A DNA stretch of 64,000 bases, taken from positions 1 through 64,000 of the IMG/VR virus record IMGVR_UViG_3300032782_000001. The stretch is one strand, 5' to 3'. The number at the start of each line of letters is the position of its first letter. The first letter of the stretch is position 1. The notes under the pieces were generated by a model. The model ran no database searches and was not told the origin of the DNA. It saw nothing but the letters and a program-made list of their open reading frames with translations. Positions 1 to 64,000 of the stretch are shown one piece after another. The translations under genes and the position numbers were made by a program.

Positions 1-117
1 CAACACCTTGAAACCTTCTCCGAGCTCCGTCCCTCCGTCTTCGGCCATCGCGCTCATCGCATCCGCAACGGCGTCCGCAACTTCGAAATTTTGCAAACGT
101 CCAGCAGATCGGCCCAT
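1..117 (-). CDS. hypothetical protein, runs off the window edge
   Basis: ATG at 117 after promoter cassette and GGAGG; MGRSAGRLQNFEV... open to position 1. Confidence 0.6.
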   Translation of the reverse strand, partial: MGRSAGRLQNFEVADAVADAMSAMAEDGGTELGEGFKVL

Positions 118-120
118 GGT

Positions 121-164
121 CGTCGCCTCCGTCCGCCAATACGACGGACGGAGGCGAATTTCCG
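121..164 (-). promoter_or_regulatory. promoter/RBS cassette with spacer complementary to its RBS
   Basis: CGGAAATTC-N12-CGTAT...GGAGGCGAC; TCGCCTCCGTCCG/CGGACGGAGGCGA inverted repeat. Confidence 0.7.
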
Positions 165-165
165 A

Positions 166-393
166 TCACCCGTCGTCTTGCGCGTCCGCGGTCGCCTCTT
201 CTTCCGTGTCGAAGGGACCGTTCGGCGTCCCGTCAGGCACGCACCCGGGGAAGCAGGCCCACCAGTACCAGCCTGCAGCGAGCTTCTCGCCGTCTTCGGC
301 CTCCAGCTCACCTTCCGGGGCGTAGAAGACCTCGGCGTTCGGCAGAGCCGTCTCTTCGGTCTCACGGCTCTTGTCGGTGTAAATCTGCGGCAT
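166..393 (-). CDS. acidic hypothetical protein
   Basis: ORF track; ATG after GGAGGTGAC cassette. Confidence 0.8.
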   Translation of the reverse strand: MPQIYTDKSRETEETALPNAEVFYAPEGELEAEDGEKLAAGWYWWACFPGCVPDGTPNGPFDTEEEATADAQDDG

Positions 394-395
394 TG

Positions 396-440
396 TCGTC
401 ACCTCCGATCTAGAGTACGACCGGAGGTGACGAACTTACG
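396..440 (-). promoter_or_regulatory. promoter/RBS cassette with anti-SD spacer
   Basis: CGTAAGTTC-GTCACCTCCGGT-CGTAC...GGAGGTGAC. Confidence 0.75.
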
Positions 441-443
441 GCC

Positions 444-704
444 TTACGGCACCTGCCAAGTCCCGTCGCCTTCGTAGTAGAAGACAGACGCGCCGCTCGG
501 CAGCTCGACGAACGGGCAGTAACCGCCGCGGTCTGACCCTTCTGGGTGTTCGTCCACGTAGCCCTTGCACCCTTCCGGCAAGGGTACGTCCTGGTCTTCG
601 ACCCAGCCCTCCCCGCGGGCCACTTCCTTCGTCAAAGTCACCACGCCCTTGTGGACAGACGGGGTGCAGCCTTCGAGGTACTTGAGAAGCTCAGTCCTGT
701 TCAC
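444..704 (-). CDS. hypothetical protein
   Basis: GTG start after cassette at 706-749. Confidence 0.8.
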   Translation of the reverse strand: MNRTELLKYLEGCTPSVHKGVVTLTKEVARGEGWVEDQDVPLPEGCKGYVDEHPEGSDRGGYCPFVELPSGASVFYYEGDGTWQVP

Positions 705-757
705 GTCGTCACCTCCGCACCTGAGTACGCGCGGAGGTGACGAACTTGCCCTTTGTT

Positions 758-1012
758 TTACTTGGACTGGACAACCGTCACTTGGAACTCCGATCCGTCC
801 GTGAGACGGAGGACGAATCCGGCGTTGTTCGTGAGGACCATGGCCTCCTCGAAGGAGCGAAGGTCTGCACCGACCAGCACAGCCCCATCGTCCAAGCCGG
901 ACTCCACCTCGGTCGAAAGACCGATGGTCTCCTGAAGCAGAGTCGCCATTTCCATCTCGTCCATCGTAGCGATGACCTCACCGATCCGGGCCGTGTGTAC
1001 GCTCTTCGCCAT
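758..1012 (-). CDS. hypothetical protein
   Basis: MAKSVHT... after cassette at 1014-1059. Confidence 0.8.
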   Translation of the reverse strand: MAKSVHTARIGEVIATMDEMEMATLLQETIGLSTEVESGLDDGAVLVGADLRSFEEAMVLTNNAGFVLRLTDGSEFQVTVVQSK

Positions 1013-1073
1013 CGTCGTCACCTCCGACTCTGGATACGACGATGGCCGGCGGATTTTCGCTCCGCCGGCCATC

Positions 1074-1427
1074 GAGACTGCACACCCGCGCTTGCCGGTT
1101 CTCCGGCTCTCAGCAAAGTTTGGAGGCGGCCACCAGCCGCCCGCTTTGACCCTTCCTCATCGGCCTCCTCACTTTCTGCGCCAGACCTCCGGTCTGGGAG
1201 AGCGTTGACCTCACCTATCCACGCCGTGCGAGTTGTCTCTTAACTGGGGGCCGGAGAACGGCAGCTTCGATCTCCCACCGCTAGCTGACGATCTTACCCC
1301 ACCCGGCGGCCGCAAGCCGCGCGATATAACGCAATCGGACTGCCTTTCCTTCGTAGGAGGTTGGTTTCTAGGACCTGTATGCCGCCGCGCGGTGGCCGGC
1401 CACCGCGCTCTCCCCGCTTGCGATCTC
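1074..1427 (-). ncRNA. candidate structured ncRNA (~354 nt)
   Basis: own promoter motif at 1430-1455 with no canonical RBS/ORF; 5'/3' closing stem, two interleaved long-range stems, several local hairpins. Confidence 0.6.
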
Positions 1428-1450
1428 CGGTACGCCGCGCGTCGCCGAAC

Positions 1451-1585
1451 TTACGACCGGAGCAACGAGCCGATCGCCTCGCGCGTCTCCAGACAGATCG
1501 CCAGCTGCGCCTCGGTGATCTTGCCCTCGTCGTACCACGCGAGGATCTTCTTCACGCTGCTGAACCGCACGCTCTTCTTCGCCAT
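1451..1585 (-). CDS. small hypothetical protein (44 aa, MAKKSVRFSSVKK...)
   Basis: manual translation; preceded by cassette at 1590-1632. Confidence 0.7.
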   Translation of the reverse strand: MAKKSVRFSSVKKILAWYDEGKITEAQLAICLETREAIGSLLRS

Positions 1586-1644
1586 CGGTCTCACCTCCAC
1601 AACCGAATACGACGCGGATCGCCAGACTTACGACCGCGCCCACA

Positions 1645-1684
1645 ATTCCCCTTTAAAATTGAACTGGGAATTTTAAAGGGGAAT
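1645..1684. repeat. 16-bp AT-rich inverted repeat between divergent promoters
   Basis: ATTCCCCTTTAAAATT-N8-AATTTTAAAGGGGAAT. Confidence 0.8.
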
Positions 1685-1749
1685 CCCTCGCCCAGCGGGC
1701 GCCGCAAATCCGACAGGGCCCGTCGTATCCAGGGACGGAGGTGATGACG

Positions 1750-2115
1750 ATGACGACGAACAACGCAGCGAGCTACCCGTTCCTCAGCAAGGCCCAGATC
1801 AAGGATCGCCTGGCCCAAGACCCGGACTTCGTCCGGGAGTGCGCCCTGATCATGCAGGATCGCCAGACGGCCTACGAGCAGGCCACCCTCACCACGAAGG
1901 ACCGCAACCGCAAGGGCTGGATGAGCAGCCACGCCGTCAACGGCGGCAAGCTCACCGCCAAGCTCCGCCAGGGAGAGGCCCTCGAAGCCGAGGAGTGGCT
2001 CAAGCTCCAGGAGATGGTCTCGCACTACGGCAAGCAGCTCGCGAGCCACTTCCGGGAGGCGGCCATCGAAGCCAACCCGACCCTCAAGGCCGCGGCCGCG
2101 ATCTTCGGCGTCTGA
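1750..2115 (+). CDS. hypothetical phage protein
   Basis: GC3-rich ORF after cassette at 1703-1745. Confidence 0.85.
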   Translation: MTTNNAASYPFLSKAQIKDRLAQDPDFVRECALIMQDRQTAYEQATLTTKDRNRKGWMSSHAVNGGKLTAKLRQGEALEAEEWLKLQEMVSHYGKQLASHFREAAIEANPTLKAAAAIFGV

Positions 2116-2123
2116 TCCAACCA

Positions 2124-2153
2124 GGCCCCGCCCGGGTTCTTCCGGGCGGGGCC
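2124..2153 (+). terminator. GC hairpin, possible terminator
   Basis: GGCCCCGCCCGG-loop-CCGGGCGGGGCC after stop; no U-tract. Confidence 0.5.
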
Positions 2154-2214
2154 TGCCCGTCAAAGCGGCCGCAAATCTGATGCGGCCGCGCGTATTGACA
2201 TTCGGAGGGTAACG

Positions 2215-2463
2215 ATGATCGACACGAGCTGCACGCTCACCGTGGGCGACTTGCTGGAAGCATTGAAGGCCGGTCGCGTGACCCCGGACACCTGCCTGGG
2301 ATACGCCGTTCGAGGGTTCCCGTCCGATGGCGTGGAGTCCATCTCTGCCATCAGCTTCCACAAATACGAGGACGGGACCCGGGTCCTCATCTTCTTGAAC
2401 GACGTTAACTCCCCACAAGTCGCTCGCGACGTCGTACCGCTGGAAGCCGAAGATTTGACCTGA
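2215..2463 (+). CDS. hypothetical protein
   Basis: after cassette at 2170-2210. Confidence 0.75.
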   Translation: MIDTSCTLTVGDLLEALKAGRVTPDTCLGYAVRGFPSDGVESISAISFHKYEDGTRVLIFLNDVNSPQVARDVVPLEAEDLT

Positions 2464-2468
2464 CCCCT

Positions 2469-2501
2469 AAGGCCGGGCTCGCGAAAGCGGGTTCCGGCCT
2501 T
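2469..2501. terminator. hairpin between convergent genes
   Basis: AAGGCCGGGCTCGC-GAAA-GCGGGTTCCGGCCTT. Confidence 0.6.
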
Positions 2502-2509
2502 CGTCGTTC

Positions 2510-2731
2510 TTACTCTGATGGGATGTTAAATCCCTTGGGGTGACCTTCAGGAATATCTGCCAAGATATCTTTTGAAAGATCCCCTTTAAAAGCCAATCCA
2601 ATACACCCCTTTGAACAATAGTCCTTACGGATCGCCTTCAAAGACGAGTCCCCCTCTACTTTAAGGACTAGCCAGTTAGAAGGGATGGACTGCCCGACAA
2701 CCGATTTTCCGCAAGTATTACAAACCCACAT
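2510..2731 (-). CDS. small Cys-rich protein
   Basis: CNTC...YCSKGC. Confidence 0.55.
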   Translation of the reverse strand: MWVCNTCGKSVVGQSIPSNWLVLKVEGDSSLKAIRKDYCSKGCIGLAFKGDLSKDILADIPEGHPKGFNIPSE

Positions 2732-2744
2732 GAAGAACAATACT

Positions 2745-2771
2745 TGGCAGGGGATCGTCGATCCCCTGCCA
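2745..2771. repeat. TGGCA-N17-TGCCA palindrome, copy 1
   Basis: TGGCAGGGGATCGTCGATCCCCTGCCA. Confidence 0.8.
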
Positions 2772-2816
2772 AGTATTTGTTTCAACCAGGGAATTTGCCC
2801 GTGTCGGGCCGAGCTT

Positions 2817-3272
2817 TCAAGATGGGACGACGAAATTTCCGCTTGAAAGAGCTGCCTGAAGGGACTTCATCATCACTTCCGGCGGGACGACACGCACGTC
2901 TCCCTCGACATCCGCGGCCATCCCAACCAGATCTTCCCAAGTGGCCGGAGGCGTCTCACCCTCCTCCAAATCCCACCCGACTTGGTCCCAAACCCCCTCC
3001 ATGTCGTCGTAAAGACCCATGGAGCCCCTGGTCCCACCCCCATGGATTTTCTCGTCAGCCGCTTCCACCGCGGCAGCCATCTCCGGAGTCCCTCCACCCG
3101 GAACTTTGAAAGCCTGCCATCCCCACGGCCCACTAACCGCCACATACGCGTCGCTCATAGCCGCCAGTACGCGGCGCAGCGCCGCACTTACGCGGACGCG
3201 ACTCGGTTTTTGACTGCGGTCAATTTTATCCGCAATTTGGCGCAAAGAAGCAGCAACCCGAGAAGGCGTCAT
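2817..3272 (-). CDS. protein with PSRVAASLRxIADKID leader (paralog of 14874-15284)
   Basis: near-identical 39-aa N-terminus. Confidence 0.85.
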   Translation of the reverse strand: MTPSRVAASLRQIADKIDRSQKPSRVRVSAALRRVLAAMSDAYVAVSGPWGWQAFKVPGGGTPEMAAAVEAADEKIHGGGTRGSMGLYDDMEGVWDQVGWDLEEGETPPATWEDLVGMAADVEGDVRVVPPEVMMKSLQAALSSGNFVVPS

Positions 3273-3363
3273 GCTTCTCTCCGTCAAAGGAGTTTTAGAA
3301 TCACGTCGCCACTTGCGTCAGCGGACCAAATTTTTGCCCCGCTTGCGTACGCGCGCGCAGGTA

Positions 3364-3390
3364 TGGCAGGTATTTCTGCGATCCCTGCCA
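3364..3390. repeat. TGGCA-N17-TGCCA palindrome, copy 2
   Basis: TGGCAGGTATTTCTGCGATCCCTGCCA. Confidence 0.7.
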
Positions 3391-3659
3391 GGGATCGAGC
3401 CGATCCTTCTAGTTAGGTTCGCCTTTTTGGCGTTTCTTTACTGAAGAGCCAAGTCATTCCGAGCACGGTGGTCACCAACCCCACCAAGAAGTAAGGCGGC
3501 GGGTATTCGTAGAGAAGCGCACCCAGCAAAGTAAAGCTGAGTCCGGAGATCACCAGGGCGACGGGAAAAAGGCGAGGCTTCACGAGTAAAAACCGGACCC
3601 TGGAGCCGCATGGTCGCCGGTTGGAGGTGACGACGGTCGGCTCCAGGGTCCCAAGGTGT

Positions 3660-3845
3660 TCAGTCGATGCGCCGCGCCTCCAAGCCCTTCTTCGTCGGAC
3701 GAAGGGTTCCGTCCACCTCGACGATGAAACCCTTCTTGACGAGGGCGAATCGCCGTCGACCGTCGATGGCGTGGGCCGGACACGGCTCCTTCACGTCGTC
3801 GCAATAGACAATTGAGAGCAGGGCCATCCAGGTTTCGAAAGTCAC
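3660..3845 (-). CDS. hypothetical protein
   Basis: SD GGAGG; GTGA overlap with upstream gene. Confidence 0.65.
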   Translation of the reverse strand: MTFETWMALLSIVYCDDVKEPCPAHAIDGRRRFALVKKGFIVEVDGTLRPTKKGLEARRID

Positions 3846-4201
3846 GGCGATTCCTCCTTCTTAGAACGCTCTGCGTCAAGGACCTTCTTGGCCCGGACGA
3901 ACAACTCCCGCCAGTAGACGTGGCTGAAGTAAACGGAGATAGACGAGTTCTTCCCCGGATTGAGGCCCCGGAGGCACTCGAGCAAGTCAGCATCCGAAAG
4001 CCCGTTCGCCGTGGCGAACGCTGCCTCGTACTGCGCTTGAGGAACGAGATTGAAGAGCTGCTCCACGAGCGGAACCTTCTCAGGTAGGTCCGGCGGACCG
4101 TCGCTCGGAGCCGGCGCGTTGTCCTTCACCAGCTTGGCAATGGCCTGAAGCTGGGCCTTTGCCTCCTCGAGCTTGTGCTCAACTTTCTCGTCGGATCCCA
4201 T
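3842..4201 (-). CDS. hypothetical protein
   Basis: SD GGAGG; ORF track. Confidence 0.8.
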   Translation of the reverse strand: MGSDEKVEHKLEEAKAQLQAIAKLVKDNAPAPSDGPPDLPEKVPLVEQLFNLVPQAQYEAAFATANGLSDADLLECLRGLNPGKNSSISVYFSHVYWRELFVRAKKVLDAERSKKEESP

Positions 4202-4245
4202 TTAATCAAAACCTCCGACCGATCTTACGTTGAAAAGCAGAAGGT

Positions 4246-4473
4246 TTACGACGTTTCGTAGACCTTCAAACTCTCCCACGCCGGGATAGCAAACTGCTCG
4301 TCGTAGTCCCGCTCCGTGTCGTTCATGTCCTGCCGCCAGTCGATCTCGTGCTGATAGCAGGACTTGCAAACGATGGCATTGGAATCGCCACCCGTCGGCA
4401 GAAGCCGGACTTCACCTTCGACGCAGATCCCGAGCTGCTTGTCACAGCGAGGATTGTTGTAATGAGTCGCCAA
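4246..4473 (-). CDS. hypothetical protein
   Basis: TTG start after cassette at 4476-4520. Confidence 0.7.
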   Translation of the reverse strand: MATHYNNPRCDKQLGICVEGEVRLLPTGGDSNAIVCKSCYQHEIDWRQDMNDTERDYDEQFAIPAWESLKVYETS

Positions 4474-4528
4474 GTTCGTCACCTCCGGATCCAAATACGA
4501 CCGGAGGTGACGAACTTGCGCCGTCGCG

Positions 4529-4999
4529 TCAGTCCAGACGATCGTCCTGACCACAACGAGGGTCGCACTGGCCCGGAGGCGCCCCGCACTCCTCGCAATC
4601 GTCCGAGTGGTCTTCCGGGTCGGAATTGTCATCGCAGATGGGAGTCCCACCCAAGGCTTCGAGAACCGCCGTCACCGTCTTGCAAACGGACGTCTCGGCC
4701 GTCCGAGGAGAACAGAGGGTCTCGCAAATTTTCCAAGACCGGACGTATTGCCAACCGTCGACGTAAGGAAGGGACAATCCCTCCCAACGGTCGTGACGCC
4801 AAGGGATCTCCCCGTGGTTCTCCTTGTCGATGTGCTTCGCCAACAGGTCGCAGACGACCCGGGCAAGCTCCTCCGAAGCACACAGGACCAAATGGTCCGT
4901 GTCCGGAGCCTCCCCGTCGTAATCGCCGTAGATCGCCCAGCAAGGCACGGCCAGAATCGGCTTGGCCAACTCGTAGATCTTCTCGAGGTCCTCAGTCAC
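4529..4999 (-). CDS. hypothetical protein with Cys-rich C-terminus
   Basis: after cassette at 5001-5045. Confidence 0.8.
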   Translation of the reverse strand: MTEDLEKIYELAKPILAVPCWAIYGDYDGEAPDTDHLVLCASEELARVVCDLLAKHIDKENHGEIPWRHDRWEGLSLPYVDGWQYVRSWKICETLCSPRTAETSVCKTVTAVLEALGGTPICDDNSDPEDHSDDCEECGAPPGQCDPRCGQDDRLD

Positions 5000-5062
5000 G
5001 TCGTCACCTCCGCGATCGGATACGACGCGGCCCGGCGGATTTCTGCGATCGCGCCGAGTTCT

Positions 5063-5359
5063 TCAAAAACTCCCGGCGGTTGAGCTGCGGTCGAACGACA
5101 GGATCATGTCGTTCCCGAAGAGTTTCTCGGCCACCTTCCGGTTCTCCGTCGGAGTTCCTTCTTCCAAGGGATGGACTTTGGAAGCCGGCACCCGGACGTT
5201 CTCGTACATGGAGTGCCACTTCACGACGTACGTGACCCTTCCAATCCCCGGCTTCCGATTCGGGTCGAGCTCGTTGGAGACCACCTCGCCTTCCACGAGC
5301 CGTCCCTTGAGGACGAAACCGACCTTCGAACCCTTCGGAAGAACCTTGTAACCACTCAT
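5063..5359 (-). CDS. hypothetical protein
   Basis: after cassette at 5367-5409. Confidence 0.8.
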   Translation of the reverse strand: MSGYKVLPKGSKVGFVLKGRLVEGEVVSNELDPNRKPGIGRVTYVVKWHSMYENVRVPASKVHPLEEGTPTENRKVAEKLFGNDMILSFDRSSTAGSF

Positions 5360-5437
5360 CCGGCCATCACCTCCTGCCCCCGATACGCCGCGGAACCGCC
5401 AGATTTGCGCCCCGGCTTCAAAGGGGACCTTTAAAGA

Positions 5438-5638
5438 CTAACTCTTCATGACTTCAAGGATGATTTTCTCTTCGCAAGGGACCCACTCCGGAACGGGTCC
5501 AGTACCTTGGACTGGCACGTGGAGATTCCAAGGAGGCTTCCTGGAAGACCAGTGGACTCCTCCGCATTTGGAACACCTCCATTTTAGAGCTCCTTCGGGT
5601 TCTTCCTGGACCCAGACGTGCCCCGAATGTCTTCCCAT
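5438..5638 (-). CDS. VMES-tag protein, HxW/CxxC type
   Basis: ends EEKIILEVMKS. Confidence 0.8.
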   Translation of the reverse strand: MGRHSGHVWVQEEPEGALKWRCSKCGGVHWSSRKPPWNLHVPVQGTGPVPEWVPCEEKIILEVMKS

Positions 5639-5814
5639 AAGCTAAAACGTAAATTCGAACCGGTCAGACGTATCCGGAATCAACAAACATAAATGTACCG
5701 GAAGACGGGATCATTTCAACGAACGTCCGGTATTTCGGGGGGTTTGGAAGTTCCGGGTGATTGGGAGTTGGAGGTCCGGAAGTTCGGGGATTTGGAAGTT
5801 TCGGGAGGTTGGGG

Positions 5815-6105
5815 ATGTTCCGTCGGCTCGTCGGGGTATGGGGCTGGTTCAGGCGTCGATTTCGGTCTTTGCCTCCAGCTCCTCCCAGTCTTCTGGCATG
5901 TGATCACCAGGTTTTGAAAATCCCGTTGTTTTCTCGGGATGGTCGGTGGCAGTCTTGCGGGTGTCCGGCGGCTCATTGGTTCTTGAGGGAGTATGATGGG
6001 TGTTTGGTACCTGTCTGTTCCCGGCATTTCAGTCTTTGGATCCTGCATGGCTGGCATTCCGTCTCTTGGGACGAAGCCCTTGTAGCCCAAGTCATGTTCT
6101 CTTGA
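5815..6105 (+). CDS. VMES-tag protein, Zn-module type
   Basis: ends DEALVAQVMFS; SD GGGAGG. Confidence 0.7.
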   Translation: MFRRLVGVWGWFRRRFRSLPPAPPSLLACDHQVLKIPLFSRDGRWQSCGCPAAHWFLREYDGCLVPVCSRHFSLWILHGWHSVSWDEALVAQVMFS

Positions 6106-6432
6106 GTCTGGCCCTGGAACGGGTCCTTCTTGCGTTCCGTTGCCCCTTCCTTCGTCTCGAACCAGTCTGACGGTCCTCTTGGGCCCTAGAACCTCCCCGA
6201 CGCCACGGAAAAACCGCTCCCTTTCGCGGGCGCCCGCGCAGGTGTGCCATATATTGGCCGAACTCCTGTCATACATTTTCCTACATAATGAACAGGGATT
6301 CTGTTTTATGGTCTGTCGGGTCTATGTTAAGGCGTGTGGCCCTAGGGGTGTTGTTTTGAAATTTCCTTGTTGGACCGCCAAACTGGATTCCAACTTGTTA
6401 AAGGTGATCTTCCCCCTAGTCACCTTTCATTC

Positions 6433-6693
6433 TCAGCTCGACATGATGTTCCATACGACGAATTCGTTGAAGGAGATTTCACGGATGTCGGGTGGAAGAA
6501 TGGTTCCGTCGTCCATTCTTTTGTAGGTTTTGGAGACTCGTTGCCATTCTTCGGCGCAGGTTGGGCAGCAGCTGAAGGTGTTTTTGGTGGTCAGGCCTTG
6601 GAAGTAGACGGAGGTTGGGTTGGGGCAGGGTCCTTTGAAGGACAGGCAGGATTCTGGGTCCCAGGCGAAGTCTTTGGGGTTTCGGACGGTCAT
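6433..6693 (-). CDS. VMES-tag protein
   Basis: ends EFVVWNIMSS. Confidence 0.8.
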   Translation of the reverse strand: MTVRNPKDFAWDPESCLSFKGPCPNPTSVYFQGLTTKNTFSCCPTCAEEWQRVSKTYKRMDDGTILPPDIREISFNEFVVWNIMSS

Positions 6694-6947
6694 GCGTCCA
6701 TCACTTGGGCGACGAGGAATTCTGCTTCTGAGAGTTCTTCCACTTTAACCCATTGGCCAAGGAATTTCAGATATCGCGGTTTATCGGCGTGGGGGCTGAG
6801 GAATTGGAGTTTTCCGTGGGTGGGGCATCGGGCGAAGGTTCGGATGGTTCGTCCGAACAATGTACCTCGGAAGAATTTTGTGGCGGGTTCGCCGCATTCT
6901 TTTTCCGGGTCTAGCGGGTTTTCTGCGTAGTCGCAGGAGTTCTTCAC
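6690..6947 (-). CDS. VMES-tag protein, Zn-module type
   Basis: CGEPA...RCPTH; ends EFLVAQVMDA. Confidence 0.8.
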   Translation of the reverse strand: MKNSCDYAENPLDPEKECGEPATKFFRGTLFGRTIRTFARCPTHGKLQFLSPHADKPRYLKFLGQWVKVEELSEAEFLVAQVMDA

Positions 6948-7159
6948 GAGTCCATCACCTGTCGGCAGATGAATTCTTCTCGGGAGATTTCAATCGGCTC
7001 CATCGGAGCCCCGCGGATTTCCATCGGAAGCAGTCCGTTTAGGCAACATTGGTTACAAGTTCCCCATACGAACATTTTTCCTTCTTGGCGTTCGTACTGG
7101 AAGAATCGAGAGGCTTCGTTCTGGCAGTCGTCTATGCAGGGGATGGGTTCCGTTTTCAC
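6944..7159 (-). CDS. VMES-tag protein
   Basis: ends EEFICRQVMDS. Confidence 0.8.
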   Translation of the reverse strand: MKTEPIPCIDDCQNEASRFFQYERQEGKMFVWGTCNQCCLNGLLPMEIRGAPMEPIEISREEFICRQVMDS

Positions 7160-7956
7160 GAGTCCATCACTTGGGCGACCAGGTACTCTTCCAGGGAGAT
7201 TTCCTGGATGTCATGTCCTGAATCTCGGGCGTGGTATCCGCATCGGGCCACGTTCAGGCGGGCGATCCTTCCTGAGAATTCGAATTCATCTCGGAAGAAT
7301 CGGACGGCCGGGTTTTGGCATTGTCCGGGGTCCAGTTTTTCCCAGTCGCATGGAATTCGGGGGTTTTCCGCGTCCCAGAGTTTTTGAAGCCTCTCCATTT
7401 CTTTCTGGAGGAGTGCTTGTCCGTCGAGTCCGTAGATCTGGTTGTCGAATTCGATGATTTTTTTCCGGTGTTCGGAGGGTCGGCTTGGGAGGCCCAGCGG
7501 GTTGACCATGAGCCAGTGCAGTTCTTTCGGAATCCGGTTTCCGGGGGAGGTGTCCAGGATGACCGGTTGTGGTCCTTCTCCGTCTTTCGGGTCTCCGTAT
7601 TCTTGACCGTCGTAGACGACCACGGGGAATGCGCCTTGGAGGTTGGGGAAGTGTGGGGAGTATTGGAAGATGTCAATTCGTCCGCATTGGAGCGCCATCC
7701 ATCGGCAGATGGTCCAGATGTATTCCCTTTCCAGGGAGCTACAGTTGTAGTCGAAGCCGATCCTGCACGGTCCGTCGTCGTAGGATAGGCTTTCGTTCGT
7801 CGGCAGTCCGTCTTCCAGTGGACCTCGGTAGTAGACTGGTTGGTCTGCCGGTTTTCCCAGGAGTTCGGGGAATTTCCGCAGGTTCTTTTCCAGGAAGGCG
7901 AGCATTCGCTTTTTGGCGATTTCGCTAGCCATTGGCGCAGTAATGCTGTAGCCCAC
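7156..7956 (-). CDS. VMES-tag protein; unknown domain fused to a Zn module
   Basis: ends CQNPA...RCGYH...EEYLVAQVMDS. Confidence 0.85.
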   Translation of the reverse strand: MGYSITAPMASEIAKKRMLAFLEKNLRKFPELLGKPADQPVYYRGPLEDGLPTNESLSYDDGPCRIGFDYNCSSLEREYIWTICRWMALQCGRIDIFQYSPHFPNLQGAFPVVVYDGQEYGDPKDGEGPQPVILDTSPGNRIPKELHWLMVNPLGLPSRPSEHRKKIIEFDNQIYGLDGQALLQKEMERLQKLWDAENPRIPCDWEKLDPGQCQNPAVRFFRDEFEFSGRIARLNVARCGYHARDSGHDIQEISLEEYLVAQVMDS

Positions 7957-7959
7957 CGT

Positions 7960-8163
7960 TTAGCTCTCCATGACTTGTCGGACGACGAATTCTTCCAGGG
8001 TAACAAGTTTAGATTCCCATCCCTGGATGGAGTGAACTCGACATCTTGAAATGAATAGACGGGATGCTTTGAAGTAGTAGAAGTAAATGGATCTTTTACC
8101 GCACCTCGGTTCCTCGACAAGCCGGTCGGCTCCAGCATCGCACGGAATGAATTCGTCTCTCAT
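7960..8163 (-). CDS. VMES-tag protein, Zn-module type
   Basis: ends EEFVVRQVMES; ATGA overlap. Confidence 0.8.
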   Translation of the reverse strand: MRDEFIPCDAGADRLVEEPRCGKRSIYFYYFKASRLFISRCRVHSIQGWESKLVTLEEFVVRQVMES

Positions 8164-8348
8164 GATTCCATGACTTGTCGGATGACGAATTCTTCTCGTG
8201 AAATTTCTTTCGTATATTTTTCTCGCCGGCAGGTCGGGCAGTGTGAAGCGCAGCGTCCTTTCAATTTCCGGAATTTGGAGATTTGGAAGAATCGGATAGC
8301 TGGCAGTCCGCAGACGTATCCCGGTTGTGTGTAGTCGCAGGTGATCAC
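8160..8348 (-). CDS. VMES-tag protein, Zn-module type
   Basis: ends EEFVIRQVMES; GTGA overlap. Confidence 0.8.
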   Translation of the reverse strand: MITCDYTQPGYVCGLPAIRFFQISKFRKLKGRCASHCPTCRREKYTKEISREEFVIRQVMES

Positions 8349-8650
8349 GGGTTTTCCGGCAGGAATTGCACGTCCACCAGGATGTCCGGGTCCACCCGAG
8401 CGTAGTACCCGTATTCGGCTTTGTCCAACCGATCGTCTCGAATCCCGATATCGCCAAAGCGGCTCACCGACGCGATCAGCACTTTGGAGCCGGCTTTCGC
8501 CATCCGCGTCGTCGTGTGTTCTTCCACCGGATGGGATCCATCCCAGATATGCATTTGGCAGTCCACCAGGAGGGTCGCGGTGGCGAAGTAGCCTTTGACT
8601 TCGAAAGTCGCCTTTCGCCGATACATCTCTTCCAAGATCTTCGCGTCCAT
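8345..8650 (-). CDS. hypothetical protein
   Basis: after cassette at 8652-8695. Confidence 0.8.
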   Translation of the reverse strand: MDAKILEEMYRRKATFEVKGYFATATLLVDCQMHIWDGSHPVEEHTTTRMAKAGSKVLIASVSRFGDIGIRDDRLDKAEYGYYARVDPDILVDVQFLPENP

Positions 8651-8698
8651 CGTCGCCTCCAGATCGCAATACGTCTCGACCTTTCGGATTTCCGTCGA

Positions 8699-8947
8699 TC
8701 AGGAATCCATGACTTCGTGGATTACAAATTCTTCCAGGGTCACCTCGGTCCATCCGCTAACGCCATGTTCATCACATCTGGCGTTGCAGCCCGATCGGAA
8801 GACGTAAAACCTCGTCGCGTCTCGTCCGCACGTCTTATTCACGAGCCACGGATAAGACGTGCGGACGAGACGCGACGAGGTTTTACGTCTTCCGCACGTC
8901 TTATCCGTGGCTCGTGAATAGTGGTCACAAGGGATGAGCCTTGTCAC
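8699..8947 (-). CDS. VMES-tag protein with in-frame inverted duplication
   Basis: ends EEFVIHEVMDS. Confidence 0.75.
   Translation of the reverse strand: MTRLIPCDHYSRATDKTCGRRKTSSRLVRTSYPWLVNKTCGRDATRFYVFRSGCNARCDEHGVSGWTEVTLEEFVIHEVMDS
8796..8894. repeat. 43-bp perfect inverted repeat
   Basis: arms 8796-8838 and 8852-8894. Confidence 0.9.
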
Positions 8948-9291
8948 TCCTGGTTGTACGGGTCCACTCGACATTCCAGCCTCGTCCACACGTCTTGGAA
9001 CCAGGTTTCCATCTTCTCGACCGAATCTCCCTCCCTCAACGATCGGGAGATGTCGAAAAAGTCGTCTTGGTTCCTTCGATAGAACCGGGCTTCGGCAGAG
9101 AAGGCGGTGTCTCCGCCGTAAGGCCGATGATCCCACCAATACACGTGAATGCAGTACAACTTCTTGACGTAGGTCGTGTCTTGGTCGAGGAAACTTCCTC
9201 GGATCCATTTGGACCACAAGCCGTCCGCCTTGTGAGGCTTGGATTCCCGGTACCCGGCTTTTTCGAGATCTGCTTCGGTGATCATCGTCAA
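8944..9291 (-). CDS. hypothetical protein
   Basis: ORF track; overlaps both neighbours by 4 nt. Confidence 0.75.
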   Translation of the reverse strand: MTMITEADLEKAGYRESKPHKADGLWSKWIRGSFLDQDTTYVKKLYCIHVYWWDHRPYGGDTAFSAEARFYRRNQDDFFDISRSLREGDSVEKMETWFQDVWTRLECRVDPYNQE

Positions 9292-9950
9292 ACCTCCACC
9301 ACTTGATATCCGATCTCGCGCGGTTGCCTTTCCTCGTCCAGATAAGCTGAATTGCAGAACTCCATCTCTTGGATGGTTTGGCGACCGAATCCGCCGTGCA
9401 CGTGTCCACTGAGCACGGCTTTCACTCGATGATCCGACTCGTAGAACAGGAAGTTGTACAGGTGAATGTTCCCCCTTTGCAGATCCAGGATCATGCTGGG
9501 CGGACAGTGGGCGAGCAACACGTCCGCCATTTTCAGCTCATCTTGGATCCAACGGAACTCTTGCCACATGTCTTGTGACCGACGTTCCCAGTTCCACTCC
9601 CCTTGAAGGTACGGGATGAAAGGGATCCCGTAGAACGTTCGGTCTTCCCACGTGATCAACTTCTTCGTCACGTTGACGGCGCGGATCCCGCCGGCTTTCA
9701 ACAGATCCTCGACGCGTTCCGGTTCCAGAAAGTCGTGATTTCCCGCCACGAACAGGAACGGCCGGTCTCCAAGCCATTCCTTCAATTTCTTCATCCTCCT
9801 CCGGAGCCAGTCCTCTTGGAACTTGGGCTCGACGGACCAGTCTCCACGCGTCTCGTTCGGCATGAAATCCCCCGAATGGACGACAGGCGCATCCAAATCC
9901 GGCAAATCCGGGAGCCTCCCATGCGTGTCAGAAACGTGGATGAGTTTCAT
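9288..9950 (-). CDS. calcineurin-like metallophosphoesterase
   Basis: motifs SDTH, HSGD, GNHD, GHVH. Confidence 0.9.
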   Translation of the reverse strand: MKLIHVSDTHGRLPDLPDLDAPVVHSGDFMPNETRGDWSVEPKFQEDWLRRRMKKLKEWLGDRPFLFVAGNHDFLEPERVEDLLKAGGIRAVNVTKKLITWEDRTFYGIPFIPYLQGEWNWERRSQDMWQEFRWIQDELKMADVLLAHCPPSMILDLQRGNIHLYNFLFYESDHRVKAVLSGHVHGGFGRQTIQEMEFCNSAYLDEERQPREIGYQVVEV

Positions 9951-9982
9951 CTCACCAACCAATACGGCTCGACCCGTCGAAT

Positions 9983-10225
9983 TTACGCCGACATCACTTC
10001 CCAGACGAGGAATTCTTCTTCAGTTATCCGGATCCATTTGTCTCCCAGGAACCCTGGTTTAAATCTGAGTGAATACTGATGTAGATTGCAAACAGCTGCG
10101 GCCCGATTCCCCGTAGGGCTCAATAGGAAGAAGTGTCTTGCAGGCCCGTTCGGCATCGACCCTTCTTCGCGTCTCTGCGCTTCGCACATCTCGCATTTTC
10201 GGACGCCACTTGTAAAATCTTCCAT
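9983..10225 (-). CDS. VMES-tag protein
   Basis: ends EEEFLVWEVMSA. Confidence 0.75.
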   Translation of the reverse strand: MEDFTSGVRKCEMCEAQRREEGSMPNGPARHFFLLSPTGNRAAAVCNLHQYSLRFKPGFLGDKWIRITEEEFLVWEVMSA

Positions 10226-10442
10226 GTCGTCTGACAATCGGAAAGTTTGTCAGTCTAAACAACCACCCTGCAATGATCCGGCGGTCTTTGTCTATCACTA
10301 CTGGGATCCGCCTCCAGACCATCCCGGCTTGTCTCACCTGCCAAAAGACGACGAGGCCGCATTATGCGCGCGGTTACTGCAATCCCTGCTACCAGCGCGC
10401 CAAGCGGCCTTCAAGAGCTAAGTCGGCTTTCCGTGAGGAATT

Positions 10443-10724
10443 TCAAACCCACTCGAAGCCGAGACAGGAAAGGACGCTGGAAAGCCAGTCTCCGATGAGC
10501 TCCGGGTCCTGATCGGTGTCTCCCTCGAGGAGCTCGCCGTACTCCTTGTTGGCCTTTTGGATCTCCTCCCAGAGCTCGAACTTGTTGAGGGCGTCCGTGC
10601 CGATGCGCTTGTCGTTTCCGAAGTGGAACTTCCCGCCTCGGAGTTCTCCTTCCGCTTCCAGCTCATCCCAAGCCGCGTCGTACTGCTCGAACGTGGGGAG
10701 CTCGCCGTAGGTCATCGAGATCAT
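10443..10724 (-). CDS. acidic hypothetical protein
   Basis: after cassette at 10728-10770. Confidence 0.8.
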   Translation of the reverse strand: MISMTYGELPTFEQYDAAWDELEAEGELRGGKFHFGNDKRIGTDALNKFELWEEIQKANKEYGELLEGDTDQDPELIGDWLSSVLSCLGFEWV

Positions 10725-10792
10725 CGCGTCACCTCCGCGATCGGATACGCCGTGACTCGTTGGATTTACGATCGCGTTGTACGGTTCCCTAA

Positions 10793-11032
10793 GTGATCGT
10801 CCTTGACGATATTCCGACTTGCACTGCGGACCTCGGCGGTCTTTGGGATGATGAACCTCTTTGCAAGAATCCGGTCCGGTGGGTATTAGTGACACCCAAC
10901 GCTTGCCGACACTCCATGGATGATTTTCCAGAGGGAGTTTGTGATGAGCATAAGATGCATCTGCGCCCAAGAGATGATCAAGTCATCCTGAGCGTAGAAG
11001 AATTCATCTGCTACGACGTCTCTACCTCTTGA
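10793..11032 (+). CDS. Zn-module protein with divergent tag
   Basis: CKNPV...CDEH; ends EEFICYDVSTS. Confidence 0.7.
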   Translation: MIVLDDIPTCTADLGGLWDDEPLCKNPVRWVLVTPNACRHSMDDFPEGVCDEHKMHLRPRDDQVILSVEEFICYDVSTS

Positions 11033-11035
11033 AAT

Positions 11036-11251
11036 TTATTCGCCGTGACGCGTGCTTTTCAGCTCCTGCATCTCGACATTGAGCGCCTTGAGTTCCTTGT
11101 AGAACCCGAGCTTCTTGGCGAGTGCTGCGATCTTCTTGAGATCCGATCGCTTCACGACCACGTGAGCTCGCATCCACTTCCGAGCGTCTTCTTCTCGGAA
11201 GATATCCTCGGTGTTGTTGATGTAGATCATTCGCCCTCCATCAACGTACAC
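11036..11251 (-). CDS. hypothetical protein
   Basis: ORF track; start may be 11230. Confidence 0.6.
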   Translation of the reverse strand: MYVDGGRMIYINNTEDIFREEDARKWMRAHVVVKRSDLKKIAALAKKLGFYKELKALNVEMQELKSTRHGE

Positions 11252-11270
11252 TTCTTTCCGGCTGAACCCT

Positions 11271-11297
11271 TGTAGGCGTGAAGGGAGTCGAACCCTT
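11271..11297 (-). pseudogene. orphan tRNA 3' fragment (T-arm plus acceptor strand)
   Basis: AAGGG-TTCGACT-CCCTT-CACGCCT-ACA; no matching 5' half. Confidence 0.55.
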
Positions 11298-11514
11298 AAG
11301 ACATCATTACTTCATGGACGATGAACTCTGCTCGAGTGAGTTCCTGGACGAATCCCTTCTTGATTTCTTCCAAGAAAGTCGGATCCTCCGCGACGCATCG
11401 TTTGCAGCGGATAATGGGTCGCTTGCTGATGGTTCCTACAAAGAACCGGACGTCCTTGCTCATGCACATCGTGGTTTCCCACCCGAAGGGTACTTGGTTC
11501 TGGCAATAATCCAT
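11296..11514 (-). CDS. VMES-tag protein
   Basis: ends EFIVHEVMMS. Confidence 0.8.
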   Translation of the reverse strand: MDYCQNQVPFGWETTMCMSKDVRFFVGTISKRPIIRCKRCVAEDPTFLEEIKKGFVQELTRAEFIVHEVMMS

Positions 11515-11592
11515 ACTAGTCCCGGAAACCAGCCAATACGACGACCGGCGAATTTGCGCTATTGCCAAGTATGGCTGAGGACAGTTTACAGG

Positions 11593-11667
11593 TGGACCGG
11601 AAGGGATTCGAACCCTCAGTTAGGAAGTTTTTAAAACCTCTGTGTCTGCCTTTTCCACCACCGGTCC
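11593..11667 (-). tRNA. tRNA-Leu(UAA) with short variable loop
   Basis: acceptor GGACCGG/CCGGTCC, Leu-type D arm, anticodon loop TTTAAAA, T loop TTCGAAT, discriminator A. Confidence 0.85.
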
Positions 11668-11867
11668 GGATTGGTTCCTTCTTCGGTTCAGTTTTCTTTG
11701 AGCCAATTACGATGACTGGCTGCTCGGAGTTTTTCCAGTTTTCGCAGTTCTTTTAATTCTCGTAGCCATTTTGCTAGTTGCTTATGATCTCTTCCGCAAG
11801 GAGTGTCCTCGGAGGATTTTTCTTCCGCATGTTTAATAGCTTCTTCGAGTCTCATCCAGTGTATCCT

Positions 11868-12098
11868 TTACGCTTCCGGCAGCTTCACATGGATCCAGCC
11901 GAGAGACTTCGAGTTGTTGAGGCTCGGCTTCCTCTCACCTTCTCGAGCTGGCTGAGTATCCCCGGCCTTACGTTCCAGAACATCGAAGTTCGTGGCAGCC
12001 GTGTTCTTCTGACGAATCTCGTTGAAGGCCATCTGAGCGGCCTCTTCCGGCGAATTGGCCTCGAAGTCCATGTCCCAGCGCACGCGGTAATTCTTCAT
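11868..12098 (-). CDS. hypothetical protein
   Basis: MKNYRVRW...; ATGA overlap. Confidence 0.7.
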   Translation of the reverse strand: MKNYRVRWDMDFEANSPEEAAQMAFNEIRQKNTAATNFDVLERKAGDTQPAREGERKPSLNNSKSLGWIHVKLPEA

Positions 12099-12469
12099 CG
12101 CTTCTCCTTCGGAGCCTTCTTTGCTGGACGAACACTCGCCTTGTTGAACCTTCCTGAGACGAGGCTGATGACGCCAAGGAGCGTGGCCTCCCCACAAAGG
12201 ATGGAGCCTTCCGCAGCGTCGTAGAGGTAAATGCCCTCGAAAGGGTGACTCACCAACCCGAGGTAATCCTCTTCGTATTCCTGGACGACCTTCCGGTCCT
12301 TCCAGAACTGTTGGGCGCGTTTGGTGGCGAGTTGGATGTCGGAGTATGCTCCGAGGATGACATCCGTTGTCTCGTCATCTTGGACGATGACGTCCGGATC
12401 TCCTTCACCGTCTTGGTCCGTCACCACGTCGTAGTTGTTCCAAACGGTTCCCAGGATCACAACTGCCAT
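12095..12469 (-). CDS. hypothetical protein
   Basis: after cassette at 12472-12516. Confidence 0.8.
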   Translation of the reverse strand: MAVVILGTVWNNYDVVTDQDGEGDPDVIVQDDETTDVILGAYSDIQLATKRAQQFWKDRKVVQEYEEDYLGLVSHPFEGIYLYDAAEGSILCGEATLLGVISLVSGRFNKASVRPAKKAPKEKR

Positions 12470-12520
12470 CGTCGTCACCTCCAGATCAGGATACGACGTG
12501 ATCCGCCGAATTTGCGCTGG

Positions 12521-12709
12521 TCAGGCCGACATCACTTCGTACACGAGCCACGAGTTTCTCTCTTCGGGGGACATGGACTGAATAACTTCATCCAAGTTTG
12601 CCTGAAGCCTTTGCCGAAAGACTTCACGTTTCTCTTCGGACCTGGTGTCGTTCGTCAGCACATCTTGCAGTTGAGCGCTGATCCAGAACGCATCTTGAAC
12701 TTTGCTCAT
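12521..12709 (-). CDS. VMES-tag protein
   Basis: ends WLVYEVMSA. Confidence 0.8.
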   Translation of the reverse strand: MSKVQDAFWISAQLQDVLTNDTRSEEKREVFRQRLQANLDEVIQSMSPEERNSWLVYEVMSA

Positions 12710-13029
12710 GATGCATGGACCGCCAAGATGGTCATCTGACGCTTCACACGTTCTTTGATTTCCTCGAGGGGTCCGAAGAAGATGCGAAACCCGACGCCAT
12801 CCTTCGTGTACCAGATCTCACGACCATTGGCCTCTTGGGCGATGTTCATCCCGATCTGGATGTACTCGTGGGGCTCCAAATCCTGCCCCACATAATCGAA
12901 ATCCGTGAGTCCACCCTCGGTGAAATCCCCATTATCCAACGGGAAGATCTCGGCGTCGTTCTCTCGAGCGACAATGAACTCGGCGACAAGCGCCTGGAGT
13001 TCCTCATCCTCCTTGAATTTCAGCTCCAT
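12706..13029 (-). CDS. VMES-tag protein (variant)
   Basis: ends TILAVHAS. Confidence 0.75.
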   Translation of the reverse strand: MELKFKEDEELQALVAEFIVARENDAEIFPLDNGDFTEGGLTDFDYVGQDLEPHEYIQIGMNIAQEANGREIWYTKDGVGFRIFFGPLEEIKERVKRQMTILAVHAS

Positions 13030-13229
13030 GAGCCATCCTCCAGCTTCTTCAGCTCCACGAGCGCCTTGGCATATGCCTCTTCGATCATCGACCGACGAGC
13101 CAATGCGAGGTGAGCTTTTTCGTGGTCGACGACTGCCTTCCGCTCGGACGCCGTGAGCTTCCGGATCATGCCGGGGTCCCAACAGACAGAACAGGTTCCA
13201 GCCTTGTAAACCATCTTAGGTTCGGCCAT
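13020..13229 (-). CDS. hypothetical protein
   Basis: after cassette at 13233-13276. Confidence 0.75.
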   Translation of the reverse strand: MAEPKMVYKAGTCSVCWDPGMIRKLTASERKAVVDHEKAHLALARRSMIEEAYAKALVELKKLEDGSWS

Positions 13230-13277
13230 TATCGTCACCTCCAGATCTGAGTACGTCGGCGACCGGCGAATTTACGA

Positions 13278-13841
13278 TCACGCCTCCATCACGTCGAACA
13301 CATAACATAACTGAAGGGCTTTTTCCTTGGAAATTTCCTCGAATTTCTTGACCTCTTTGGCAAGTATGCAGACTTCACAAAGTCCAAATGGAGGTTCTCC
13401 CTGGAAGAACTTCTTAGCCGGCTTCCGCTCGGCGGTTTTCCCGAGGTCTCTACCTTTGGAATCGTATTTTGAATGCATGTTCCTGCAAAACATCAGCATC
13501 CCGGAAGGAGGAAGTGGAGTTGATGATAAGAAGGCTTCTTGTTCGGGTAGTCCTGTGAGGTCGGATTTATTTATCGCTCCCGCTCCAAGCGCTCTTACCT
13601 GGTCGAGGACGTGCATGACCGATTGGTACTTGGTGAGACGCAGATCCTGAATGATTTCTGTACTGAGACCACTTTTGAGTAGCCTTTGAACCGAGCCCAC
13701 AGGCACGTGTTCCATCATGGAGCACACTTGCACATAACGCTCCGTGGCGTACCGCTTGTAGCCCTTTTCGTAAAGCCCTTTCGCCTCCAGCATGGCTTGA
13801 CGAATTTTGTCCATCAAAGCATTCAACGATATGTCGTCCAT
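13278..13841 (-). CDS. VMES-tag protein
   Basis: ends CYVFDVMEA. Confidence 0.8.
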   Translation of the reverse strand: MDDISLNALMDKIRQAMLEAKGLYEKGYKRYATERYVQVCSMMEHVPVGSVQRLLKSGLSTEIIQDLRLTKYQSVMHVLDQVRALGAGAINKSDLTGLPEQEAFLSSTPLPPSGMLMFCRNMHSKYDSKGRDLGKTAERKPAKKFFQGEPPFGLCEVCILAKEVKKFEEISKEKALQLCYVFDVMEA

Positions 13842-13849
13842 GATTCGAC

Positions 13850-14170
13850 CTAGCTATACATGACCGTCCAGACAGTCCACTCTTCGTCCGAAAGCTTGCG
13901 GATTTTCCCATGGAAGATGGTGTCTTCTCCCATAAAGCCCTTGTTCATGCACGACTTGCAGACGAGGAACATGGTGGCCCGGATCTTATCCAGCTTATCC
14001 AGACTCCCTACATTGGAATGCTGTTGAAGGTATTCTTCGGCGAAGACGAAAGCTGCAATGGGCTTCCCTGACTGAGTCCCCATGTGATTGGAACATGATG
14101 GGTCGCAGCAACGACCAGCTGTACCCCTCTTGGCCCTGGCCAGAAGCACCATCAGCTCTCGGTCGTTCAT
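13850..14170 (-). CDS. VMES-tag protein
   Basis: ends SDEEWTVWTVMYS. Confidence 0.8.
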   Translation of the reverse strand: MNDRELMVLLARAKRGTAGRCCDPSCSNHMGTQSGKPIAAFVFAEEYLQQHSNVGSLDKLDKIRATMFLVCKSCMNKGFMGEDTIFHGKIRKLSDEEWTVWTVMYS

Positions 14171-14172
14171 AT

Positions 14173-14325
14173 CTACTCCCAGTTCTCGACTTTCCAAGCG
14201 GACTGGCGCTCCTTGGCGCGTCGATCCGCTCGATGACGCATCTTCGCAGCCTTGCAGTTAAGAATGGCCGTAAGGCATTCGATGGAACGGGGCTTTTTAG
14301 GCTGCCGAGCCTTGCGAATCTTCAT
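14173..14325 (-). CDS. small basic protein (50 aa, MKIRKARQPKK...)
   Basis: manual translation; cassette at 14328-14372. Confidence 0.7.
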   Translation of the reverse strand: MKIRKARQPKKPRSIECLTAILNCKAAKMRHRADRRAKERQSAWKVENWE

Positions 14326-14372
14326 CGTCGTCACCTCCAGGCGAAAATACGCCGGGGGCTGACGGACTTCCG

Positions 14373-14787
14373 CTATGCGACTTGCACCTGCTGGACAATC
14401 CTCTTAGCGAGGTATACGTTGCATTCCGCGATGAAGGCATCGTTGATGGCGTAATATCGATTGTCGAGATCATCGGTATCCTCACCAGACACCGCGTCCG
14501 GGTCGAATTTCATCGCCAGTTGGACGAGCCGCAGAACTTTCGCGGACAGGTCCGTGTTCATCTGATTCAGGGCGAACTTCAGGAACGGAAACCCGACGTC
14601 GTAGCGGTTGCCGAGCCACTGGGAGAAGCCCCCCGTTTTGAACCTGATGGTTCAATTGCCCGAGAACGGCGGCGTCCCTTTGCAGAGGCTCGAGACTCAT
14701 GAGGAAGGTCTCCGTCGACCAATCACTGTGGTCTCGCCACAGGTCGTATGCCTCGTTCATGAGCCTCTGGTGCACGGAATCCGGCAT
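14373..14787 (-). pseudogene. DMP19/DUF4375-like gene frameshifted in a G6 run
   Basis: removing one G at 14629-14634 restores LNHQVQNGGFSQW and joins two ORFs. Confidence 0.7.
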
Positions 14788-14873
14788 ATGTCGCCTCCGG
14801 CACCGAATACGACGCGGCCCGGCGGACTTACGACCGGCCGGGCCCTAGACTTTCAAGCGTAATTGCTTTAACG

Positions 14874-15284
14874 TCAGCTTACGCCGAGGAAATCGGCGAC
14901 GGCATCCATTACGATCTGCTGGATCCCTTCGGGATCTTGCGTAATATCGAAACCCGGTTTCCCCTCAATGCTCCCGTTCTTCCAATCCCAACCGCCGACG
15001 TTGCCCGCATCGTCCAGCATCAAAATCATGACGCCAGCAACAGGGTTCCCATCGACCAGTCCTTGAAACTTGGCTGCAGGTTCATTTGGTTTCTTTGTAA
15101 CTTCCGTCATCTCTAGACGGTATCCGCCAGGCTGCATCGGATCGCCGGATTCCGCCTCGCCTTCGTTCATACTCGCGAGTACGACGCGGATCGCCGAACT
15201 TACGCGGACGCGACTCGGATTGGAAGATCGGTCAATTTTATCGGCGATCTCTCGCAAGGAGGCGGCAACCCGAGAAGGTATCAT
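14874..15284 (-). CDS. protein with PSRVAASLRxIADKID leader
   Basis: N-terminus paralogous to 2817-3272. Confidence 0.85.
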   Translation of the reverse strand: MIPSRVAASLREIADKIDRSSNPSRVRVSSAIRVVLASMNEGEAESGDPMQPGGYRLEMTEVTKKPNEPAAKFQGLVDGNPVAGVMILMLDDAGNVGGWDWKNGSIEGKPGFDITQDPEGIQQIVMDAVADFLGVS

Positions 15285-15311
15285 GCCTCAATCCCTCAAA
15301 AGAGGGCTAGT

Positions 15312-15509
15312 TCAGTGAGGCCAGAGCGGAACCGAGAAGTATGCTTCAGGCGGAATACCAGGAACCGTTGCGGGGATGGGATCCACAATCGTGTTCGTGG
15401 GCTTCGGCACGTATTTGACGGGGTTATTGGTGGGTACGTATGAAGCCGGGTCAACCTTCGTCGACTGGGCCGTGAGCTGTCCGAGATCGGTGTATGCGAC
15501 GGTTGCCAT
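15312..15509 (-). CDS. Pro/Thr-rich small protein
   Basis: ORF track. Confidence 0.6.
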   Translation of the reverse strand: MATVAYTDLGQLTAQSTKVDPASYVPTNNPVKYVPKPTNTIVDPIPATVPGIPPEAYFSVPLWPH

Positions 15510-15524
15510 ACAACCTTATCGCAA

Positions 15525-15749
15525 TTAAAGACCTTGCGATGCAACGAAAGACTCTTGGACGTCTTCCTTCCGAAGGACCATTCCACCCCCGTTCCAGCCG
15601 AGACTGTATGGGTGGTCTTCATGCCACTTCGTCCATCTTCCTTCACCTCCGTGAGGTGGGTGCTCTGTGATGGATAGTTTGAGAGTTAGTGGCAGTTCCA
15701 ACTCGGGAGAAAGCTTGGAAAGCACTTCCATGAGTTCACATACTTTCAT
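15525..15749 (-). CDS. hypothetical protein
   Basis: MKVCELMEVLSKL...; SD GGAG. Confidence 0.65.
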   Translation of the reverse strand: MKVCELMEVLSKLSPELELPLTLKLSITEHPPHGGEGRWTKWHEDHPYSLGWNGGGMVLRKEDVQESFVASQGL

Positions 15750-15767
15750 GGGTTCTCCACAGAATAA

Positions 15768-15844
15768 GAAGGCGCCTCGAGAAAGGGACCGTTCCTGAAC
15801 CATTTCTCAGATCCAGCTCCGGGTCCCTTTCTCGAGGCGCCTTC
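15768..15844. repeat. 23-bp perfect inverted repeat with 31-nt loop
   Basis: GAAGGCGCCTCGAGAAAGGGACC and its reverse complement. Confidence 0.85.
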
Positions 15845-15849
15845 CTCCG

Positions 15850-16017
15850 TCAGTCCTTGTAACCGGTCGATACCTTCGGAATCGTTTCATCTCCGATGCG
15901 GAGCAGCTTCTTCGAGATGCGGCGGAACTCCTTGTGAGCCCGGCGCTTGTGCTCCCCCTTGGTTGCAGAGGATGCACGCTTGCACTGACGACAATTGCAC
16001 GAGTAGTAGACCTTCAT
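15850..16017 (-). CDS. small basic Cys-containing protein (55 aa)
   Basis: MKVYYSCNCRQCKR...; SD AAGGAGG. Confidence 0.75.
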   Translation of the reverse strand: MKVYYSCNCRQCKRASSATKGEHKRRAHKEFRRISKKLLRIGDETIPKVSTGYKD

Positions 16018-16148
16018 CGAGAACCTCCTTCAATTCATCGCCAGCCTCCTTTCCGTGAGCTAGTTTAGCACTGTGTTTCACAGGTCAGCTCACTTCCACC
16101 TGTTTAGATCATTGTACTAGGCGTGGGCACTGATCTATTACCTGGGAA

Positions 16149-16358
16149 TCATCGTTTGGTCGTTCCAGTCGAGGACTCTAGATGAGCCCTAATAGCCGCA
16201 GCCCAATCCCGGAGTGCTGACGTATGAACGACTGAGAGATGCCCGGTGGCCGTATAAATGAGGTGGTTCTGTCCTTGTGGTAGAACCCAGCCGCCGCCAT
16301 CTCCGGTTTTGGCAGCTTCTTCGATACACTCGAGAACCTCATCTAACGGTCGGGTCAT
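16149..16358 (-). CDS. hypothetical protein
   Basis: ORF track. Confidence 0.6.
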   Translation of the reverse strand: MTRPLDEVLECIEEAAKTGDGGGWVLPQGQNHLIYTATGHLSVVHTSALRDWAAAIRAHLESSTGTTKR

Positions 16359-16359
16359 T

Positions 16360-16611
16360 TCAATCGTCCCAACCTTCCGGCATCTTCTCTGAGACGTCCA
16401 GTCCTGCTTTCTCGAGGCTATCCTCGATGGACTGGTAGATTTCGTTGGCCGTCAACAAGGCCTTCCCCTCTCGAATCGAGAGAACGACATCTTCGAGGAG
16501 CGCGCGGACCTCCGCTTCGGAGAGATCCGCGATCGTCTTCTGGGCGACCGACTGCTTCTGAGCGGCTTTCTTCTGAGCGGCTTTCTTCTGAGCGGCTTTC
16601 TTGGTTGCCAT
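16360..16611 (-). CDS. protein with (KKAAQ)3 basic N-terminal repeat
   Basis: 15-bp tandem repeat at about 16556-16602. Confidence 0.75.
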   Translation of the reverse strand: MATKKAAQKKAAQKKAAQKQSVAQKTIADLSEAEVRALLEDVVLSIREGKALLTANEIYQSIEDSLEKAGLDVSEKMPEGWDD

Positions 16612-16621
16612 TGTTCTCTCC

Positions 16622-16957
16622 TCAGTCGAACACACCGCGCTGGCAAGCCTCCTCGAGGCTGTAATCTTCCTCGTCTTCCTCGTCTTCCTCGTCCTCGTCG
16701 CTCTCGTAGGCGACTTGCGGAAAGTACACGATGACGTCGCGACCCATCGAATCGCTGTGGGCTCCTTGCAATTCCTCCGCGATCGTCTGCATGTCGCACG
16801 AGACGTCGGCGGCAGCCTGGAAAAGTGCCCCGTAGATCTCGGTGATGCTGGACCCCTCGATGCCGAGGCAATCCTTACCGAACATGAACCGGCCGGAATA
16901 CGACCGGACGTGGAGCTCCGCGGCCTCGGCCAAATCTTGCAATGCGCTCTTCGTCAT
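16622..16957 (-). CDS. hypothetical protein with acidic tail
   Basis: after anti-SD cassette at 16958-17003. Confidence 0.8.
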   Translation of the reverse strand: MTKSALQDLAEAAELHVRSYSGRFMFGKDCLGIEGSSITEIYGALFQAAADVSCDMQTIAEELQGAHSDSMGRDVIVYFPQVAYESDEDEEDEEDEEDYSLEEACQRGVFD

Positions 16958-17016
16958 TTCGTCACCTCCACGGTTCGATACGCGCGGAGGTGACGAATTT
17001 GCGCCGGCCGATCGAC

Positions 17017-17472
17017 TTATTCCTTCCGGATGCTCTGGATCATCTCCTTGGCATGCCGGTCGGCGTAGTTCGCGATGTGTCGCTGAATGTTGTCGAGGTC
17101 CCGGAAAGCCCGGTCCACCCGAGTGGCCAGGAAATCCTTCGTGGACTCCTTGGACTTGAAATCGATCTGGAGATCCTTTTTGATCGCCTCCATTCGATTG
17201 AGCGCGTCGACCAACATCTTCAGGCGCGCGTTGCAAACCTCATCGACCTTGGCGACCTGGCCGTTGAGCTCATCGATCCTCTCGGCCAACTTGATCACAT
17301 CGGGCTTCTGACGGGGTCGCTTGACGAGATACGCCCCGTGGAATCCGAACGGGCCCACGGAGGTCCGGTCGTCGACGAACTCCCATCCGTCAGACGTGTG
17401 CTTCTCGAGTTCGCTCCCGCGAACTTCCTTGAAAACGAAGCCTTCTCCGCTGGTCGCATTCGTGTCGGTCAT
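17017..17472 (-). CDS. coiled-coil hypothetical protein
   Basis: after cassette at 17475-17515. Confidence 0.8.
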   Translation of the reverse strand: MTDTNATSGEGFVFKEVRGSELEKHTSDGWEFVDDRTSVGPFGFHGAYLVKRPRQKPDVIKLAERIDELNGQVAKVDEVCNARLKMLVDALNRMEAIKKDLQIDFKSKESTKDFLATRVDRAFRDLDNIQRHIANYADRHAKEMIQSIRKE

Positions 17473-17529
17473 AACGCCTCCGACCTCCGATACGGCGCGA
17501 GCCGCCGAACTTGCGCCCGGCGGCTCGTA

Positions 17530-17644
17530 TTGAAGTGCAATAGTCTGGACCAGGTGATTGACTCCTGGATAGGAGCCGCGAAGATGGCCGAAATGGAGGT
17601 GACGACTTCTTCGAAGTCACCTGGTCCAGACTATTGCACTTCAA
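17530..17644. repeat. 28-bp inverted repeats flanking 59 nt
   Basis: TTGAAGTGCAATAGTCTGGACCAGGTGA / TCACCTGGTCCAGACTATTGCACTTCAA. Confidence 0.85.
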
Positions 17645-17797
17645 CCTGATGGAGTGGAAGCGGCACCCGATGCGCCAGACCCCGCCGAAAGGCGAGTTCC
17701 CCTGCCAGGGCGGACGGTTTCAGGGAATTCGGTGGCAGCCTCTTGTCCCTTTGTCGCCCCTTACTATGGTCTGCTATCAGGCGCCGCTTTCACTCCA

Positions 17798-18214
17798 CTA
17801 GGGCTTCCTCCACTTTCCCTCGTACTCATCCCAAACCGCAATTTGCGCGCGAGGTTCGCAGAACTTTGCCTCCCTCACCGTAGCAAAAAAGATAAGCGCT
17901 GCAAAATCATCTCCTTCAGGAGTCCAAGTTCCCGTGGCGACTGGGCCCAACTGCCTGAGGAGCTTGCCATCGGCAGAATACACCGAACCGCGCGCCATGA
18001 CTCTCGCTGAATCACAGTCAACAGGCGGCTCGGCTCGCACGGACTCGGGCCGGTCGGCGCGCGCCAAGGGCCGCGACGGGGCGAGGAAGGGCCGCGACGG
18101 GGCGAGGAAGGGCCGCGACGGGCCGACCGATGCGCGCTCCACACAGCCGATGAGCACTACGCCGATCACGACGAGTACAGCACTTCGACCAGATTGGCTC
18201 CACACCTGGGACAT
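17798..18214 (-). CDS. membrane-anchored protein with 21-bp tandem repeat
   Basis: hydrophobic N-terminus; (PSRPFLA)n repeat. Confidence 0.55.
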   Translation of the reverse strand: MSQVWSQSGRSAVLVVIGVVLIGCVERASVGPSRPFLAPSRPFLAPSRPLARADRPESVRAEPPVDCDSARVMARGSVYSADGKLLRQLGPVATGTWTPEGDDFAALIFFATVREAKFCEPRAQIAVWDEYEGKWRKP

Positions 18215-18465
18215 TTTCCTTCTTCCTCTACCTTCTCATCACAAAATTTCTCATGCCATCCACAGTGGAACCCCTGTGCGATCAGTATATGAACACAAGG
18301 ACCTGGCTCTTCTCGGAAGGCAGCACAATTGCATGCATACCCGAACGGGATTCCCAATCTCGGGTCTGTAGGAGTGATGAGTTGGACCTTATAGGTCCTC
18401 CCTTCATCCTCCACGTCCTGTGACCACTTGGTCCAAGTTTCACAGGCTTTAACCAGCTGCCTCAC
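18166..18465 (-). CDS. SWIM-type zinc-finger protein
   Basis: CNC...PCVH plus CPRC. Confidence 0.65.
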   Translation of the reverse strand: MRQLVKACETWTKWSQDVEDEGRTYKVQLITPTDPRLGIPFGYACNCAAFREEPGPCVHILIAQGFHCGWHEKFCDEKVEEEGKCPRCGANLVEVLYSS

Positions 18466-18514
18466 GTGAAAGTTTACATGGAATCTTGTAAAATTTACAA
18501 GATTTTACGCGTGT

Positions 18515-18814
18515 TCAGCGATATGGACTGTCGGCCTTCCTGTCGGGGAGTTCACGAATGGCTTGGACGACGAATCGATACTTGCCCTGGAAAATCAGGA
18601 TGGTCTGGTCATCTCCGTGCCACGTGAAATAAGTGAAATCCGTGTCCTTGTTCGCCCCGAGCTCCGCTCCCAGCTTGAAGAAGACAGCATCCCTTTTGCC
18701 GGCTCCAAGGTCTTGAGGTTGGATGACCCGGGTTGCTGCCTTGAAGAGCGCGTCGGCGTCCTTGGAGTATGCGATCTCTTCGAGGAAGGTGGAATATTCG
18801 AGCTTCGCATTCAT
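18515..18814 (-). CDS. hypothetical protein
   Basis: after degenerate cassette at 18822-18846. Confidence 0.7.
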   Translation of the reverse strand: MNAKLEYSTFLEEIAYSKDADALFKAATRVIQPQDLGAGKRDAVFFKLGAELGANKDTDFTYFTWHGDDQTILIFQGKYRFVVQAIRELPDRKADSPYR

Positions 18815-18822
18815 GGATCGGA

Positions 18823-19212
18823 CTACGCCGAGCGGCGGCGAATTTGATCCGTCTCTATCCAACTTTGTTCTGGCGTGCAACGAATCCACGAACGATAGAA
18901 TTCATCGCTTTCCACCAGGAGTTTATCTCCAGCACACTCAATTTCAATCAGACCGAGGAGCCCATAGAGACCTTCATGGATGCTCAGGAAGCCGCCTTTA
19001 GGCCTGGCTGCCAAGATTTCCGTGATGTGAGACACGGTTCCCGGTGCCAAAAACTTAATGACAGCCGGATTCTTCCAGGATCCTTCGATCTCTTTGCGAG
19101 AAAGGGGCCTCACCCGAATCCAAGAGTCACCTATCTCGGTGCGCTTTCTCCGGCGATTATGTTCCAGAACGAAATTTCCGACTTCTTCCGAGAAGTCCCA
19201 TTCTTCCTTCAT
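18823..19212 (-). CDS. hypothetical protein
   Basis: ORF track. Confidence 0.55.
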   Translation of the reverse strand: MKEEWDFSEEVGNFVLEHNRRRKRTEIGDSWIRVRPLSRKEIEGSWKNPAVIKFLAPGTVSHITEILAARPKGGFLSIHEGLYGLLGLIEIECAGDKLLVESDEFYRSWIRCTPEQSWIETDQIRRRSA

Positions 19213-19224
19213 AAGAAACGTTAC

Positions 19225-19428
19225 TCAGGACTCCATAGTATCTACGACGATTTCCAAGTTCCTGGCGATCTGTAGCGCTTCGCTGTCAGTGTCGCACCTG
19301 ACAACTACTTCACCTCCCCATGGTGAATCACTCATACTCTGGACCTTCATAGGAATGAACTGCGGCTTCCCAGATCCAGGTATCCTTACGACTGCGTAGA
19401 ATCCTACTTCTTGATCGGAATTTTTCAA
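19225..19428 (-). CDS. VMES-tag protein
   Basis: ends IVVDTMES. Confidence 0.75.
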   Translation of the reverse strand: MKNSDQEVGFYAVVRIPGSGKPQFIPMKVQSMSDSPWGGEVVVRCDTDSEALQIARNLEIVVDTMES

Positions 19429-19628
19429 GATTCCATGACCAAGAAGACCAAGAATTCTTCCTTGGTCATCTTTAGAGAGACGCTCTGACGATAAAGAGGA
19501 ATTCCCATCCCCTCATGTTCAGAACACCGGCTTTGAAAAGGGAACCCGGCAACGCCGCGGTAGAAGTGGGTCCCATCACGTCCGCATATGACGCATTGGC
19601 ACATTTCTTCATCAGTTAGTGTGCTCAT
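19425..19628 (-). CDS. VMES-tag protein, Zn-module type
   Basis: ends EEFLVFLVMES. Confidence 0.8.
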   Translation of the reverse strand: MSTLTDEEMCQCVICGRDGTHFYRGVAGFPFQSRCSEHEGMGIPLYRQSVSLKMTKEEFLVFLVMES

Positions 19629-20053
19629 GACTCCATGACTCCGCGCACCAGCTTTAGAGCTTTCCTCTTCTGCTTGATGGCTTTATCGTGCTTTTCGAAC
19701 CAATCGGTTCCCTTAATGATGAACCCGATTTCAGAATGCACTGCAGTCCAGAATTTCTCCCAGTCTACATGCCCATCCAACATTTTGTAGATATGGGCTG
19801 TGGCGCGATCTTCCAAGATATCTTCGAGAAACTTGTCTTTAGCCCAGGTTCCTTCCCCTACGAGGGTCAAGAACTCTTGGCCAATCGTGTGGGGGTTCTG
19901 ATTCAGGAACGCGCACGGATCGAGCGAAGGCAGTGTCTTGAGCACGAAATCTTTGGCCCAGAGAGCGAACCACCAGTCGATGAGACTGATGAAGACAGCT
20001 TCCGATCCGGAGATGATTCCCGAATGGATAGACCTCATTATTGCCTCCATCAT
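19625..20053 (-). CDS. VMES-tag protein
   Basis: ends LVRGVMES. Confidence 0.75.
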   Translation of the reverse strand: MMEAIMRSIHSGIISGSEAVFISLIDWWFALWAKDFVLKTLPSLDPCAFLNQNPHTIGQEFLTLVGEGTWAKDKFLEDILEDRATAHIYKMLDGHVDWEKFWTAVHSEIGFIIKGTDWFEKHDKAIKQKRKALKLVRGVMES

Positions 20054-20102
20054 CCAATACGCGCGACCGGACCAAACTTGCCCGGCGACGCCATATTGTC
20101 GC

Positions 20103-20291
20103 CTACGACTCCATGACCTCGTAGATGAGGCACATGGCGATGAACTCTTCTTGAGAAATGCGTAGATCCATCAAGTCAGGATCGTTATCGATTCGGTTCC
20201 CGAAACAGTCAGCACACCATGCAAACGGCTTCCCGTCGAAGACGAATTCTTCCGCTTCGCGGAGACATTGCCTACAAGGAATAGTGTTCAC
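20103..20291 (-). CDS. VMES-tag protein
   Basis: ends LIYEVMES. Confidence 0.8.
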   Translation of the reverse strand: MNTIPCRQCLREAEEFVFDGKPFAWCADCFGNRIDNDPDLMDLRISQEEFIAMCLIYEVMES

Positions 20292-20300
20292 GATTTCTAA

Positions 20301-20846
20301 TCAAGATTCGTGGACTTCACGCACGGGATCTTGCTTGTAGATGACCTCGGCCCACCCCTCACCGAGGTAGATCTGACCGTGACCGTCTTCTTCCGTTCCC
20401 TCGCAGAGGGGACACGGGAGGTGTTCGTCCGCGTCCTCACACCCCTCCCAAGAACAAGCAGTCTCGCCAGAACTTGTGAAGTGTGCCACGCGATACCACT
20501 TCCCGTCCTCGTCTTCGATGACTTCAGGTGGAAGACCCCAAGAGCAATCTTGGACGATGGTCCGATATGACACATCGTAGAAATCCGGATAATCCCGCTT
20601 GGCGAGATAATCCGGGATTCCTTCGAACCAGAAAATGTACTGAGCCTGTCCACTCACCGTGTGATTGTTCGGGTCTGACGGGGTGCTGGTCTCGATGACC
20701 ACCCAAGGCTCGTCTTCGAGCTCTCCGCCCGTCAGACCGAAGACTTGCTCCACCCGCTCACGCTCAATGGCTGCGTCTTGGGCCTGGCGCTTACGCTCCA
20801 GTTCCGCCTCGTGATCCTCCACAGCCTTCAAATCCAGCTGCTCCAT
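20301..20846 (-). CDS. VMES-tag protein
   Basis: cassette-led; ends VREVHES. Confidence 0.85.
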   Translation of the reverse strand: MEQLDLKAVEDHEAELERKRQAQDAAIERERVEQVFGLTGGELEDEPWVVIETSTPSDPNNHTVSGQAQYIFWFEGIPDYLAKRDYPDFYDVSYRTIVQDCSWGLPPEVIEDEDGKWYRVAHFTSSGETACSWEGCEDADEHLPCPLCEGTEEDGHGQIYLGEGWAEVIYKQDPVREVHES

Positions 20847-20888
20847 CGTCGTCACCTCCGCGATTGAATACGACGCCGACTGCTGAAT

Positions 20889-21170
20889 TTACGTCGCGAG
20901 CGCTCCGGCTGCCCAGTGGAGCGTATCTCGAAGCTTTTCGGCTTCCTCCTCGTCTTGCCTATTGTATCCCCACTTGTAAAGCTGACTGTCAATGGCCGCC
21001 GCGAGAGTACCAGCCTTGTCACCTGCTTCATCGAGAAGCTGCTGGAGCCCGGGGCCGGGCGGCAAGACCTCGCGATCCTGAAGCTCCTCCCAAGCCTTTT
21101 GGATGATCTCCTTGAGTTGTCCGTCCGAGAGACTTTCGTAATTGGGTTGACTGGCGTCCATATACTGCAC
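20889..21170 (-). CDS. hypothetical protein
   Basis: after cassette at 21167-21208. Confidence 0.75.
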   Translation of the reverse strand: MQYMDASQPNYESLSDGQLKEIIQKAWEELQDREVLPPGPGLQQLLDEAGDKAGTLAAAIDSQLYKWGYNRQDEEEAEKLRDTLHWAAGALAT

Positions 21171-21203
21171 CTCCGCGATCGAATACGACGCGGATGTGCG
21201 AAT

Positions 21204-21416
21204 TTACGCCGCTGCCGTGTCCAAGGTTGCAGCTTCTTCTTTTAGAAGCGATGCGGCTTTTTCTGCTATGGTGGCAAGTAAAAGCATTTGCTCGGACGAA
21301 ATTCTCTCAAACCCCTGATTCGAAATTTCGTCTATGTCCCGATCAGGTACTAGCTTCAATACATGACCGGCCAAAAGCATGATCCTGACAAGACACACTT
21401 TGGAATCAATGGTCAT
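21204..21416 (-). CDS. hypothetical protein
   Basis: SD GGAGG; ORF track. Confidence 0.6.
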   Translation of the reverse strand: MTIDSKVCLVRIMLLAGHVLKLVPDRDIDEISNQGFERISSEQMLLLATIAEKAASLLKEEAATLDTAAA

Positions 21417-21711
21417 GACTCCCCCTCCTAAATTACTTCAATATTCGCCATCATCGTCGAGGACGACTACCTCTCCGGGCCCCAATTTCTGATTCGGCGA
21501 GTATTGATTCACGGCGGGTTCGTGAACAATAGGTGACGAATCAGCGTCAACGGGGTCTGAGATTTCCGAATGTGTGGTCTCCATGAACTTACATCTCATT
21601 GAGAATTCACCAACGCCTTGCGCCGAGACTTAGGGAGAAGTATACTTTAGTAAAGGGACGAAACCACCGGCGGGAATCGGCATCCAATCAGACATCATCT
21701 GTAGGCAGACG

Positions 21712-22140
21712 ATGAAAGTTTCGCGGTCCGGAACGTACCAGATCCTGGAGGGCGTGCGTATGCGCCAGGAGATGAGAACGAAGCCGTCCGTGGAGGCCGG
21801 CATCAAGTCCGATTCCACGGACGGTCGAGCGCGTGTTGTCGACTACCAGCCGGGCAATGGTACGAGGTATGTCCTCGTTTTGACGAGCCTTTCAGGTCAT
21901 CCGAGCCAAGAGAAAGTTCTGACTCGAGAAGATCAGTGTGCTCTCGTCTGGGTTCAAAATTTCAAGCGTGGATGGATCGCTGGATTCGGCGGTACGAATC
22001 TCGTTCATTATTCTGACATCCAGAAGCATCTAGGTTGCTCCATCATGGATGCCGTCTCTTTGGCGGAAATTATTGGATTCCTTCTCAATCGACCGTGCGT
22101 TTCGGTAGATGATTTTCTCCGCGAAAAGAACGCCGTTTAG
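21712..22140 (+). CDS. hypothetical protein
   Basis: ORF track; start may be 21760 or 21772. Confidence 0.7.
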   Translation: MKVSRSGTYQILEGVRMRQEMRTKPSVEAGIKSDSTDGRARVVDYQPGNGTRYVLVLTSLSGHPSQEKVLTREDQCALVWVQNFKRGWIAGFGGTNLVHYSDIQKHLGCSIMDAVSLAEIIGFLLNRPCVSVDDFLREKNAV

Positions 22141-22142
22141 GG

Positions 22143-22169
22143 TGGCATACCCCGTTCTAATCCCTGCCA
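22143..22169. repeat. TGGCA-N17-TGCCA palindrome, copy 3
   Basis: TGGCATACCCCGTTCTAATCCCTGCCA. Confidence 0.7.
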
Positions 22170-22204
22170 GGGATTATGTAACCTGGTCCTAAGCTCCTTT
22201 TGAA

Positions 22205-22402
22205 ATGCTTAGGGCATGGCAGCTCAGACTGTTGCAATCACTTTCGGCACCACAGGACTCGGTCCGTATTGCAGGCCGTAAACATCGTTATGGGCTTAAC
22301 ATCCAAAGTGGAACAGAGTTTTATAAATATTTGAAACGAGAAAATTTCCCTGGAATCTTCCGGGTTCTTTGTTTTAATCATAACTGCGGCAAGCTTCACT
22401 AA
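22205..22402 (+). pseudogene. HNH-like endonuclease C-terminal remnant
   Basis: FYKYLKRENFP...RVLCFNHNCGK resembles phage HNH tails. Confidence 0.4.
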
Positions 22403-22425
22403 ACTCCTTTTGGGAATTTGGGTGT

Positions 22426-22830
22426 ATGGCCGCTCAAACGGTATCGATCTCGGTCGGATGTCAGTGGACGCCGCCTTTCGCGGTGCTCAACTCGGGCAAC
22501 AGCTCTTTCAACCTGAGCGCCCAGTACAACGCCCAAAATGTCGGGCAGATCGACATTCCTGGAGCAACGACTACGCCGACGGTCTTCCCGATTCCCTTTG
22601 GGACCGTGGCGAGTTGCAAGATGCTCATCATCAAGAACTGCATGTCGAGTGATATCGGCGTCCGATTCAATGGAGCAGTCGCAAATGAGTTCCAGGTGGC
22701 GCCTGGAGGTATGGTGATGGTTTCGATGCCGCAAGCACCTGTCACCAATCCTGTGACTTCAATTTCTGTCGTGACGACGTCCGTCCCCGGAGCGACCGAA
22801 TATGTCAGCTTCTGGGTTTTTGGCGACTGA
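22426..22830 (+). CDS. beta-rich protein, possibly virion-associated
   Basis: T/V/P/N-rich; no promoter cassette; CTAAACTCCTTTTG upstream. Confidence 0.7.
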   Translation: MAAQTVSISVGCQWTPPFAVLNSGNSSFNLSAQYNAQNVGQIDIPGATTTPTVFPIPFGTVASCKMLIIKNCMSSDIGVRFNGAVANEFQVAPGGMVMVSMPQAPVTNPVTSISVVTTSVPGATEYVSFWVFGD

Positions 22831-22844
22831 AGTAAAGTGGCAGA

Positions 22845-23090
22845 GTGAAAGATCCTGCCACTTGTAACCATTTCTTTGAATGGGAGTTCAACCCTCCTCC
22901 GAGGTCAACTCTCACGCGGAAGGAAATCCGCGACTTGGTTCGTTCGGAAGAGGCTTTGAAAGCCTATTGCGAAAAGGACGCTGCGGAGTTTAAAGCCCGG
23001 GGTCCAGCTGATCCGAAGGAATTCGGTCGGATTCTTTGCAGGTGGTGTCGGAAAGAACGTCAAGACTCCGATTTCCAACGGTTAGCGTAA
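22845..23090 (+). CDS. small Cys-containing protein
   Basis: CNH...CRWC. Confidence 0.6.
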   Translation: MKDPATCNHFFEWEFNPPPRSTLTRKEIRDLVRSEEALKAYCEKDAAEFKARGPADPKEFGRILCRWCRKERQDSDFQRLA

Positions 23091-23131
23091 ATTCGGCACT
23101 CCACCGCGTACTCGCGGTCCGGAGGTGACGA

Positions 23132-23731
23132 ATGTCACTTTCATGTGTGATAACTGTCAAAGGCCACGGACGAGATAAGCCTCAGCTGGGCTCGTTGAAG
23201 AACGACCAGACACGGGTTGTAAAGGACTTCATCAAGGGTGTCGATTCTTACTATCGGACCGTATTCAATCACGTCCAATCGTGCCCCAAATGCGACCCTC
23301 AAGAAGTCCTTGAGGCTTATCTCACGGATCGGAATCGTCCCAAGTTCGGCGGCCTGACTTCAGCGGGCTTGGCGAAACTTGCCCTGCGTTACGAGAAGAA
23401 TTTCGGCAACCGAGTGTCTCAAAAGACTGTGCGGGAATTCCTCTGGCGCGTCGGATCAGTTGACCGTTTGACAGAATTTGCATCCCGGCTCGAGCCAGAG
23501 GAAGTGGTCTCCGGCGTTTACCTCATGTTCCAGCGCTGGGTGAGTGAACCTAGCTCATTTAATGAGACTTGGGTTAACTCTTGTGTGGAGGCTTCCAAGA
23601 ATTTCCAGTGCCCCTACGCGCACATCTTCGAAAGTGTGTTCATTCTCAGGAAGAACGGGGTAACCGTGCTTCCACCCGAACGGGACGAGCTCATCAAGCT
23701 CGCGACCGTCGCTTTCGTCATGGACTGCTAG
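23132..23731 (+). CDS. VMES-tag protein
   Basis: cassette-led; ends VAFVMDC. Confidence 0.8.
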   Translation: MSLSCVITVKGHGRDKPQLGSLKNDQTRVVKDFIKGVDSYYRTVFNHVQSCPKCDPQEVLEAYLTDRNRPKFGGLTSAGLAKLALRYEKNFGNRVSQKTVREFLWRVGSVDRLTEFASRLEPEEVVSGVYLMFQRWVSEPSSFNETWVNSCVEASKNFQCPYAHIFESVFILRKNGVTVLPPERDELIKLATVAFVMDC

Positions 23732-24096
23732 TGGAGGGGGACTTCAGTCAGCTCTGACATCTGGAGACGCATCCGTTCTACGTGATCTGAAAATGCGAGG
23801 TAATCACCTCGAGAAGCTGCCCAGCAAGCAGCTTCTCCCCAAAAAGCGCATGCCTCAAGAGCGAGGCGCCAATGGCGAGATGCTCGAGGTGCTTCATGGA
23901 CACGAATCCTTTGAAGAATTCTACATGCTGCTGCGAGGGTCCGTCGACATTCTACGGGGCCAAGTGATCGAAGATGGCCACTCATTTCAGGGAGACCAGC
24001 CGCATCAGTCATACACGGCATGAGTTGACGGACAACCGAATCAGCTTCAGGCAAGAGCTCCATGCTTTGGGAAGCACGCGGGTACAAAGACTTCAT
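23728..24096 (-). CDS. hypothetical protein
   Basis: ORF track; convergent overlap. Confidence 0.5.
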   Translation of the reverse strand: MKSLYPRASQSMELLPEADSVVRQLMPCMTDAAGLPEMSGHLRSLGPVECRRTLAAACRILQRIRVHEAPRASRHWRLALEACAFWGEAACWAASRGDYLAFSDHVERMRLQMSELTEVPLH

Positions 24097-24174
24097 TCCA
24101 ACAAGTTACAACAGAGCCGCGAGCTCCGCAAATTCGACAGATCGGCACGTATGCAATTGTCAGGAGGTGCCGAC

Positions 24175-24801
24175 ATGTCGGACAACAAGAAGGGTTCGAG
24201 TTACGAGAGGATTTACCAAGCACTGCTGGACACGACGGAGGGCAAGGGGATCCAGGCGCGGGTGAAGCAGGCCATCGAGAACGTTCGGGTCACGGGCTAC
24301 CAGTTCAAGCTCAACAGCTCGGACGACGGACGGCCCGTCGCCGTGCCGCATTTCACGACGAACTGGGCGAAGGAACGGTCCTTCACGAAGAACAACATCT
24401 ACTGCAGCGTCTACGATCTCTTCACTACCGAAGAGTTCAATGCCATCGTGGAGGCCCACTTCGAGAAGGATGTGAAGACGTTCTTCTGCCGCAAGGACAC
24501 CGTGCTCAAGGGTTGCCGTGACGAGCGTGGCCGCAAGCACATCTCGTCGTTCGCTGCCTGGGCAGGGACTCAGATCGAAAATCTGACCGCCGACATCCGG
24601 GACGCAGCCGTCATCCGCCTCGAAAGTCAAGCTACGGAGCTTGCGTCCACCGCGGATTTCTTGCAGGACAGGCACAACGCGCTCCTGCGGTTCTGCCACG
24701 ACGAGGTGGTTCAGGTCATGTCGCGCTACGCGTTTCTCGGGACGGACGTCCTGAAGGGCGCACTCAAGGAGTTCTGCGTGGCAGATGTGATGGAGGCGTG
24801 A
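24175..24801 (+). CDS. VMES-tag protein
   Basis: cassette-led; ends EFCVADVMEA. Confidence 0.85.
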   Translation: MSDNKKGSSYERIYQALLDTTEGKGIQARVKQAIENVRVTGYQFKLNSSDDGRPVAVPHFTTNWAKERSFTKNNIYCSVYDLFTTEEFNAIVEAHFEKDVKTFFCRKDTVLKGCRDERGRKHISSFAAWAGTQIENLTADIRDAAVIRLESQATELASTADFLQDRHNALLRFCHDEVVQVMSRYAFLGTDVLKGALKEFCVADVMEA

Positions 24802-24802
24802 C

Positions 24803-25360
24803 ATGACACGGGAAGACGTCTTGATGAGTCTATCGGTCAAGGCTCTCCTGGCCGTCAACCCGAACTTGAGGAATTCTGACACCTGGAAGGAGGACGTACG
24901 CAAAACCATTCGGTACGTCCTCCAATGCCAGGTGTCAGGGTCCCATTTCAGCGACACTGTGCCTCCCCTCCCTGTTGTCGTGCTCAAGAGCGGCAAAGGA
25001 GACAAGAAGTGCCATGTCGTTCCAGGCTCGGCAGTGAAAGCCATTATCCACGGAGGCACATTCTTCGAACCGGTAGGCCCTATCCGTGATGCCTGTCTGG
25101 AGGCGCTGTATAAAGTCTTGGAACCGGACGGGAAACGTGTAGAAACGATGGTGGTGGAGGCCGCTCAAAAACTACTGAACGACCCGGTACGGGTTCAAAA
25201 GAAAAAGGACCAGATCGCCAGCCAGAGGGCCGCTTACAAGGCCAAAAAGACCGAGCAGCTCCGCGGCGCGTTTCGCGACTACTTGAAAGATGGATGGACG
25301 GAGGAGGAAATCCTCCGAATCCTGCATGAAGCACAAGTGGCGGAGGTCATGGATTCTTGA
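24803..25360 (+). CDS. VMES-tag protein
   Basis: ends AQVAEVMDS. Confidence 0.85.
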   Translation: MTREDVLMSLSVKALLAVNPNLRNSDTWKEDVRKTIRYVLQCQVSGSHFSDTVPPLPVVVLKSGKGDKKCHVVPGSAVKAIIHGGTFFEPVGPIRDACLEALYKVLEPDGKRVETMVVEAAQKLLNDPVRVQKKKDQIASQRAAYKAKKTEQLRGAFRDYLKDGWTEEEILRILHEAQVAEVMDS

Positions 25361-25414
25361 AGGACTTCTGGAGGCTCGTCCTCGCCATCGTCCGTTCGAA
25401 GGTGTCATGGAAGC

Positions 25415-25597
25415 ATGATTCATTGTTTTGAAGGCTGTGACAAACCAGTCATTGCTGGATATTCCGCTCAGGTTAACGATAGCCAGAGGCGCTTCCAATT
25501 TGTGTGTGAAGACCACGAAAAGCGATTCTTTCCGTGGGATGGTTGGATAAAACTGACCGATGAAGAGCTATTGGTTTACGAAGTCATGACATCATGA
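25415..25597 (+). CDS. VMES-tag protein, Zn-module type
   Basis: ends EELLVYEVMTS. Confidence 0.8.
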   Translation: MIHCFEGCDKPVIAGYSAQVNDSQRRFQFVCEDHEKRFFPWDGWIKLTDEELLVYEVMTS

Positions 25598-25794
25598 CCA
25601 CCGTTATTCATTGCGAATACATGGAACCCGGAAAGTGTAAGCGACAGGCTAGAGTCGCTTATTGGGTTCCTTCTAGCAATGAAGTCTGGTTCAGGTGTAA
25701 TCGACACAAGCTCCATGTTCGGACTACGGAGACTTTATGGGCACGAAAAATTCCAATTTCGGAAGGAATTGTTCTTTCTGTCATGGAGTCGTGA
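25594..25794 (+). CDS. VMES-tag protein, Zn-module type
   Basis: ends IVLSVMES. Confidence 0.8.
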   Translation: MTTVIHCEYMEPGKCKRQARVAYWVPSSNEVWFRCNRHKLHVRTTETLWARKIPISEGIVLSVMES

Positions 25795-25845
25795 TCGACT
25801 GTAAAGTGCTCGGCCCCAACTTCAAAAGCAGTGCGGCGCGCAGCC

Positions 25846-25887
25846 GCAAATTCGCCGCTGCTCCGCGTATCGGGCAGTGGAGGTGAC
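25846..25887 (+). promoter_or_regulatory. promoter/RBS cassette
   Basis: CGCAAATTC-N12-CGTAT-N8-GGAGGTGAC. Confidence 0.8.
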
Positions 25888-25891
25888 GCGA

Positions 25892-27001
25892 ATGCTCACG
25901 AACATCAACGAGATCGATCAAGAGACGCTCATGCGGGTTCTCCGCTTCACGATCAAGTCGGGGGGCAATCTCATGACCTTCGGGCCGGCCGGCATCGGCA
26001 AGACCGAGATGGCCATGCAGGCCTGCAAGGAGGAGGGTTACAGGTTCGTCTATCTGAACCTGTCCGTCCTCGAGGCTCCGGACATGGTGGGCCTGCCGCA
26101 GGTCCAGGATGGCAAGACGAGCTATGCTCCGCCGGAGACCATCCCGCTGCGCGACGACAACCAGAAGAAGGTGGTGCTGCTCGTGGATGAGGTCGACAAG
26201 GCCAAGCCCGAGCTGCAGAACCCCTGCCTCGAGCTCTTCCAGTTCCGCGCCATGAACGGTCGCGAGATGAACATCCACAGCGTCATCGCGACGGGCAACC
26301 TGCCCGACGAGGGCGCCTTCTCGCAGCCCGTCAGCCACGCGCTCACGAACCGGTGCCTCGTGTTCAGGGTCACTCACGCCTTCGATCCGTGGCTGCAGTG
26401 GGCGACCGGCCCCGCGGCGGTCCATCCTCTCATCGTGGGCTTCCTCAGCAAGAACCCGGAGTACCTGCTCATGCCGGATGCCTCGGGTGACACCACGGCT
26501 TACTGCCATCCGAGCCCTCGCCAGTGGACCCTCGCCGCGAAGGACCTGGAGCACACGTCGACGGCGGACCACATCGACTTCCAGACGCTCCTCATCGCGG
26601 GTCGCGTCGGGACGGCGGCCGCCGTCAAGTTCCGGGTCTGGCTGGAGCACTACCGCCACGTCGAGCCCCTCATCGAGGCGCTCGTCAAGAAGGGCGAGCA
26701 CCCGGACATCAAGAACATGGCGATCGACCGCCAGTTCGTTTGTGCCCTGAGCGCCGTGGGTGCCATCGCAGCCGAATGCCGCAAGACGCTCGCCCCTGGC
26801 AAGGACAAGGAAGAGCAGAAGAAGAAGACCCACAAGTACACGGAGAACGTCTTCACGTGGCTCGGGAAGCTCCCCTCGGAGTTCGTCATCGGGGCCGTCA
26901 AGACGGTCCTCAACATGAAGATGATCCAGGACTACGACCTCACGAAGATCGCTCCGTTCATGCAGGAGTACATGAAGGTCAGGCAGGCCTTCAAGGACTG
27001 A
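25892..27001 (+). CDS. MoxR-family AAA+ ATPase
   Basis: Walker A GPAGIGKT, Walker B LLVDE, sensor ATGN, Arg finger ALTNR. Confidence 0.88.
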   Translation: MLTNINEIDQETLMRVLRFTIKSGGNLMTFGPAGIGKTEMAMQACKEEGYRFVYLNLSVLEAPDMVGLPQVQDGKTSYAPPETIPLRDDNQKKVVLLVDEVDKAKPELQNPCLELFQFRAMNGREMNIHSVIATGNLPDEGAFSQPVSHALTNRCLVFRVTHAFDPWLQWATGPAAVHPLIVGFLSKNPEYLLMPDASGDTTAYCHPSPRQWTLAAKDLEHTSTADHIDFQTLLIAGRVGTAAAVKFRVWLEHYRHVEPLIEALVKKGEHPDIKNMAIDRQFVCALSAVGAIAAECRKTLAPGKDKEEQKKKTHKYTENVFTWLGKLPSEFVIGAVKTVLNMKMIQDYDLTKIAPFMQEYMKVRQAFKD

Positions 27002-27154
27002 TCTAGTATTCTCATAATCTTGACAAACCGAGTCTGCGTTAAGTTGATCTTATGGAAACAGAAGATCCTTCGCAGACTCGGATCGACGTCTAATTTCAGG
27101 AAGGGCAATCAAGGACTGGCACGGAATACTCCAGGTAAGATGAGATGTAATTGA

Positions 27155-27379
27155 ATGCCTCATGCCTGGATGAAGTATGAATCTGCAAACGCATACCGTC
27201 CTTACGGAGAAATGACTGGCACATACTTCCGTTTTGTATGTGCAAATTGTGGCCAAACCAAGATGCGAACAGATTCTCCCGAGTCTGATGAACGTCTTTG
27301 GACCAGCCCTTCTTGGTCCCCAAATGCCGTCCTGATGTCTTGCGAAGAAATCGTAGTTCTTGCAGTCATGGACTCTTGA
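27155..27379 (+). CDS. VMES-tag protein, HxW/CxxC type
   Basis: ends CEEIVVLAVMDS. Confidence 0.8.
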   Translation: MPHAWMKYESANAYRPYGEMTGTYFRFVCANCGQTKMRTDSPESDERLWTSPSWSPNAVLMSCEEIVVLAVMDS

Positions 27380-27465
27380 ATGGCAGACATTCAAGCCGTC
27401 AAGGATTGACTTAAATTCTGAGAGTCTCCACGTATGTAGGTTCCAGGCCTTAGGAGGGCCATCTA

Positions 27466-28428
27466 ATGACCAAGGCAGCCGCTAAGCAGTCCGTTGTCAC
27501 CAGCCTCAATCAACTCGAGCATCTCTTGAGGTCTCAGGAGACTTCCACTCCCATCACGGACGTAGCACTCTCGGCTGCCGCTGCCAGGGAGATCATCGAG
27601 AAGTGGGGCAAGGGAAACAGGCCTGTCTCGGATGTGACGGTCCAAAAATATAAGGGGGATATGGAGAACAACCGCTGGCGTTCCCATTCCCCCATCGGGT
27701 TCGGTGTGTTTCCGGACAAGATTCAGATTGGCGATGGGCAGCACAGGCTCATCGCACAGGACAAATCCTCCACCACGCAGGTCTACAGCGTTCAAGCATT
27801 CTCGGATAGTGACGAGTTCGAGGTCTTCGTCAAGACGGTGGACTCTGGGAAGCCCCGGAAGTTGTCGGATCTCTTCAGCATCCTCGAGACCTTCCCCCCG
27901 AATCAGTCCGCTCGGGCCCAGGCCATCACCAATTTCATGATGAAGTTTAGTGACATCAAGCTCACTACCGAATCTCAGCAGGACAAGGTGGACTATGCCA
28001 CTAGTCACCTCAAAGCCATCAGGTTCGCTTCCAGCCTGAACTCGAAGGAGTTCCAATCTCACGTCGCCGCGGCAATCGCCATCGCTCACAAGAAGCATCA
28101 GCGTGTTGTCGAAGCATTCGTGGATGCTGTTCACTCTGGTGTCGGCCTTGCAGCTGGTTCTCCAGCTCTCGTATTCAAGAATGCACTCAATGATTTGAAT
28201 TGTATCGCGCTGACCAACAAGAAGGAGGTCAAGCCTCGAGATCGTGCAATGGCAGTGACTTTGCGGGTGATTTACGACCACGCTCGCAACAAGAAGACTT
28301 CACACGTCAAAAAAACTCGCACGGACTCGAAGTACCTCCATGAGGTGATTACGTATTTCATCTCTTCGGATGTCGCTGACCAGTATCTGGCTCGGCATGC
28401 CAAAGAGGACACTTCTCACACTCCGTGA
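27466..28428 (+). CDS. ParB/Srx-fold protein with DGQHR motif
   Basis: IGDGQHRL. Confidence 0.7.
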   Translation: MTKAAAKQSVVTSLNQLEHLLRSQETSTPITDVALSAAAAREIIEKWGKGNRPVSDVTVQKYKGDMENNRWRSHSPIGFGVFPDKIQIGDGQHRLIAQDKSSTTQVYSVQAFSDSDEFEVFVKTVDSGKPRKLSDLFSILETFPPNQSARAQAITNFMMKFSDIKLTTESQQDKVDYATSHLKAIRFASSLNSKEFQSHVAAAIAIAHKKHQRVVEAFVDAVHSGVGLAAGSPALVFKNALNDLNCIALTNKKEVKPRDRAMAVTLRVIYDHARNKKTSHVKKTRTDSKYLHEVITYFISSDVADQYLARHAKEDTSHTP

Positions 28429-28435
28429 GGTATTG

Positions 28436-29365
28436 ATGGACATCAGGCATGTTCCGATTGAGGTCGACGACATCGTCGTCGACCATGACGTCATGATCCG
28501 GGATCGTTTGGATGAATCCTGGGTAAGGGAGCTCGCTGCCCTTTACGAAGATCGTCATCAGATCGATCCGATTCTTCTCATGAAAGACAAAGACGGAATC
28601 ATCCGCTTGGTGCACGGATTCTATCGGGTGGCCGCGCTGAAAATGTGCGGCCATTCCGGTACAACTGCAGAGATCCGCGAAGGTTCAAAGGATCAAGCCA
28701 TTCTTGCTGCATGCAGGGTGGACCATCATGGGTTGAGGAGGACTATTCAAGAGCAAAAGAAGGCAGTATTTCGGGTGAAAGAATCAGCCGAAATGAAGAA
28801 TTCAAGTAATAGGGCCATCGGAATTTATTGTGGTATTCCGGAGTGGGCCGTCGTCAAAATTCTTTTGGGCGAGGAACCTATCCTTGGTCCCAGGGTTTGC
28901 CATGTTTCAGTTCCTGGCGAACTCCCTTTGAAGAAGAACTTGACTGCCCTCTACGCGAAAATCGACTCGGCTCTCCGAGCTAATCCGAGCATGAATAGCA
29001 CGGAAATCAGCAAACTCTTGAAGTGCAACAGGGCGCTCGTTGCGAAGAGGCGGATTGAGATCGGAGTTCCTCAGGCTAACTTTCCGGGAAAGGCAAAACC
29101 TGAAGCTCGAGCCAGTATCATTGAATTACTGAAAAATAACCCCAAAAGGACTCTGGCTTCTATTGCTGAAGAGGTGGGAGTAGCCCCGTCCACTGTCAGT
29201 GGGATTAGGGACAAGCTACTAAAGGAGAAGAAGGAACAAGACGAGAAAAAGAAGGAACAAGCCCCGGCTCCCTCTGATGAAATGCCTTCGGCTCCCTTCA
29301 GGAAGGGAGCCCAACCCGATCCTCGCCTTACGTTCCAACAGTATAAGGTACGTTCAGGATCTTGA
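28436..29365 (+). CDS. ParB-like N-terminal domain plus HTH motifs
   Basis: PILL...LVHGFYRVAA; HTH-like SNRAIG and TLASIAEEVGVAPSTV. Confidence 0.75.
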   Translation: MDIRHVPIEVDDIVVDHDVMIRDRLDESWVRELAALYEDRHQIDPILLMKDKDGIIRLVHGFYRVAALKMCGHSGTTAEIREGSKDQAILAACRVDHHGLRRTIQEQKKAVFRVKESAEMKNSSNRAIGIYCGIPEWAVVKILLGEEPILGPRVCHVSVPGELPLKKNLTALYAKIDSALRANPSMNSTEISKLLKCNRALVAKRRIEIGVPQANFPGKAKPEARASIIELLKNNPKRTLASIAEEVGVAPSTVSGIRDKLLKEKKEQDEKKKEQAPAPSDEMPSAPFRKGAQPDPRLTFQQYKVRSGS

Positions 29366-29578
29366 TTCAAGACTGGTTGCAAATCAATGTATATCCGAAG
29401 TTACCGTCGATGGACGGTTCAAGGACTGACGATCCCCTGAGGATCGCAAAGGAGTGGCGTTCGCACGTCACCTCCGCTCGCCTCGGAAGGTCTGGAATGG
29501 GCCAGATCTTCCGAGGCTGAGCCTTGTCGTGTAAGATCGTTCCGATTATGCACAGGAGATTGTCTCCTCGGTGATGCC

Positions 29579-29833
29579 TTGAAGGTCTTTAGGGAGAAGG
29601 ACCCGAAATCGGTCCAATGTCACCACGTCTACACCACCTTTGAAGTGGTACGGGAACAAGGACGATGTAAATATAAGGCATCCCGGTTCTTCATGTTGAT
29701 AGCGCTGGGGGCGTACTACGGATTTTGTAGGAAACATTGGAATGATGGTGAGAGATTGAATTCACCAGGAGAAACTCGGGCCACGGAGATCACCCGAGAC
29801 CAATACGTCGTCCATGAAATCATGGACTCTTGA
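29579..29833 (+). CDS. VMES-tag protein, Zn-module type
   Basis: ends YVVHEIMDS. Confidence 0.75.
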   Translation: MKVFREKDPKSVQCHHVYTTFEVVREQGRCKYKASRFFMLIALGAYYGFCRKHWNDGERLNSPGETRATEITRDQYVVHEIMDS

Positions 29834-29899
29834 AAGGCAATTTGGCGTCGATCCGCAAATTCAGCGATCCGACGCGTATCGATCTGTGGAGGTGACGAA

Positions 29900-31387
29900 A
29901 TGCAGATGTCCGATGTCTCCAGGCTGAAAGACCCGAAGCGGGTCTGCACGAAGGAGGACGGGTCTTACGACCACGCCCGTCTCGCCCTCTTGCAAAAGAA
30001 GGTTTCCGACTGCATGACGAAGATGTTCCGCAAGCCCGAGGGCGGCGGAAACCCCTTCCTCTACGCCCTCACCCTGCCCAAGCCGCACGAGCTCGCCATC
30101 GAGCTCCCCGGGCCCAATGGGAAGGACTTCCACACGGCTGCCACCGACGGCAAGAAGTTCTGGTGGCACCCGGACTTCCTCGAGAAGCTGGACTCGGAAG
30201 AGGTGCCCACGGTCATGGAGCACGAGGGTTATCACGTGATCCTCTTCCATCCGCAACGTGGCGTGGGGACCAACCCCCGCATCTTCAACTGGGCGATCGA
30301 CTACGTTGTCAACGCCATCATCGAGACCAATCACAAGCAGCTCAACCGCAAGGGCAAGCTTTGGGGCGGGAACCTCGGCGAGCCGCTCTCGTTCGCGGAT
30401 CTTCTCTCGTACATCGATGGAAATTCGGAGCTCCCGAAGGACAAGAATTCCATCTTCGTGGACGTCTCGCTTCACGGACGGAGTCCGGAGTCGATCTACG
30501 AAGAGATCATGGATCATTGGGACAAGAGTCCGCGCAAGTGCTCTCTCTGTACGTGCCTGTCCATCGATCCGAAGACTGGCAAGCCCATCCACGCCCTTCA
30601 CGGCAAGAGCCCAGTGCCGCCGGAGAAACCGCACGACCCCCACTGCGACGGGACCTGCTGTCCCAAGTGTGGCGTCAAGTCGGACCCGCTCGGGTCGATG
30701 GACGCTCACATCCCGGGCGCCCTGACGAAAGATGAGGTCATGGCGGATATCATGCGCGCCAGGGACCAGTCGACGGCCATGAGGGGCACCGTTCCCTCCG
30801 AAGTGGAAGATGCGCTCAAAGAGCTGATGAAGCCTACGCTGAAGTTCACGGACATCGTCAAGTCCTGCTTCATGCGCAAGATCCAGGATGCTGGGATGAA
30901 GAACGACTGGAAGCGCTGCCGACGCCGGTGGTTGGCCTCCAATCCCAAGCAGTATCTCCCGAGGCGCCACACTCATCGGCCCCGGTGGCTTGCGATGGTG
31001 GACACCAGCGGCTCCATGCAGGACGATGATCTCCTCTACGGAATCTCTCAGCTCAAGGTTCTGGGAGACAACACGGAAGGTTACGTCATCCCCTGCGACG
31101 CATCTCCGAAATGGGATGCCATGCAGAAGATCGACAAGGCCACGGACCTGCAGAGGACCAAGATCGTCGGGCGCGGAGGAACGGTCTTCGATCAGTTCTT
31201 CCAGGACTTCCCGAAGAAGATCGGGACGGACTTCGACGTGGTGGTCATCATCACGGACGGAGACTGCGGGACGATCCCCCTGCACCTCAAGCCGCCGTGC
31301 GATGTCGTCTGGGTCATCACCCGGACCATGAAGGAGTATAAGCCCAGCTTCGGACGCGTGGCCCCGCTCCGCCCCTCTCGGATGTGA
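29900..31387 (+). CDS. DUF2201-type putative metallopeptidase with VWA domain
   Basis: TAATDG, HExxH (HEGYH), MIDAS DTSGS, GGT, ITDG; cassette-led. Confidence 0.88.
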   Translation: MQMSDVSRLKDPKRVCTKEDGSYDHARLALLQKKVSDCMTKMFRKPEGGGNPFLYALTLPKPHELAIELPGPNGKDFHTAATDGKKFWWHPDFLEKLDSEEVPTVMEHEGYHVILFHPQRGVGTNPRIFNWAIDYVVNAIIETNHKQLNRKGKLWGGNLGEPLSFADLLSYIDGNSELPKDKNSIFVDVSLHGRSPESIYEEIMDHWDKSPRKCSLCTCLSIDPKTGKPIHALHGKSPVPPEKPHDPHCDGTCCPKCGVKSDPLGSMDAHIPGALTKDEVMADIMRARDQSTAMRGTVPSEVEDALKELMKPTLKFTDIVKSCFMRKIQDAGMKNDWKRCRRRWLASNPKQYLPRRHTHRPRWLAMVDTSGSMQDDDLLYGISQLKVLGDNTEGYVIPCDASPKWDAMQKIDKATDLQRTKIVGRGGTVFDQFFQDFPKKIGTDFDVVVIITDGDCGTIPLHLKPPCDVVWVITRTMKEYKPSFGRVAPLRPSRM

Positions 31388-31399
31388 TTTGCTGATATA

Positions 31400-31426
31400 T
31401 GGCAGGGGTCGTTACGACCCCTGCCA
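31400..31426. repeat. TGGCA-N17-TGCCA palindrome, copy 4
   Basis: TGGCAGGGGTCGTTACGACCCCTGCCA. Confidence 0.8.
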
Positions 31427-31444
31427 TATACTGGGGAGGTAACC

Positions 31445-31741
31445 ATGGACGACGAAGAGGACTACAACTCGCAGCCTCCGCGTAATTTCCGTCAGCGTCT
31501 ATCGATGAAGATCGGTGCCTGGTCAGATGGGATGGACGGGATTCGGACTCGAATCTATCATTTCGAGTCTGGCTGTTTTCATAGACTGCCTTTGCCATCC
31601 AGGGCTGTAAGGTGGTTTCAGAACCTTCTCGTCCGAATTTCATTTGCAGTAGATGACATCTGCCCGGAGTGCCAATGTTCTCCGGGTCATTCACGCGAAT
31701 GTTCGAAATACTGCCCTGTCAAGTACGTGATGGAATCTTGA
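31445..31741 (+). CDS. VMES-tag protein
   Basis: ends CPVKYVMES. Confidence 0.75.
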   Translation: MDDEEDYNSQPPRNFRQRLSMKIGAWSDGMDGIRTRIYHFESGCFHRLPLPSRAVRWFQNLLVRISFAVDDICPECQCSPGHSRECSKYCPVKYVMES

Positions 31742-31743
31742 AC

Positions 31744-32070
31744 ATGAACCTTGCAGGATCTCCCAAGCTTGTCGCCAGCCAGCTGCGCAAATTCTTATCG
31801 TCGGCGCGTATCGTTGCGTCGGAAGTTACTGATCCTGTAATCTGGGAGGCGGTCTGTAAGGACCCGAGCTTTTCGGGTCTCATTGAGACGGGTGCAGTAG
31901 CAAGTGCTTACCGGGCTCGGACCCAATTTCTTGGTAGGGACCGGAGGGATTTAACGGTTTACGTCTTCGTCAACTCTCTTACCTTGGATATTGTCGTCCA
32001 TTTCCGGACGAAAAATGCCATGCAAACCATCGTCAACAATGCGGTTATCCAATCCGTAATGGAATCCTGA
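31744..32070 (+). CDS. VMES-tag protein
   Basis: ends VIQSVMES. Confidence 0.7.
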   Translation: MNLAGSPKLVASQLRKFLSSARIVASEVTDPVIWEAVCKDPSFSGLIETGAVASAYRARTQFLGRDRRDLTVYVFVNSLTLDIVVHFRTKNAMQTIVNNAVIQSVMES

Positions 32071-32072
32071 AC

Positions 32073-32426
32073 ATGACCATGAATCAAAGGGACTTCGCGA
32101 ATTCTGATCAACCCCAAGAGCCCCGGCTCCGTACCAGGGAGTACCAGCCCCGGGACCCCAACCGTCCTCAGGACGATCGTCCTCGTCCTCCTCGCAGGGA
32201 CAGCCAGATCATCCTCACCGCCCGCGCCATCGACACGCAAAACGGCGAGGCCATGGTGTTCGAGTTCAAGGTCTGGATGTTCAAGGTCTGCTGCATCGTG
32301 AACTTCCCTCGATACGAGGACGAGAAGACCGCTCCTGTGTACGTCCGGCTGAAGCCTCTTCATCGAATCGAAGCCGATGATGTGGTTCAGCCTTCGGACG
32401 AGTTCCACCTCGCTGAAAATGGCTGA
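32073..32426 (+). CDS. hypothetical protein
   Basis: GC3-rich ORF. Confidence 0.75.
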   Translation: MTMNQRDFANSDQPQEPRLRTREYQPRDPNRPQDDRPRPPRRDSQIILTARAIDTQNGEAMVFEFKVWMFKVCCIVNFPRYEDEKTAPVYVRLKPLHRIEADDVVQPSDEFHLAENG

Positions 32427-32958
32427 ACCCTCTTGTTCCATCCATCCCGACGAGAAAAACTTCTACCTCTATGAGGGGAAGAAACCTCGTTGCAAGTCTT
32501 GCGTTCGGGATGGACTCAAGAGGTCTCGTCTAAAGAGGAAGCAAGCCGCCGCGTCCGCGGGGGTCTCGGCGGCGCCGGCATCGGCCGACGCCCCGGCCCC
32601 CGTGGCGCGGGCGCCACGCGCGGAGAAGCCCAAGCCCGCGCCCGCGCGGCCCCATCCGGCGGCCCCGCGGGCGCGCGGCTCGGTCCAATATCAAACCAAG
32701 GACCGGAACGCTCCTAACTATTGGAGCGTCACTTGGGGTAGACCTCCTGGAGGATGGCAGGGTCCTCCTTCTACGTCTCCGGACGCGTGGGGTCCATTCA
32801 AAGGGATGACGGACGACGAGATCCGTTATCGGAAGACCCTGCGCGGCCAGCCTTATCTGGCTCGGGGGTCAGCGTGGGTGTCTAAGGATGAATGGGACGC
32901 CCACGACAAATGGCTTGAGGAGTACAAAGTCAACCTTGCCAATAAGCACAATCGGTGA
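32419..32958 (+). CDS. hypothetical protein with Ala/Pro linker
   Basis: ORF track. Confidence 0.7.
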   Translation: MAEPSCSIHPDEKNFYLYEGKKPRCKSCVRDGLKRSRLKRKQAAASAGVSAAPASADAPAPVARAPRAEKPKPAPARPHPAAPRARGSVQYQTKDRNAPNYWSVTWGRPPGGWQGPPSTSPDAWGPFKGMTDDEIRYRKTLRGQPYLARGSAWVSKDEWDAHDKWLEEYKVNLANKHNR

Positions 32959-33017
32959 GGTTGTAAAGCCGACAGAAATCGCCGGGCTCGGCGCGTATCA
33001 GACAGTGGAGGTGACAC

Positions 33018-33374
33018 ATGGCTCGTACGCATTCCGATCAGGCGAAGATGGCGGTGGTTCTCGACGTGATGGAGGTGTCGGATGCCTTGAAGGGCAAGTC
33101 CTTCTCCATCACCGGCCATCTCGGTCGTCCGCGCCCCGAAATCGTGGAGATCATCACGAGGGCGGGCGGTCGTTTCGAGGAGAGGCCCAAGAACCTCTGG
33201 GGTAAGGATGCCTATCTGGTCACCAACGCCGACTGGACGAAGAATTCCATCAAGGGGAAGGTCTCGTCCAAGTTCGATGAGGCCAGGCGCAACGGCATCA
33301 AGATCATCTCGGAGGACGAGCTCTACAAGATGATCATCGACAACGACCCCAACATGAAGGACGAAGCATCGTGA
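33018..33374 (+). CDS. stand-alone BRCT-domain protein
   Basis: GKSFSITG...GG...YLV...SSK..A...GIKIISEDEL, LigA-type BRCT pattern. Confidence 0.85.
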   Translation: MARTHSDQAKMAVVLDVMEVSDALKGKSFSITGHLGRPRPEIVEIITRAGGRFEERPKNLWGKDAYLVTNADWTKNSIKGKVSSKFDEARRNGIKIISEDELYKMIIDNDPNMKDEAS

Positions 33375-33745
33375 GACAATCCGATGCCGTCGCAGCAACT
33401 GTTTGCTGCTCGGTCGCCATCGGTTTCTTAGCGGGCACGTTCATCAATCTGGCAGGGAAGACCGACCGCGGCGATTTGCCTCCAGTGGCTTCGCACTTCG
33501 AAGTGCGAATCCATGTGGTCGTGGAGACTAATACCCACTACAAGAAACTGTGGGAGGAGGCTATGCGTGTCGTAGACGACTGCGTTGCTACTCCTCCGAA
33601 GAACAACCCGGTGAAGCTAGTTCTCATGGGAGACGGCGTACCGGAGAATCCTTGCGATAACGGGCGTCTTTACGGACGTCGGGACGGCAAGAAGGGCAGT
33701 TCTCTCTACATCTGCGAAGAAGGGAATTGGAGGCCAGTCAAATAA
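33371..33745 (+). CDS. membrane-anchored hypothetical protein
   Basis: N-terminal hydrophobic helix. Confidence 0.7.
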   Translation: MRQSDAVAATVCCSVAIGFLAGTFINLAGKTDRGDLPPVASHFEVRIHVVVETNTHYKKLWEEAMRVVDDCVATPPKNNPVKLVLMGDGVPENPCDNGRLYGRRDGKKGSSLYICEEGNWRPVK

Positions 33746-34012
33746 GCCTCAACTGACTTCCGCGAGGAGGACCGCGAGAACCCTCAACACCGCGAGGTTT
33801 GAGACTTAGAACCGGGTCAAGTCAAGAATACCGAACAACATCTACAGAGCATCGTAGGGGTCCGGTAAGTTGTTACGGCCAGCTAATTGTTGATGGCGGC
33901 CCGGTTAACTTGCATTGTGAAATGCAAGTTCCCTGTGACCTAATAAATAGTCCCAGGCGCCCGGCGTGACGTAAGTCCGCCGGGCTCGCGCGTATTCGGA
34001 TCCGGAGGTGAC

Positions 34013-34318
34013 GTGATGCGAGACACGACGCGAAGCTTCTTGATCATTGCGAAATGCGGGCGCTTCTATGCCTGGGACTACGGGTCCGGAAATACGCCCG
34101 AAGAAGCTGGAAAGGAATTCATCGGCATCCTCGAATGTGGGGGCGACATCTGGGAGACCGAAGACGGAAATCTTCCGGAATCTCTCATCAATGAGTTCTA
34201 CGAGATCATTGCTGAGGTAGACGTCACCAACCTCAGCCACGAGTCTATCGTGACTATGGCCGAATTTCTCAAGAAGATGTCTGACCTGAGCGTGGTCGAA
34301 CAGGTGATGGTGGCCTGA
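34013..34318 (+). CDS. VMES-tag protein
   Basis: cassette-led; ends VVEQVMVA. Confidence 0.8.
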   Translation: MMRDTTRSFLIIAKCGRFYAWDYGSGNTPEEAGKEFIGILECGGDIWETEDGNLPESLINEFYEIIAEVDVTNLSHESIVTMAEFLKKMSDLSVVEQVMVA

Positions 34319-34368
34319 TCGACGTAAATTCAACAGGCTCGTGCGTATTGACACTCGGAGGTGATGCG

Positions 34369-34809
34369 ATGGCGCAGCGGAGCTTCGTGGATTTCCGTCT
34401 CGGACTGTCCGGTCAAGCTTGGGCAGTGCTCCATTTGTTGGATGGGGAACCGAGCTTTGCTCCATTCAACCTGACCACCCACGAGTACGAGCTCGAAATC
34501 AAGACTTCGGCCTTCTACAACGGTCGGGAACGCGGATTTGTGTTGGATGTTCAACACAGCTTCCTCGACAATCGGGATCACCTCTACGTGGTGTGCGCAA
34601 ACCAGCGTAGCTCGGACAGTCTCGTCATCTACAAGTGGACGGGTCCTCTACGCATGAACCCTCCCACTGTTGCCGACCTGACGGAACAGGTTTACAACGT
34701 TTTCTTGAACTCGCCCGAGGAAGCTGCTAAGCGCATTCGGGAGATCATCGGCGACTACTTGGACCGAGAATCGAAAGAAAAGACCGTCGCATCCGTCATG
34801 GAATCGTGA
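34369..34809 (+). CDS. VMES-tag protein
   Basis: cassette-led; ends VASVMES. Confidence 0.85.
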   Translation: MAQRSFVDFRLGLSGQAWAVLHLLDGEPSFAPFNLTTHEYELEIKTSAFYNGRERGFVLDVQHSFLDNRDHLYVVCANQRSSDSLVIYKWTGPLRMNPPTVADLTEQVYNVFLNSPEEAAKRIREIIGDYLDRESKEKTVASVMES

Positions 34810-34810
34810 A

Positions 34811-35245
34811 ATGGTCTCCGAAAAGAACAGGTGGACTCTCGATTGGGTCCGTGAGAGAGTGCGACAGAAACACCATCGCATCCTTACAAAGTATCTTTTG
34901 CGTCGCGACCAGGCTGTAGCAGACGATCACCTTGCAGCAGGATGGTCGACCGATCGCATCGTGCGAGAGGGATTCGACGTAAAAGAAGGACAGACAGCAG
35001 TGCCGCAAGCGGCAATCAAGTGCTTGAGGAATTGTTCTGACCTTGATCCTCGCGTCGTACGAGACGTTGTCTTGCAAAGCAAAGATTTCAAACAGCATTT
35101 GGCGTTTGAGGCCGCGCTGAAGAAACTGTTGTTGCCCACTACCATCGACACACGAGGCTATTCACCCGAACGTGTCTCTCTTTTGAGGGAAACATGGATC
35201 GAGATTCGGAATCGGAACACGATTCTTGAAGTCATGGAATCATGA
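34811..35245 (+). CDS. VMES-tag protein
   Basis: ends TILEVMES. Confidence 0.8.
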   Translation: MVSEKNRWTLDWVRERVRQKHHRILTKYLLRRDQAVADDHLAAGWSTDRIVREGFDVKEGQTAVPQAAIKCLRNCSDLDPRVVRDVVLQSKDFKQHLAFEAALKKLLLPTTIDTRGYSPERVSLLRETWIEIRNRNTILEVMES

Positions 35246-35294
35246 CCGGCGTAAATTCGATCGATTGCGACGTATTGGATCGTGGAGGTGACGA

Positions 35295-36020
35295 ATGGAC
35301 CCCGATGCGGAACGTAAGTATTCGTTCGTCGTAGACAGTGACTCGTCTGAGGAAGGAGCGCGCGATGCGCTTCTGAGTCTACGTCGTACGATTAAGCTCG
35401 GCAAGCTCGCTGAGCGCGCCCTGCTCAACATCAAGACTCACGGTCACCATAATGGCCGCGTCCTTGTCATGTCCGGCAAGCCCGGCTATGGGTCGGATAT
35501 CTCGGAGTACAGGTTCCCTCAATATATCAAACCGACGCGTGAAACGGTCCCCGGATACGGTCAATACGAAGTTATCCTCGGCAATCTTCATAACGGCATC
35601 CATGGCGATGCTGTTACGAAGGAAGTTCTCGTCATTCTGAAATGCCAGGGGTGGAGTGCAGGATCATGGGATCCGGTTCACCTCAAAGTCGGAAACGCTC
35701 GCGTCAAGACTTCTGACGAAGTGGTCTTTGTCCATGACCGAACGTGGGGACCCGACCTCCCAAACAACAGGACCATCTCCAAGCTCTACACGCGAGCCAC
35801 AACCGAGAAGGCTTTGGAAGCATACAAGGAGATCGCCGTAACTTTGGCTTGCAATATCATTCGCTTCAATCAAAATGACATCAGGAACCAATCCGTTCCT
35901 CAGGTCATCTTCGACACCCGGAAAATTCTCAGCCAGTGGCTCATCGAAGATGGTTTCATCGAGGAGTTCTGTCAACGCCTCCGCCGCACGGCACATGTGG
36001 CAATGGTAATGGATTCATGA
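35295..36020 (+). CDS. VMES-tag protein
   Basis: cassette-led; ends VAMVMDS. Confidence 0.85.
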   Translation: MDPDAERKYSFVVDSDSSEEGARDALLSLRRTIKLGKLAERALLNIKTHGHHNGRVLVMSGKPGYGSDISEYRFPQYIKPTRETVPGYGQYEVILGNLHNGIHGDAVTKEVLVILKCQGWSAGSWDPVHLKVGNARVKTSDEVVFVHDRTWGPDLPNNRTISKLYTRATTEKALEAYKEIAVTLACNIIRFNQNDIRNQSVPQVIFDTRKILSQWLIEDGFIEEFCQRLRRTAHVAMVMDS

Positions 36021-36310
36021 AACCGATACACAAACTCCACGGTCCTCGCCTAGAACGTCGTCAAGCCGAGAATCGGAAGTCGCTTCACAAGTTTCTGTCC
36101 AAACAACATCGGCCGATCCGTCGATATTTGACGGATGTATCCCCGGAACTTCTCTTCAAGGTCATCCGGTTCTTTGCATTGCATCCGGACCTGGCTTCTT
36201 CTTTCTCCGATTTCGTGAAGGAGGAGAAGCAACTCGTTAAAGATCTGGACGTGGAAGACGTAAAACACGTCCAGATGCTCATCATCGTGGAAGAAGTTCA
36301 GGAGTCCTGA
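36017..36310 (+). CDS. VMES-tag protein
   Basis: ends IVEEVQES. Confidence 0.8.
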   Translation: MKPIHKLHGPRLERRQAENRKSLHKFLSKQHRPIRRYLTDVSPELLFKVIRFFALHPDLASSFSDFVKEEKQLVKDLDVEDVKHVQMLIIVEEVQES

Positions 36311-36311
36311 A

Positions 36312-36599
36312 ATGTCAGACGTCCCGAAACCAATCCGAAATGCGTGGAAGCGGATCAAGCAGGCTTGGGAATCCAGCCGCATCCACAGGCAAAGTCAACC
36401 GGGCGTCTGGACAATCTTCCATGTCGGAAAGAGGACTTATCGTTGTACGCAAACTGGCCTGAATACCATCGAGATCCAGTTTTTCGACAGCGGTGCCTTC
36501 AAGCAAGAAGTAGCCGGTCGTCTTCCGGAGAAGATCGATCTGCACGGCCTCCAGAAGGCTTTGGACCTTCTGGAGGTCGAACGTGTGATGACTGCCTAA
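36312..36599 (+). CDS. VMES-tag protein
   Basis: ends VERVMTA. Confidence 0.8.
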   Translation: MSDVPKPIRNAWKRIKQAWESSRIHRQSQPGVWTIFHVGKRTYRCTQTGLNTIEIQFFDSGAFKQEVAGRLPEKIDLHGLQKALDLLEVERVMTA

Positions 36600-36862
36600 G
36601 CAGCGTGCGCTTCCAGCCCGATGGCCTTCTTCATCGCCTTGGTCATCCAAGGAGCAGAGGCCAGATATGCCTGGAGTGCTTCGTTACTCGGCAGGTCCTT
36701 CACCTTACCTTCGCCCTTGATGATAGAGAGCACGATGCTATGAATCCTAGCATCATGTCCAGGTGCGAACCTGGAGCTCGTCTGCGCCTTGCAGCCACAG
36801 AGACAATGCTTGGAAGTCGCCTTGGTCGCAGTGACCTTGGTCGCAGTCTTCTTGGTCTTCAT
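36596..36862 (-). CDS. small protein with CLCGC...PGHDAR motif
   Basis: SD GGAGG; Lys/Thr-rich N-terminus. Confidence 0.75.
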   Translation of the reverse strand: MKTKKTATKVTATKATSKHCLCGCKAQTSSRFAPGHDARIHSIVLSIIKGEGKVKDLPSNEALQAYLASAPWMTKAMKKAIGLEAHAA

Positions 36863-36943
36863 ATGGGTATTTCCTCCCTTGAGGAAACTAAACCCATCTT
36901 GGAATTCGCACAAGTTCGGAGAATCCCGAACCCGACGTCGGAC

Positions 36944-37336
36944 TCACCCGAGGTCGTCCATGTCGGGCGGACCCGCCGGTGCTGGGTGTGTGCCGGCGTC
37001 GGCGGGCTCGGGCGCGGGCTCGGCGCCCAGCTCCTCCTCACCTCGCGCCTCCTCGATCGACCCCGCCAGCTCCGCCGCCTCTTCGGCAAGCTTCTCAAGC
37101 GCTGCCTTTCCGAAAATGACTTTGAAAGCTTCGGCGTCCACTTCTTGAGCCGTGTCAACCCGAGTCACCTTTTGGACGTCGAAGGTCTCCACTGAACATT
37201 CTACTTCGTATTCTACGGCCTCTCCCGATCCATCAGCTAGGACAGCCATAACCTTCACCTCGGAAGGTGCGCCAGTCTCAGCCGCACGACGCGACTTGGC
37301 GGCGAGGATGTCCCTAGCGATCTTCAGGAAATTCAT
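36944..37336 (-). CDS. acidic protein with basic leader (MNFLKIARDILAA)
   Basis: SD AAGGAG. Confidence 0.75.
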   Translation of the reverse strand: MNFLKIARDILAAKSRRAAETGAPSEVKVMAVLADGSGEAVEYEVECSVETFDVQKVTRVDTAQEVDAEAFKVIFGKAALEKLAEEAAELAGSIEEARGEEELGAEPAPEPADAGTHPAPAGPPDMDDLG

Positions 37337-37409
37337 ACTCCTTGAAGGTTACCAAAGTCTTAGACTGGCTTCAAGGATTCCCTGTATTTGCTATCCCAGG
37401 CGTGAGGTT

Positions 37410-37661
37410 TCATGATTCCATGACCTCTTGAACGACGGCCTCTTCCAGTGACATGACGACGTAAGTCCTCGGGAAGATGAAGTCCCCGGCGCACAATCGA
37501 CACACGGGATATGCCTTCTTTTGGGATGCGTTGAATAACGCGGAATGAACTTGTCTTGGACAATCGAATCCGAACCGGACCTCAGTATAACTGATCGAAT
37601 TGAATTCGCGGACTTCATGAAGGCTCGGGTGAGCGCATTTCATGTGGTCTTGAATGGACAT
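37410..37661 (-). CDS. VMES-tag protein
   Basis: ends EEAVVQEVMES. Confidence 0.75.
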   Translation of the reverse strand: MSIQDHMKCAHPSLHEVREFNSISYTEVRFGFDCPRQVHSALFNASQKKAYPVCRLCAGDFIFPRTYVVMSLEEAVVQEVMES

Positions 37662-37665
37662 GGAG

Positions 37666-37935
37666 TCATGACTCCATGACTTCTCGGACGAGAGCTTCCT
37701 CCGGATCCATTGGGGTAAATAGACTACCGAGAATAGCAGACTTGTCACATTGGAAACAGAGGAAATATGCCTTCTTTTCTTCTTCGTGGTATACGGCTGA
37801 GAACACAGGGTTGTAGCAACCGGAAAGCATCCTGATCCTGTTATGGATCACGGTTGGTTGACAACACTTCAGATGGTGAAGCCGACGCTTCTGAATCCTG
37901 ACGCACTCCTTTTCAGACTTTCCTACGAGTTCCAT
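37666..37935 (-). CDS. VMES-tag protein
   Basis: ends EEALVREVMES. Confidence 0.75.
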   Translation of the reverse strand: MELVGKSEKECVRIQKRRLHHLKCCQPTVIHNRIRMLSGCYNPVFSAVYHEEEKKAYFLCFQCDKSAILGSLFTPMDPEEALVREVMES

Positions 37936-37972
37936 CTGAGTGGTTGCCTCCGTAGATGACAATCTCAAATAA

Positions 37973-38443
37973 CTAGGATTCGTGGACGTCCCGACATTTA
38001 TTGAGTTGACACTCCGTCCCATGTCCTGGGTTGGCATGACGGTTCTTGTTCTCAGCGTGTCGCCCACACCGAGGGCAAATACCGCTTTTGTTGATGCCCC
38101 TCTTCCCGAACCGACGGTAACTCGTCGACGGAACATTCGGCCTCGTTGCAGGTGGAGGGGACTGCCGGCGAATGATATAGGTCGTTCCAACCAATCGGAG
38201 GTGCTCGTAATGCACCAATTCTTCGATGGTGGCTTCAGCGTCATTCATGCTTGCCGTTGGCCAAGCTTGCTGGAGAATGAAGAACACTTGCTCCGTGGAG
38301 ATCTTCTCGATGTGACTCCATCGCGAATCCCCGAATGTGGAGAATCCAAGACCCTTGGGTCGAGCGTGCTTGCCGAATGGATCGACCGTGCACATGATGA
38401 GAGCCGGCATGTCCGTTCGATGCGACTCCTTTCGAAATTCCAT
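37973..38443 (-). CDS. VMES-tag protein with GICPRCG module
   Basis: ends CRDVHES; shares its C-terminal module with the next gene. Confidence 0.8.
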   Translation of the reverse strand: MEFRKESHRTDMPALIMCTVDPFGKHARPKGLGFSTFGDSRWSHIEKISTEQVFFILQQAWPTASMNDAEATIEELVHYEHLRLVGTTYIIRRQSPPPATRPNVPSTSYRRFGKRGINKSGICPRCGRHAENKNRHANPGHGTECQLNKCRDVHES

Positions 38444-38444
38444 A

Positions 38445-38945
38445 CTAGCTCTCCATCACCTGCCTAACGCGATTCAATTTGCACTCCGTCCCATGCCCCG
38501 AATTTGCATGACGGTTCTTGTTTTTGGAATATTCACCGCATCGGGGACAAATTCCGGCGTGCGGATTTTGACTGTTGTATCGAGATGGGATCAACGGAGT
38601 TTCTGGGAGATCCGGGAGACTGAAGGCCCGGAAACTGTCTTCTCGAAGGAACCCCTCTGCAAGAAGGATTTCGACGGTGGACTGGACTTCCTCTTGGGAG
38701 ATCTTCTCCCATTTCTCTTCCAAAACCTTGGTGATTTCGGCGAGAGTGACCTTCGAAAGCCGAGCTCGTCGCATCCTTTCATCTTCACGCCTGAGATTTT
38801 CTTCCCAGGGCAGGCGCATTTTGTTTGTCTCTCGATACCTGGCACGACGCTGCGCCGCGGTCGGCCGGAAGGTTACACGAACGTGCTCCGGCATGTCAAA
38901 CTGATGCTGAAGTTTGCGAAAAGCCACAACATCCTCACAATACAC
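38445..38945 (-). CDS. VMES-tag protein with GICPRCG module
   Basis: ends VRQVMES. Confidence 0.8.
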   Translation of the reverse strand: MYCEDVVAFRKLQHQFDMPEHVRVTFRPTAAQRRARYRETNKMRLPWEENLRREDERMRRARLSKVTLAEITKVLEEKWEKISQEEVQSTVEILLAEGFLREDSFRAFSLPDLPETPLIPSRYNSQNPHAGICPRCGEYSKNKNRHANSGHGTECKLNRVRQVMES

Positions 38946-38988
38946 GAGAGCCCGGAAGATTTGGCCTCCGGGCTCTCGGGAAGTGGAA

Positions 38989-39957
38989 CTACTTGGTGGA
39001 CTTCACGGTCACCCGGACGCAACCCTTCGGCGTCTTGGCGAAATAGTCCTTGTAGTGCCGAAGGAGCAGGTTCCAAATGATCCGCTTGTGCGTCTCTTGC
39101 TCGCCGGTCGTCGGGTCACGACCCATCAGAGGGCGCTGCTCCTCCCGCACCTCACTCCCGATGTCCACCCGGACAATCTTGTGGAGGGGAACGACCGTCG
39201 CGCGCAGCGGCTTGCTGAAGAAGGCACCCTGGAGGTACTTCAGGGAGTTCGTGAACTGCCACTTCCAATCGGCCTTCTTGCACCAGATCTCGACCGAGCC
39301 GGGGTATTTCTCCGACTCCTTGATCTCGACGACGCAGAGGCTCTCGCGCAGGAGGGAGGCCAGCATCCTGTAGCCGAGGCTCTCGATGGCGTCGGTGCAC
39401 GCCTTGTGGACCTCGCTCTTGCGATTGAGGCTGCAGACGCGGACCAGACCGTTGACCATGCCCCGAATGCCCTGCGGCTTGTAATTCTGGACCAGGAACT
39501 CCACGAGTTCCGGGTACTCCGCCAGATCGATCATGGCCTGCATCTCGTCGCCGTCCTTCGGCTCCTCGAAGTAGCCCTTCTTGCTGCAGATCGGCCCGAG
39601 ACCGCGCTCCACGGACTCGGAGTCCGTCAGCTTCAGCGCGCAGTGGGCGCAATGCGTGCACACGCCCTCGAGGATGAGCTGCCCATGGCGCTGCTTCTGC
39701 TTCAGGACGCCGCCGACGATGCCGTTCTGGGGCAGGTTCAACTGCGCCATCTGCGAGACCAGGACGGGCTTGGGGCCGCTTTCGGGCGCGGGCTCCTCCT
39801 TCGCGGGGTTGCCATCGTTCGACTCGGACGGGTACTCGTCCCGAGCCGAATCCGGCTCGGAATCCATCTCGGCCTGGTAAGCCGCTCGCTCTTGCTCGGC
39901 CTCCTGGCGACCGAATTCGTTCTTCATCGCGATCCAATCTTGCGCTGCTTGATCCAT
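38989..39957 (-). CDS. DUF6011-like zinc-ribbon protein
   Basis: CAHCALKLTDSESVERGLGPIC; cassette-led. Confidence 0.75.
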   Translation of the reverse strand: MDQAAQDWIAMKNEFGRQEAEQERAAYQAEMDSEPDSARDEYPSESNDGNPAKEEPAPESGPKPVLVSQMAQLNLPQNGIVGGVLKQKQRHGQLILEGVCTHCAHCALKLTDSESVERGLGPICSKKGYFEEPKDGDEMQAMIDLAEYPELVEFLVQNYKPQGIRGMVNGLVRVCSLNRKSEVHKACTDAIESLGYRMLASLLRESLCVVEIKESEKYPGSVEIWCKKADWKWQFTNSLKYLQGAFFSKPLRATVVPLHKIVRVDIGSEVREEQRPLMGRDPTTGEQETHKRIIWNLLLRHYKDYFAKTPKGCVRVTVKSTK

Positions 39958-40055
39958 CGTGTCACCTCCATCGTCCGATACGCCGGGAGGCGCCGAATTT
40001 GCGGCTCGCCTGTCGGCTTCTTCTTCAATGCGAAGGAGGAATTCCTTGAGTTTGC

Positions 40056-40745
40056 TCATGACGACATCACTACTTCCGTAAGGGCTTCACGTAGGATGGT
40101 GACCATCTCATCGAAGTCACCTCCGTGTTGGAATGCGTGAATTGCGCCTTCCTTCAAGACGCTGTATGCACGTTTGGTCTGATGCTTGGAGAATTTCTTG
40201 TTCAGGCCGCCGTTTTGAATGAATTGGAATGCTTCGGATACGGCAGCATCAATTGCGTTTGGCTTTCCTGCAAGTAGAACTTCCAGATCCATCAGGAAAC
40301 GAACTTCCCAAGAGACATGGTGAATGTACACAGTCAAACCTAACTTGGATTCAACATGATTTTTCTCAACTGCTGCAGTCTTTAGGAATTGAGCAATCAA
40401 GTCATTCTTTTGGAAGAAGCTCTTAGCGAATGACTTCATGGCCTCTTCTTTCATGAGGCCAATAGTCCGGGGCTCACGTCGGCCTTCGTACGGACAGAAA
40501 TGAAGTGTGTACTTGACGTCCCCTACTTTCACCTGTACGTCTGCTTTATTTCCTGTAGGATTGGGACGCGCTCGACCAGGAACCGCTTTCATGAGTGCAG
40601 TCGCAGCCGATTGCACGGAATCTGCCCAAAGAGGCTTCCTAAAGACGGATTGGATGACAAACTCCGCCGCCCGTTCATAATCAGAAGCCGGCGGGGAGGT
40701 ATGTTGGTAAGTCCGGAGATAACAAGCAGGTTTCGTGCTGTTCAT
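40056..40745 (-). CDS. VMES-tag protein
   Basis: ends LTEVVMSS. Confidence 0.8.
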   Translation of the reverse strand: MNSTKPACYLRTYQHTSPPASDYERAAEFVIQSVFRKPLWADSVQSAATALMKAVPGRARPNPTGNKADVQVKVGDVKYTLHFCPYEGRREPRTIGLMKEEAMKSFAKSFFQKNDLIAQFLKTAAVEKNHVESKLGLTVYIHHVSWEVRFLMDLEVLLAGKPNAIDAAVSEAFQFIQNGGLNKKFSKHQTKRAYSVLKEGAIHAFQHGGDFDEMVTILREALTEVVMSS

Positions 40746-40892
40746 TCCTTACCCTCCATCCGGTCTATACGCCGGGAGGCGCCGGATTTGCGGCTCGCCT
40801 GTTGGACTCTTCAATTCGAATTCTTTGAATTTCCCCAAAGCGGTGTACGCTGGGATTAGCTCATCTGCGAAAATTTCAAGTCAAAGGCGATC

Positions 40893-41723
40893 ATGGCGAA
40901 GATTGACGACATTTTGAAAGAAATTCAAAAAAATTTCGATAAAAGTATTTTTGGACCCCCTGAACCTGGATCGCTCCGACTGGGAAGGAAACCAATGGTT
41001 TCTACCTACGAAGCCATGCAACCATTGGTTCAAGTTCGGTCTAACTGGGATGCCTTTGTCAGTTTTATTCGGAAAGCAGAAGTAGTCGTCAGGGCACCCA
41101 AGTTTCTCAGGAAATCTAAAGGTATTTATTATGGCCACATCAACGTTGGAACCGGACGAGGGATTTTTCCTCAAGTGTTCTTGAAAGTCGGGACTAATGA
41201 AATCCAAGTCCCAACTCCAACTAGCCTTGACACATCCTTGATGCGTTCCGATAAATTGGTTGTCTACCAACTACCGGGGATTGGATGGCTTCATGGATGC
41301 AAGCTCCAGTTGGGTCACATTCCGGAAGGTGTCAGCGGCGACCATAAACAGAAGATTTGCGAACTTCTCGTTGAAGATTGTGGGGAGGAGAAATATGCGT
41401 CCTTGAAGGCGCGGATTCAGTTCGAATGGGATGCGGTTCAAAAGAATGCCGATGAGCTAATGAAGGCCCACCTTTCAGGCAGTCAGTCTCATAAAGAACG
41501 GGATAGCTTCGTAACGAAGCTATCCAACCTTTTAGCAAAAAGTCCAGATCTAATTGAAGTCGACCCTGACGTTGTATTGACCATCTTCCAAATGGATCCG
41601 AAGGAATTGGAAAAGATGATCGGATTTATGAAGCGGAATGTGGCAGATATTGACGTGATCGTAGAAGAGGATGTGAAGAAAGCCCAAGACTTGGCGAAAG
41701 TGCAATCTGTCATGGAGAGTTGA
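40893..41723 (+). CDS. VMES-tag protein
   Basis: ends KVQSVMES. Confidence 0.85.
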   Translation: MAKIDDILKEIQKNFDKSIFGPPEPGSLRLGRKPMVSTYEAMQPLVQVRSNWDAFVSFIRKAEVVVRAPKFLRKSKGIYYGHINVGTGRGIFPQVFLKVGTNEIQVPTPTSLDTSLMRSDKLVVYQLPGIGWLHGCKLQLGHIPEGVSGDHKQKICELLVEDCGEEKYASLKARIQFEWDAVQKNADELMKAHLSGSQSHKERDSFVTKLSNLLAKSPDLIEVDPDVVLTIFQMDPKELEKMIGFMKRNVADIDVIVEEDVKKAQDLAKVQSVMES

Positions 41724-41788
41724 AGATAATATGACAACACGGCGCAAATTCATCTGATCACGGCGTATCGGCCGGTGGAGGTGACGCC

Positions 41789-42097
41789 ATGATGAATTCC
41801 GAGCAGATGGTGAACACGTTGAAGAACGTCCCTGAGGGAGCGCTCCTCTTCGTCAGTTACATCGCCGGCCGTGAGCCCACCGAGCGCGCCATCCAGGAGG
41901 CGAAGCCTCACACGGAGAACCCTGCGCGCAGTCGACGCCACTTCGTCGGCACCCTTTCGCGCGTCTGGACTGCCCGCAACGGTGACCCCATTCTCACTAT
42001 TCACGCACACAACCGCAACACGGGCGACAAAGCCGGGGGTTACCGGTCTTTCAATCCGAGCCTCGGTCAACTGCTCGCCGTGCAGGTTCTCTCATGA
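41789..42097 (+). CDS. hypothetical protein
   Basis: cassette-led. Confidence 0.8.
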   Translation: MMNSEQMVNTLKNVPEGALLFVSYIAGREPTERAIQEAKPHTENPARSRRHFVGTLSRVWTARNGDPILTIHAHNRNTGDKAGGYRSFNPSLGQLLAVQVLS

Positions 42098-42480
42098 AAT
42101 TCATCCGCCAACAGGTCAGTGATAAGGGAATCGTTACGGACTTCTACTGGAAGACGTGGCGGCATCACAAGATCATCGTGGCATTCGAGTATGAGCTCTC
42201 ATGCGATGCCCACTGGGATGGCGACGAACCTATTCCTGATCATTACGAGTGCTACGATATCCTCGTGAAGGCCAGGTTCCAAGGTCACGAAGGAACTGCC
42301 AGTCTCTGCAATAGTTGGATTGATCCACGCACGGAAGGTCGGCGCGGCTCCAACTATCTCTATACTGTGGCCTGCGACCTCCTGGAGGAAGCTATCCACG
42401 AAATGGGAAAAAAGCTCATCCAGAGCGGTCACGTCTGCAAGAACAAACTCTGCATCGTCGAGTCCGTTCACGAATCTTAA
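42094..42480 (+). CDS. VMES-tag protein
   Basis: ends IVESVHES. Confidence 0.8.
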   Translation: MKFIRQQVSDKGIVTDFYWKTWRHHKIIVAFEYELSCDAHWDGDEPIPDHYECYDILVKARFQGHEGTASLCNSWIDPRTEGRRGSNYLYTVACDLLEEAIHEMGKKLIQSGHVCKNKLCIVESVHES

Positions 42481-42505
42481 TAGGACCCGGCCAGTAGAGT
42501 CCTTC

Positions 42506-42670
42506 ATGGGACTCTGGACGATCTATTGTCATACTGTATGTCGGGTTGACAAAACAAACTTTGGCGAAGAGGTGGAAGAACCACGTCAACGCAGCCAAGT
42601 TGTCCAAAGGACGATGGCATTTCCCGAATGCCATTCGAAAATATGGAGATGTGGCGTTCTCGCATGAAGT
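42506..42670 (+). pseudogene. GIY-YIG homing endonuclease remnant
   Basis: WTIYCHT then, in another frame, YVGLTKQTLAKRWKNH...NAIRKYG. Confidence 0.65.
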
Positions 42671-42852
42671 GCTGCTTCACGCTTTGTCCCCGAGATGCTT
42701 GTCTGGTCTTTCATGACTCAAATCATGAGTGGCCTATGTGCAAAGAGCACGAGGAAGAAGGAGAAAAGGACCTGAAAGCTCAATTTGAGGACAATCCTAT
42801 TCAGGTTATTTCCGGTCCTGAATTTCTTGTTTGGGAAGTCATGGAGTCATGA
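42664..42852 (+). CDS. VMES-tag protein, Zn-module type
   Basis: ends EFLVWEVMES. Confidence 0.8.
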   Translation: MKCCFTLCPRDACLVFHDSNHEWPMCKEHEEEGEKDLKAQFEDNPIQVISGPEFLVWEVMES

Positions 42853-42853
42853 A

Positions 42854-43063
42854 GTGAAATGCGGATTCGGAACCGAGAAGGACCCGGAATTCTCTTGCCC
42901 AAAAGCAGCCACTGTCGGGTTGCAATCTCGAACGCATAGAAATCACATTTTTATTCGTTGCAAAGAGCACTCCCTGGAACTTATCCTTCGGGGATTGTAC
43001 GACGTCATCGACCTGGAAGATGCCGAAAATTTCACTGTCGTCTATGAGATCATGAAGTCCTGA
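42854..43063 (+). CDS. VMES-tag protein, Zn-module type
   Basis: ends VVYEIMKS. Confidence 0.75.
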   Translation: MKCGFGTEKDPEFSCPKAATVGLQSRTHRNHIFIRCKEHSLELILRGLYDVIDLEDAENFTVVYEIMKS

Positions 43064-43139
43064 TCTGTTGTAAATTCTGCAAGGCCCGTCGGATCCGCAA
43101 ATTCGGCGGGCCGCGACGTATCTGGATCTGGAGGTGACT

Positions 43140-44084
43140 GTGCGCGATCTATCGAGGCTCAGGTATTTGCTTAGGTGGGCCCAACTCAATAAGACCTTCG
43201 AAAGGGTCCCGGCCAGTGGAATCCATGTTCCGCTTCGCGACAGTGTGACCCGGTATCAAATCCCAGTGGCCGGGGCCGAATTCCGTCGTGTGAACAATCC
43301 GCACGGGAATCCCGTCGCCAAGCTCCTCGTGGGCTCTCAGGAGATCCAGATCGGAGCCGAGGGATTGGACGACGCCGAGAAGCTGGAAATTGCCCTGGAA
43401 ACTCTCTTCCAGGAGAGGCCGCCAGTGTGGGAATCTCCAGATCTTTCGGACGCCATTCAGCAGGCGTTGTCCCACGCTCGACGAGATGACGTCAAATCCC
43501 GTTTCAATAAGGTCGTCACCGGTCCCATGGACACCGATGAATATACCCATTGGATGAATTTCACCCTTGGTTTGGCTGAGGGGGAGTGTTCGAAAGAATC
43601 TCGAACGGAAATGGTCCTGGGCCATTACATCACCACGACTTATATCTTCAAAGGAACGGAAGCTCAAGCCATTTCCAGCTTGGAAGGACTCCGCGACGTC
43701 AAGCGAATGCCGACTCCGCGTCGTGTGCTCGTCAAAATGGTGCATCTCCGGATGTCGAAGATGCGCAAGGAAGTGGAAGAAGAGAACAATCGTCGGAGGA
43801 AGCAAAGGGCCGAAGACGCATTGCAAGCCAGCCTTCCTCCCAATGATCCGAACAAGCAGAAGAATTACCACCCTAGTGGTAAACCCGACGTCATTATTGG
43901 AGATCTGGATAACCGCGCCAATTGCAAGATGTCAGCATCCAAAGCCAACTATGACGCTGGGTACTGGACCATCCGGCGGGAAGCTGAAAACCTGATGAAA
44001 TGTCTGCAGCGAGAAGACATTGACGATAGCATTATTCACGATGCTTGGAAATTGTATCTCGTCGGCGATGTGATGCAATCATAA
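43140..44084 (+). CDS. VMES-tag protein (314 aa)
   Basis: cassette-led; ends LVGDVMQS. Confidence 0.85.
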   Translation: MRDLSRLRYLLRWAQLNKTFERVPASGIHVPLRDSVTRYQIPVAGAEFRRVNNPHGNPVAKLLVGSQEIQIGAEGLDDAEKLEIALETLFQERPPVWESPDLSDAIQQALSHARRDDVKSRFNKVVTGPMDTDEYTHWMNFTLGLAEGECSKESRTEMVLGHYITTTYIFKGTEAQAISSLEGLRDVKRMPTPRRVLVKMVHLRMSKMRKEVEEENNRRRKQRAEDALQASLPPNDPNKQKNYHPSGKPDVIIGDLDNRANCKMSASKANYDAGYWTIRREAENLMKCLQREDIDDSIIHDAWKLYLVGDVMQS

Positions 44085-44085
44085 C

Positions 44086-44112
44086 TGGCAGGGGTTTACT
44101 AAACCCCTGCCA
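44086..44112. repeat. TGGCA-N17-TGCCA palindrome, copy 5
   Basis: TGGCAGGGGTTTACTAAACCCCTGCCA. Confidence 0.8.
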
Positions 44113-44128
44113 CATATCTGGAGAAATT

Positions 44129-44581
44129 ATGTACGGGAGTGGCTCTTCCAATGAGCAGATGAATACGTTGCTGGCCGAGCGCATCTTCAAGTGGTTGCTC
44201 GACCGTGGTGATTTCATTGAATGGCTGGACCGCCAGCTCATGGACCAAGGATTGGAACTCTTCGCTCAATTGGACTCTCTCACCGCCATGGATGTTGGCC
44301 GAGTCCTTCTCGGCATGCCCGAATGGATTAAAACGAGGTACCGGACCGTTGGAGGTGGTGGCTCCGACGTCCCAACTTTCTTCACGGAGCGCGTGAAGGA
44401 AGAAGTGGCGAAAGATTCCTTCCTCGAGTCATGTGTTGGTAAGTCCGTCCCTGTGACCGCCGCCTGTTTGTCGATGGTCGGTGAGGCTGTCAAACGGACG
44501 AGGTTCTACACGGAGAATGCAACCGAGATGCGACGTCGGATCCGCCATACTAAGGTTGTCCGCCACGTCATGGACTCATGA
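44129..44581 (+). CDS. VMES-tag protein
   Basis: ends VVRHVMDS. Confidence 0.8.
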   Translation: MYGSGSSNEQMNTLLAERIFKWLLDRGDFIEWLDRQLMDQGLELFAQLDSLTAMDVGRVLLGMPEWIKTRYRTVGGGGSDVPTFFTERVKEEVAKDSFLESCVGKSVPVTAACLSMVGEAVKRTRFYTENATEMRRRIRHTKVVRHVMDS

Positions 44582-44919
44582 GCGTACTTTCCCTCGTGAG
44601 CAATCCATTCCAAAGCCTCGACGAGGCCTGTACGCGAGTTCTTGAACACCTATTTCCGGAGAACAACCGGACTGAAATCGTCATGGACTTATCCTATGAT
44701 GAGCAGGAACTCCTCAAGAGTGGCTGGGTCCGAGGTCTCAACGATTGGTGGCGTCATCCTGATGCTCCACTGGATGAGAGCATGAGTCTCTTCTTTGCGA
44801 AGAAGGTGCAAAGGAAGATCGCTCAGTACGACATGCGGAAAGACCAGGAATGGCGGAAAGACTACACGTCCTACCGCATGGCCGTGTCTTCAGTCCACTT
44901 CGACACCTTTACTGACTAA
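44578..44919 (+). CDS. hypothetical protein
   Basis: ATGA overlap. Confidence 0.75.
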   Translation: MSVLSLVSNPFQSLDEACTRVLEHLFPENNRTEIVMDLSYDEQELLKSGWVRGLNDWWRHPDAPLDESMSLFFAKKVQRKIAQYDMRKDQEWRKDYTSYRMAVSSVHFDTFTD

Positions 44920-45016
44920 ACACCCCGCTTTCAAACAGACCGAAAGGCCCCGATAGAGCATGCCGTGGCGGCGTAAATTCCCATCGATCGGCCGTACCGA
45001 TCGGTGGAGGTGACAC

Positions 45017-46285
45017 GTGTCCGATCTCATCGAAGGTCAGATCCAATACGTCCAAGGGAGTGGGAAGAAGCCTTATGAGCTCCAGCTCAAAGGCGGCGTC
45101 TACAGCTGCTCTTGCATGGCTTGGCGCAACCAGAGCATCCCCATCAACAAGAGGACGTGCAAGCATCTCAAAATGGTGCGCGGAGACGCCGCCGAACAAG
45201 TGCGCGTCTCCGGAACTTTCCATCAAGCCGGCGTCACGTCGGGCCGCATTCAAACGGCAGTTCCCAACCAGACCAAGCCGCCACGCACCGACCCTGATTA
45301 TGAATTCACGCCGCAAGAAGACGGCCGCATCCCGATCATGACGTCGGACGAGTACGTGGCGGCGCAGCGACAGGCATTGACCCTTCTTGCAGAAGGGTCC
45401 TTTCGGGACAAGGAGTCCGTTCTCGCAGACGCCGAGCTGAAGGCCGGTCGCAAGCTTCGCCCCGACGAGAAGACCAAGCTCTTCGGGCCGCCCGTGCTCC
45501 TCGCGCATCCGTTCGAGGACGCCGAGGGCGTGGACCCGACGGGCTGGTGGATGTCCGAGAAGCTGGATGGGGTGCGCGCTTACTGGGACGGCAAGCAGTT
45601 CCTCTCGCGCCAGGGCAATGTCTTCCACGCGCCAGATTGGTTCAAGGCGGGTCTGCCGGACCATCCGCTCGATGGCGAACTCTGGACGGACCGTCGATCC
45701 TTCCAGCAGACCATCAGCATCGTCAAGTCGATTGATGCGGGTGAGAGGTGGAAGGCCATCAAGTACATGGTCTTCGATCTCCCGCACCTGACCACGCATT
45801 TCGAGCACCGGTACGAGCAGCTCGACAATCTCATGCTCGCCTCCACGAGCAAAGTGCTCAAGATGGTACAGCAGCGCTCATGCACGAGTCTGAACGACCT
45901 CAAGCAGGAACTCGAAAGGGTCGTCAAGCTTGGAGCCGAAGGGCTCATGATCCGCAAGCCCAAAAGCATGTACGAAGCGGGCCGAAGTTGGTCCATCCTG
46001 AAGGTGAAGCCATGGCGTGATTCCGAAGCCACCGTCGTTGGCTATGAGGCCGGAAAGGGTCGTCACAAGGGCAGGACGGGCGGGCTTATCGTCCGGCTCG
46101 ATGTCCCCTTCACCGACCCTCGTCTGAAGCGCGGCGCTGAATTCAATATCGGCACGGGCCTCTCGGACGAAGACCGCCGCAACCCTCCGGCCATTGGGAA
46201 GGTAGTCACGTTCCGCTACATGGACACCACCGATGCGGGGGTCCCGAAGGGCGCCAGCTTCGTCTCAGTGCGGGATTACGAATGA
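45017..46285 (+). CDS. lig: ATP-dependent DNA ligase with N-terminal SWIM finger
   Basis: motif I SEKLDGVR, III LDGEL, IV EGLMIR, V LKVK, OB domain; CSC...CKH at N-terminus. Confidence 0.92.
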   Translation: MSDLIEGQIQYVQGSGKKPYELQLKGGVYSCSCMAWRNQSIPINKRTCKHLKMVRGDAAEQVRVSGTFHQAGVTSGRIQTAVPNQTKPPRTDPDYEFTPQEDGRIPIMTSDEYVAAQRQALTLLAEGSFRDKESVLADAELKAGRKLRPDEKTKLFGPPVLLAHPFEDAEGVDPTGWWMSEKLDGVRAYWDGKQFLSRQGNVFHAPDWFKAGLPDHPLDGELWTDRRSFQQTISIVKSIDAGERWKAIKYMVFDLPHLTTHFEHRYEQLDNLMLASTSKVLKMVQQRSCTSLNDLKQELERVVKLGAEGLMIRKPKSMYEAGRSWSILKVKPWRDSEATVVGYEAGKGRHKGRTGGLIVRLDVPFTDPRLKRGAEFNIGTGLSDEDRRNPPAIGKVVTFRYMDTTDAGVPKGASFVSVRDYE

Positions 46286-46512
46286 CTATGGGCAGTCAAA
46301 AAGCCCCTACCGTGAAATCGACTATTAGGTCCTCTCCACGAGGAGGGAATCAGAACAAGACCAGCACGTTCGTCAACGAACCGGCTGTGGAGATCACCTT
46401 GGCGAATTACCGGCATTCTCAGGTGCTATCCATCAAACAGGCGGAAGTTCTCGCCAAGAAACTCATGAAACTCGTCAACGAACACAAGGTCCGGGAGGTC
46501 ATGGAATCATGA
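46282..46512 (+). CDS. VMES-tag protein
   Basis: ends KVREVMES. Confidence 0.8.
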   Translation: MTMGSQKAPTVKSTIRSSPRGGNQNKTSTFVNEPAVEITLANYRHSQVLSIKQAEVLAKKLMKLVNEHKVREVMES

Positions 46513-46660
46513 GGCGCGAAGAAGACTGTTACCACGACTGGGAGCTCACCTACGCCGACGGCCCGCTCGATACTTCCGACTGGAAGTGCAAATGCTGTGG
46601 GAAGCATGTCGTCGGACAACGAGGGCAAGAGCCTCCTCCTGCCCGCGACAACGAGGAGTC

Positions 46661-46897
46661 ATGAAAGCGATTGCTCCCGAGAGCCTCACGGAGTCTCTCA
46701 ACGAGATCATCTCTACATGCATTCACGGACCTGGAGGTGACCCTGACCGTTGCCATATGAGGGCCGCCGCTAAAGCATTCGTCCTCCTGCGGCGCATGGG
46801 ACTCCCCATCCATGGGGAGGAGGATTATGAAGATCAGCTGAGGAAGTGCAATGCCTCGGAAGTTGACTTCCTGGCAGAAGAAGGGCTCCCCGAATGA
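46661..46897 (+). CDS. hypothetical protein
   Basis: SD GAGGAG; ATGA overlaps. Confidence 0.7.
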   Translation: MKAIAPESLTESLNEIISTCIHGPGGDPDRCHMRAAAKAFVLLRRMGLPIHGEEDYEDQLRKCNASEVDFLAEEGLPE

Positions 46898-47328
46898 AAT
46901 TCTTCGTTCCTGCCTGCGGAGATCGCATCATCCTCATGAAGCCATGGACCTTCCCTCTCTATCTGGAGAAGCGGAACATGCAATTCGCCAAAGTCCGCGG
47001 CTTGGTGGACGCCAAGGCGGATAATTGGATGGGCGTCAGGGAAGGTGATCGTTGGACTGGCAAGTACAAATCTGTAAGCATCACGCTCGGAGCCGGCACG
47101 ATCATCGAGTGTGATCGCATTTATATCCGCACTTTCAACAAGTCCCGGATCCATCTGGAAGAGGATTACGACAGCATTACCTGGAAAGTGACTAATAACG
47201 GGAAAGCCGTTCGACATGGTCGTTTCTGGGTGAAACTCCCAGATTGCTACAATATTGAATTCGAGCTCCAGGTAGACTCTCTCTATCGAGATCGGGTCAA
47301 GGTTGTCAAGGAGGTTATGGAATCGTGA
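46894..47328 (+). CDS. VMES-tag protein
   Basis: ends VVKEVMES. Confidence 0.85.
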   Translation: MKFFVPACGDRIILMKPWTFPLYLEKRNMQFAKVRGLVDAKADNWMGVREGDRWTGKYKSVSITLGAGTIIECDRIYIRTFNKSRIHLEEDYDSITWKVTNNGKAVRHGRFWVKLPDCYNIEFELQVDSLYRDRVKVVKEVMES

Positions 47329-47603
47329 AGCTGTTTCTCCCAACGGGTCGGAGATGCAACTTCAAGGTAGCTCGTGATTCCTCCAATCCACCTTCGAAAC
47401 ATGACGTAAAACTTTGCGGTGAACCAACCATTGCGTATTGGTTAACTAAACCAGATGTTATACCGTTTGACGAACATCATCAATTGGTTAAACGGTGTGA
47501 GGAGCATACTCCTAATACTCGCCATTGGATGAGCTCTCGAGGAGAGTGGTGGTCCGAGATTTCTGAACAAGAACTGATCGTATTGGAGGTGATGGAATCA
47601 TGA
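47325..47603 (+). CDS. VMES-tag protein, Zn-module type
   Basis: ends ELIVLEVMES. Confidence 0.8.
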   Translation: MKLFLPTGRRCNFKVARDSSNPPSKHDVKLCGEPTIAYWLTKPDVIPFDEHHQLVKRCEEHTPNTRHWMSSRGEWWSEISEQELIVLEVMES

Positions 47604-47830
47604 TCAAAGGCAGCCAAATCAATACCGCGTCTCAAGTCGCCCGAGATCTGGAAGAGATCAAGATGAAGATCCGTGATCTCCAGAAGAAACTCGGTTCTGC
47701 GCAGTTGAACGACGACGCGTCGAAGCTTGGCGGTCTTGCCGAGCACTGTTGGGAAATTTCTCATGGTCTCGAACGCAAGGCTCTTGAATCGTTCTTGGCA
47801 GCTCGTCGTGGAGAGGAGCTGCCGCAATGA
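47600..47830 (+). CDS. hypothetical protein
   Basis: ATGA overlaps. Confidence 0.7.
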   Translation: MIKGSQINTASQVARDLEEIKMKIRDLQKKLGSAQLNDDASKLGGLAEHCWEISHGLERKALESFLAARRGEELPQ

Positions 47831-48009
47831 CCAGGAGCCGTCTAGATGATGCTAATGCCTCAAGGCAACGAATGAGTGATGCTGCCAAGAAGGCATTTCT
47901 CGCACGCTTCCGGAAAGAGTGTGTTCGAGGTCTCCGAGGTGGAGTGACCTCAGAAGAGCTGCAACAAGCTCTCGACATGGCCCTTGTCCAAGACGTCCAC
48001 GAATCATGA
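47827..48009 (+). CDS. VMES-tag protein
   Basis: ends LVQDVHES. Confidence 0.8.
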   Translation: MTRSRLDDANASRQRMSDAAKKAFLARFRKECVRGLRGGVTSEELQQALDMALVQDVHES

Positions 48010-48242
48010 GCGATTCCGATAATGTCCACTACGTCTATCGACTGGAGGATGTGTATTATTCAGATCGGATCTTTCATCCTGAGATTCTCGTAGAGAGGAA
48101 GGACGGTCTTTACGTCTACAATGGTGACACCTGCATCCAATCCCACTTCTTGGCTGAACTCTGCGGTCGAGATCTGACTTGCCGAGAAGCCAACATAATG
48201 AAATCTCGACTCCAACAGGTTGCTGACGTTCAGGATGCCTGA
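48006..48242 (+). CDS. VMES-tag protein (variant)
   Basis: ends VADVQDA. Confidence 0.75.
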   Translation: MSDSDNVHYVYRLEDVYYSDRIFHPEILVERKDGLYVYNGDTCIQSHFLAELCGRDLTCREANIMKSRLQQVADVQDA

Positions 48243-48326
48243 TGTATGGCATGGATCAGCTTTATCCTTGTCATATATTTTGTAAAGCTATGTCATAGAT
48301 CTTGGAAATTATGAGATTCTGAACCC

Positions 48327-48557
48327 ATGTCGAATTCCAAAAAATCTCACCCATTTTACGTCGCTCGGAGAGCGTACATATATGAGCCAGGGAAACGCTC
48401 TCTACCTGAATATCTCGTAATTCATACCTCTCAGGAATATTGCATCGGGTGTTTCACGCGATCAGGTTATGAAATTGTCAGCGTGAAGCTCGGAATGCGA
48501 CACGCAAAAAGATTAGCTGGCAAGCTAAACGACGTTCGGAAAATCATGGATTCCTGA
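48327..48557 (+). CDS. VMES-tag protein
   Basis: ends VRKIMDS. Confidence 0.75.
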   Translation: MSNSKKSHPFYVARRAYIYEPGKRSLPEYLVIHTSQEYCIGCFTRSGYEIVSVKLGMRHAKRLAGKLNDVRKIMDS

Positions 48558-48977
48558 ATGGATGATCTGGAGATTCAATCAAGAATAACTTCTCTTCAAG
48601 AATCCAAGCGGATCACATCTGCGGTGGAGGCCATATTGAATGAGGTAAATCTTGGAGAGATATTCCAGTTTATCCAATTGGGAGTCATGGAATCTGTCGA
48701 TCAAGGGCCGCTTTTAACTGCCATCTGGTCTGTGCCTAATGCGGATGACTTGAGCACGACAATGAAATTCCGGGCTGTCACTGAAATTATGGTCAAACCG
48801 GAAGACTCGGATTTCGTTCCAACAATCCATAAAACGTGTCGAGCCTTAGTGTTTCATGTATTGGCTCATGAACTACATGAATTTTATCAGTACCAAGGGA
48901 AAAGAGTATTTGAGCCTCATCCCACAGGCAACGTGAGCCCATTCATCATCCGATGGATGATGATACCTATACCATGA
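48558..48977 (+). CDS. protein with internal GVMES and an HELHE motif
   Basis: ORF track. Confidence 0.7.
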   Translation: MDDLEIQSRITSLQESKRITSAVEAILNEVNLGEIFQFIQLGVMESVDQGPLLTAIWSVPNADDLSTTMKFRAVTEIMVKPEDSDFVPTIHKTCRALVFHVLAHELHEFYQYQGKRVFEPHPTGNVSPFIIRWMMIPIP

Positions 48978-49029
48978 AGTAGCAGGAATTCTTACGATTC
49001 TGACGTACAGATATGTGGAGGCAATTCGA

Positions 49030-49725
49030 ATGAAGGACAACGAGGAACGGAGCACGCACGAGAGTTACGGGATGGTGAGCTTCAGCCGGCGCACCGGGAA
49101 CCCGGGACGCTTGTTTGGTTCTCCACTCAATCAGCACGAAAGTTACGTTTGCCTCTCCATCCGCAAGTCGGAACTCATCCGAGATGGCCTCCATGATAGG
49201 ACATACGGCTCGATTCGGGGTGACCTCATTGAGGTGGACATGTCGGCAGCGCAGTTTGCCGAACTTCTGACGACCATGAACGTTGGCATGGGAGTCCCAT
49301 GCACGATTTCCAGTTTCAACGGGCGTCAAATGGAAAGGCCCCCGGAGATCGAGCATGAAGTGGAGAAGGTTCGCACGACCTTCAAGAAGGAACTTTCCAA
49401 TCTTGTCGCAGAGACCAAGAAGAACACCAAAGAAATTTGGGACCTTTTGGACACGAAAGGTTCTCTCTCGAAGGCTGACCGCGAGAAGATCAAAGCTCAT
49501 TTGAGTCACATCAGTATGGAGCTGGAAGCCAACATGCCTTACACGTTGGATATGTTCCGAGAAGCGACCGAAAAGGTCGTCGTTCACGCGAAAGCTGAAG
49601 TGGACGCGTTTGTGACGGCAAACGTCGTCCAAACCGGTCTTCGGACCCTCATCGAACAATCCCAGAAATCTCAGACTCCAGCACTGCCTGCACCGGAGGA
49701 CGATGAGACGGCCGGAGACCGTTGA
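49030..49725 (+). CDS. hypothetical phage protein
   Basis: SD GGAGG; long ORF. Confidence 0.85.
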   Translation: MKDNEERSTHESYGMVSFSRRTGNPGRLFGSPLNQHESYVCLSIRKSELIRDGLHDRTYGSIRGDLIEVDMSAAQFAELLTTMNVGMGVPCTISSFNGRQMERPPEIEHEVEKVRTTFKKELSNLVAETKKNTKEIWDLLDTKGSLSKADREKIKAHLSHISMELEANMPYTLDMFREATEKVVVHAKAEVDAFVTANVVQTGLRTLIEQSQKSQTPALPAPEDDETAGDR

Positions 49726-49950
49726 GATCTAATCTTCCCAACGTACGTTCGGTTCATGGCTAAAAAATCTAAGCCTTGTTGCCCCAAGTGCAAGTCGAAG
49801 GACTTGAAGGTATATCAAGTCGTCCACAACGTCCCGCACTATCGCTGCCAGGGATGCAACTGGGAAGGCCGACCGAAGAAGTAAATGGGAGACAAGATAA
49901 TAGTCTTGTCTCCCATTTCCGTATTTGTATGCATTTGTGTTTGTTCGGCC

Positions 49951-50169
49951 CTAACGAACGTGAACAGGTCCAATGACTGGGCCTCCCCCAATCCCTCCAA
50001 GGATTGAGACGAGCCATATAATCAAAAAAATCGCGCAGATAACCAGAACCGCGATCCGTGCAAAATTCTTGATAGCCGGATCGATGGGCAGGAGAGATAC
50101 TACGTAGAGCAAAAGCCCTACGATAATCGCAATCACGATGGCGTAGATTAGCAACGCAACAAGCGACAT
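49951..50169 (-). CDS. small two-TM membrane protein (Thivi_2564-like)
   Basis: two hydrophobic helices around LPIDP; SD AGGAGG. Confidence 0.75.
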   Translation of the reverse strand: MSLVALLIYAIVIAIIVGLLLYVVSLLPIDPAIKNFARIAVLVICAIFLIIWLVSILGGIGGGPVIGPVHVR

Positions 50170-50217
50170 AACTCAACCTCCTAGGGAACGGGGCTGTTAG
50201 TGTGGCGCTTGTGTTGG

Positions 50218-50448
50218 CTAGGCTGCCACGGGTGGGACGATCTTGTATTCCCGCTCGGGATGAACGATTTTGAGTTCGTCCACTTTGGCAGTGGCTTCTT
50301 CAGCAGTCGCGAACTCTCCCTTCAACGTCTTGTACTCAGACTGGCCTGCGGTGTTGTCACGCCATTGGATGACGAACAGGAGCCGATGTTTCCCGGATTC
50401 GGGGGCATTCGTATCTTCTACGTTGGACTGGGTGTTGTGCTTTGCCAT
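50218..50448 (-). CDS. hypothetical protein
   Basis: ORF track. Confidence 0.65.
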   Translation of the reverse strand: MAKHNTQSNVEDTNAPESGKHRLLFVIQWRDNTAGQSEYKTLKGEFATAEEATAKVDELKIVHPEREYKIVPPVAA

Positions 50449-50733
50449 AAGAATACTTTTAGCAATATTTGTTCCATATTGGTGAATTCATTCTAACGGT
50501 TAAGTGTGCCAACCTGTATCAGGTTGAATATGACTAATAATAATGTATATCATGATTCTTCCAAGAACACTCGTTCCGACCGATGGAAATTCTGGTGTCA
50601 GCAGGGTACCGATTTTAGGAACAGACCTCAGGAATCCTGGTAGGTTACGCTAAATGGCACCTCTCCGAGGTACTATTTAATAGCCCCGGTTCTTGAGAAG
50701 GTCCGGCTTTTTAGGATCGGGGCTGTTAAATAC

Positions 50734-51120
50734 ATGTCGGACTGTCCCAAAGACTTGGTGTTTCCGTTCCATTATGAGAGCGGTGGAATTTCTTGGCACT
50801 TGGAACGGCCCCTCCGTGAAGGTGGTCGGTTTTCAACATCGGTCAACGGGATAACATCTGAATTCTGGCTGACGGGATCTGAACGTTGGTCCGGCCGACG
50901 CCGGATTCTTCCTGGTTTAATCCGTCGTTTTGTTCGAAAATGCCGGAAACTTCGGCCTGGTCACATATGGTCAGTCCAGTCTCTAGATTTCGGGACTTGG
51001 GGAGTCTCGTGTGTCCATTGTGGACTCAATCAACATTGGGTTCCAAGATTCCGTGATGTCCCTGATCTCGGTACCCTGAATTGCAGAATGCGTCAGGTAT
51101 CTCAAGTGATGGAGAGTTGA
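50734..51120 (+). CDS. VMES-tag protein
   Basis: ends VSQVMES (Ser codon AGT). Confidence 0.8.
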   Translation: MSDCPKDLVFPFHYESGGISWHLERPLREGGRFSTSVNGITSEFWLTGSERWSGRRRILPGLIRRFVRKCRKLRPGHIWSVQSLDFGTWGVSCVHCGLNQHWVPRFRDVPDLGTLNCRMRQVSQVMES

Positions 51121-51130
51121 CGGAGGGCTA

Positions 51131-51415
51131 ATGACCTCTGTAATCGGAATCGAACAAGTTATTGCTTGCCTCTGTCAAAGGAAAATTTCTTTGGTCGATG
51201 AAATTCATCAGCGGGACGAAGCCGATATGGCTCTGGCGGATCTCTTCGGGGGATCCGAAATCATGTTGGACCTTTCTAAAGAATTCCGATCAGATGGTGC
51301 CTGGTTGATTGTCACCTGGTGGTTAGAAACTGAAATGGAACAATCTCAATTTGAGGTTCCTGTGGAAATGCTTTGTCCTGGAAACGAATCTGTTTTGATT
51401 GTTATGCTTTCTTAA
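51131..51415 (+). CDS. VMES-tag protein (variant)
   Basis: ends VLIVMLS. Confidence 0.65.
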   Translation: MTSVIGIEQVIACLCQRKISLVDEIHQRDEADMALADLFGGSEIMLDLSKEFRSDGAWLIVTWWLETEMEQSQFEVPVEMLCPGNESVLIVMLS

Positions 51416-51496
51416 ATATATGGCATATATTAAAACGACCCTTCTGCCATATATTCACGGTATGCCACATATTTAAACGATCCCTGCCATGCGTCC

Positions 51497-51925
51497 ATGC
51501 GATTTCAGTTCTTGAGCGTAAGATCTGACGTGGGGCAATATCGTATTGACCCGTCTCTCTTACCGGATTTGAGTGAGTTTGATACTACTAAGCCCGAACT
51601 TCAAACCCCTGCTCTTCCATCAGAGCACGTTTCGATCGTCTCAGACGGTATATTAGGTGAAGAATTCGGTGGTTGTTGGACGGTCGTTGACCGAGGGGAG
51701 CGGAGACCTCCAGGACAAAAACGATATGGGGTTGTGTCGTTTGATCATCAGCCGGCTAGGGTAATCATTCGCCCAGATCCATGGCGAGCAAAGAACGGAG
51801 CCAAGATCACTGTCGATCCCTCATCTCCTCCTGTTATTCTTTCTGAAGGAGGCCCTATGACGTATGAAGAAGCGTGCGAATCTGCTCGCCGCATGAATGA
51901 GATTTTGGAAGTTCACGAGTCTTAA
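51497..51925 (+). CDS. VMES-tag protein
   Basis: ends ILEVHES. Confidence 0.8.
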   Translation: MRFQFLSVRSDVGQYRIDPSLLPDLSEFDTTKPELQTPALPSEHVSIVSDGILGEEFGGCWTVVDRGERRPPGQKRYGVVSFDHQPARVIIRPDPWRAKNGAKITVDPSSPPVILSEGGPMTYEEACESARRMNEILEVHES

Positions 51926-52134
51926 TGCAATTTGAACGCTTCTGTACTCATTATTCCACTAATGACGCCCGGGCTCCTTGCGGTTCTCTAGCGATTTGGG
52001 CTTATGTGAATATGGATGCACCACACCCTTTACGAACTGTCAGTTTCCGCTGTGGTCTACATCTTGTGGATAATACGTTTTTCAGAAAACTTTCCATGGA
52101 AGAATGGCTGATTTTGGAAGTCCACGAATCCTGA
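51925..52134 (+). CDS. VMES-tag protein, Zn-module type
   Basis: ends EEWLILEVHES. Confidence 0.8.
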   Translation: MQFERFCTHYSTNDARAPCGSLAIWAYVNMDAPHPLRTVSFRCGLHLVDNTFFRKLSMEEWLILEVHES

Positions 52135-52400
52135 TGGGCCGATATAACCTTCGCAGCTTTTCTCCGGACGTTCCTGCTTGCTGCGGGGCTCCAGATGACG
52201 ATCCTTGCGGAGAACCATCTTCCGCATTCTTTATTCAAGAAGTTCCTTTAAGGAGTTTTTCTCCTAGGACCACTGCATGGTTCGGTGTATGCGCCGTTTG
52301 TTCATTCAAATGGCGACGCCTGATCGAGAATGAGAAAAAGCTTCGAATTAAAGAAATTTCCTACGAAGAATATATTGTCTACGAGGTCATGGCGTCATGA
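52134..52400 (+). CDS. VMES-tag protein, Zn-module type
   Basis: ends EEYIVYEVMAS. Confidence 0.8.
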   Translation: MGRYNLRSFSPDVPACCGAPDDDPCGEPSSAFFIQEVPLRSFSPRTTAWFGVCAVCSFKWRRLIENEKKLRIKEISYEEYIVYEVMAS

Positions 52401-52430
52401 AATTCGTGACTTTCTGACGTATGATCTTGA

Positions 52431-52643
52431 ATGGAGCTGACGTGTGTTAAGCGATTCCCTGATGGTACACGCTGCGGTGCAAAAGCCACCCTCGCGTATT
52501 TGACGACTGAAGGCAAACGGTTCGTCTATCGATGCGAGCAACATCCCATCAACAACAAGAAGCGGGCTTGGAATCAAGAATATATGCAGTGCCGCAAGAT
52601 TCCAATCGAAGAGGCTATCATCATGGAAGTCATGACTGCATGA
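52431..52643 (+). CDS. VMES-tag protein, Zn-module type
   Basis: ends EEAIIMEVMTA. Confidence 0.8.
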   Translation: MELTCVKRFPDGTRCGAKATLAYLTTEGKRFVYRCEQHPINNKKRAWNQEYMQCRKIPIEEAIIMEVMTA

Positions 52644-52849
52644 GTCCGGTCGAAGATTTCGAATGCGTCGTGAATGTGGAGGGAAGGGCCGCTTGCGACA
52701 AGATTGTCAGCGCTGTCCTGTTCCCCACTGACGGTTCCGAGGATCCGTGGCCCGTATGTAAGGACCACATAGATATTAATCTGTACGGCTACGGCCGGCG
52801 TGTGGGGACAATTGAAGAGTTGATCATATTTGAAGTAATGAACTCATGA
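52640..52849 (+). CDS. VMES-tag protein, Zn-module type
   Basis: ends EELIIFEVMNS. Confidence 0.8.
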   Translation: MSPVEDFECVVNVEGRAACDKIVSAVLFPTDGSEDPWPVCKDHIDINLYGYGRRVGTIEELIIFEVMNS

Positions 52850-53205
52850 CTCGGACGATGCACGGGAAGAATCTCAGTGATGATGGGTTTGACTCATACA
52901 TTCAGACCCTTCTCCGTGCAAAATCCCAACCTGACCGAATGCGAACGCTGGAATGGATTATTGAAATCCAGACTTCACGAATACGTGGTATTATCATCCG
53001 GTTCACGTTATACTTTATTCTGAACATTTGTGGGATCTGGTATCTTGGAACCAATTTCGTCAAAGAACCATGCTGGGGTTCTGGAACCGAGTTCGCATTC
53101 CTGGCCATTTTCGGAGGTGTCGTCCTCGTCCATGACTTGTCCAAAATTCGGAACATCAGGAAATCATTGCGGGAAGCAATCGTGGCTTCCGTGATGGAAT
53201 CATGA
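52846..53205 (+). CDS. VMES-tag membrane protein (2 TM)
   Basis: two hydrophobic segments; ends IVASVMES. Confidence 0.8.
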   Translation: MTRTMHGKNLSDDGFDSYIQTLLRAKSQPDRMRTLEWIIEIQTSRIRGIIIRFTLYFILNICGIWYLGTNFVKEPCWGSGTEFAFLAIFGGVVLVHDLSKIRNIRKSLREAIVASVMES

Positions 53206-53208
53206 TTC

Positions 53209-53430
53209 ATGACTGTCCTTTGTACTGAGCCTCGGCTTCCAGGAGAGACTCCGAGTCACGACTGGCAGAAAAAACGTGATTGGCACGGGGACTGGACTGG
53301 AAAATGGATTTGTTCTAATTGCAAGGAAATTCGAACTAACTGTAAACATGCGAATGGCGATTGGACGGGTCTCTTCATGGAAGATTGTCAAGAGCCCGAA
53401 TGTGTAGTTCGTAGTGTGATGGAATCATGA
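53209..53430 (+). CDS. VMES-tag protein, HxW/CxxC type
   Basis: ends VVRSVMES. Confidence 0.8.
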   Translation: MTVLCTEPRLPGETPSHDWQKKRDWHGDWTGKWICSNCKEIRTNCKHANGDWTGLFMEDCQEPECVVRSVMES

Positions 53431-53678
53431 GGACTCTCGATATGGACATCGTCACGCAACGAGAGCACGTAAAAACTTGGTGTGTTATTCGGGTGGATGA
53501 GAAAACCGACGCATATCCTTCTAGGTATGAAGTATTTGGCCTCGGAGATGGACAGACGGCGGAGAGACTAAGGGAAACTGGCTATGCCGAAGAAGTCCTG
53601 ATCGGTTTTCCGGATGAAGAATCGGCTACGGCAGTGGCAGAAAAACTAAACATGATCACCGAAATCATGGAATCATGA
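53427..53678 (+). CDS. VMES-tag protein
   Basis: ends ITEIMES. Confidence 0.8.
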   Translation: MRTLDMDIVTQREHVKTWCVIRVDEKTDAYPSRYEVFGLGDGQTAERLRETGYAEEVLIGFPDEESATAVAEKLNMITEIMES

Positions 53679-53884
53679 GTTTTGTCCGATGCAGCCACAC
53701 TCGGACCGAGAAGGTATTCGAGGGGACTTTCTCTAATGTTGTCCATATCGAACGTTATCAATGCGAAGCTAATGCCATCGTATTCTTCACTCGTGGTGCT
53801 TTCTGCAAAGATCACGAACCGGAATCACTGGATGGTCAAATTTCCTTACAAGAATATGTCGTTCTCGAAGTCATGCGTTCATAA
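53675..53884 (+). CDS. VMES-tag protein, Zn-module type
   Basis: ends EYVVLEVMRS. Confidence 0.8.
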   Translation: MSFVRCSHTRTEKVFEGTFSNVVHIERYQCEANAIVFFTRGAFCKDHEPESLDGQISLQEYVVLEVMRS

Positions 53885-53938
53885 GTTTGGCGTTGACGCC
53901 GGTACAATAGGAAGCCACCCCATTCCCCACGGAGAATC

Positions 53939-54466
53939 ATGAGCATCTCGCATCTCATCGAGCAGAACGCGCAGCAGGATCATTCCAAGCCGGCTTGGAA
54001 GCCCGAATATCCGGCAGTCGGTTACCTCATCGCTACGGTCAAGGATGACCGCACCGAGATCGTCGAGGTCATGGCTTGGGATGAAGAGTATCCCGATATG
54101 CCCAATCGGGATCTTCTCAAGTACCCGAATCACTACGCCGTGCAGCTGTGCAAGAGCACGCACCGTCCGTTCCGGTACCACCGATTCTTCATTGGCACCA
54201 TCCTGGCCAATGGCAAGTTCGTTTTCTCTGTGGCGCCGCGCGTCGATGACTGGAAGTCCGGATCTCCCAAGGTCGATTCTGGGTCGTGGGATGCCCTCCA
54301 CAAGCTCCTCGAAGCGGCTGAGTCGTGGCAAGGTGGGGACGCATCGTTCCAGACCGATGGCTACGTCGAACGGTCTTCGGGCCCGCCTCAAACCTCTGGA
54401 TTCCGAAAGACTGGAAAGACTGAGCGTGCTCGAGCTCGAGGCAAGGCCAAGCCCAAGTCGGACTAG
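53939..54466 (+). CDS. hypothetical protein
   Basis: GC3-rich; preceded by sigma70-like TTGACG...TACAAT but with very short spacing. Confidence 0.8.
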   Translation: MSISHLIEQNAQQDHSKPAWKPEYPAVGYLIATVKDDRTEIVEVMAWDEEYPDMPNRDLLKYPNHYAVQLCKSTHRPFRYHRFFIGTILANGKFVFSVAPRVDDWKSGSPKVDSGSWDALHKLLEAAESWQGGDASFQTDGYVERSSGPPQTSGFRKTGKTERARARGKAKPKSD

Positions 54467-54472
54467 TCGATC

Positions 54473-55039
54473 GTGTCGCCGGAGATCAAATGCGATCGCG
54501 CCCTCTGGTCTACGGGAGGGAAGATCAGCACATGCGAAAAACCGGCGCATCGCTTTGTAAGCTACTCGGGTCCCCCTGGGGACCCGAGAGCTATGGCGGT
54601 TTGTGACCGCCATGCAGTAGATACAACCCGAATTGGTCCGACCAAGACTCTGACCCGCGAAGAGTTCTTCGTGTTGGCAATTTTAGGTGTTGCGGTGCTT
54701 CCTGAAGAAACCCTTGAAGAAGTTTTCGGCTTCCTTCCATCGGCTTACGATGGGCACCCTATTCTTGAAGATGAAGCTCGAGAAGCCTTGGACTGGTTGA
54801 GAAATCACCGTCAGGCTGCGCTTCGTCCTTCCGAAGAGACCAAAGAAATTTTGTTTTCTTTGACTTCCTCTCCTGGTTATGTCGAAGCCAGAGCCACGTG
54901 GCGAGATCCTCCATATCACGCAATCGAAGATTCCGAGCGTGTTGGCTTCTGGCATGGGATTCCATCGGTTGAGCAACTCTGTGAGGTCCTTCGACGCGTT
55001 TTAAAGACTGCCATCGTAATGCGAGTCATGGAATCATGA
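54473..55039 (+). CDS. VMES-tag fusion protein
   Basis: Zn module, internal TREEFFVLAIL, second domain; ends MRVMES. Confidence 0.8.
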   Translation: MSPEIKCDRALWSTGGKISTCEKPAHRFVSYSGPPGDPRAMAVCDRHAVDTTRIGPTKTLTREEFFVLAILGVAVLPEETLEEVFGFLPSAYDGHPILEDEAREALDWLRNHRQAALRPSEETKEILFSLTSSPGYVEARATWRDPPYHAIEDSERVGFWHGIPSVEQLCEVLRRVLKTAIVMRVMES

Positions 55040-55272
55040 GCTTGAATTACTGCAGTGCTTCCTTCGCTGAAGATCGAACGTTCGGGCCTGTGGTAGGTAG
55101 TCAGATCAAATTCTGCGGTCAGCTTGCCGTTCGTTGGTACATGAGCCGTAGGACCGGTCACATTGCTCAGTTTTGCAATTGTCATGCGAAAGAATATGGA
55201 GACGATGATCCAATTTGGCTTCCTCTATCATCTCAAGATGAAGCCATTGTTGCCGAAGTGATGAATTCATGA
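55036..55272 (+). CDS. VMES-tag protein, Zn-module type
   Basis: ends EAIVAEVMNS. Confidence 0.8.
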   Translation: MSLNYCSASFAEDRTFGPVVGSQIKFCGQLAVRWYMSRRTGHIAQFCNCHAKEYGDDDPIWLPLSSQDEAIVAEVMNS

Positions 55273-55514
55273 ACGCGAACGAACTCATTGCTAAGGCAAA
55301 ACAAGATCTTACCTGCATGCATGCGACCACTTGCATACACACTAAAAACCAGGTCACTTGCGGGAAGCCTGCCACTCGTGCGTTCCGTTTCCCGTTCGGA
55401 AGAATCAAGTGGTATTTGGCCTGTCCAGATCATTCCGAAGGTTCTTGGTGTGATAACGGATGGGAAGAAGTCCCTCTCGGTGAATTCGTAACTTGGGAAA
55501 TTCACGAGTTGTGA
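55269..55514 (+). CDS. VMES-tag protein, Zn-module type
   Basis: ends EFVTWEIHEL. Confidence 0.8.
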   Translation: MNANELIAKAKQDLTCMHATTCIHTKNQVTCGKPATRAFRFPFGRIKWYLACPDHSEGSWCDNGWEEVPLGEFVTWEIHEL

Positions 55515-55738
55515 CAGAACGACCTCCCTGCTCTTGTTTCATCGGAGTAGAGAAATCTCCCGATAGAATGGGATTCTGCATGGAACCTTCCATTCGTTTT
55601 TATCGAGACGGGAGAACAGTCGTTGGCATAATCTCCCGGTGTGGAAATCACCCAATTCCTGTCGATTATCTGCGTGATAATAAAATGGAAGAGGTCACTT
55701 TCGAAGAATATATCGTTAACGAAGTGATGCGTTCGTGA
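55511..55738 (+). CDS. VMES-tag protein, Zn-module type
   Basis: ends EEYIVNEVMRS. Confidence 0.8.
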   Translation: MTERPPCSCFIGVEKSPDRMGFCMEPSIRFYRDGRTVVGIISRCGNHPIPVDYLRDNKMEEVTFEEYIVNEVMRS

Positions 55739-55998
55739 AGTTACTTCACGGAGATACTGAATTCATAGAATGCCGTGGGTCACGGTGGGCACGGGTTGGC
55801 CCTCCGTGTGAAAGTTCCGGGACAATATTTGTAAAGTCGAGAGATTGGGTGGGACCCGGAACGGAAATGGCCAATGTTGAATGGCATGTTTACTGTAAAC
55901 CATGCTGGAATGCTCACAGAAAGAATATGAAGGGACTTGATGAGTTCCAGGTCATGAGTTTCGAAGAATGGATTGTGTCCATAGTGATGGAATCGTGA
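55735..55998 (+). CDS. VMES-tag protein, Zn-module type
   Basis: ends EEWIVSIVMES. Confidence 0.8.
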   Translation: MKLLHGDTEFIECRGSRWARVGPPCESSGTIFVKSRDWVGPGTEMANVEWHVYCKPCWNAHRKNMKGLDEFQVMSFEEWIVSIVMES

Positions 55999-56053
55999 AA
56001 GCTGAAAAGCTGAAACAGTTCCTTTCCGATGTGATTCCACTTATCTGAACTGT

Positions 56054-56356
56054 ATGATCGAACACCTTTGGCGGAGGTCTATTCCGCAAGACGGTGTTTG
56101 GAAATGTATTCGTTGCGGAATTGAAATCTTTTGGATCCCTGACGGGGATCAATTCACCCCATTAGACGATCCATTCTACGACAGACGTCCGTTTCCTCAC
56201 GAATCCGGTCCGGTCGTGTCTGTTTTGGATGGGGCGTATATGAACGTATCTGTTTTGGATGGGGCGTATATGAACGGGTACGACGCGTGGGAAGCTCCAT
56301 GCGGAGCTCCCAGAGATTGTGGGCTTCTGATCGTACAAAAGATTATGGAGTCTTGA
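56054..56356 (+). CDS. VMES-tag protein, HxW/CxxC type, with a 27-bp internal duplication
   Basis: VSVLDGAYMN twice; ends VQKIMES. Confidence 0.8.
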   Translation: MIEHLWRRSIPQDGVWKCIRCGIEIFWIPDGDQFTPLDDPFYDRRPFPHESGPVVSVLDGAYMNVSVLDGAYMNGYDAWEAPCGAPRDCGLLIVQKIMES

Positions 56357-56359
56357 CTT

Positions 56360-56668
56360 ATGATCTCACCGCGAAGTGCTGCGAAAATTCGTGATTTCGG
56401 ACAGGTCTACGGAGTCAGAGGCCCTCGTATGACCAAGCATCGGCTTCTGACTGATGAACTCCGTGTCCGATGTTCCATTCCCGGATGTTTGGAACCGGCT
56501 TGTTATTTTTGGGTTTGTGAGAAGGCTTCTCCGCTCCAAGGCTTGGATATTTGTACGTGGTGTCGAAATCACGTGTTGAAGGTATACCAACCTTCAACCA
56601 ATCATGTTTGGATGTCTGAATCCGTACTCATCGACATCCTGATCGTAATGGAGATCATGGAATCATGA
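56360..56668 (+). CDS. VMES-tag protein, Zn-module type
   Basis: ends IVMEIMES. Confidence 0.75.
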   Translation: MISPRSAAKIRDFGQVYGVRGPRMTKHRLLTDELRVRCSIPGCLEPACYFWVCEKASPLQGLDICTWCRNHVLKVYQPSTNHVWMSESVLIDILIVMEIMES

Positions 56669-56892
56669 AGCAGCGCGTAATCGCGAACGAAGAAAGGTGT
56701 GAATGGCTCGGCCCTTTCCGATTTCATGGCTATCAGGAGAAATGTGGTCGCAGGGCTGTTCGCTTCTATCTTTGCCATGACGGCACTGTCTCTGCTCGTT
56801 GCAAGGGCCACGTTCCTCCTGGCGTTCCCGAATCTATTTCCCAGGAGGATTGGTCTCGTTTGAAAATTGTGTCGGAAATCATGACCGCATGA
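56665..56892 (+). CDS. VMES-tag protein, Zn-module type
   Basis: ends IVSEIMTA. Confidence 0.8.
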   Translation: MKQRVIANEERCEWLGPFRFHGYQEKCGRRAVRFYLCHDGTVSARCKGHVPPGVPESISQEDWSRLKIVSEIMTA

Positions 56893-57356
56893 ACCGTTTG
56901 ATTTGTGATTTGCGGATTTGGACTGATGAGTATCAGTCCAAGAAGTGTGGTCGCGCTGCAGCCTTTTTCTTTGCCGGGTTTGACGTCCACGGCAGACTAA
57001 AAGTTCTCATCCGTTGCCGGTGGTGTGGCGATGTCCAAAAGCATTGGATCCTGGGATCACCTCCCAATCCCGGATTACGATTTCGACAAATTCCTGCATC
57101 ACAAGTTCCTGTTCTTTTGGCAATTTCCGAAATAATTAACACCACGATCGTCCAGGAAATTGCTCGGCCAATCATGCATCGATGGCGCCGGATTCGGAAA
57201 ACTGTCAAAAAACCTGCACATTATAAATGCGATCGATGTGACCGCGTGTGTGAAGGTAATGCCCGACCAACGGATTCTATCATGATGAGAGACCCTGTGA
57301 CAGGTGTCCGGCGAACCTGTGATGAAGAAATTATCGCGGCGGTTATGGAATCATGA
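56889..57356 (+). CDS. VMES-tag protein with two fused modules
   Basis: ends CDEEIIAAVMES. Confidence 0.8.
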   Translation: MNRLICDLRIWTDEYQSKKCGRAAAFFFAGFDVHGRLKVLIRCRWCGDVQKHWILGSPPNPGLRFRQIPASQVPVLLAISEIINTTIVQEIARPIMHRWRRIRKTVKKPAHYKCDRCDRVCEGNARPTDSIMMRDPVTGVRRTCDEEIIAAVMES

Positions 57357-57562
57357 GTAGGACTCGAGATTCAAGCCGGTGTGAACATCGATTTTCTCAG
57401 GAGTCTGCTGCATATAGACTAAAGAATGTCACAGTTCAATCTTGTGATCGATGCAAACTGAATATCTTCCGTTGTTCCCGGTGCAAGCAATTGGTTTTGA
57501 AGGCTCAAAAGTTCCAATGCATCAATAATCTTTGCATTGTAGCCGATATTATGGAATCATGA
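57353..57562 (+). CDS. VMES-tag Cys-rich protein
   Basis: ends IVADIMES. Confidence 0.8.
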   Translation: MSRTRDSSRCEHRFSQESAAYRLKNVTVQSCDRCKLNIFRCSRCKQLVLKAQKFQCINNLCIVADIMES

Positions 57563-57723
57563 GTAACAATGTAATGTCTATGGTGATCAATGGCATGCTC
57601 GGAATTTTCGCAGCAGTTGGATGGGCCCTAGCAATACTGGAACTTGGCGTCATTGTCTTATTTTTCAGTTGGTTCATGAGCGGGGCTTGGTATCGATGGA
57701 AGCATCGAATCCCAAAGTCATAG
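57559..57723 (+). CDS. small membrane protein
   Basis: hydrophobic; ATGA overlap. Confidence 0.65.
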   Translation: MSNNVMSMVINGMLGIFAAVGWALAILELGVIVLFFSWFMSGAWYRWKHRIPKS

Positions 57724-57935
57724 GAGAATGTCCATGGTCCCTTTGGGACGGTCAACATGATTTCCAAGCGGGGGTTCTCGTAAGTCTAGCCCCGGGAGCC
57801 GTCCGGATTTCTTGTTGCTTTTGCGGATTGGAATGGCACCAGTGTCCACACGGTTGGCTTTGGGATTTTGCCACTGATGGCTCTCTTTGTCCCATCTGCG
57901 GACTGAAGATAGTGGAAACGATCATGGAATCATGA
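57696..57935 (+). CDS. VMES-tag Cys-rich protein
   Basis: ends IVETIMES. Confidence 0.7.
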   Translation: MEASNPKVIGECPWSLWDGQHDFQAGVLVSLAPGAVRISCCFCGLEWHQCPHGWLWDFATDGSLCPICGLKIVETIMES

Positions 57936-58159
57936 ACAGTTTTCTTCGAGATCCCAATTCTCCACCTCACCATTGGAAGCGTGTTCCAGGTGATTGGGGT
58001 CGATGGAAATGTGAAAAATGTGAGTCTCTTTACCCGGGTTCACAGAATCCGCATCCTGATCCAAATGCGGACACTCCAGATCCTTACATGAAGTCCTGGT
58101 GTGGAGGTAAATTCTTGAGTTGCGACGAGATTGTAGTCTGGGCAGTCCAAGAAGAATGA
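57932..58159 (+). CDS. VMES-tag protein, HxW/CxxC type (variant)
   Basis: ends CDEIVVWAVQEE. Confidence 0.75.
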   Translation: MNSFLRDPNSPPHHWKRVPGDWGRWKCEKCESLYPGSQNPHPDPNADTPDPYMKSWCGGKFLSCDEIVVWAVQEE

Positions 58160-58365
58160 GAATTACCTGCGAATGGGTAGTAGCTGACTTGACATTTCGT
58201 TGTCCTGAGGACGCCGTAATTGGAATAGTCGGATCCTTTCCTGGTGGGACGATTAGGGAAGTTTACTGTCAGGCTCATTACGAATGTGTGGTCGGTATTC
58301 TCGACAGCTGTTTGGAGACTATGTCTGTAGGTGAGTTTTTGGTTCGAGAAATTCATGATTCTTGA
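58156..58365 (+). CDS. VMES-tag protein, Zn-module type
   Basis: ends EFLVREIHDS. Confidence 0.8.
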   Translation: MRITCEWVVADLTFRCPEDAVIGIVGSFPGGTIREVYCQAHYECVVGILDSCLETMSVGEFLVREIHDS

Positions 58366-58385
58366 TTTCGGCGTAAAATGGGTCT

Positions 58386-58610
58386 GTGATTCCGTCCCAT
58401 AAATGCAATAATTCAGTTCAATTCGGATGGGATGCCGCACTTTGCGGAAGTCTCGCAATTCGAGTCTTCAGGGACCTTCGTCCGCATTCCACTAACGTGA
58501 AATATCTATGCGAACGTTGTTTCAAAGAAGAGCGTGAGAGGCTTCAAAAAGCTGGAATGACCGAAATGTCTTTAGAAGAAGACGTCGTTTATGGGGTCAT
58601 GGAATCATGA
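58386..58610 (+). CDS. VMES-tag protein, Zn-module type
   Basis: ends EEDVVYGVMES. Confidence 0.8.
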   Translation: MIPSHKCNNSVQFGWDAALCGSLAIRVFRDLRPHSTNVKYLCERCFKEERERLQKAGMTEMSLEEDVVYGVMES

Positions 58611-58912
58611 CTGTCCCGGATGTTCGAAACCAGACGGAAGTAGAAGCAGGATCCAATTACCATAAGTCTTGGATATACGTCCTACACTCATCTCTTGATC
58701 GCGTTAGTGATAGTCCTTTCCGATCTATTTGTCCTGCTTGTGATCGAGGACTCTTACTAGTCAAGCGAGATCACACACTAGAATACTGTTTTCGGATCGA
58801 CAATTGTTCCTTGTGCGGTCAAATCGTTGTTTACGAAGATGACAATATTGGTGGAATCAGCCTCCACCCATCCCTCAATGAATGTTTGGTTGCGGAGGTA
58901 ATGGATTCATGA
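58607..58912 (+). CDS. VMES-tag zinc-ribbon protein
   Basis: CPAC...CSLC; ends LVAEVMDS. Confidence 0.8.
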   Translation: MTVPDVRNQTEVEAGSNYHKSWIYVLHSSLDRVSDSPFRSICPACDRGLLLVKRDHTLEYCFRIDNCSLCGQIVVYEDDNIGGISLHPSLNECLVAEVMDS

Positions 58913-59193
58913 ACGACGGTTTCATTTATGAGTTCATTGCAAAGGAACGAGAGATTATCAGGAAAACACAGTTAGAAGTCAGGATTGTAGGAACACTTTC
59001 TATTTGTGCAGGAATAGCTGGCGTTGTTGGACATGCCACCATTCGCATCTATGGAGTGGAATGGTGGAGAGGAATATTCACTGTTGTATGCATTGTGTTG
59101 TGTCCTCATTTCGCTAAATGGTGGTGGGATGAGCGGAACCACGTTAAGCAATTGGAGAAGAATTTGTTGGTGTTTGAGGTCATGGAATCATGA
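58909..59193 (+). CDS. VMES-tag membrane protein (2 TM)
   Basis: ends LVFEVMES. Confidence 0.8.
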   Translation: MNDGFIYEFIAKEREIIRKTQLEVRIVGTLSICAGIAGVVGHATIRIYGVEWWRGIFTVVCIVLCPHFAKWWWDERNHVKQLEKNLLVFEVMES

Positions 59194-59378
59194 TCGAACA
59201 CCAGTGGCTTTGGAAGAGAATGAGTAAGACGGGGAGTGATAATATCTGGGTTTGTGAAAGATGCGGAACAGAATTTCCCGTAGGTACTAGTGGGTATAGG
59301 CCTGAAGTCTATATACCAACGTCCCAAACTTCGGAAGACTGTGACGTAGAAATGATTCGTCAAGTGATGGAATCATGA
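59190..59378 (+). CDS. VMES-tag protein, HxW/CxxC type
   Basis: ends MIRQVMES. Confidence 0.8.
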   Translation: MIEHQWLWKRMSKTGSDNIWVCERCGTEFPVGTSGYRPEVYIPTSQTSEDCDVEMIRQVMES

Positions 59379-59602
59379 AACTCACGAAATCCGAAATCAA
59401 GGCTCTTCTCCAGCTTTGGGAAGCTGGAATCCATAATGCTGTCGCTCCCAGCTCCAATGAGCGTCGGTTCTTCCAATCCCTCCGGCAAAAAGGGTATGCC
59501 ATTACTTTCAGTGTAAACAGAAATTTCCGAATCACTGAGAATGGAATTCTTCGAATCGAAGATCCGGCCAAACTCTTCGTGAAGGAAGTAATGGAATCAT
59601 GA
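59375..59602 (+). CDS. VMES-tag protein, winged-helix-like
   Basis: L..KGY...ITENG pattern; ends FVKEVMES. Confidence 0.8.
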   Translation: MKLTKSEIKALLQLWEAGIHNAVAPSSNERRFFQSLRQKGYAITFSVNRNFRITENGILRIEDPAKLFVKEVMES

Positions 59603-59904
59603 GTGATAGTAAGTATAGCGTACCCAAATTAGACATCGGGGACGGAGAGGTCTTCTGGTCCGATGGAGGTCAACAAGTCCGGGTCTTCGGACCGACTTCC
59701 AGTCTTCGTGGTCCATGGCGCATCATGGAGAAAGTCGCCATGAGGATTCTCCACCTCGTGGACCGACATGGCGGATATTACGATGAGTCGGACGATAAAT
59801 GTGTCAAATGTCGCATGATTCGGGCCTTCCGTCAACAATTTGGAGGAGCTCTTGTTATGAAACAAGAGACAATTGACCACATGGTCCAAAATCCGAACGC
59901 CTGA
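59599..59904 (+). CDS. hypothetical protein
   Basis: ATGA overlap. Confidence 0.7.
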   Translation: MSDSKYSVPKLDIGDGEVFWSDGGQQVRVFGPTSSLRGPWRIMEKVAMRILHLVDRHGGYYDESDDKCVKCRMIRAFRQQFGGALVMKQETIDHMVQNPNA

Positions 59905-59922
59905 CTTGCACCGGGGGCTCAC

Positions 59923-60327
59923 GTGCCCACCCATCTTCCACAACCTGAAGGATCTAGTCTATGTGGTCATTGCTGCATAGCTATGATTCTCGGTATTAAC
60001 CTGGAAAAAGCCATATCCATCGTTGGACACCAACGTGGTTCGAAGAATTCGGAGTTAATATCAGCACTGGGTTCTTATGCTAAAACCACCAAGAGTATTC
60101 GAATATCCGGCAACCCTTTGGATCCATCCATACTCCGGATCAAAGGGCAAACAGGACGACATCATGTAGTGTTGCTACATGATCGGTTAATCTACGATCC
60201 TGGCGTTCCCCGATTTGTTCCATACTATGCTTGGGAACATTGGGTATTGGGTCGCGGATGGCGCATCGTAAGTCAAATCCCACTCCACTCGAATTCACCG
60301 GGGTTCAAACTAACGAATCTTGGATGA
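59923..60327 (+). CDS. peptidase C39-like protein
   Basis: Q...CGHCCIAM, HVVL, IYDP pattern. Confidence 0.65.
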   Translation: MPTHLPQPEGSSLCGHCCIAMILGINLEKAISIVGHQRGSKNSELISALGSYAKTTKSIRISGNPLDPSILRIKGQTGRHHVVLLHDRLIYDPGVPRFVPYYAWEHWVLGRGWRIVSQIPLHSNSPGFKLTNLG

Positions 60328-60799
60328 TTTCCATTTCCCCTTTCGGGATTCCATTTTTGGCAAGAGAAGAATTGGAATATCTTCCATCGAAGGTAACTTC
60401 TTGTCCCACCCAAGAAGGAAGTTCAAATGACTCATTGGGGGAAACAAGTTCAATTTCCGCAGTCCACAGTCCCTGAAGGTCCCCGAGATATTGATCCACT
60501 TCCCATTTGTGCCCGGAATGTTCGATAACGAATCGATTCTTTTCGAGTTTATGCTGACATAGAAGGAGAAGGTCTTCGCCATCTTTGACTGGAATTTCAT
60601 ACTCGAATTCTTGGCGCGACATTTTTCCAGGTCCCTTAATGGTGAGGAATGCGCTGGTATACGCCAACCTCACGCGTACGGTGGCCGTCCCTGAATCCGA
60701 CAAATACCCTTGTCGGAACCAAAGCCCGGTAGGGAGTGGCGGAAGTGCATTGATTTGAATAAGAAATTTTCGCTCGATCTCGAGATTTCCGGGCTTCAT
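60305..60799 (-). CDS. CYTH-domain triphosphate tunnel metalloenzyme
   Basis: EIERKFL, VRVR, EFEYEI, EK.R, WEVD, AEIE, YSN. Confidence 0.9.
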   Translation of the reverse strand: MKPGNLEIERKFLIQINALPPLPTGLWFRQGYLSDSGTATVRVRLAYTSAFLTIKGPGKMSRQEFEYEIPVKDGEDLLLLCQHKLEKNRFVIEHSGHKWEVDQYLGDLQGLWTAEIELVSPNESFELPSWVGQEVTFDGRYSNSSLAKNGIPKGEMEIIQDSLV

Positions 60800-60831
60800 G
60801 CCTGAAACTACAGTGAGCGTACGATCATGTC

Positions 60832-61143
60832 GTGGTCCAAACGCATTCAATCCCAGATGCTTGCCCTATTTGTGAACGCCCGAATTATCGGCCGTCAGAT
60901 CACCACATGATCCCGCGGAGTCGTGGGGGAAGATCCACTGAGACAATTTGCGGTGACTGTCATAAGGCCGTTCATGCCACTTTCACCAATAAGCAACTTG
61001 AACGCGAGTTCCACACAGTAGAAGCGCTCATGGGCCACGATGGCTTTTCTCGTATGGTGGCTTTCATCAGGAAACAAGATCCTATGAGAAAAATTACGAC
61101 CAAACGATCCAGGGATACCCGTCGTCGCGGCAGGTCCGGATGA
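60832..61143 (+). CDS. HNH endonuclease-like protein
   Basis: CPIC...DHHMIPRSRGG...ICGDCHKAVH. Confidence 0.8.
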   Translation: MVQTHSIPDACPICERPNYRPSDHHMIPRSRGGRSTETICGDCHKAVHATFTNKQLEREFHTVEALMGHDGFSRMVAFIRKQDPMRKITTKRSRDTRRRGRSG

Positions 61144-61358
61144 CTCCTCCTTTCAACGTAGTAATTTTATACGCATTTGGATCCGTTGTAACGGCCGCGA
61201 TTCTCATGAACATGGTGTCGGATGAACCTTCCGACCCTGGACCGTGGCCTTTGCATCTAAGGATCTTTTTCTTTATTGTATTTCTGCTCTGGCCATTACC
61301 GTGGCTTTTCGTGATTGCTCTAGCTTTACTCGGTCATACTAAACGACGCAAGTTCTGA
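61140..61358 (+). CDS. small membrane protein
   Basis: two hydrophobic helices. Confidence 0.7.
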   Translation: MTPPFNVVILYAFGSVVTAAILMNMVSDEPSDPGPWPLHLRIFFFIVFLLWPLPWLFVIALALLGHTKRRKF

Positions 61359-61383
61359 TGATTCCTCGGTACATAGAGGCAGA

Positions 61384-61608
61384 ATGGCACCGTTGTCTCT
61401 CCGCATGAGTAAGTTCCTTTTGAATGTTGCTGCCATGCCTGGCGCAAAAGGGGAGTTCCGCGACGGATGGGGAAGTGCGAAAGGACTTGCTCGCCGAGGG
61501 CTCTCCACATTCCCGAAGATGTTCAATTCTCGGGAGTTTTCCGTTTCGCTCACCGAAGCGGGAGTGGAATTCGCCAAAACCCTGGATTTCCCAAATCCCA
61601 ATGGGTAA
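61384..61608 (+). CDS. small winged-helix-like protein
   Basis: L.RRGL...LTEAG pattern. Confidence 0.6.
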   Translation: MAPLSLRMSKFLLNVAAMPGAKGEFRDGWGSAKGLARRGLSTFPKMFNSREFSVSLTEAGVEFAKTLDFPNPNG

Positions 61609-61870
61609 GCCTGAAACTTTTGCCGGTGAGAAAGTTCTGAACCGAGCTGTCGCTAGGTTCAGGACCGGAGTCCGTAAACCATTCCAATTCAATGGGAAAA
61701 CTTTTGAATTGACAAATGGAGTGTCAGAAGACGGATTCCTATCTGTTCGAGTACAAACTCAATCTAATTCACCACCATTTTCGAAGTGGATGCAGTTGCG
61801 AACCTTGGATGCTTCTGGTCTGCTTGAAGCAATCAATATGTTCGTCATTTCCGAAGTCATGGAGTCCTGA
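61601..61870 (+). CDS. VMES-tag protein
   Basis: ends VISEVMES. Confidence 0.8.
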   Translation: MGKPETFAGEKVLNRAVARFRTGVRKPFQFNGKTFELTNGVSEDGFLSVRVQTQSNSPPFSKWMQLRTLDASGLLEAINMFVISEVMES

Positions 61871-61880
61871 ACGGGACTCT

Positions 61881-62168
61881 ATGTTCGCAAACTACGGTGC
61901 CTCAGGAGTATCGAAATCCATGACGCCTGACGAGATCCGGTCGAAGGTAGTTGTCTTGCTCTCCAAGAGCCATCCGGGGGAAGATGTAAAGGTGGACGTT
62001 GGAAACGTCCCTTACGGACTCTTCGTATGGGAAGAAGGCGATCATAAGCACGTGCCCTTGAAGACTGGCGATCTATTCAAGTCGCTTGGCTTCTCCCCTG
62101 ATGTCCGTGATTGGGCCCATTCCCTTCCTATTGTTGCACTTGAATTGTCAGCACTGAAGGCGTCATAA
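61881..62168 (+). CDS. hypothetical protein
   Basis: ORF track, start trimmed to MFANY. Confidence 0.65.
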   Translation: MFANYGASGVSKSMTPDEIRSKVVVLLSKSHPGEDVKVDVGNVPYGLFVWEEGDHKHVPLKTGDLFKSLGFSPDVRDWAHSLPIVALELSALKAS

Positions 62169-62169
62169 T

Positions 62170-62358
62170 TTGCCATACGACAACGCTGGCTCAGCAATTT
62201 TCCCCTTTACAGACGTTAAATGTTGGACATCCGTAGGTCCAATATTTTGCAAACGATGCGGCGGAAGTTACTGGATTGTAGATCAGCAAACCCAAGAAGA
62301 GGCCCACACGCAACAAAAATGTGATTTGGCGATTGTGGAAGCGGTGATGGAATCATGA
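62170..62358 (+). CDS. VMES-tag protein
   Basis: ends IVEAVMES. Confidence 0.75.
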   Translation: MPYDNAGSAIFPFTDVKCWTSVGPIFCKRCGGSYWIVDQQTQEEAHTQQKCDLAIVEAVMES

Positions 62359-62687
62359 CCGTTAATGAATTGAAGAAGGCGATCATTAAGGCTAGTTGGA
62401 AACAAATTATCGATTGGACCCTCCTTATCGACACTCTCCACGAACTCAAAGACACGACTAAAGGTCGTCGCTATGCTCGTACTGGATGGAAAGACCGTCA
62501 CATCCGTCGGGGAGCCGTTCTAGCAGCTCTTTTCAGGACTTATATTCCGTTCGACTTCCAAGTGGAAGAAGCTCGCAAGCTTCTGAAGTATTACGCTGGC
62601 CAAATCCGAGCGTATGAGGGGAAAGTCCCCATGAAGACTCGTGAAGCCATTTTCAATGAATCTGCCAAAAAGTGGCAAGCGGCATGA
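62355..62687 (+). CDS. hypothetical basic protein
   Basis: ATGA overlaps. Confidence 0.75.
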   Translation: MTVNELKKAIIKASWKQIIDWTLLIDTLHELKDTTKGRRYARTGWKDRHIRRGAVLAALFRTYIPFDFQVEEARKLLKYYAGQIRAYEGKVPMKTREAIFNESAKKWQAA

Positions 62688-63013
62688 AACAAGAAGAATC
62701 CAATTGTGACTCCGAAGAATCTGAATGCCCTGGAGATGGCAAGTGTCATGGGCCTATGCGTTGGTGCACGAGGTGCGGAGAAGTCGATCTGGTCTGCGAT
62801 TTCCCGGAATGCGATTCTCATCCGAGAATTGGAGTAATTCAAAAGATTGTAGAATCATCGAGACGTGAAGTCCAAAGACTGGAATCTGAACTTCGACTCG
62901 CTCGAAAAGAACTGGATGAAGCGGAGGAAAAGCTTTACCACTATCTTCGTGGTCCTTACCGGATGACTAAAGAATCTCGTCTGGATGTTATCCGAACCGT
63001 CATGGATTCATGA
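62684..63013 (+). CDS. VMES-tag Cys-rich/coiled-coil protein
   Basis: ends IRTVMDS. Confidence 0.8.
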   Translation: MKQEESNCDSEESECPGDGKCHGPMRWCTRCGEVDLVCDFPECDSHPRIGVIQKIVESSRREVQRLESELRLARKELDEAEEKLYHYLRGPYRMTKESRLDVIRTVMDS

Positions 63014-63014
63014 G

Positions 63015-63233
63015 ATGAAACAGTTCAAGTTAGGCATTGGGCTTCACGGGATAGTGAAAAAACATCGTTGGATTCGGACGTCTGAGTCTCAACGTCAACC
63101 TGGCGATGCTTATTATTTCAAATGGAAATGTCGGCGTTGCGATACTACAACGAGTTTCCGACGCAAGAAACCCAAGTCTCCTGAGTTCGGAGACTGTGCA
63201 GAAGCTATCATCCGTCAGGTGATGGACTCGTAG
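63015..63233 (+). CDS. VMES-tag protein, HxW/CxxC type
   Basis: ends CAEAIIRQVMDS. Confidence 0.8.
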   Translation: MKQFKLGIGLHGIVKKHRWIRTSESQRQPGDAYYFKWKCRRCDTTTSFRRKKPKSPEFGDCAEAIIRQVMDS

Positions 63234-63266
63234 AGATCGGGCCTTTTATTCCGTAATGACATCGAG

Positions 63267-63893
63267 ATGAAACTCTCTAGGGTCATCCCATTCTTCCTGT
63301 TGTTCAATCTCGGATCCTGTTTCCAGGATCGGACGCCACAGAGTTCGAAGGAGATGCCTGCGCTATCTTCTCCGAGTCCGTCTGTTGTCGAATCCGTAGC
63401 GGCACCCGCGGCTACTCGCGCTCCCGTTGTGGAGACTTACTTTTCGCCGAAAGGTGGATGTACCGACGCCATCGTAGCTCGAATTGAGAAGTCCAAAAGC
63501 ATTCGGGTCCTCGCCTATTCTTTCACGTCTAAACCCATCATTGCCGCGCTCATTGTATCTCAACAGAAATATGGAGACGTCAAAGTTGTTCTGGATCGGG
63601 AGGACGAGGATTCGGATCAATCCAAACAGTTAATGGATGCGGGGATCCCTGTTTGGATCGATAAAATGCACGCCATCGCTCACCAGAAAGTCATGATCTT
63701 CGATGGTGAGATTACCGAAGAAGGTAGTTTCAATTACACGCAACAGGCAGAAACTAGTAACTCCGAGAATTGCAATTTCATCCACATTGGAGCAGTGTCT
63801 CAGGACTACCTCTCGAATTGGGAACTTCATCAATCCCATTCAGTAGTCCCGGGGACTACGCCCGTCTCCACGAAAAAGAAACGGTTCAAATAA
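63267..63893 (+). CDS. phospholipase D-family (Nuc-like) nuclease with lipoprotein-like signal
   Basis: FSP.GG, AYSFT, HQKxxxxD, GSFN...N.E; LGSC lipobox-like. Confidence 0.85.
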   Translation: MKLSRVIPFFLLFNLGSCFQDRTPQSSKEMPALSSPSPSVVESVAAPAATRAPVVETYFSPKGGCTDAIVARIEKSKSIRVLAYSFTSKPIIAALIVSQQKYGDVKVVLDREDEDSDQSKQLMDAGIPVWIDKMHAIAHQKVMIFDGEITEEGSFNYTQQAETSNSENCNFIHIGAVSQDYLSNWELHQSHSVVPGTTPVSTKKKRFK

Positions 63894-64000
63894 TGGTAGA
63901 GAAGATTAAGGATTGTCCTTGCTATTCATGTCTGGATGACCCGGATGCTGGATTAGAAAATCCAGTCTTCCAGAGAATGGTTCTTTGCCCTATATGCGGA

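What the first reader, a model, noticed from the sequence alone, without database searches (positions are those of the whole stretch)
121..17003. Promoter spacers that are the reverse complement of the gene's own RBS
Seen at 121-160, 396-434, 706-744, 4471-4518 (18-bp perfect arms CAAGTTCGTCACCTCCGG/CCGGAGGTGACGAACTTG, covering the TTG start) and 16958-16997: the spacer reads GTCACCTCCG and the -10 element falls in the loop. At 121 the spacer co-varies with a variant RBS (GGAGGCGA). Inference: mRNA initiated at the local promoter lacks the anti-SD and is translated, whereas read-through mRNA from upstream folds and occludes the RBS. This would be a built-in translational insulator or timing switch; a DNA cruciform is an alternative.
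Basis: partly seen in the sequence, partly recalled or inferred. Interest (0 to 1): 0.7.

Follow-up and report, generated by a model that had tools for sequence, protein, structure and literature searches.

The report
Promoter cassettes that hide their RBS
A 436-kb uncultivated phage puts the same ~50-base promoter-plus-ribosome-site cassette in front of about 50 early-type genes. In a fifth of them the promoter spacer is the complement of the ribosome site, so only RNA started at the gene's own promoter should be translatable; this is a new variant of a trick already known from phage T4.

Summary
Five more lie across the contig junction of the same 436,316-bp phage genome.

They are a subset of a rigid repeated cassette: CGnAARTY, 13 nt, CGTAY, 8 nt, GGAGGTGA, 5-8 nt, start codon. 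There are about 54 copies, all in one ~55-kb region, on both strands, including back-to-back divergent pairs. The same cassette occurs in two other huge phages and about 20 metagenome contigs.

Strong spacer:SD hairpins (at or below -24 kcal/mol) occur at 10 of 47 cassettes here (0.2 expected) and 5 of 25 in one relative. The variable flanks co-vary, and the helix is rebuilt with different pairs in a 78%-identical ortholog.

Predicted accessibility of GGAGG is 0.02 in read-through RNA and 0.40 in locally started RNA.

The cassette as a whole resembles T4-type PeSL promoter/stem-loop cassettes. 'Insulator' fits better than 'timing switch', because the upstream promoters carry the same motif. 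No RNA data exist, so start sites and read-through remain inferred.

Verdict: a new variant of a known kind, of moderate interest.

The parts
123..157 (-). Class A hairpin 1. The spacer TCGCCTCCGTCCG pairs with CGGACGGAGGCGA (a variant SD), with CGTAT at the stem top. The cassette spans about 115-164. The ATG is at 117-115 and the 77-aa gene runs across the contig junction.
   Evidence: -32.0 kcal/mol; z -4.6.
396..433 (-). Class A hairpin 2: TCGTCACCTCCGG / TCGGAGGTGACGA with CGTAC in the loop. It precedes gene 166-393 (75 aa, ATG at 393). The upstream gene's stop codon is at 446-444.
   Evidence: I21; -29.5; z -6.8.
706..743 (-). Class A hairpin 3: TCGTCACCTCCGC / GCGGAGGTGACGA. It precedes gene 444-704 (86 aa, GTG at 704).
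   Evidence: -31.6; z -5.6. The 78%-identical ortholog in L172 keeps a hairpin made of different pairs.
4471..4518 (-). Class A hairpin 4: 18-nt perfect arms covering the SD and the TTG start (4473-4471) of gene 4246-4473 (75 aa). The 5' arm reaches into the -35-like GCAAGT.
   Evidence: I7; -32.5; z -6.4. The GC1/2/3 pattern supports the minus-strand gene.
16958..16997 (-). Class A hairpin 5: TTCGTCACCTCCGCG / CGTGGAGGTGACGAA (one G.U pair). It precedes gene 16622-16957 (111 aa; phrog_14658, unknown function).
   Evidence: I22; -28.8; z -6.7.
1011..1074 (-). Class B cassette. A GC-rich stem (arms 1040-1053 and 1061-1074) has the -35-like GCGAAAAT in its loop, and its 3' arm is the promoter spacer. 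CGTAT, the SD and ATG 1012 follow. There is no anti-SD.
   Evidence: I23; upstream:spacer duplex -32.1 kcal/mol.
17472..17527 (-). Class B cassette directly upstream of hairpin 5's neighbour gene. The stem spans 17498-17527 with GGCGCAAGTT in the loop. It precedes gene 17017-17472.
1585..1750 (.). Back-to-back divergent cassettes (CGTA at 1611 on the minus strand and 1724 on the plus strand) at the head of two opposed genes. Each strand's transcription must begin here.
   Evidence: Other divergent pairs are at 21187/21734 and, outside the window, 433763/433821.
1..49100 (.). The in-window part of the ~55-kb cassette region, which continues at 430.4-436.2 kb of the contig. The left arm is on the minus strand (21.2 kb down to 1). 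The right arm is on the plus strand (21.7-49 kb). There is about one cassette per kb.
   Evidence: GC is about 0.56, against 0.50 genome-wide.

Best explanation
The window is the start of a 436-kb huge-phage genome. One ~55-kb region carries about 54 copies of a rigid cassette: -35-like CGnAARTY, a 13-nt spacer, -10-like CGTAY, 8 nt, GGAGGTGA, 5-8 nt, then the start codon. I read this as a phage-specific, non-sigma-70 promoter fused to an RBS. It may be served by the phage's conserved ECF-like sigma.

At about a fifth of the cassettes (class A), the otherwise free spacer has evolved into the complement of the gene's own SD and its flanks. Class A sites all lie in arrays of 44-111-aa ORFan genes on the left arm.

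RNA started at the gene's own promoter begins downstream of CGTAY. It therefore lacks the 5' arm and has a free SD. Any RNA that enters from an upstream cassette carries both arms and folds into an 11-18-bp, -24 to -39 kcal/mol hairpin. That hairpin buries the SD and, at 4471-4518, the start codon as well. These genes would then be translated only from their own promoter.

The likely benefit is insulation. In a row of co-directional promoters without canonical terminators, expression would otherwise build up on downstream genes.

Other cassettes (class B) use the same spacer as the 3' arm of a terminator-like stem with the -35 in the loop. This looks like an alternative way to handle incoming transcription, and orthologous genes switch between the classes.

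Shown: the motif, its distribution, the non-random and co-varying helices, and the predicted accessibilities.

Inferred: promoter function, the position of the start site, the existence of read-through, and the selective benefit.
For: Cassette as promoter:
- 54 sites fall only in 430.4-436.2 kb plus 1-49 kb, on both strands, each just before a start codon. Information content is high at -21..-12 and 0..5, with fixed spacing.
- Divergent back-to-back pairs occur where transcription must begin.
- There is no excess of sigma-70-type promoters or canonical terminators in 1-20000.
- The genome is a virus record with an RpoD-like sigma and an ECF-like sigma. The ECF-like one is 58-61% conserved in both relatives that share the cassette.

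Hairpins are selected:
- 10/47 observed against 0.21 expected here, and 5/25 against 0.24 in G001.
- Spacers pair better with their own downstream segment than with swapped ones: p = 0.0002 in G000 and 0.001 in G001.
- Anchored on CCTCC/GGAGG, inner pair i1 is paired in 16/16, i2 in 16/16 with 4 pair types, and i3 in 14/16 with 5 types.
- The anti-SD sits at different offsets in the spacer (-7 to -11), so complementarity, not a fixed word, is conserved.
- The ortholog of gene 444-704 in L172 (78% identical) keeps a -29.1 kcal/mol hairpin built from shifted pairs.
- The ten downstream proteins are not paralogs of one another.

Switch behaviour:
- P(unpaired) of GGAGG is 0.02 in a -80..+70 context and 0.40 when RNA starts at +6 to +12. 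Classes B and C show no such difference.

Translational coupling does not explain it:
- Upstream stop codons lie at -19 to -37 at nine sites. A terminating ribosome would melt the stem substantially only at two sites, 431710 and 436093.

Precedent:
- T4 e, soc, 49, I-TevI, segB and Aeh1 mobE.
- PeSL cassettes.
Against: - No transcript data exist: no RNA run was listed. Neither the start site nor read-through is shown.
- The -35/-10 spacing (14 nt between AAAT and CGTA) is shorter than in textbook ECF promoters, and the sigma assignment rests on co-occurrence in only three genomes.
- Only about 20% of cassettes have the hairpin. G002 has none at the -24 kcal/mol threshold.
- Orthologs of gene 16622-16957 have class B or no hairpin, so the feature is labile and dispensable.
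- Because the cassette is rigid, the SD may simply be the only available partner for building any strong stem-loop. The selected function could then be termination or 3'-end protection rather than SD occlusion.
- Upstream and local promoters are the same class, unlike the T4 cases, so there is no evident temporal logic.
Confidence: 0.6

Rival explanations
1. The stem-loops are primarily terminators, attenuators or 3'-end stabilisers for the upstream gene, as shown for T4-type PeSL stem-loops. In a rigid cassette the SD region is just the only long partner available to the spacer, so SD occlusion is a side effect.
For: - Both hairpin classes sit directly after the upstream stop codon.
- Class B stems (-35 in the loop) are equally non-random (own versus swapped p < 0.0002) and do not touch the SD.
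- Orthologs switch between class A and class B.
- A PeSL stem-loop reduced downstream reporter expression as much as a strong terminator (PMC2839356).
Against: - No U-tract follows the class A 3' arm; a start codon and coding sequence follow.
- Canonical terminators are not enriched.
- Stems extend over SD flanks, and at one site over the start codon, beyond what a terminator needs.
- Whatever was selected, the SD would still be buried in any RNA that is not terminated. This rival is largely compatible with the main account.
Confidence: 0.2
2. The hairpins enforce translational coupling. On polycistronic RNA the SD is opened only when a ribosome finishing the upstream gene melts the 5' arm.
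For: - Upstream stops are close, at -19 to -37 from CGTA.
- At 436093 the upstream gene ends in the TGA of GGAGGTGA itself. At 431710 the stop is the TAA of the -35-like GTAAAT.
Against: With a reach of about 12-13 nt past the A site (established ribosome-footprint knowledge), a terminating ribosome would open the stem substantially at only 2 of 10 sites. It would open none of it at stops -29 to -37. Coupling does not need a promoter in the loop.
Confidence: 0.07
3. The inverted repeats act at the DNA level. They could be a cruciform that modulates the promoter, an N4-like hairpin promoter, or an operator for a dimeric regulator.
For: Perfect palindromes exist (18-nt arms at 4471-4518), and the -10-like element lies in the loop. 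N4 virion-RNAP promoters are DNA hairpins (from my own knowledge; not checked in a paper here).
Against: - Only 10 of 47 cassettes have it, so promoter recognition cannot require it.
- Arm sequences and their offset in the spacer vary, with compensatory changes. This fits a helix, not a fixed protein site.
- Several stems need G.U pairs and are much weaker on the opposite strand: 431710 folds at -28.9 versus -17.1, and G001 326143 at -31.5 versus -19.7.
Confidence: 0.06
4. The hairpins are a non-functional by-product: inverted partial duplications made by recombination between the many near-identical cassettes on opposite strands.
For: Cassettes occur on both strands and look recombinogenic. 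In L172 the gene downstream of a conserved cassette has been replaced. PeSLs recombine with each other.
Against: - Compensatory variation occurs in the non-conserved inner pairs, and a hairpin is rebuilt in an ortholog.
- The feature recurs in three distinct phage lineages (G000, G001, L124).
- All ten sites lie in one arm among co-directional small genes (about 0.009 by my own hypergeometric estimate, not a tool result).
Confidence: 0.05

Closest known systems
T4-type translational control by an RBS hairpin with a promoter inside it (T4 e, soc, 49, I-TevI/II/III, segB; Aeh1 mobE)
   Same: The SD and/or start codon is buried in a stable helix on transcripts that start upstream. A promoter lies in or next to the DNA encoding the 5' strand, so its own transcripts lack that strand and are translated (PMC3014915 section 29; PMC2988022 section 12).
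   Different: - In T4 the upstream promoters are early or middle and the internal one is late, giving a timing device for single genes. Here upstream and local promoters share one motif.
- The anti-SD is the promoter spacer itself, inside a rigid cassette.
- The device recurs at about 20% of some 50 promoters, in a huge phage with a non-sigma-70 promoter.
- Nothing has been tested experimentally.
PeSLs (promoter-early stem-loops) of T4-like phages
   Same: Both are short composite intergenic cassettes running from the upstream stop codon through -35, -10 and a stem-loop to the SD and start codon. Both are repeated before small ORFan genes in plastic regions. The stem-loop lies between -35 and -10 or over the -10. 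It is proposed to stop transcription accumulating from distal cassettes. The cassettes act as recombination sites for gene shuffling (PMC2839356, PMC4122927).
   Different: - PeSL promoters are sigma-70-like with AT-rich upstream regions. This cassette is CGnAARTY/CGTAY.
- PeSL stems are polyG/polyC and are not described as pairing with the SD. Here class A stems use the SD as the 3' arm.
- Spacing to the SD is fixed to the nucleotide here.
- Shuffling is seen here only once (G000 versus L172).
ECF-type sigma promoters (-35 'AAC', -10 'CGT')
   Same: A two-block motif with an A-rich -35 and a CGT-containing -10. The phage encodes a divergent ECF-like sigma that is conserved in the relatives.
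   Different: The -35 reads AAAT/AAGT, not AAC. The gap to CGTA is 14 nt, against 16-17 in the Bacillus subtilis ECF promoters I recall (from memory). No binding or transcription test exists.
Phage N4 virion-RNAP hairpin promoters
   Same: An inverted repeat at a phage promoter with promoter bases in the loop (from my own knowledge).
   Different: N4 needs the DNA hairpin at every early promoter, with short 5-7-bp stems and 3-nt loops. Here most cassettes lack any hairpin, and stems are 11-18 bp with 4-9-nt loops and G.U pairs.

Membership tests
T4-type promoter-in-hairpin translational control | The SD and/or start codon is sequestered in a stable RNA helix on upstream-initiated transcripts. 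| tested here: met
   Predicted only. Folds are -24 to -39 kcal/mol. P(unpaired GGAGG) is 0.02 in read-through context.
T4-type promoter-in-hairpin translational control | A promoter is placed so that its transcripts lack the 5' strand of the helix. | tested here: inconclusive
   The conserved -35-like and -10-like blocks bracket the 5' arm at every site, but no 5' ends are mapped.
T4-type promoter-in-hairpin translational control | Upstream and internal promoters belong to different temporal classes (early/middle versus late). | tested here: not met
   All cassettes upstream in the same arm carry the same motif. There is no sigma-70-type excess.
T4-type promoter-in-hairpin translational control | Read-through transcripts from upstream really exist. 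| not testable with these tools
   No RNA run was listed. The only indirect support is the lack of canonical terminators.
PeSL composite promoter/stem-loop cassettes | A repeated intergenic cassette: upstream stop, promoter, stem-loop, SD, start codon. | tested here: met
   About 20 of 47 cassettes have a strong stem (10 class A, about 10 class B).
PeSL composite promoter/stem-loop cassettes | The promoter is a sigma-70-like early promoter with an AT-rich upstream region. | tested here: not met
   The motif is CGnAARTY...CGTAY, with no conservation or AT-richness upstream of -21. The sigma-70 scan is at or below shuffle level.
PeSL composite promoter/stem-loop cassettes | The cassettes are concentrated before small ORFans in a plastic region. 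| tested here: met
   Class A genes are 44-111 aa with no Pfam hit and one PHROG of unknown function. Few have orthologs in G001 or G002.
PeSL composite promoter/stem-loop cassettes | The stem-loop terminates or attenuates upstream transcription. | not testable with these tools
   There is no U-tract after class A stems and no RNA data.
PeSL composite promoter/stem-loop cassettes | The cassettes mediate modular gene shuffling. | tested here: inconclusive
   One case: L172 keeps the ortholog of gene 444-704 and the next class A cassette, but a different 60-aa gene follows.
N4-like DNA-hairpin promoters | The hairpin is required at, and present in, every promoter of the class. | tested here: not met
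   10/47, 5/25 and 0/20 cassettes have a strong hairpin.
ECF sigma-dependent promoters | -35 'AAC' and -10 'CGT' at 16-17 nt, recognised by an ECF sigma. | tested here: inconclusive
   CGTA is invariant by search design. AAAT/AAGT lies 14 nt upstream. An ECF-like sigma is present and conserved. There is no functional test.
Known Rfam cis-regulatory RNAs (thermometers, leaders) | A match to a curated covariance model. | tested here: not met
   The only hit in the whole window at gathering threshold is a tRNA.

The most novel reading that the evidence does not exclude
A whole clade of uncultivated huge phages may run its early-type genes from one standardised promoter-RBS part, with nucleotide-fixed spacing and transcripts that begin a few bases before the SD. 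The free 13-nt spacer would be the tunable element. Left plain, it lets read-through RNA be translated. Turned into an anti-SD, it makes translation strictly dependent on the gene's own promoter. Paired upstream, it becomes a terminator-like stem. Evolution would toggle between these states at orthologous genes. That would make it a natural, genome-wide modular insulator system rather than the one-off timing device known from T4.
Probability: 0.35. Interest if true: 0.6.

Novelty: new variant of a known kind. Interest (0 to 1): 0.45.

Why it matters
If confirmed, this would show that the T4 'promoter inside an RBS hairpin' device is not a curiosity of a few late genes. It would be a reusable design that an unrelated 436-kb phage applies to a fifth of one promoter class, alongside terminator-like stems built from the same spacer.

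It also defines a strong, previously undescribed promoter-RBS consensus for a clade of wetland and soil huge phages. That consensus is useful for annotating their early-type regions and start codons, for pairing a phage sigma with its promoter, and as a compact natural insulator part for synthetic biology.

It does not open a new kind of mechanism.

Tried and rejected
- **RNA evidence.** Two run searches found only two DNA wetland metagenomes and no RNA run.
- **Strain variation.** Contigs of a ~98%-identical strain laid on 1-6000 showed no substitution in hairpin arms at 1-744 and one in a loop (position 136). About 1.4 were expected, so this is uninformative.
- **Loose structural criterion.** Requiring at least 4 SD bases paired and at least 8 spanning pairs did not discriminate: 20 observed against 21 expected. 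C-rich spacers pair with the G-rich SD anyway. I replaced it with an energy threshold.
- **Sense versus antisense folding energy.** The difference is biased by selection and by a background offset (-3.6 versus -2.4 kcal/mol). Only individual G.U-rich stems are informative.
- **Mirrored SD + TTG on the plus strand.** It opens 165-239-aa ORFs at three sites, but their GC1/2/3 pattern is non-coding while the minus-strand genes show the coding pattern. I rejected these as shadow ORFs.
- **Function of the ten hairpin-gene proteins.** Pfam found nothing and PHROGs gave one family of unknown function.
- **Phage RNA polymerase.** Pfam models for RNAP beta, beta' and T7-type RNAP found nothing. Divergent phage RNAPs could be missed.
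- **Rfam.** No family matches at the hairpins.
- **Orthologs in G001 and G002.** None of the class A genes has one at E < 1e-4.
- **Orthologs of gene 4246-4473.** More distant ones sit in operons without a cassette.
- **Literature.** Searches for this motif, or for anti-SD promoter spacers, found nothing specific.

Full report
**1. What is there**

The genes in 1-21 kb are on the minus strand. Read on that strand, each site has this order:
- the upstream stop codon;
- a -35-like GCAAGT, GCAAAT or GGAAAT;
- a spacer containing TCGTCACCTCCG (TCGCCTCCGTCCG at 121-160);
- CGTAY;
- 8 nt;
- GGAGGTGA (GGAGGCGA at 121-160);
- 5-8 nt;
- ATG, GTG or TTG.

The 18-nt perfect arms at 4471-4488 and 4501-4518 cover the TTG start. 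The anti-SD word with up to 1 mismatch occurs 40 times in the window, against 5.9 expected.

**2. Context**

The window is the first 64 kb of a 436,316-bp IMG/VR virus record. It has a 127-bp terminal overlap, so it is effectively circular, and it comes from a wetland metagenome. It encodes an RpoD-like sigma and a divergent ECF-like sigma. No RNA polymerase is detectable by Pfam.

Searching CGTAY-N3-12-GGAGG over the whole genome gave 63 hits. Of these, 54 lie only in 430.4-436.2 kb plus 1-49 kb, on both strands, each just before a start codon.

Aligned on CGTA, the sites share a rigid motif:
- CGnAARTYCG at -21 to -12;
- CGTAY at 0 to 4;
- GGAGGTGA at +13 to +20.

There is no conservation upstream of -21. 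47 sites have exactly this spacing.

Several observations point to a promoter fused to an RBS rather than an RNA-only signal:
- Back-to-back divergent pairs occur at 1611/1724, 21187/21734 and 433763/433821.
- Sigma-70-type promoters and canonical terminators are not enriched.
- The motif has a two-block architecture.

The ECF-like sigma has its own TTGTTA-17-TATAAT promoter. It is 58-61% conserved in both relatives that share the cassette. This makes it a candidate for recognising the cassette, but that is inference.

**3. The hairpins are a selected subset**

I folded -17 to +27 at every cassette. The results, using a threshold of -24 kcal/mol:

| Genome | Strong hairpins | Expected from shuffled spacers |
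|---|---|---|
| G000 (this genome) | 10 of 47 | 0.21 |
| G001 (393-kb phage) | 5 of 25 | 0.24 |
| G002 (427-kb phage) | 0 of 20 | about 0 |

In this genome the sites have CGTA at 143, 419, 729, 4499, 16982, 430750, 431036, 431710, 432416 and 436093. All ten are on the left arm, before 44-111-aa genes that are not paralogs of each other. These genes have no known function.

Further evidence for selection on the helix:
- Spacers pair better with their own downstream segment than with those of other cassettes (p = 0.0002 in G000, 0.001 in G001).
- Anchored on CCTCC/GGAGG, the inner pairs draw their 3' partner from the non-conserved 8-nt segment. They are paired in 16/16, 16/16 and 14/16 hairpins, with 3, 4 and 5 pair types.
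- The anti-SD sits at offsets -7 to -11 in different sites. What is conserved is complementarity, not a fixed word.
- The metagenome scan found about 20 further contigs with two or more cassettes and one more independent strong hairpin, L124.

Orthologs:
- The 78%-identical ortholog of gene 444-704 in L172 keeps a -29.1 kcal/mol hairpin, but it is built from inward-shifted pairs.
- The next L172 cassette keeps the outer arms with different inner pairs, and a different gene follows it.
- Orthologs of gene 16622-16957 (58-59% identical) carry the cassette with a class B stem (L168) or no strong stem (L167).

**4. A second stem class**

At about 10 other cassettes the same spacer is the 3' arm of a GC-rich stem whose loop holds the -35-like element. 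Window examples are 1040-1074, 14816-14844 and 17498-17527. This class is equally specific to its own partner (p < 0.0002). It occurs where the upstream stop lies 40 nt or more from CGTA. Class A occurs where the stop is at -19 to -37.

**5. Mechanism**

A bacterial-type polymerase starts downstream of its -10 element. RNA from the local cassette therefore lacks the spacer, while RNA from an upstream cassette has both arms.

Predicted P(unpaired) of GGAGG:

| Class | Read-through RNA (-80..+70) | Local RNA (start +6 to +12) |
|---|---|---|
| A | 0.02 | 0.40 |
| B | 0.38 | 0.36 |
| C (no strong stem) | 0.36 | 0.45 |

Helices of -24 to -39 kcal/mol are far beyond what 30S subunits can invade (established knowledge on RBS structure and translation).

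The rivals fare as follows:
- **Translational coupling.** A ribosome stopping at the upstream stop would melt the stem substantially at only two sites, so coupling is not a general explanation.
- **DNA-level roles.** These are disfavoured because most cassettes lack the repeat, and several stems depend on G.U pairs and are 10-12 kcal/mol weaker on the other strand.
- **Mirrored SD + TTG.** The plus-strand ORFs it opens are shadows.

**6. Comparison with what is known**

As a repeated composite of stop codon, promoter, stem-loop and SD before small ORFans, the cassette closely parallels T4-type PeSLs. PeSL stems lie between -35 and -10 or over the -10. They are proposed to block the build-up of transcription from distal cassettes, and they mediate gene shuffling (PMC2839356, PMC4122927).

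The differences here are:
- a non-sigma-70 promoter with fixed spacing;
- the SD itself serving as the 3' arm;
- upstream and local promoters of one class, so this is insulation rather than timing;
- systematic use, at about 20% of cassettes;
- a huge-phage clade.

**7. Limits**

No RNA data exist. The following remain inferred:
- promoter function;
- start-site position;
- read-through;
- the selective benefit.

The hairpin is labile among relatives and absent from G002.

**Verdict**

This is a new variant of a known kind.

Noticed in passing
window 1040-1074, 14816-14844, 17498-17527 (also 2191, 33991, 43117; outside the window G000 430461, 432218, 432652): A second stem class. GC-rich hairpins have the -35-like element in the loop and the promoter spacer as the 3' arm. 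They look like terminators but have no U-tract.
   Followed up: partly
window 2739-2777, 31396-31430, 44081-44117: Three near-perfect 17-19-nt palindromes share the arm TGGCAGGGG...CCCCTGCCA (0 expected by chance). They sit at gene ends or a convergence point, flanked by A/T. They may be bidirectional terminators or a protein site.
   Followed up: partly
window 8796-8920: A ~125-nt block of interleaved perfect inverted repeats (43-nt arms 8796-8838/8852-8894, overlapping 33-nt arms 8836-8868/8888-8920). It lies between a gene end and the cassette at 8673. Its function is unknown: it could be a structured RNA, a strong terminator or a replication-related element.
   Followed up: no
window 15768-15790 / 15822-15844: A 23-nt perfect inverted repeat with a 31-nt gap in the left arm. 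Not examined.
   Followed up: no
window 11591-11667 (-): tRNA-Leu (anticodon UAA) embedded among the cassette-driven genes of the left arm.
   Followed up: no
G000 436073-436093 and 432025 (L045); G000 431727-431729: Signals do double duty. The TGA inside GGAGGTGA is the stop codon of the upstream gene at two cassettes. At 431710 the TAA of the -35-like GTAAAT is the upstream stop.
   Followed up: partly
window 1750-2115 (+); G000 433847-434374 (+): This is the only small cassette gene conserved in all three huge phages (47-57% identity), and it is present in two paralogous copies here. The 433.8-kb copy has two cassettes: one lies inside the ORF and gives a nested 118-aa form of the 175-aa product.
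   Followed up: partly
L172 (JBAIGN010051466.1) 430-700 versus window 166-440: A relative keeps the ortholog of gene 444-704 and the following class A cassette, but a different 60-aa Cys-rich gene follows. This looks like PeSL-style gene replacement at a conserved cassette.
   Followed up: partly
L002 (G000 174.5-177.8 kb) 1849-1960 (-): The phage's ECF-like sigma gene has a near-consensus sigma-70-type promoter (TTGTTA, 17 nt, TATAAT with TG upstream). This suggests a cascade from a housekeeping-type sigma to this sigma.
   Followed up: partly
window 960-1009: A ~98%-identical strain in a second wetland sample has a 48-nt in-frame deletion within gene 758-1012.
   Followed up: no

What the first reader, a model, noticed from the sequence alone, without database searches (positions are those of the whole stretch)
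121..45016. About 33 copies of a fixed-geometry promoter/RBS cassette define a regulon
Seen: CG(C/T/G)AA(A/G)T(T/C)C-N12-CGTA(T/C)-N8-GGAGGTGAC-N3-6-start, always oriented with the downstream gene. Approximate positions on -: 160, 435, 745, 1055, 1630, 4515, 5040, 5405, 8690, 9985, 10765, 11555, 12510, 13270, 14370, 14830, 17000, 17510, 20075, 20890, 21205, 40000, 40790. On +: 1703, 2170, 23087, 24128, 25846, 29855, 32973, 33970, 34323, 35250, 41743, 43097, 44972. Established: a -35 AA(A/C) and -10 CGTA layout resembles ECF-sigma promoters such as B. subtilis SigW. Inference: an early promoter read by a phage-encoded or host ECF-like sigma or phage RNAP, with the SD at the extreme 5' end of each mRNA.
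Basis: partly seen in the sequence, partly recalled or inferred. Interest (0 to 1): 0.65.

Follow-up and report, generated by a model that had tools for sequence, protein, structure and literature searches.

The report
Megaphage promoter cassettes with zero-length leaders
A 436-kb phage from a wetland carries dozens of copies of a two-box promoter that resembles promoters read by alternative (ECF-type) sigma factors, placed so that each mRNA should begin exactly at its ribosome-binding site or at its start codon, and related giant phages keep the same design.

Summary
The window is the first 64 kb of a circular 436,316-bp IMG/VR phage. A 44-nt matrix finds 48 copies of CGnAAnTyC-N12-CGTAy-N8-GGAGGTGA. 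All lie in one ~52-kb arc (430.5-436.1 kb plus 0.1-45 kb), and 47 point into an ORF.

New evidence: the two boxes also occur without the SD. An ATG then sits at exactly the offset (N8) where GGAGG starts in the other class. The counts are 5 in this phage, 24 and 7 in two complete relatives. The base before that point is C/T in 133 of 135 sites. Orthologous genes switch between the two forms. I therefore infer a transcription start at the first G of the SD or the A of the ATG.

The box geometry (GnAAAT-N14-CGTA) fits ECF-type promoters. No RNA polymerase gene was detected. The clade does encode a conserved, divergent two-domain ECF-like sigma. That gene sits behind a sigma-70-type extended -10 promoter in 12 of 13 orthologous loci, which suggests a cascade.

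GC-rich hairpins overlap the boxes, as in T4-type PeSL cassettes.

No RNA data exist, so start sites, timing and the sigma assignment remain inference.

The parts
123..164 (-). SD-class cassette; spacer pairs with SD (type B hairpin); predicted +1 at 130; ORF starts 117 and runs across the record junction
399..440 (-). SD-class cassette, type B hairpin (anti-SD in spacer); +1 at 406; ORF 393-166
709..750 (-). SD-class cassette, type B hairpin; +1 at 716; ORF 704-444
1018..1059 (-). SD-class cassette, type A hairpin (-35 box in loop); +1 at 1025; ORF 1012-758
1430..1455 (-). Both boxes without SD; predicted +1 at 1421 (G, preceded by C); followed by ~340 nt with no ORF of 40 aa or more on this strand
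1591..1632 (-). SD-class cassette, back to back with the + copy at 1703; +1 at 1598; ORF 1585-1451
1703..1744 (+). SD-class cassette; +1 at 1737; ORF 1744/1750-2115; orthologues in G001 and G002 also carry SD-class cassettes
2170..2211 (+). SD-class cassette (SD GGAGGG), type A hairpin; ORF 2215-2463
3156..3192 (-). Leaderless-class copy: boxes, N8, then ATG at 3158; ORF 3158-2817 (113 aa)
4479..4520 (-). SD-class cassette, type B hairpin; ORF 4473-4246
5004..5045 (-). SD-class cassette; ORF 4999-4529
5367..5409 (-). Variant SD cassette with 13-nt spacer; ORF 5359-5063
5648..5673 (+). Boxes-only copy, predicted +1 near 5682, pointing into the oddly composed 5.7-8.3 kb stretch
8653..8694 (-). 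SD-class cassette; ORF 8650-8345
9948..9987 (-). Boxes plus 3-nt leader (GAG) and ATG at 9950, in frame with the calcineurin-like phosphoesterase ORF (to 9288)
   Evidence: the frame follows from the ORF coordinates
10729..10770 (-). SD-class cassette; ORF 10724-10443
11536..11558 (-). Decayed copy (9-nt spacer, no SD) just downstream of tRNA-Leu
12475..12516 (-). SD-class cassette; ORF 12469-12095
13235..13276 (-). SD-class cassette; ORF 13229-13020
14331..14372 (-). SD-class cassette, type B hairpin; ORF 14325-14173
14791..14832 (-). SD-class cassette, type A hairpin; ORF 14787-14482
15168..15204 (-). Leaderless-class copy: ATG at 15170; ORF to 14874 (98 aa), paralogue of the 3158 gene
16962..17003 (-). 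SD-class cassette, type B hairpin; ORF 16957-16622
17474..17515 (-). SD-class cassette, type A hairpin with GCAA loop; ORF 17472-17017
20041..20082 (-). SD-class cassette (weaker); ORF 20038-19625
20852..20893 (-). SD-class cassette; ORF 20846-20301
21167..21208 (-). SD-class cassette, type B hairpin; ORF 21161-20889
21713..21754 (+). Weak copy (TGAAAGTTT-N12-CGTAC-N8-GGAGG) at the divergence point of the arc; ORF 21760-22140
23086..23127 (+). Variant with SD at N9; ORF 23132-23731
24127..24170 (+). Variant with SD at N10; ORF 24175-24801
25845..25886 (+). SD-class cassette; ORF 25892-27001 (AAA_5 ATPase). Orthologues keep the boxes but have longer leaders
27410..27435 (+). Boxes-only copy about 22 nt ahead of the SD and ATG of ORF 27466-28428 (ordinary leader)
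29854..29895 (+). SD-class cassette; ORF 29900-31387 (DUF2201 metallopeptidase/VWA); SD class in all three genomes
32973..33014 (+). SD-class cassette; ORF 33018-33374. The G001 orthologue is leaderless-class
33970..34011 (+). SD-class cassette, type A hairpin; ORF 34013/34016-34318
34323..34364 (+). SD-class cassette; ORF 34369-34809
35250..35291 (+). SD-class cassette; ORF 35295-36020
39962..40003 (-). SD-class cassette (best score); ORF 39957-38989 (DUF6011)
40750..40792 (-). Variant with SD at N9; ORF 40745-40056
41743..41784 (+). SD-class cassette; ORF 41789-42097; SD class in all three genomes
43096..43137 (+). SD-class cassette, type A hairpin; ORF 43140-44084
44972..45013 (+). SD-class cassette, last of the arc; ORF 45017-46285 (ATP-dependent DNA ligase)

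Best explanation
The cassette is a compact transcription-and-translation start module of a clade of ~360-440-kb phages.

Shown in the sequence:
- A two-box element, C-G-n-A-A-(A/G)-T-y-C and C-G-T-A-(T/C), separated by exactly 12 bp.
- Exactly 8 bp after it comes either a very strong Shine-Dalgarno sequence (SD class, concentrated in one ORFan-rich arc) or directly an ATG (leaderless class, scattered over the genome).

Inferred:
- The boxes are the -35 and -10 elements of a promoter. CGTAy would occupy -13 to -9 and AA would occupy -31/-30.
- RNA polymerase starts at the purine 9 nt after the Y, which is the first G of GGAGG or the A of ATG. The mRNAs would therefore have no leader at all, or a leader that begins with the SD.
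- The box sequences and the 14-bp gap between GnAAAT and CGTA match the ECF (group 4) sigma promoter class (SigW CGTA, SigV GCAAAC).
- The most likely reader is host core RNA polymerase carrying the phage's own conserved 221-aa ECF-like sigma. That sigma gene sits behind a sigma-70-type extended -10 promoter, which gives a cascade: host sigma A, then phage sigma, then cassette genes.
- The GC-rich spacer often pairs either with sequence upstream of the -35 box or with the SD itself. These hairpins probably end or attenuate transcripts from the upstream gene. In the second form they also hide the SD in read-through RNA, so each small gene is translated only from its own transcript.
For: Repeat and clustering.

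Orientation and start-codon spacing.

Conservation of boxes and spacings in other records:
- G001: 20 copies.
- G002: 29 copies.
- G003: 13 copies.
- G004: 18 copies.
- G010: 6 copies.
- G011: 10 copies.
- The reversed-pattern control gave 0-1.

Boxes act without the SD: a matrix of the boxes alone gives 70 hits, 59 of them in the arc, against 3-8 in shuffles.

Start-point evidence:
- ATG with an ORF of at least 40 aa sits at offset 8 in 5, 24 and 7 sites in G000, G001 and G002. The background chance is 0.006 per site. Both ATG and GGAG peak sharply at offset 8.
- GTA[TC]-N8-ATG is about 3-fold enriched genome-wide with no -35 filter: 46, 47 and 42 against about 15 at other offsets.
- The -1 base is C/T in 133 of 135 sites.

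Orthologues:
- The RuvA_C-like gene is leaderless-class in G000, G001 and G002, although the G002 orthology rests on a weaker match.
- The ligase-like gene is leaderless-class in G000 and G001. The G002 orthologue has the same layout with CGTAA in place of CGTAy, read by eye.
- Three families switch between SD and leaderless forms.

Divergent back-to-back copies (1632-/1703+, 433786-/433798+) lie where no upstream transcript exists.

Sigma-70-type promoters are not enriched in the arc: 4 found against 6.7 expected.

ECF class from papers: SigW CGTA and TGAAAC, SigV GCAAAC, spacers of 14-17 bp (PMC5758882).

Phage sigma:
- Pfam region 2 match at E 5e-7 and TIGR02937 at 3.7e-8.
- The model aligns to sigma-E region 2 (Z 7.3, 80 residues, rmsd 3.0) and to region 4 (Z 6.5 and 6.0).
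- 58-61% identical in G001 and G002.
- Found in 13 loci, from 12 IMG/VR records.
- TTGnnn-N13-15-TGnTAnnnT lies upstream of it in 12 of 13 loci, against 5 of 619 genes in G000.

Hairpins: 19 type B, 18 type A, 11 none. Of the 18 type B copies whose neighbour could be scored, 17 follow a same-strand gene, whose stop lies a median of 6 nt away. Native spacers fold 4.9 kcal/mol better than shuffled ones.

Strong SDs are specific to the arc: GGAGG precedes 51% of arc genes against 9% elsewhere.
Against: - No transcript data exist. The only public runs that hold this DNA are two wetland DNA metagenomes, so no start site, timing or sigma dependence has been observed.
- The -35 box is GnAA(A/G)T rather than the GnAAC typical of ECF promoters.
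- The link between the 221-aa sigma and these boxes rests on co-occurrence within one clade, which is not phylogenetically independent, and on the cascade logic.
- The structural matches of the sigma are of middling strength (Foldseek E 0.04 at best; Z about 7).
- Canonical U-tract terminators are not enriched, so the terminator role of the hairpins is by analogy with PeSLs.
- The host is unknown.
Confidence: 0.6

Rival explanations
1. The boxes are promoters, but a host alternative (ECF-type) sigma factor reads them, not a phage sigma. The phage would then exploit a host stress regulon at the onset of infection.
For: - The box sequences resemble bacterial ECF promoters such as SigW and SigV.
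- A host factor would allow true immediate-early expression of the ORFan-rich arc.
- No autoregulatory cassette precedes the phage sigma gene.
Against: - The same boxes drive 40-90 sites per genome in diverged phages (protein identity 23-62%). These include DNA-metabolism genes outside the arc. That would tie the whole programme to a host stress sigma that is normally held inactive.
- All five complete genomes with the cassette also encode the conserved ECF-like sigma.
- That sigma gene, unlike 99% of genes, has a sigma-70-type promoter.
Confidence: 0.2
2. The repeats owe their number mainly to spread by recombination, as with PeSL-type mobile regulatory cassettes that shuffle ORFans. The fixed geometry would then be inherited by copying rather than selected at each site.
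For: - The architecture matches T4-type PeSLs: promoter, stem-loop at varying positions, SD and ATG, in ORFan-rich plastic regions (PMC2839356 and PMC4122927).
- Small genes of the arc are almost never conserved: 2 of 59 against 25 of 160 elsewhere.
- A few paralogue families exist in the arc.
Against: - Spacer and N8 sequences differ between copies while the lengths stay fixed.
- Orthologous genes at 40-60% protein identity still carry the boxes at the same spacing.
- The same geometry holds where the SD is replaced by ATG.
- These points indicate selection at each site.
- This rival is compatible with promoter function rather than an alternative to it.
- The one population comparison available showed no breakpoints at cassettes.
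Confidence: 0.1
3. The element acts at RNA level. It would be a processing or translation signal in long transcripts, for example a site for an endoribonuclease that cuts 8 nt after CGUAy and creates 5' ends at the SD or AUG.
For: - Many copies sit in hairpins, and the conserved boxes lie in the loops.
- Fixed distances to a cut site would also explain the shared offset of GGAGG and ATG.
Against: - The hairpins are absent in 11 of 48 copies, and they shift between the two boxes, so there is no common RNA structure.
- Two short boxes at a rigid 12-bp distance with a free spacer sequence are typical of sigma recognition of duplex DNA.
- Back-to-back divergent copies lie where no upstream transcript can exist.
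- No other recurrent promoter candidate exists in the arc.
Confidence: 0.06
4. The boxes are read by an unrecognised phage-encoded RNA polymerase, possibly one packaged in the virion.
For: - Giant phages such as phiKZ and AR9 use very divergent polymerases that Pfam models miss.
- The T7-type search had no positive control.
Against: - No match to the beta or beta' core domains, although all 14 control genomes matched.
- The phage invests in at least three sigma-family proteins, which only make sense with the host core enzyme.
- A two-box layout at -35 and -10 is sigma-like.
Confidence: 0.05

Closest known systems
PeSL (promoter-early stem-loop) cassettes of T4-type phages (Arbiol et al. 2010, PMC2839356; Comeau et al. 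2014, PMC4122927)
   Same: - Short composite intergenic modules, repeated many times in ORFan-rich plastic regions.
- Each has a -35 and a -10 box, a GC-rich stem-loop whose position varies relative to the boxes (between them or overlapping either one), and then the SD and start codon of the next gene.
- Each small gene is its own insulated unit.
   Different: - PeSL promoters are strong sigma-70-type early promoters. Here the -10 box is CGTAy, with no TAnnnT.
- PeSLs have no reported fixed distance from the -10 box to the SD, and no leaderless sister class.
- Recombination and mini-circles are shown for PeSLs and were not tested here.
- The phages are unrelated to T4 as far as tested.
ECF (group 4) sigma promoters, e.g. 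B. subtilis SigW (TGAAAC-N16-CGTA) and SigV (GCAAAC) (PMC5758882)
   Same: - CGTA as the -10 core.
- An AA-centred -35 box of the form GnAAA.
- Rigid spacing within the 14-17 bp range reported for ECF sigmas.
- No T at -7.
- The inferred start 9 nt after the A of CGTA fits the ECF geometry, which I recall from memory and did not check here.
   Different: - The -35 box ends in T one position later, instead of C (GnAA(A/G)T against GnAAC).
- The spacer is at the short end of the range.
- About 50 to 80 sites sit in a phage genome rather than in a bacterial stress regulon.
- The cognate sigma is unproven.
Phage-encoded sigma cascade of phiEco32 and 7-11 (promoter consensus tAATGTAtA; PMC4331800)
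   Same: - Host sigma-70 promoters serve a few early genes.
- A divergent phage sigma then redirects host polymerase to many phage promoters whose core contains TGTAT, close to the (C/T)GTAT box here.
   Different: - phiEco32 promoters are described as a single 9-bp element. These have a second upstream box.
- The phage sigma here has no detectable sequence match in the phage collection searched, apart from one uncultured 485-kb phage.
- The fixed zero-leader geometry is not part of that system as I read it.
Leaderless mRNAs of Actinobacteria, Deinococcus-Thermus and archaea (Zheng et al. 2011, PMC3160421); phage lambda cI from PRM (from memory)
   Same: A -10-type signal at a fixed short distance upstream of the start codon, taken as the signature of mRNAs that begin at the AUG.
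   Different: - Here the same promoter serves a second class in which the SD, not the AUG, sits at +1.
- The -10 box is not TAnnnT.
- phiKZ early mRNAs, the best mapped giant-phage case, have 31-40-nt leaders and no leaderless transcripts (PMC8244752).

Membership tests
ECF-type (group 4 sigma) promoter | -10 element with CGT core (CGTA or CGTC) | tested here: met
   The CGTA columns carry 1.8 of 2 bits each across the 48 copies. (C/T)GTA(T/C) is kept in relatives. The class is defined in PMC5758882.
ECF-type (group 4 sigma) promoter | -35 element of the GnAAC type | tested here: inconclusive
   G-n-A-A-(A/G)-T: the G and the AA are strongly conserved (1.5-1.8 bits). The C of AAC is replaced by a T one position later.
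ECF-type (group 4 sigma) promoter | Rigid spacer of 14-17 bp between the boxes | tested here: met
   There are 14 bp between GnAAAT and CGTA in all 48 matrix copies. One variant outside the matrix set has one extra base. The range comes from PMC5758882.
ECF-type (group 4 sigma) promoter | Initiation depends on an ECF sigma, at a start site a few nt downstream of the -10 box | not testable with these tools
   No RNA run holds this DNA. The start site is inferred only from the leaderless class and the Y(-1)R(+1) pattern.
PeSL (T4-type promoter-early stem-loop cassette) | Strong sigma-70-like early promoter | tested here: not met
   The -10 box is CGTAy and the columns after it carry little information. 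The sigma-70 consensus scan found 4 sites against 6.7 expected.
PeSL (T4-type promoter-early stem-loop cassette) | Stable stem-loop at variable position relative to the boxes, followed by SD and start codon | tested here: met
   37 of 48 copies have the spacer paired either upstream (18) or with the SD (19). The SD and start codon follow.
PeSL (T4-type promoter-early stem-loop cassette) | Concentrated in ORFan-rich plastic regions | tested here: met
   Arc genes under 100 aa with a homologue in G001 or G002: 2 of 59, against 25 of 160 elsewhere.
PeSL (T4-type promoter-early stem-loop cassette) | Mediates recombination between copies (indels, mini-circles) | tested here: inconclusive
   The contigs of a related strain were too fragmentary. 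The one deletion seen (961-1008) lies inside a gene, not at a cassette.
Leaderless mRNA genes | Promoter -10 signal at a fixed short distance from the start codon | tested here: met
   ATG lies at exactly N8 after CGTAy in 5, 24 and 7 sites, and there is a sharp peak in the offset histogram.
Leaderless mRNA genes | Primary 5' end at the A of AUG | not testable with these tools
   No transcript data.
phiEco32-type phage sigma system | Phage sigma homologous to the phiEco32 sigma; promoters with the single element tAATGTAtA | tested here: not met
   tblastn of the 221-aa sigma against 50,697 phage records hit only one uncultured 485-kb phage. I assumed, without checking, that phiEco32 is in that collection. 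The promoters here have two boxes and share only (T)GTAT with that consensus.
Sigma-70 family, ECF-like two-domain sigma (the 221-aa phage protein) | Region 2 and region 4 domains without regions 1.1 and 3 | tested here: met
   Pfam Sigma70_r2 at 29.8 bits, above its cut-off of 24. TIGR02937 at 33.2 bits, below its cut-off of 42.9. The model aligns to sigma-E region 2 (Z 7.3) and to region 4 of several sigmas (Z 5.6-6.5). Nearly all listed matches are sigma factors. The matches are of middling strength.

The most novel reading that the evidence does not exclude
A clade of ~400-kb phages runs much of its gene expression through its own ECF-type sigma. The promoters are built so that every transcript starts at the first base of its ribosome-binding site or of its start codon. 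This would be a programmed 'zero-leader' transcriptome with two interchangeable forms. In the SD-first form the ribosome would sit on the very 5' end of the mRNA. That could protect it from 5'-end-dependent RNases, or from host defences that act on leaders. Meanwhile the anti-SD hairpins silence read-through copies.
Probability: 0.35. Interest if true: 0.75.

Novelty: new variant of a known kind. Interest (0 to 1): 0.6.

Why it matters
Almost nothing is known about how uncultured megaphages time their genes.

- This gives a concrete, testable promoter model for a whole clade. It includes predicted start sites at single-base resolution, a candidate sigma, and a candidate cascade in which rare sigma-70-type promoters sit in front of the regulators.
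- If mRNAs really begin with the SD, that is an unusual translation-initiation substrate. It would be worth testing for ribosome loading and mRNA stability.
- The interchange of SD-first and leaderless forms on orthologous genes would be a natural experiment on how the two initiation modes evolve into each other.
- The compact 42-nt module (insulating hairpin, promoter and SD) could serve as an orthogonal expression part together with its sigma.

Tried and rejected
- **Rfam:** only the tRNA was found in the window, and nothing for the noncoding stretch at 1080-1421. Its fold is no better than shuffles (z -0.76). It has no nhmmer match in relatives. I therefore dropped the idea of a conserved structured RNA.
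- **Megablast against phage records:** 20 kb of the window gave no match.
- **Strict cassette pattern in IMG/VR:** it found too little because the GTGAC tail is genome-specific. A looser pattern worked.
- **RNA evidence:** none. The only holders are two DNA metagenomes. Laying their contigs on bases 1-6000 showed only a related strain in fragments, and cross-matches between cassettes.
- **Host identification:**
  - Both scans of bacterial genomes, with the RpoD-like sigma and with the ECF-like sigma, found no relative.
  - The host stays unknown. The TRTG-like bases before some extended -10 boxes, the very strong SDs and the SigW-like boxes hint at a Gram-positive host, but that is speculation.
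- **Direct and profile sequence searches of the 221-aa sigma against PDB:** nothing useful. Only fold comparison placed it.
- **First regex for the sigma-70 pattern:** it had the wrong spacing and gave 0 of 13. I corrected it.
- **An archaeal BRE/TATA reading of the upstream box:** considered and rejected, because the genome encodes sigma factors and a tmRNA.
- **A sigma-A reading of the -10 box:** rejected for lack of a conserved T at -7, and because canonical sigma-70-type promoters exist elsewhere in the same genomes.
- **Genetic code:** only code 11 was used.

Full report
**What the window is**

The 64-kb window is the first part of a 436,316-bp IMG/VR virus record.
- It has an exact 127-bp terminal repeat, which means a circular assembly.
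- It carries 48 tRNA genes and a tmRNA.
- GC is 50% overall. It rises to 52-63% between 430 kb and 45 kb.
- The source is a wetland metagenome, and no RNA run holds the sequence.

**Check of the observation**

GGAGGTGAC occurs 30 times in the window against 0.64 expected. The strict pattern has 30 matches in the genome.

An iterated 44-nt weight matrix has 48 matches. All lie between 430,484 and 436,116 or between 166 and 44,970. That is one arc of about 52 kb across the record junction, and there are none in the remaining ~385 kb.

The informative columns are C-G-n-A-A-(A/G)-T-y-C, C-G-T-A-(T/C), the last base of the N8 stretch (C or T), and GGAGGTGA. The 12-nt and 8-nt spacers carry little information but never change length among the 48 copies.

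47 of 48 copies are followed by a start codon and an ORF on the same strand. Two of the shortest SD-to-start spacings are mis-assigned starts, because an ATG lies inside GGAGGTGATG. The gene caller puts those genes at 1750 and 34369.

One of these, 23087+, has the SD one base late. The other five are length variants or decayed copies.

**The arc**

A home-made gene caller gives about 115 genes in the arc. About half have their own cassette.
- Few have a Pfam match. Those that do are an AAA_5 ATPase, a DUF2201 metallopeptidase/VWA protein, DUF6011, a calcineurin-like phosphoesterase, an HTH protein and an ATP-dependent DNA ligase.
- Small arc genes are almost never conserved in two complete relatives (2 of 59, against 25 of 160 elsewhere). 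Larger ones are conserved less often than elsewhere (24 of 56 against 208 of 346).
- Those that are conserved map into the cassette-bearing arcs of the relatives, so the arcs are homologous regions.
- GGAGG precedes 51% of arc genes and 9% of other genes. GGAGGTGA precedes 27% and 0%.

**Relatives**

Pattern scans of IMG/VR and per-record counts show clustered copies in other large phage records. The reversed-pattern control gave 0-1.

| Record | Size and completeness | Copies |
|---|---|---|
| G001 | 427 kb, complete | 20 |
| G002 | 393 kb, complete | 29 |
| G003 | 202-kb fragment | 13 |
| G004 | 183-kb fragment | 18 |
| G008 | 193-kb fragment | 4 at N8; 11 at N7 by a looser pattern |
| G010 | 377 kb, complete | 6 |
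| G011 | 363 kb, complete | 10 |

The upstream box, the CGTAy box, GGAGG and both spacings are shared. The bases after GGAGG are not.

**The key result: a second class with no SD**

A matrix of the two boxes alone, with the spacer neutralised, finds 70 sites. 59 of them are in the arc, against 3-8 in shuffled genomes.

Among the sites without an SD, an ATG that opens an ORF of at least 40 aa lies at exactly the offset where GGAGG starts in the SD class.
- The counts are 5 sites in this genome, 24 in G001 and 7 in G002.
- The chance of such an ATG at a fixed position is 0.006.
- Histograms of ATG and of GGAG positions after CGTAy both peak sharply at offset 8.
- Without any -35 filter, GTA(T/C)-N8-ATG-ORF is about three times as frequent as at neighbouring offsets in all three genomes (46, 47 and 42 against about 15).
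- 25 of the 46 sites in this genome coincide with starts picked independently by the gene caller.
- The base before the shared point is C or T in 133 of 135 sites, and the point itself is G or A.

Orthologous genes keep the boxes across 40-60% protein identity, while the downstream half changes.
- The RuvA_C-like gene is leaderless-class in all three genomes, although the G002 orthology rests on a weaker match.
- The ligase-like gene is leaderless-class in G000 and G001. The G002 orthologue shows the same layout with CGTAA in place of CGTAy.
- The family of window gene 33018 is SD-class here and in G002, but leaderless-class in G001.
- Two more G001 leaderless genes have SD-class orthologues in G002.
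- The AAA_5 gene has the boxes followed by a longer leader in G001 and G002.

A signal whose distance is fixed to either the SD or the start codon, but not to both, is most simply a signal for the 5' end of the RNA. I therefore infer a promoter with these positions:
- +1 is the first G of GGAGG or the A of ATG.
- CGTAy lies at -13 to -9.
- The AA of the upstream box lies at -31/-30.

This is inference. No start site has been observed.

**Which polymerase and sigma**

- Sigma-70 consensus promoters are not enriched in the arc (4 against 6.7 expected). The -10 box lacks the T at -7.
- CGTA is the SigW -10 core and GCAAAC is the SigV -35 element. ECF spacers range from 14 to 17 bp (PMC5758882). 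Here GnAAAT-N14-CGTA fits that class, except for the last base of the -35 box.
- No beta or beta' homologue is detectable, although all 14 control genomes matched. The T7-type search found nothing but had no positive control.
- The genome encodes a RpoD-like sigma, a 221-aa protein with sigma region 2, and a 321-aa protein with two region 4 copies.
- Weaker region 4 matches lie in a 511-aa KOW protein and in a 541-aa protein. The 511-aa gene itself follows a weak leaderless-class copy.

The 221-aa protein:
- An AlphaFold model (pLDDT 64.5) shows two helical domains. They align to sigma-E region 2 (Z 7.3, 80 residues, rmsd 3.0) and to region 4 of several sigmas (Z 5.6-6.5). The match list is almost entirely sigma factors, with ECF sigmas at the top.
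- It is 58-61% identical in G001 and G002.
- It is found in 13 loci, from 12 IMG/VR records.
- It was absent from both bacterial-genome scans.
- It has only one distant match among 50,697 phage records.
- All five complete genomes that carry it also carry the cassette arcs. They are one clade, so this is weak evidence.

A sigma-70-type extended -10 promoter (TTGnnn-N13-15-TGnTAnnnT) lies within 260 nt upstream of this gene in 12 of 13 orthologous loci. In this genome only 5 of 619 genes have such a site. Three of those five are the sigma-like genes: the 221-aa sigma, the two-region-4 protein and the 541-aa protein.

This suggests a cascade in which host sigma A reads the phage regulators and the phage ECF-like sigma then reads the cassette promoters. 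The precedent is phiEco32 and 7-11, whose phage sigma reads tAATGTAtA (PMC4331800). The assignment is a hypothesis. A host ECF sigma or another phage factor cannot be excluded.

**Hairpins**

In 37 of 48 copies the GC-rich spacer is paired in the minimum-energy fold.
- **Type A (18 copies):** it pairs with sequence upstream, so the -35 box lies in the loop. The loop is often C-GNAA-G.
- **Type B (19 copies):** it pairs with the SD, so the spacer is an anti-SD and the CGTAy box lies in the loop.
- Of the 18 type B copies whose neighbour could be scored, 17 follow a same-strand gene, whose stop codon lies a median of 6 nt before the cassette. Type A occurs where there is more room (median 51 nt).
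- Native spacers fold 4.9 kcal/mol better on average than shuffled ones.
- There are no U tracts, and canonical terminators are not enriched.

By analogy with PeSLs, I read the hairpins as attenuators or 3'-end stabilisers for the upstream gene. In type B a read-through RNA would have its SD sequestered, whereas an RNA started at the cassette begins after the anti-SD. This step is inferred.

**Comparison with what is known**

- The architecture is closest to T4-type PeSLs. The boxes are not sigma-70-like, so it is not a member of that family.
- The boxes are closest to ECF promoters.
- The cascade is closest to phiEco32.
- The leaderless class is read as in the comparative study of leaderless genes (PMC3160421).
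- phiKZ, the best mapped giant phage, has 31-40-nt leaders and no leaderless transcripts.
- In four literature searches I found no description of a promoter family that places either the SD or the AUG at +1. That is not proof that none exists.

**Verdict**

- The repeat is real, conserved and very probably a promoter.
- The start point is well supported by comparison but unmeasured.
- The sigma assignment is plausible.
- I call it a new variant of known kinds, of moderate to good interest.

Noticed in passing
window 1080-1421 (-): A copy of the two boxes without an SD is followed by about 340 nt of GC-rich sequence with no ORF of 40 aa or more on that strand. It has no Rfam match, its fold is no better than shuffles (z -0.76), and it has no nhmmer match in relatives. 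A similar SD-less copy in G001 (226,530+) also precedes noncoding-looking sequence.
   Followed up: partly
window 5700-8300: This stretch has odd composition (GC skew +0.10, AT skew -0.27) and poor, conflicting gene calls. A 294-aa ORF on the minus strand has no Pfam match. A boxes-only copy at 5648-5673(+) points into the stretch.
   Followed up: no
window 11591-11667 (-); G000 431,363-431,436 (-): Two lone tRNA genes, Leu(UAA) and Lys(UUU), sit inside the cassette arc, far from the main tRNA array at 97-115 kb. The first is followed by a decayed cassette.
   Followed up: no
window 2739-2777; G000 about 434,985-435,017: Long, near-perfect GC-rich palindromes sharing the core GGCAGGG(G)ATC...GATC(C)CCTGCC flank two paralogous genes (2817-3158- and 435,042-435,368+). 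One lies downstream of its gene and the other upstream.
   Followed up: no
window 25892-31387 (+): A MoxR-like AAA_5 ATPase and a DUF2201 metallopeptidase/VWA protein lie about 2.9 kb apart, with two proteins of about 310-320 aa between them. One of the two has a C-terminal HTH. Both the ATPase and the VWA protein are well conserved in G001 and G002 (50-60% identity).
   Followed up: partly
window 46000-64000 (+): Past the last cassette lies a long same-strand run of small genes with frequent 4-nt overlaps. It has lower GC (about 48%), few strong SDs and no cassettes. Its expression signals were not identified, apart from possible leaderless copies near 52,419 and 61,908.
   Followed up: partly
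G000 139,122-139,296 and 141,433-141,807: ARAGORN calls two adjacent tRNAs with anticodon UCA ('SeC') and a tmRNA with tag ANDNGALRIAA. The UCA tRNAs could be opal suppressors. Coding density under code 11 is 89%, so I did not pursue recoding.
   Followed up: no
G000 369,397-370,362 (-), 398,549-400,174 (-), 426,920-428,455 (-): There are three more proteins with sigma region-4-like domains.
- One has two region 4 copies and is 69-77% identical in five relatives.
- One is 541 aa long.
- One is 511 aa long and also has a KOW motif.

The first two have rare sigma-70-type extended -10 promoters upstream. The third follows a weak leaderless-class copy and is followed by a ResIII/DEAD helicase gene.
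   Followed up: partly
G000 97,297 (+), 72,924 (-), 136,062 (+), 141,069 (-), 311,880 (+): Only six near-consensus sigma-70 promoters were found in 436 kb. One sits just ahead of the tRNA array, and one precedes the ECF-like sigma gene (176,486-).
   Followed up: partly
G008 (L088, L089), 128-160 kb: In this related fragment the SD mostly lies 7 nt, not 8 nt, after the CGTAy box (11 copies against 4). This looks like a lineage-specific one-base shift of the geometry.
   Followed up: no

What the first reader, a model, noticed from the sequence alone, without database searches (positions are those of the whole stretch)
1074..1455. Promoter-led ~354-nt pseudoknotted candidate ncRNA
Seen: a promoter motif at 1430-1455 (-) is followed by no canonical RBS or credible ORF. 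In transcript order, GAGAUCGCA (5' end) pairs with UGCAGUCUC (3' end). A = GGGAGAGCG (1414-1406) pairs with A' = CGCUCUCCC (1204-1196). B = UGCCGUUCUCCGGC (1263-1250) pairs with B' = GCCGGAGAACCGGCA (1107-1093). The order A-B-A'-B' is pseudoknot topology. Local hairpins: GCGCGGUGGCCGGCCACCGCGC, CCAGACC-GGA-GGUCUGG and GGCGGCU-GGU-GGCCGCC. I cannot match it to tmRNA, RNase P or intron consensus.
Basis: partly seen in the sequence, partly recalled or inferred. Interest (0 to 1): 0.75.

Follow-up and report, generated by a model that had tools for sequence, protein, structure and literature searches.

The report
Gene wreck behind live phage promoter
The stretch is a real ORF-less unit behind a genuine early promoter of a 436-kb phage, but it folds no better than shuffled sequence and carries relics of a neighbouring gene, so it is more likely a decayed gene cassette than a pseudoknotted RNA gene.

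Summary
The window opens a 436,316-bp huge-phage record from a wetland metagenome. The motif at 1455-1429(-) belongs to a 61-member early promoter family (28.8 bits, rank 29; none in shuffled sequence). Seven leaderless genes of the family place the start at about G1421. No frame codes. This is the only intergenic sense promoter of the family with no start codon within 60 nt; the next gene starts 409 nt on.

The quoted helices exist, but the structure claim fails:
- Without the 14-bp hairpin at 1074-1040, which overlaps the next promoter, the body 1421-1075 has z = -0.01 against shuffles. Neighbouring windows average -1.6.
- Helices A-A' and B-B' are equal-energy alternatives.
- The 5'-3' closing helix lies mostly upstream of the inferred start.
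- Rfam and ARAGORN find nothing here; a real tmRNA lies at 141.4 kb.
- No homologue allows a covariation test, and no RNA run was listed.

Two relics point to a dead gene. Positions 1230-1201 are 25/30 identical, in phase, to codons 6-15 of the adjacent 84-aa gene. Positions 1296-1259 align to a cassette head with the -10 deleted and the ribosome-binding site mutated.

Verdict: most likely decayed early-gene cassettes, probably still transcribed. A functional RNA is not excluded (about 0.2).

The parts
1429..1455 (-). Early promoter 'P1452': -35-like CGTAAGTTCG (1455-1446), 12-nt spacer, -10-like CGTACC (1434-1429).
   Evidence: Position weight matrix built from 46 sites: 28.8 bits, rank 29 of 61 sites above 16 bits, with 0 such sites in shuffled genome. 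A cassette-head HMM matches only its promoter part, positions 2-37, E = 3e-4.
1421..1421 (-). Inferred transcription start (G1421), the 8th base after CGTAYY.
   Evidence: Inference only. Seven leaderless-type members of the family all have ATG exactly 7 nt after CGTAYY. 54 of 61 promoters have a start codon less than 20 nt from this point.
1368..1415 (-). Degenerate SD-like GGGGAG (1415-1410), GTG at 1403, 11 codons, then TAG at 1370-1368. Possible stump of a dead gene, 'cassette A'.
   Evidence: The stop-free coding score of this frame is +0.20 for the first 11 codons and +0.13 for the next 28. The call is weak.
1387..1408 (.). 22-nt perfect palindrome (9-bp hairpin with a CCGG loop).
   Evidence: Not more stable than shuffles (z = -0.86).
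1298..1363 (-). Block of about 66 nt that is alignable with metagenome contig L015. It ends in the hairpin GCGGCU-UGC-GGCCGC (1322-1304), which is the only conserved piece. A diverged second copy lies at 1142-1125.
   Evidence: blastn gives 70% identity over 70 nt. An exact 21-mer occurs in L015, which also holds a second, near-exact copy. The stem does not vary, so it gives no covariation.
1259..1296 (-). Relic of a promoter and ribosome-binding site, 'cassette B'. The -35-like GTAAGATCG is kept, the -10 is deleted, and GGAGGTGACG has become GAAGCTGCCG.
   Evidence: Local alignment to the head of the promoter at 437 scores 15.0, against 9.1 +/- 1.5 in shuffles; 2 of 300 reach it. The 4-way alignment A5 agrees. 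The profile HMM does not detect it. Suggestive only.
1201..1230 (-). Relic of N-terminal coding sequence: 25/30 identical, same strand and same codon phase, to 997-968 (codons 6-15 of the 84-aa gene). RTAWIGEVNA against HTARIGEVIA.
   Evidence: The maximum is 22/30 in 500 shuffles and 21/30 in 124 natural windows.
1021..1239 (-). Frame of that relic: 73 codons open, but no ATG, GTG or TTG before 1117. Taken as the body of dead ORF B.
   Evidence: The coding score of -0.02 lies between in-frame and off-frame values. phmmer against 1.84 G proteins gave only one repetitive, spurious hit.
1040..1074 (-). 14-bp GC-rich hairpin 'T1' with a 7-nt loop. Its loop and 3' arm hold the -35 element and spacer of the next promoter. 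Likely end of the unit.
   Evidence: Hairpins of the same design sit at 10 of 54 family promoters. No U-tract follows.
1033..1060 (-). Next early promoter 'P1056'. Its inferred start is G1025, at the ribosome-binding site of the 84-aa gene (1012-758).
   Evidence: 27.3 bits. The spacer also pairs with 1018-1008 across the start codon (inverted repeat I8).
1093..1118 (-). It is itself a hairpin, GCCGG-AGAA-CCGGC.
   Evidence: The close strain in run X2 has G1101 changed to U. That base sits in the loop of the local hairpin but mid-helix in B-B'.

Best explanation
The stretch is the wreck of one or two short early-gene cassettes of a huge phage, sitting behind a promoter that is still intact.

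In this phage about 60 early genes are each built as a cassette. A promoter (AARTY, then CGTAYY 18 nt later) is followed by a start 8 nt after CGTAYY, GGAGGTGA at the 5' end of the mRNA, and a start codon 10-19 nt from the start. Often a hairpin overlaps the next promoter.

Here the promoter at 1455-1429 is intact. What follows is:
- a degenerate ribosome-binding site and an 11-codon stump;
- a short conserved hairpin at 1322-1304;
- a second cassette whose -10 is deleted, whose ribosome-binding site is mutated and whose start codon is lost. Its first codons are still recognisably paralogous to the adjacent 84-aa gene, and its frame is still open for 73 codons.

Shown from sequence: promoter membership, the absence of coding signal, the 30-nt in-phase relic, and the lack of excess RNA stability.

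Inferred: RNA polymerase still starts near G1421. It makes an ORF-less early RNA of about 350-380 nt that ends at the 14-bp hairpin at 1074-1040, or else reads on into the 84-aa gene. This RNA has no structure-dependent function of its own.
For: - Promoter family: 61 sites above 16 bits against 0 in shuffled sequence, all within 429.8-436.3 kb and 1-45 kb. The candidate's site scores 28.8 bits. The motif recurs in related huge phages.
- 54 of 61 promoters have a start codon less than 20 nt from the inferred start. Only this one is intergenic and sense-oriented with none for 409 nt.
- No coding signal in any frame.
- Positions 1230-1201 are 25/30 identical and in phase with codons 6-15 of the next gene. 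Shuffles reach at most 22/30 and natural windows at most 21/30.
- Positions 1296-1259 align colinearly to a cassette head, with the -10 deleted and the SD mutated, at the right distance upstream of the coding relic. 2 of 300 shuffles reach that score.
- The body 1421-1075 has z = -0.01, against a mean of -1.61 for the region.
- A-A' and B-B' have equal energy.
- The locus is hypervariable. Contigs whose neighbouring 124-aa protein is 75-78% identical carry other content or are cut there.
- No Rfam family and no tmRNA call here.
Against: - Only 30 nt of gene relic are statistically solid. The rest of the open 73-codon frame resembles nothing.
- The relic promoter is missed by a profile HMM. Its p of about 0.007 is not corrected for the five cassette heads tried.
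- The promoter has not decayed, and phages tend to delete junk. Both argue that transcription of this stretch is still useful.
- A 21-nt hairpin is exactly conserved in a relative whose neighbouring protein is only 76% identical. At least that element is under selection.
- The stretch has more perfect helices than shuffles. Its strongest 30 x 30-nt duplex (-41.3 kcal/mol) beats all 100 shuffles and 98% of natural windows.
- No expression data of any kind were available.
Confidence: 0.5

Rival explanations
1. A functional early non-coding RNA specific to this lineage. It would run from about 1421 to the 1074-1040 hairpin, about 350-380 nt, or be a shorter species of about 120 nt ending at the conserved hairpin 1322-1304. 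It would act through sequence or short hairpins rather than a large fold, for instance as a decoy or sponge. It could have been exapted from dead cassettes.
For: - Intact promoter of mid-family strength with a unit-ending hairpin like those of coding units.
- It is the only such ORF-less unit among 61 promoters.
- An exactly conserved 21-nt hairpin in L015, in a comparable position ahead of the next promoter.
- A 25/30 same-sense copy of the 5' coding end of the next gene's mRNA could mimic that mRNA.
- Giant phages are known to make short intergenic and 5'-UTR-derived sRNAs (PMC11512511).
Against: - z = -0.01 for the body.
- No homologue beyond one hairpin.
- No extended complementarity to any other place in the phage genome; the best blastn-short E-value is 2.
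- No RNA run was listed.
Confidence: 0.2
2. A long 5' leader, or a second upstream promoter, for the 84-aa gene. Transcripts from about 1421 would read through. The 14-bp hairpin (1074-1040) would capture the segment 1053-1040, which would otherwise pair with 1018-1008 across the start codon. The gene would then stay translatable on long transcripts.
For: - Three-part arrangement: 1074-1061 pairs with 1053-1040 (14 bp), while 1046-1036 pairs with 1018-1008 (11 bp). The two pairings exclude each other.
- This is the only promoter of 54 that has both an upstream and a downstream partner for its spacer.
- No U-tract follows the hairpin.
Against: - The gene has its own full promoter with a canonical 13-nt leader.
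- The 340 nt upstream of the hairpin would have no role.
- No riboswitch or leader family matches.
- The same hairpin design at other promoters looks like unit punctuation.
Confidence: 0.15
3. One reading: a large RNA with a specific pseudoknotted fold (order A, B, A', B') closed by pairing of its 5' and 3' ends, comparable in kind to tmRNA or RNase P RNA.
For: - The helices exist.
- Adding the B-B' duplex (-34.5 kcal/mol) to a fold that keeps A-A' with the B arms free (-150.9) gives about -185 kcal/mol before any pseudoknot penalty. The nested optimum is -178.0. A pseudoknot is therefore not excluded.
Against: - No excess stability and no strand asymmetry.
- The closing helix is mostly upstream of the inferred start and weak.
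- Arm B lies in a decayed ribosome-binding-site region and A' lies at the end of a coding relic.
- The one strain variant seen, G1101 to U, would break B-B' mid-helix unless compensated.
- No Rfam match.
- The phage has its own tmRNA elsewhere.
Confidence: 0.05
4. A DNA-level element, such as operator palindromes for a phage regulator or a recombination hot spot, rather than anything acting as RNA.
For: - Folding statistics are as strong or stronger on the opposite strand.
- The 22-nt element at 1408-1387 is a perfect palindrome with no spacer.
- A separate 16-nt-arm perfect palindrome lies between the divergent promoters at 1645-1684.
Against: - The GC-rich palindromic octamers are not enriched here.
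- No repeated operator-like consensus was found.
- This reading does not explain the gene relics.
Confidence: 0.1

Closest known systems
Pseudogenes and gene remnants in arrays of small early ('accessory') phage genes
   Same: The coding signal is lost. There is a short in-phase patch of similarity to a neighbouring paralogue. The -10 element, ribosome-binding site and start codon are gone. The locus has different content in related phages.
   Different: The upstream promoter is intact. Only 30 nt of relic are statistically secure. No intact orthologue was found to prove the ancestry.
sRNAs of giant Pseudomonas phages mapped by ONT-cappable-seq or dRNA-seq (201phi2-1: 11 sRNAs, 3 intergenic and 8 derived from 5' UTRs; PMC11512511. 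phiKZ: PMC8244752)
   Same: A promoter-led, ORF-less short transcription unit in the early region of a very large phage.
   Different: Those sRNAs are defined by measured 5' and 3' ends and were filtered to under 250 bp. Here there are no expression data, the promoter motif is unrelated, and there is no sequence similarity.
tmRNA
   Different: ARAGORN and Rfam find nothing here. The same genome has a bona fide tmRNA at 141,433-141,807 with tag ANDNGALRIAA. The candidate has no tRNA-like domain and no tag frame.
Cis-acting RNA elements just downstream of phage early promoters (lambda nut, HK022 put). Recalled from memory, not tested.
   Same: Stem-loops placed directly behind an early promoter.
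   Different: Those elements are about 70 nt or shorter with defined stem-loops. The promoter here lies in the middle of the early array, not at its head. Nothing in Rfam matched.

Membership tests
Early promoter family of this phage and its clade | AARTY exactly 18 nt upstream of CGTAYY, and a matrix score above 16 bits | tested here: met
   28.8 bits, rank 29 of 61, with 0 sites in shuffled genome.
Complete early-gene cassette of this phage | GGAGG at or next to the inferred start, and a start codon within 0-19 nt | tested here: not met
   The next SD-led ORF is 409 nt away. The cassette-head HMM aligns only positions 2-37, the promoter part.
tmRNA | tRNA-like domain and tag reading frame, as detected by ARAGORN or the Rfam models | tested here: not met
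   No call at 1040-1460. The genome's tmRNA is at 141,433-141,807.
RNase P RNA, group I/II introns, ribozymes, riboswitches and known large phage or bacterial RNAs in Rfam 15 | Covariance-model score at or near the gathering threshold | tested here: not met
   The only window hit is a tRNA at 11,593-11,667. The best local hit is 19 bits against a threshold of 70, on the next promoter's hairpin.
Structured non-coding RNA (generic) | Folding energy below that of dinucleotide shuffles | tested here: not met
   z = -0.01 for 1421-1075; regional mean -1.61. Single hairpins score z from -0.2 to -1.4.
Structured non-coding RNA (generic) | Compensatory base changes across homologues | not testable with these tools
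   No homologue of the stretch was found. The one shared hairpin does not vary.
Intrinsic terminator | G+C-rich hairpin followed by a U-tract | tested here: inconclusive
   A 14-bp hairpin is present at 1074-1040. No U-tract follows it, and the scan makes no terminator call there.
Relic (pseudogene) of the 84-aa gene's paralogue | Colinear, in-phase similarity to the intact gene | tested here: inconclusive
   Met for 30 nt (25/30), with suggestive support for the promoter and SD. Not met over the remaining 60 codons.
Sigma-70 consensus promoter | TTGACA, 16-18 nt, TATAAT | tested here: not met
   0 sites in 600-2600. Which polymerase or sigma factor reads the family motif is unknown.

The most novel reading that the evidence does not exclude
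The debris has been exapted. The intact promoter would make an early RNA of about 350 nt that carries a near-copy (25/30 nt) of the 5' coding end of the neighbouring 84-aa mRNA, plus a conserved GC hairpin. This RNA would act as a decoy, titrating a host or phage factor (an RNase, RNA-binding protein or sRNA) that would otherwise act on that mRNA. That would be an mRNA mimic made from a dead paralogue in a huge phage.
Probability: 0.08. Interest if true: 0.55.

Novelty: not a real feature. Interest (0 to 1): 0.2.

Why it matters
As an RNA gene, it probably does not matter. The pseudoknotted ncRNA is most likely an over-reading of G+C-rich, motif-repetitive debris.

The follow-up does give a useful map of how this uncultured 436-kb phage organises early transcription:
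- about 60 near-identical promoter cassettes;
- a start site that can be inferred to the base from leaderless members;
- mRNAs that begin at the ribosome-binding site;
- hairpins fused to the next promoter.

It also shows that such cassettes turn over fast, leaving a live promoter in front of a dead gene. Promoter-led ORF-less stretches in huge phages should therefore be tested for cassette relics before being called ncRNAs.

Tried and rejected
- **Rfam:** gathering thresholds on the window and E up to 10 on 900-1650. Only a tRNA elsewhere and sub-threshold noise.
- **ARAGORN:** no tmRNA or tRNA at the site.
- **DNA homologues:** none in the INPHARED phages, five related IMG/VR records, 61 metagenome loci around homologues of the neighbouring 124-aa protein, or Logan and ENA contigs of the closest neighbours.
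- **17-mer of the conserved hairpin** across IMG/VR: 31 unrelated single hits with no family promoters, judged chance. A fuzzy search of the loci gave 18 hits against 9 in shuffles.
- **Flanking 84-aa protein:** no homologue among 5.8 G proteins. A 495-aa conserved protein found no close relative in IMG/VR.
- **Alternative genetic code:** three in-frame TAGs in the GTG1403 frame. The genome does not support recoding: TAG ends 9 of 65 early ORFs, there is no tRNA-CUA, and the gain in ORF length is unspecific. TGA ends the conserved neighbouring gene. No other code was used.
- **Read-through with X at stops (P0073):** no homologue and no PHROG.
- **ORF B frame against 1.84 G proteins:** one hit to a 4-fold repeat in a 919-aa protein, judged spurious.
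- **tblastx and blastp** of all frames against the early region: only promoter-derived junk.
- **Antisense targets** in the phage genome: none.
- **RNA runs:** none was listed. Contigs of a close strain (X2) cover only 1009-1162 of the candidate, with one substitution and one deletion.
- **Whole-half duplexfold** proved a useless statistic and was replaced by 30-nt windows.
- **My crude gene caller** over-called gaps and was not used.
- **The promoter at +31789** looked like a second orphan but lies inside an ORF.

Full report
**Context.** The window is the first 64 kb of a 436,316-bp virus record. DNA runs from a wetland metagenome hold it. The record's ends overlap by 127 nt, so it is a circular assembly. 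It carries 49 tRNA genes and a tmRNA. The candidate lies on the minus strand between a 44-aa ORF (1585-1451) and an 84-aa ORF (1012-758), inside an array of small minus-strand genes.

**Promoter.** A motif recurs in front of these genes. In 46 of 70 seed sites AARTY starts exactly 18 nt upstream of CGTAYY.
- A weight matrix built from these sites finds 61 sites above 16 bits, against none in shuffled sequence.
- All of them lie in 429.8-436.3 kb plus 1-45 kb. That is one contiguous early region of about 52 kb across the record's junction.
- The candidate's site, with AAGTT at 1452 and CGTACC at 1434-1429, scores 28.8 bits and ranks 29th.
- The motif also occurs in related huge phages.
- It is not a sigma-70 consensus. 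The phage encodes sigma-70-family proteins elsewhere. What reads the motif is unknown.
- Seven members are followed by ATG exactly 7 nt after CGTAYY. I take this as a leaderless arrangement that fixes the start at the 8th base. For the candidate that base is G1421.
- From that point 54 of 61 promoters reach a start codon within 20 nt. Most of their mRNAs begin at GGAGGTGA.
- Only three promoters have none within 60 nt: the candidate (409 nt to the 84-aa gene), one antisense to a gene at 433 kb, and one that lies inside an ORF.

**No ORF.** Every frame is interrupted. Codon-usage log-odds are negative in all six frames, while the neighbouring genes score +0.39 to +0.54.
- The three in-frame TAGs of one frame do not indicate recoding.
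- The micro-ORF at AUG1160 (16 codons) has only 3 nt between GGAGG and AUG, against about 8 in real cassettes.

**Structure.**
- The stretch 1430-1040 gives z = -2.5, and its complement gives -3.4.
- Once the 14-bp hairpin at 1074-1040 is removed, the body 1421-1075 gives z = -0.01. Thirty-nine other windows of the region average -1.61.
- Individual hairpins are not better than shuffles.
- From the inferred start, the optimum (-178.0 kcal/mol) uses B-B' (P about 0.8). Forcing A-A' gives the same energy.
- A pseudoknot is therefore possible but not needed.
- The closing helix is weak and mostly upstream of the start.
- Perfect helices are more numerous than in shuffles: 7 against 1.4. The best 30-nt duplex is exceptional against shuffles and sits in the top 2% of natural windows. 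These helices involve repeated GGCCG-type motifs, and other windows match the count.

**Homologues.** None was found for the stretch as a whole.
- One 1,071-nt contig, L015, has a neighbouring protein 76% identical.
- It shares a block of about 70 nt that ends in an exactly conserved 21-nt hairpin, with a second, near-exact copy elsewhere in L015.
- The stem does not vary, so it says nothing about structure.
- In both genomes the hairpin lies ahead of the next promoter: 6 nt ahead of a relic promoter in the window and about 45 nt ahead of a live one in L015. It looks like the end of a unit.

**Relics.** Positions 1230-1201 are 25/30 identical to 997-968, on the same strand and in the same codon phase. 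Those positions are codons 6-15 of the adjacent gene.
- The best value is 22/30 in 500 shuffles and 21/30 in 124 natural windows.
- The frame is open from 1239 to 1021 but lacks a start codon. Its coding score is borderline.
- Upstream, 1296-1259 aligns to a cassette head with the -35 kept, the -10 deleted and the SD mutated, at the right distance. Two of 300 shuffles reach that score.
- A profile HMM does not pick this up.
- Behind the live promoter there is a degenerate SD, GTG1403 and 11 codons before a TAG. That frame has a mildly positive coding score.

**Unit end.** The 14-bp hairpin embeds the -35 element and spacer of the next promoter.
- Ten of 54 promoters have such an upstream arm.
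- Nine of 54 have a spacer complementary to their own SD or start region.
- The hairpin is ordinary punctuation of this array.

**Conclusion.**
- The pseudoknotted ncRNA is not supported.
- The best reading is decayed early-gene cassettes behind a live promoter (0.5).
- Precedent for promoter-led sRNAs in giant phages exists (PMC11512511 and PMC8244752), but those rest on measured transcript ends, which are missing here.

Noticed in passing
window 1-45,000 and genome 429,800-436,316 (both strands): A 61-member promoter family, cGyAARTyCG-N11-CGTAYY. The start can be inferred 8 nt after CGTAYY from seven leaderless members. Most mRNAs would begin right at GGAGGTGA. The motif is shared with related huge phages (L003, L004, L006).
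   Followed up: yes
window, e.g. 437, 747, 161, 4517 and 17000 (-): In 9 of 54 promoters the spacer and -10 are perfectly complementary (9-14 nt) to the gene's own SD or start region. In 10 of 54 an upstream arm pairs with the spacer. Read-through RNA would sequester the SD, or be ended or processed there, while RNA from the gene's own promoter would not.
   Followed up: partly
window 1645-1684: A perfect inverted repeat with 16-nt arms (ATTCCCCTTTAAAATT, 8 nt, AATTTTAAAGGGGAAT) lies between the divergent promoters at 1629(-) and 1706(+). It is operator-like.
   Followed up: no
genome 141,433-141,807; 97-115 kb; 139,122-139,296: The phage has a tmRNA (tag ANDNGALRIAA) and a cluster of about 44 tRNA genes. 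Two adjacent tRNAs carry the UCA anticodon (called SeC by ARAGORN) and could read TGA. TGA nevertheless ends the conserved 124-aa gene next to the candidate.
   Followed up: partly
genome 432,995 (+) against gene 433,374-433,025 (-): A high-scoring family promoter (32.2 bits) points antisense into a gene for a small, apparently secreted or membrane protein. This is a likely antisense RNA.
   Followed up: partly
window 1741-2115 (+); genome about 434,010-434,386: The 124-aa protein (phrog_21015, function unknown) has a paralogue in the same genome (70% nt identity), several copies in a related 202-kb phage, and more than 70 metagenomic homologues. It is a marker family of this phage clade.
   Followed up: partly
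L064:880-1335 (-) and L068:630-1090 (-): A family promoter is followed by about 330 nt that is roughly 95% conserved between two contigs, with single-base indels and no ORF. The stretch is A+T-rich with TATAGG/CCTATA palindromes. It is a better candidate for a conserved non-coding element than the finding itself.
   Followed up: partly
L050:3290-3853 (-): Another family promoter is followed by about 530 nt without an SD-led ORF. It is divergent from a homologue of the 124-aa gene.
   Followed up: no
window 961-1008 and 1054: The close strain in run X2 lacks 48 nt in frame (16 codons) near the start of the 84-aa gene. It also lacks one A in the next promoter's -35 run, which brings that promoter closer to the consensus.
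   Followed up: no
genome 153,201-153,842; 176,052-176,255; 369,715-370,065: Sigma-70-family genes (regions 2 and 4) lie outside the early region. They presumably serve middle or late transcription.
   Followed up: no
window 1137-1172 (-): The stretch GAGGAGG-CCG-ATG-AGG-AAG resembles the SD and start of the 44-aa gene's cassette (24 of 28 aligned bases, not significant alone). A -35-like GGAGGTCTGGCG lies at about 1190-1179. This may be a third cassette-head relic.
   Followed up: partly
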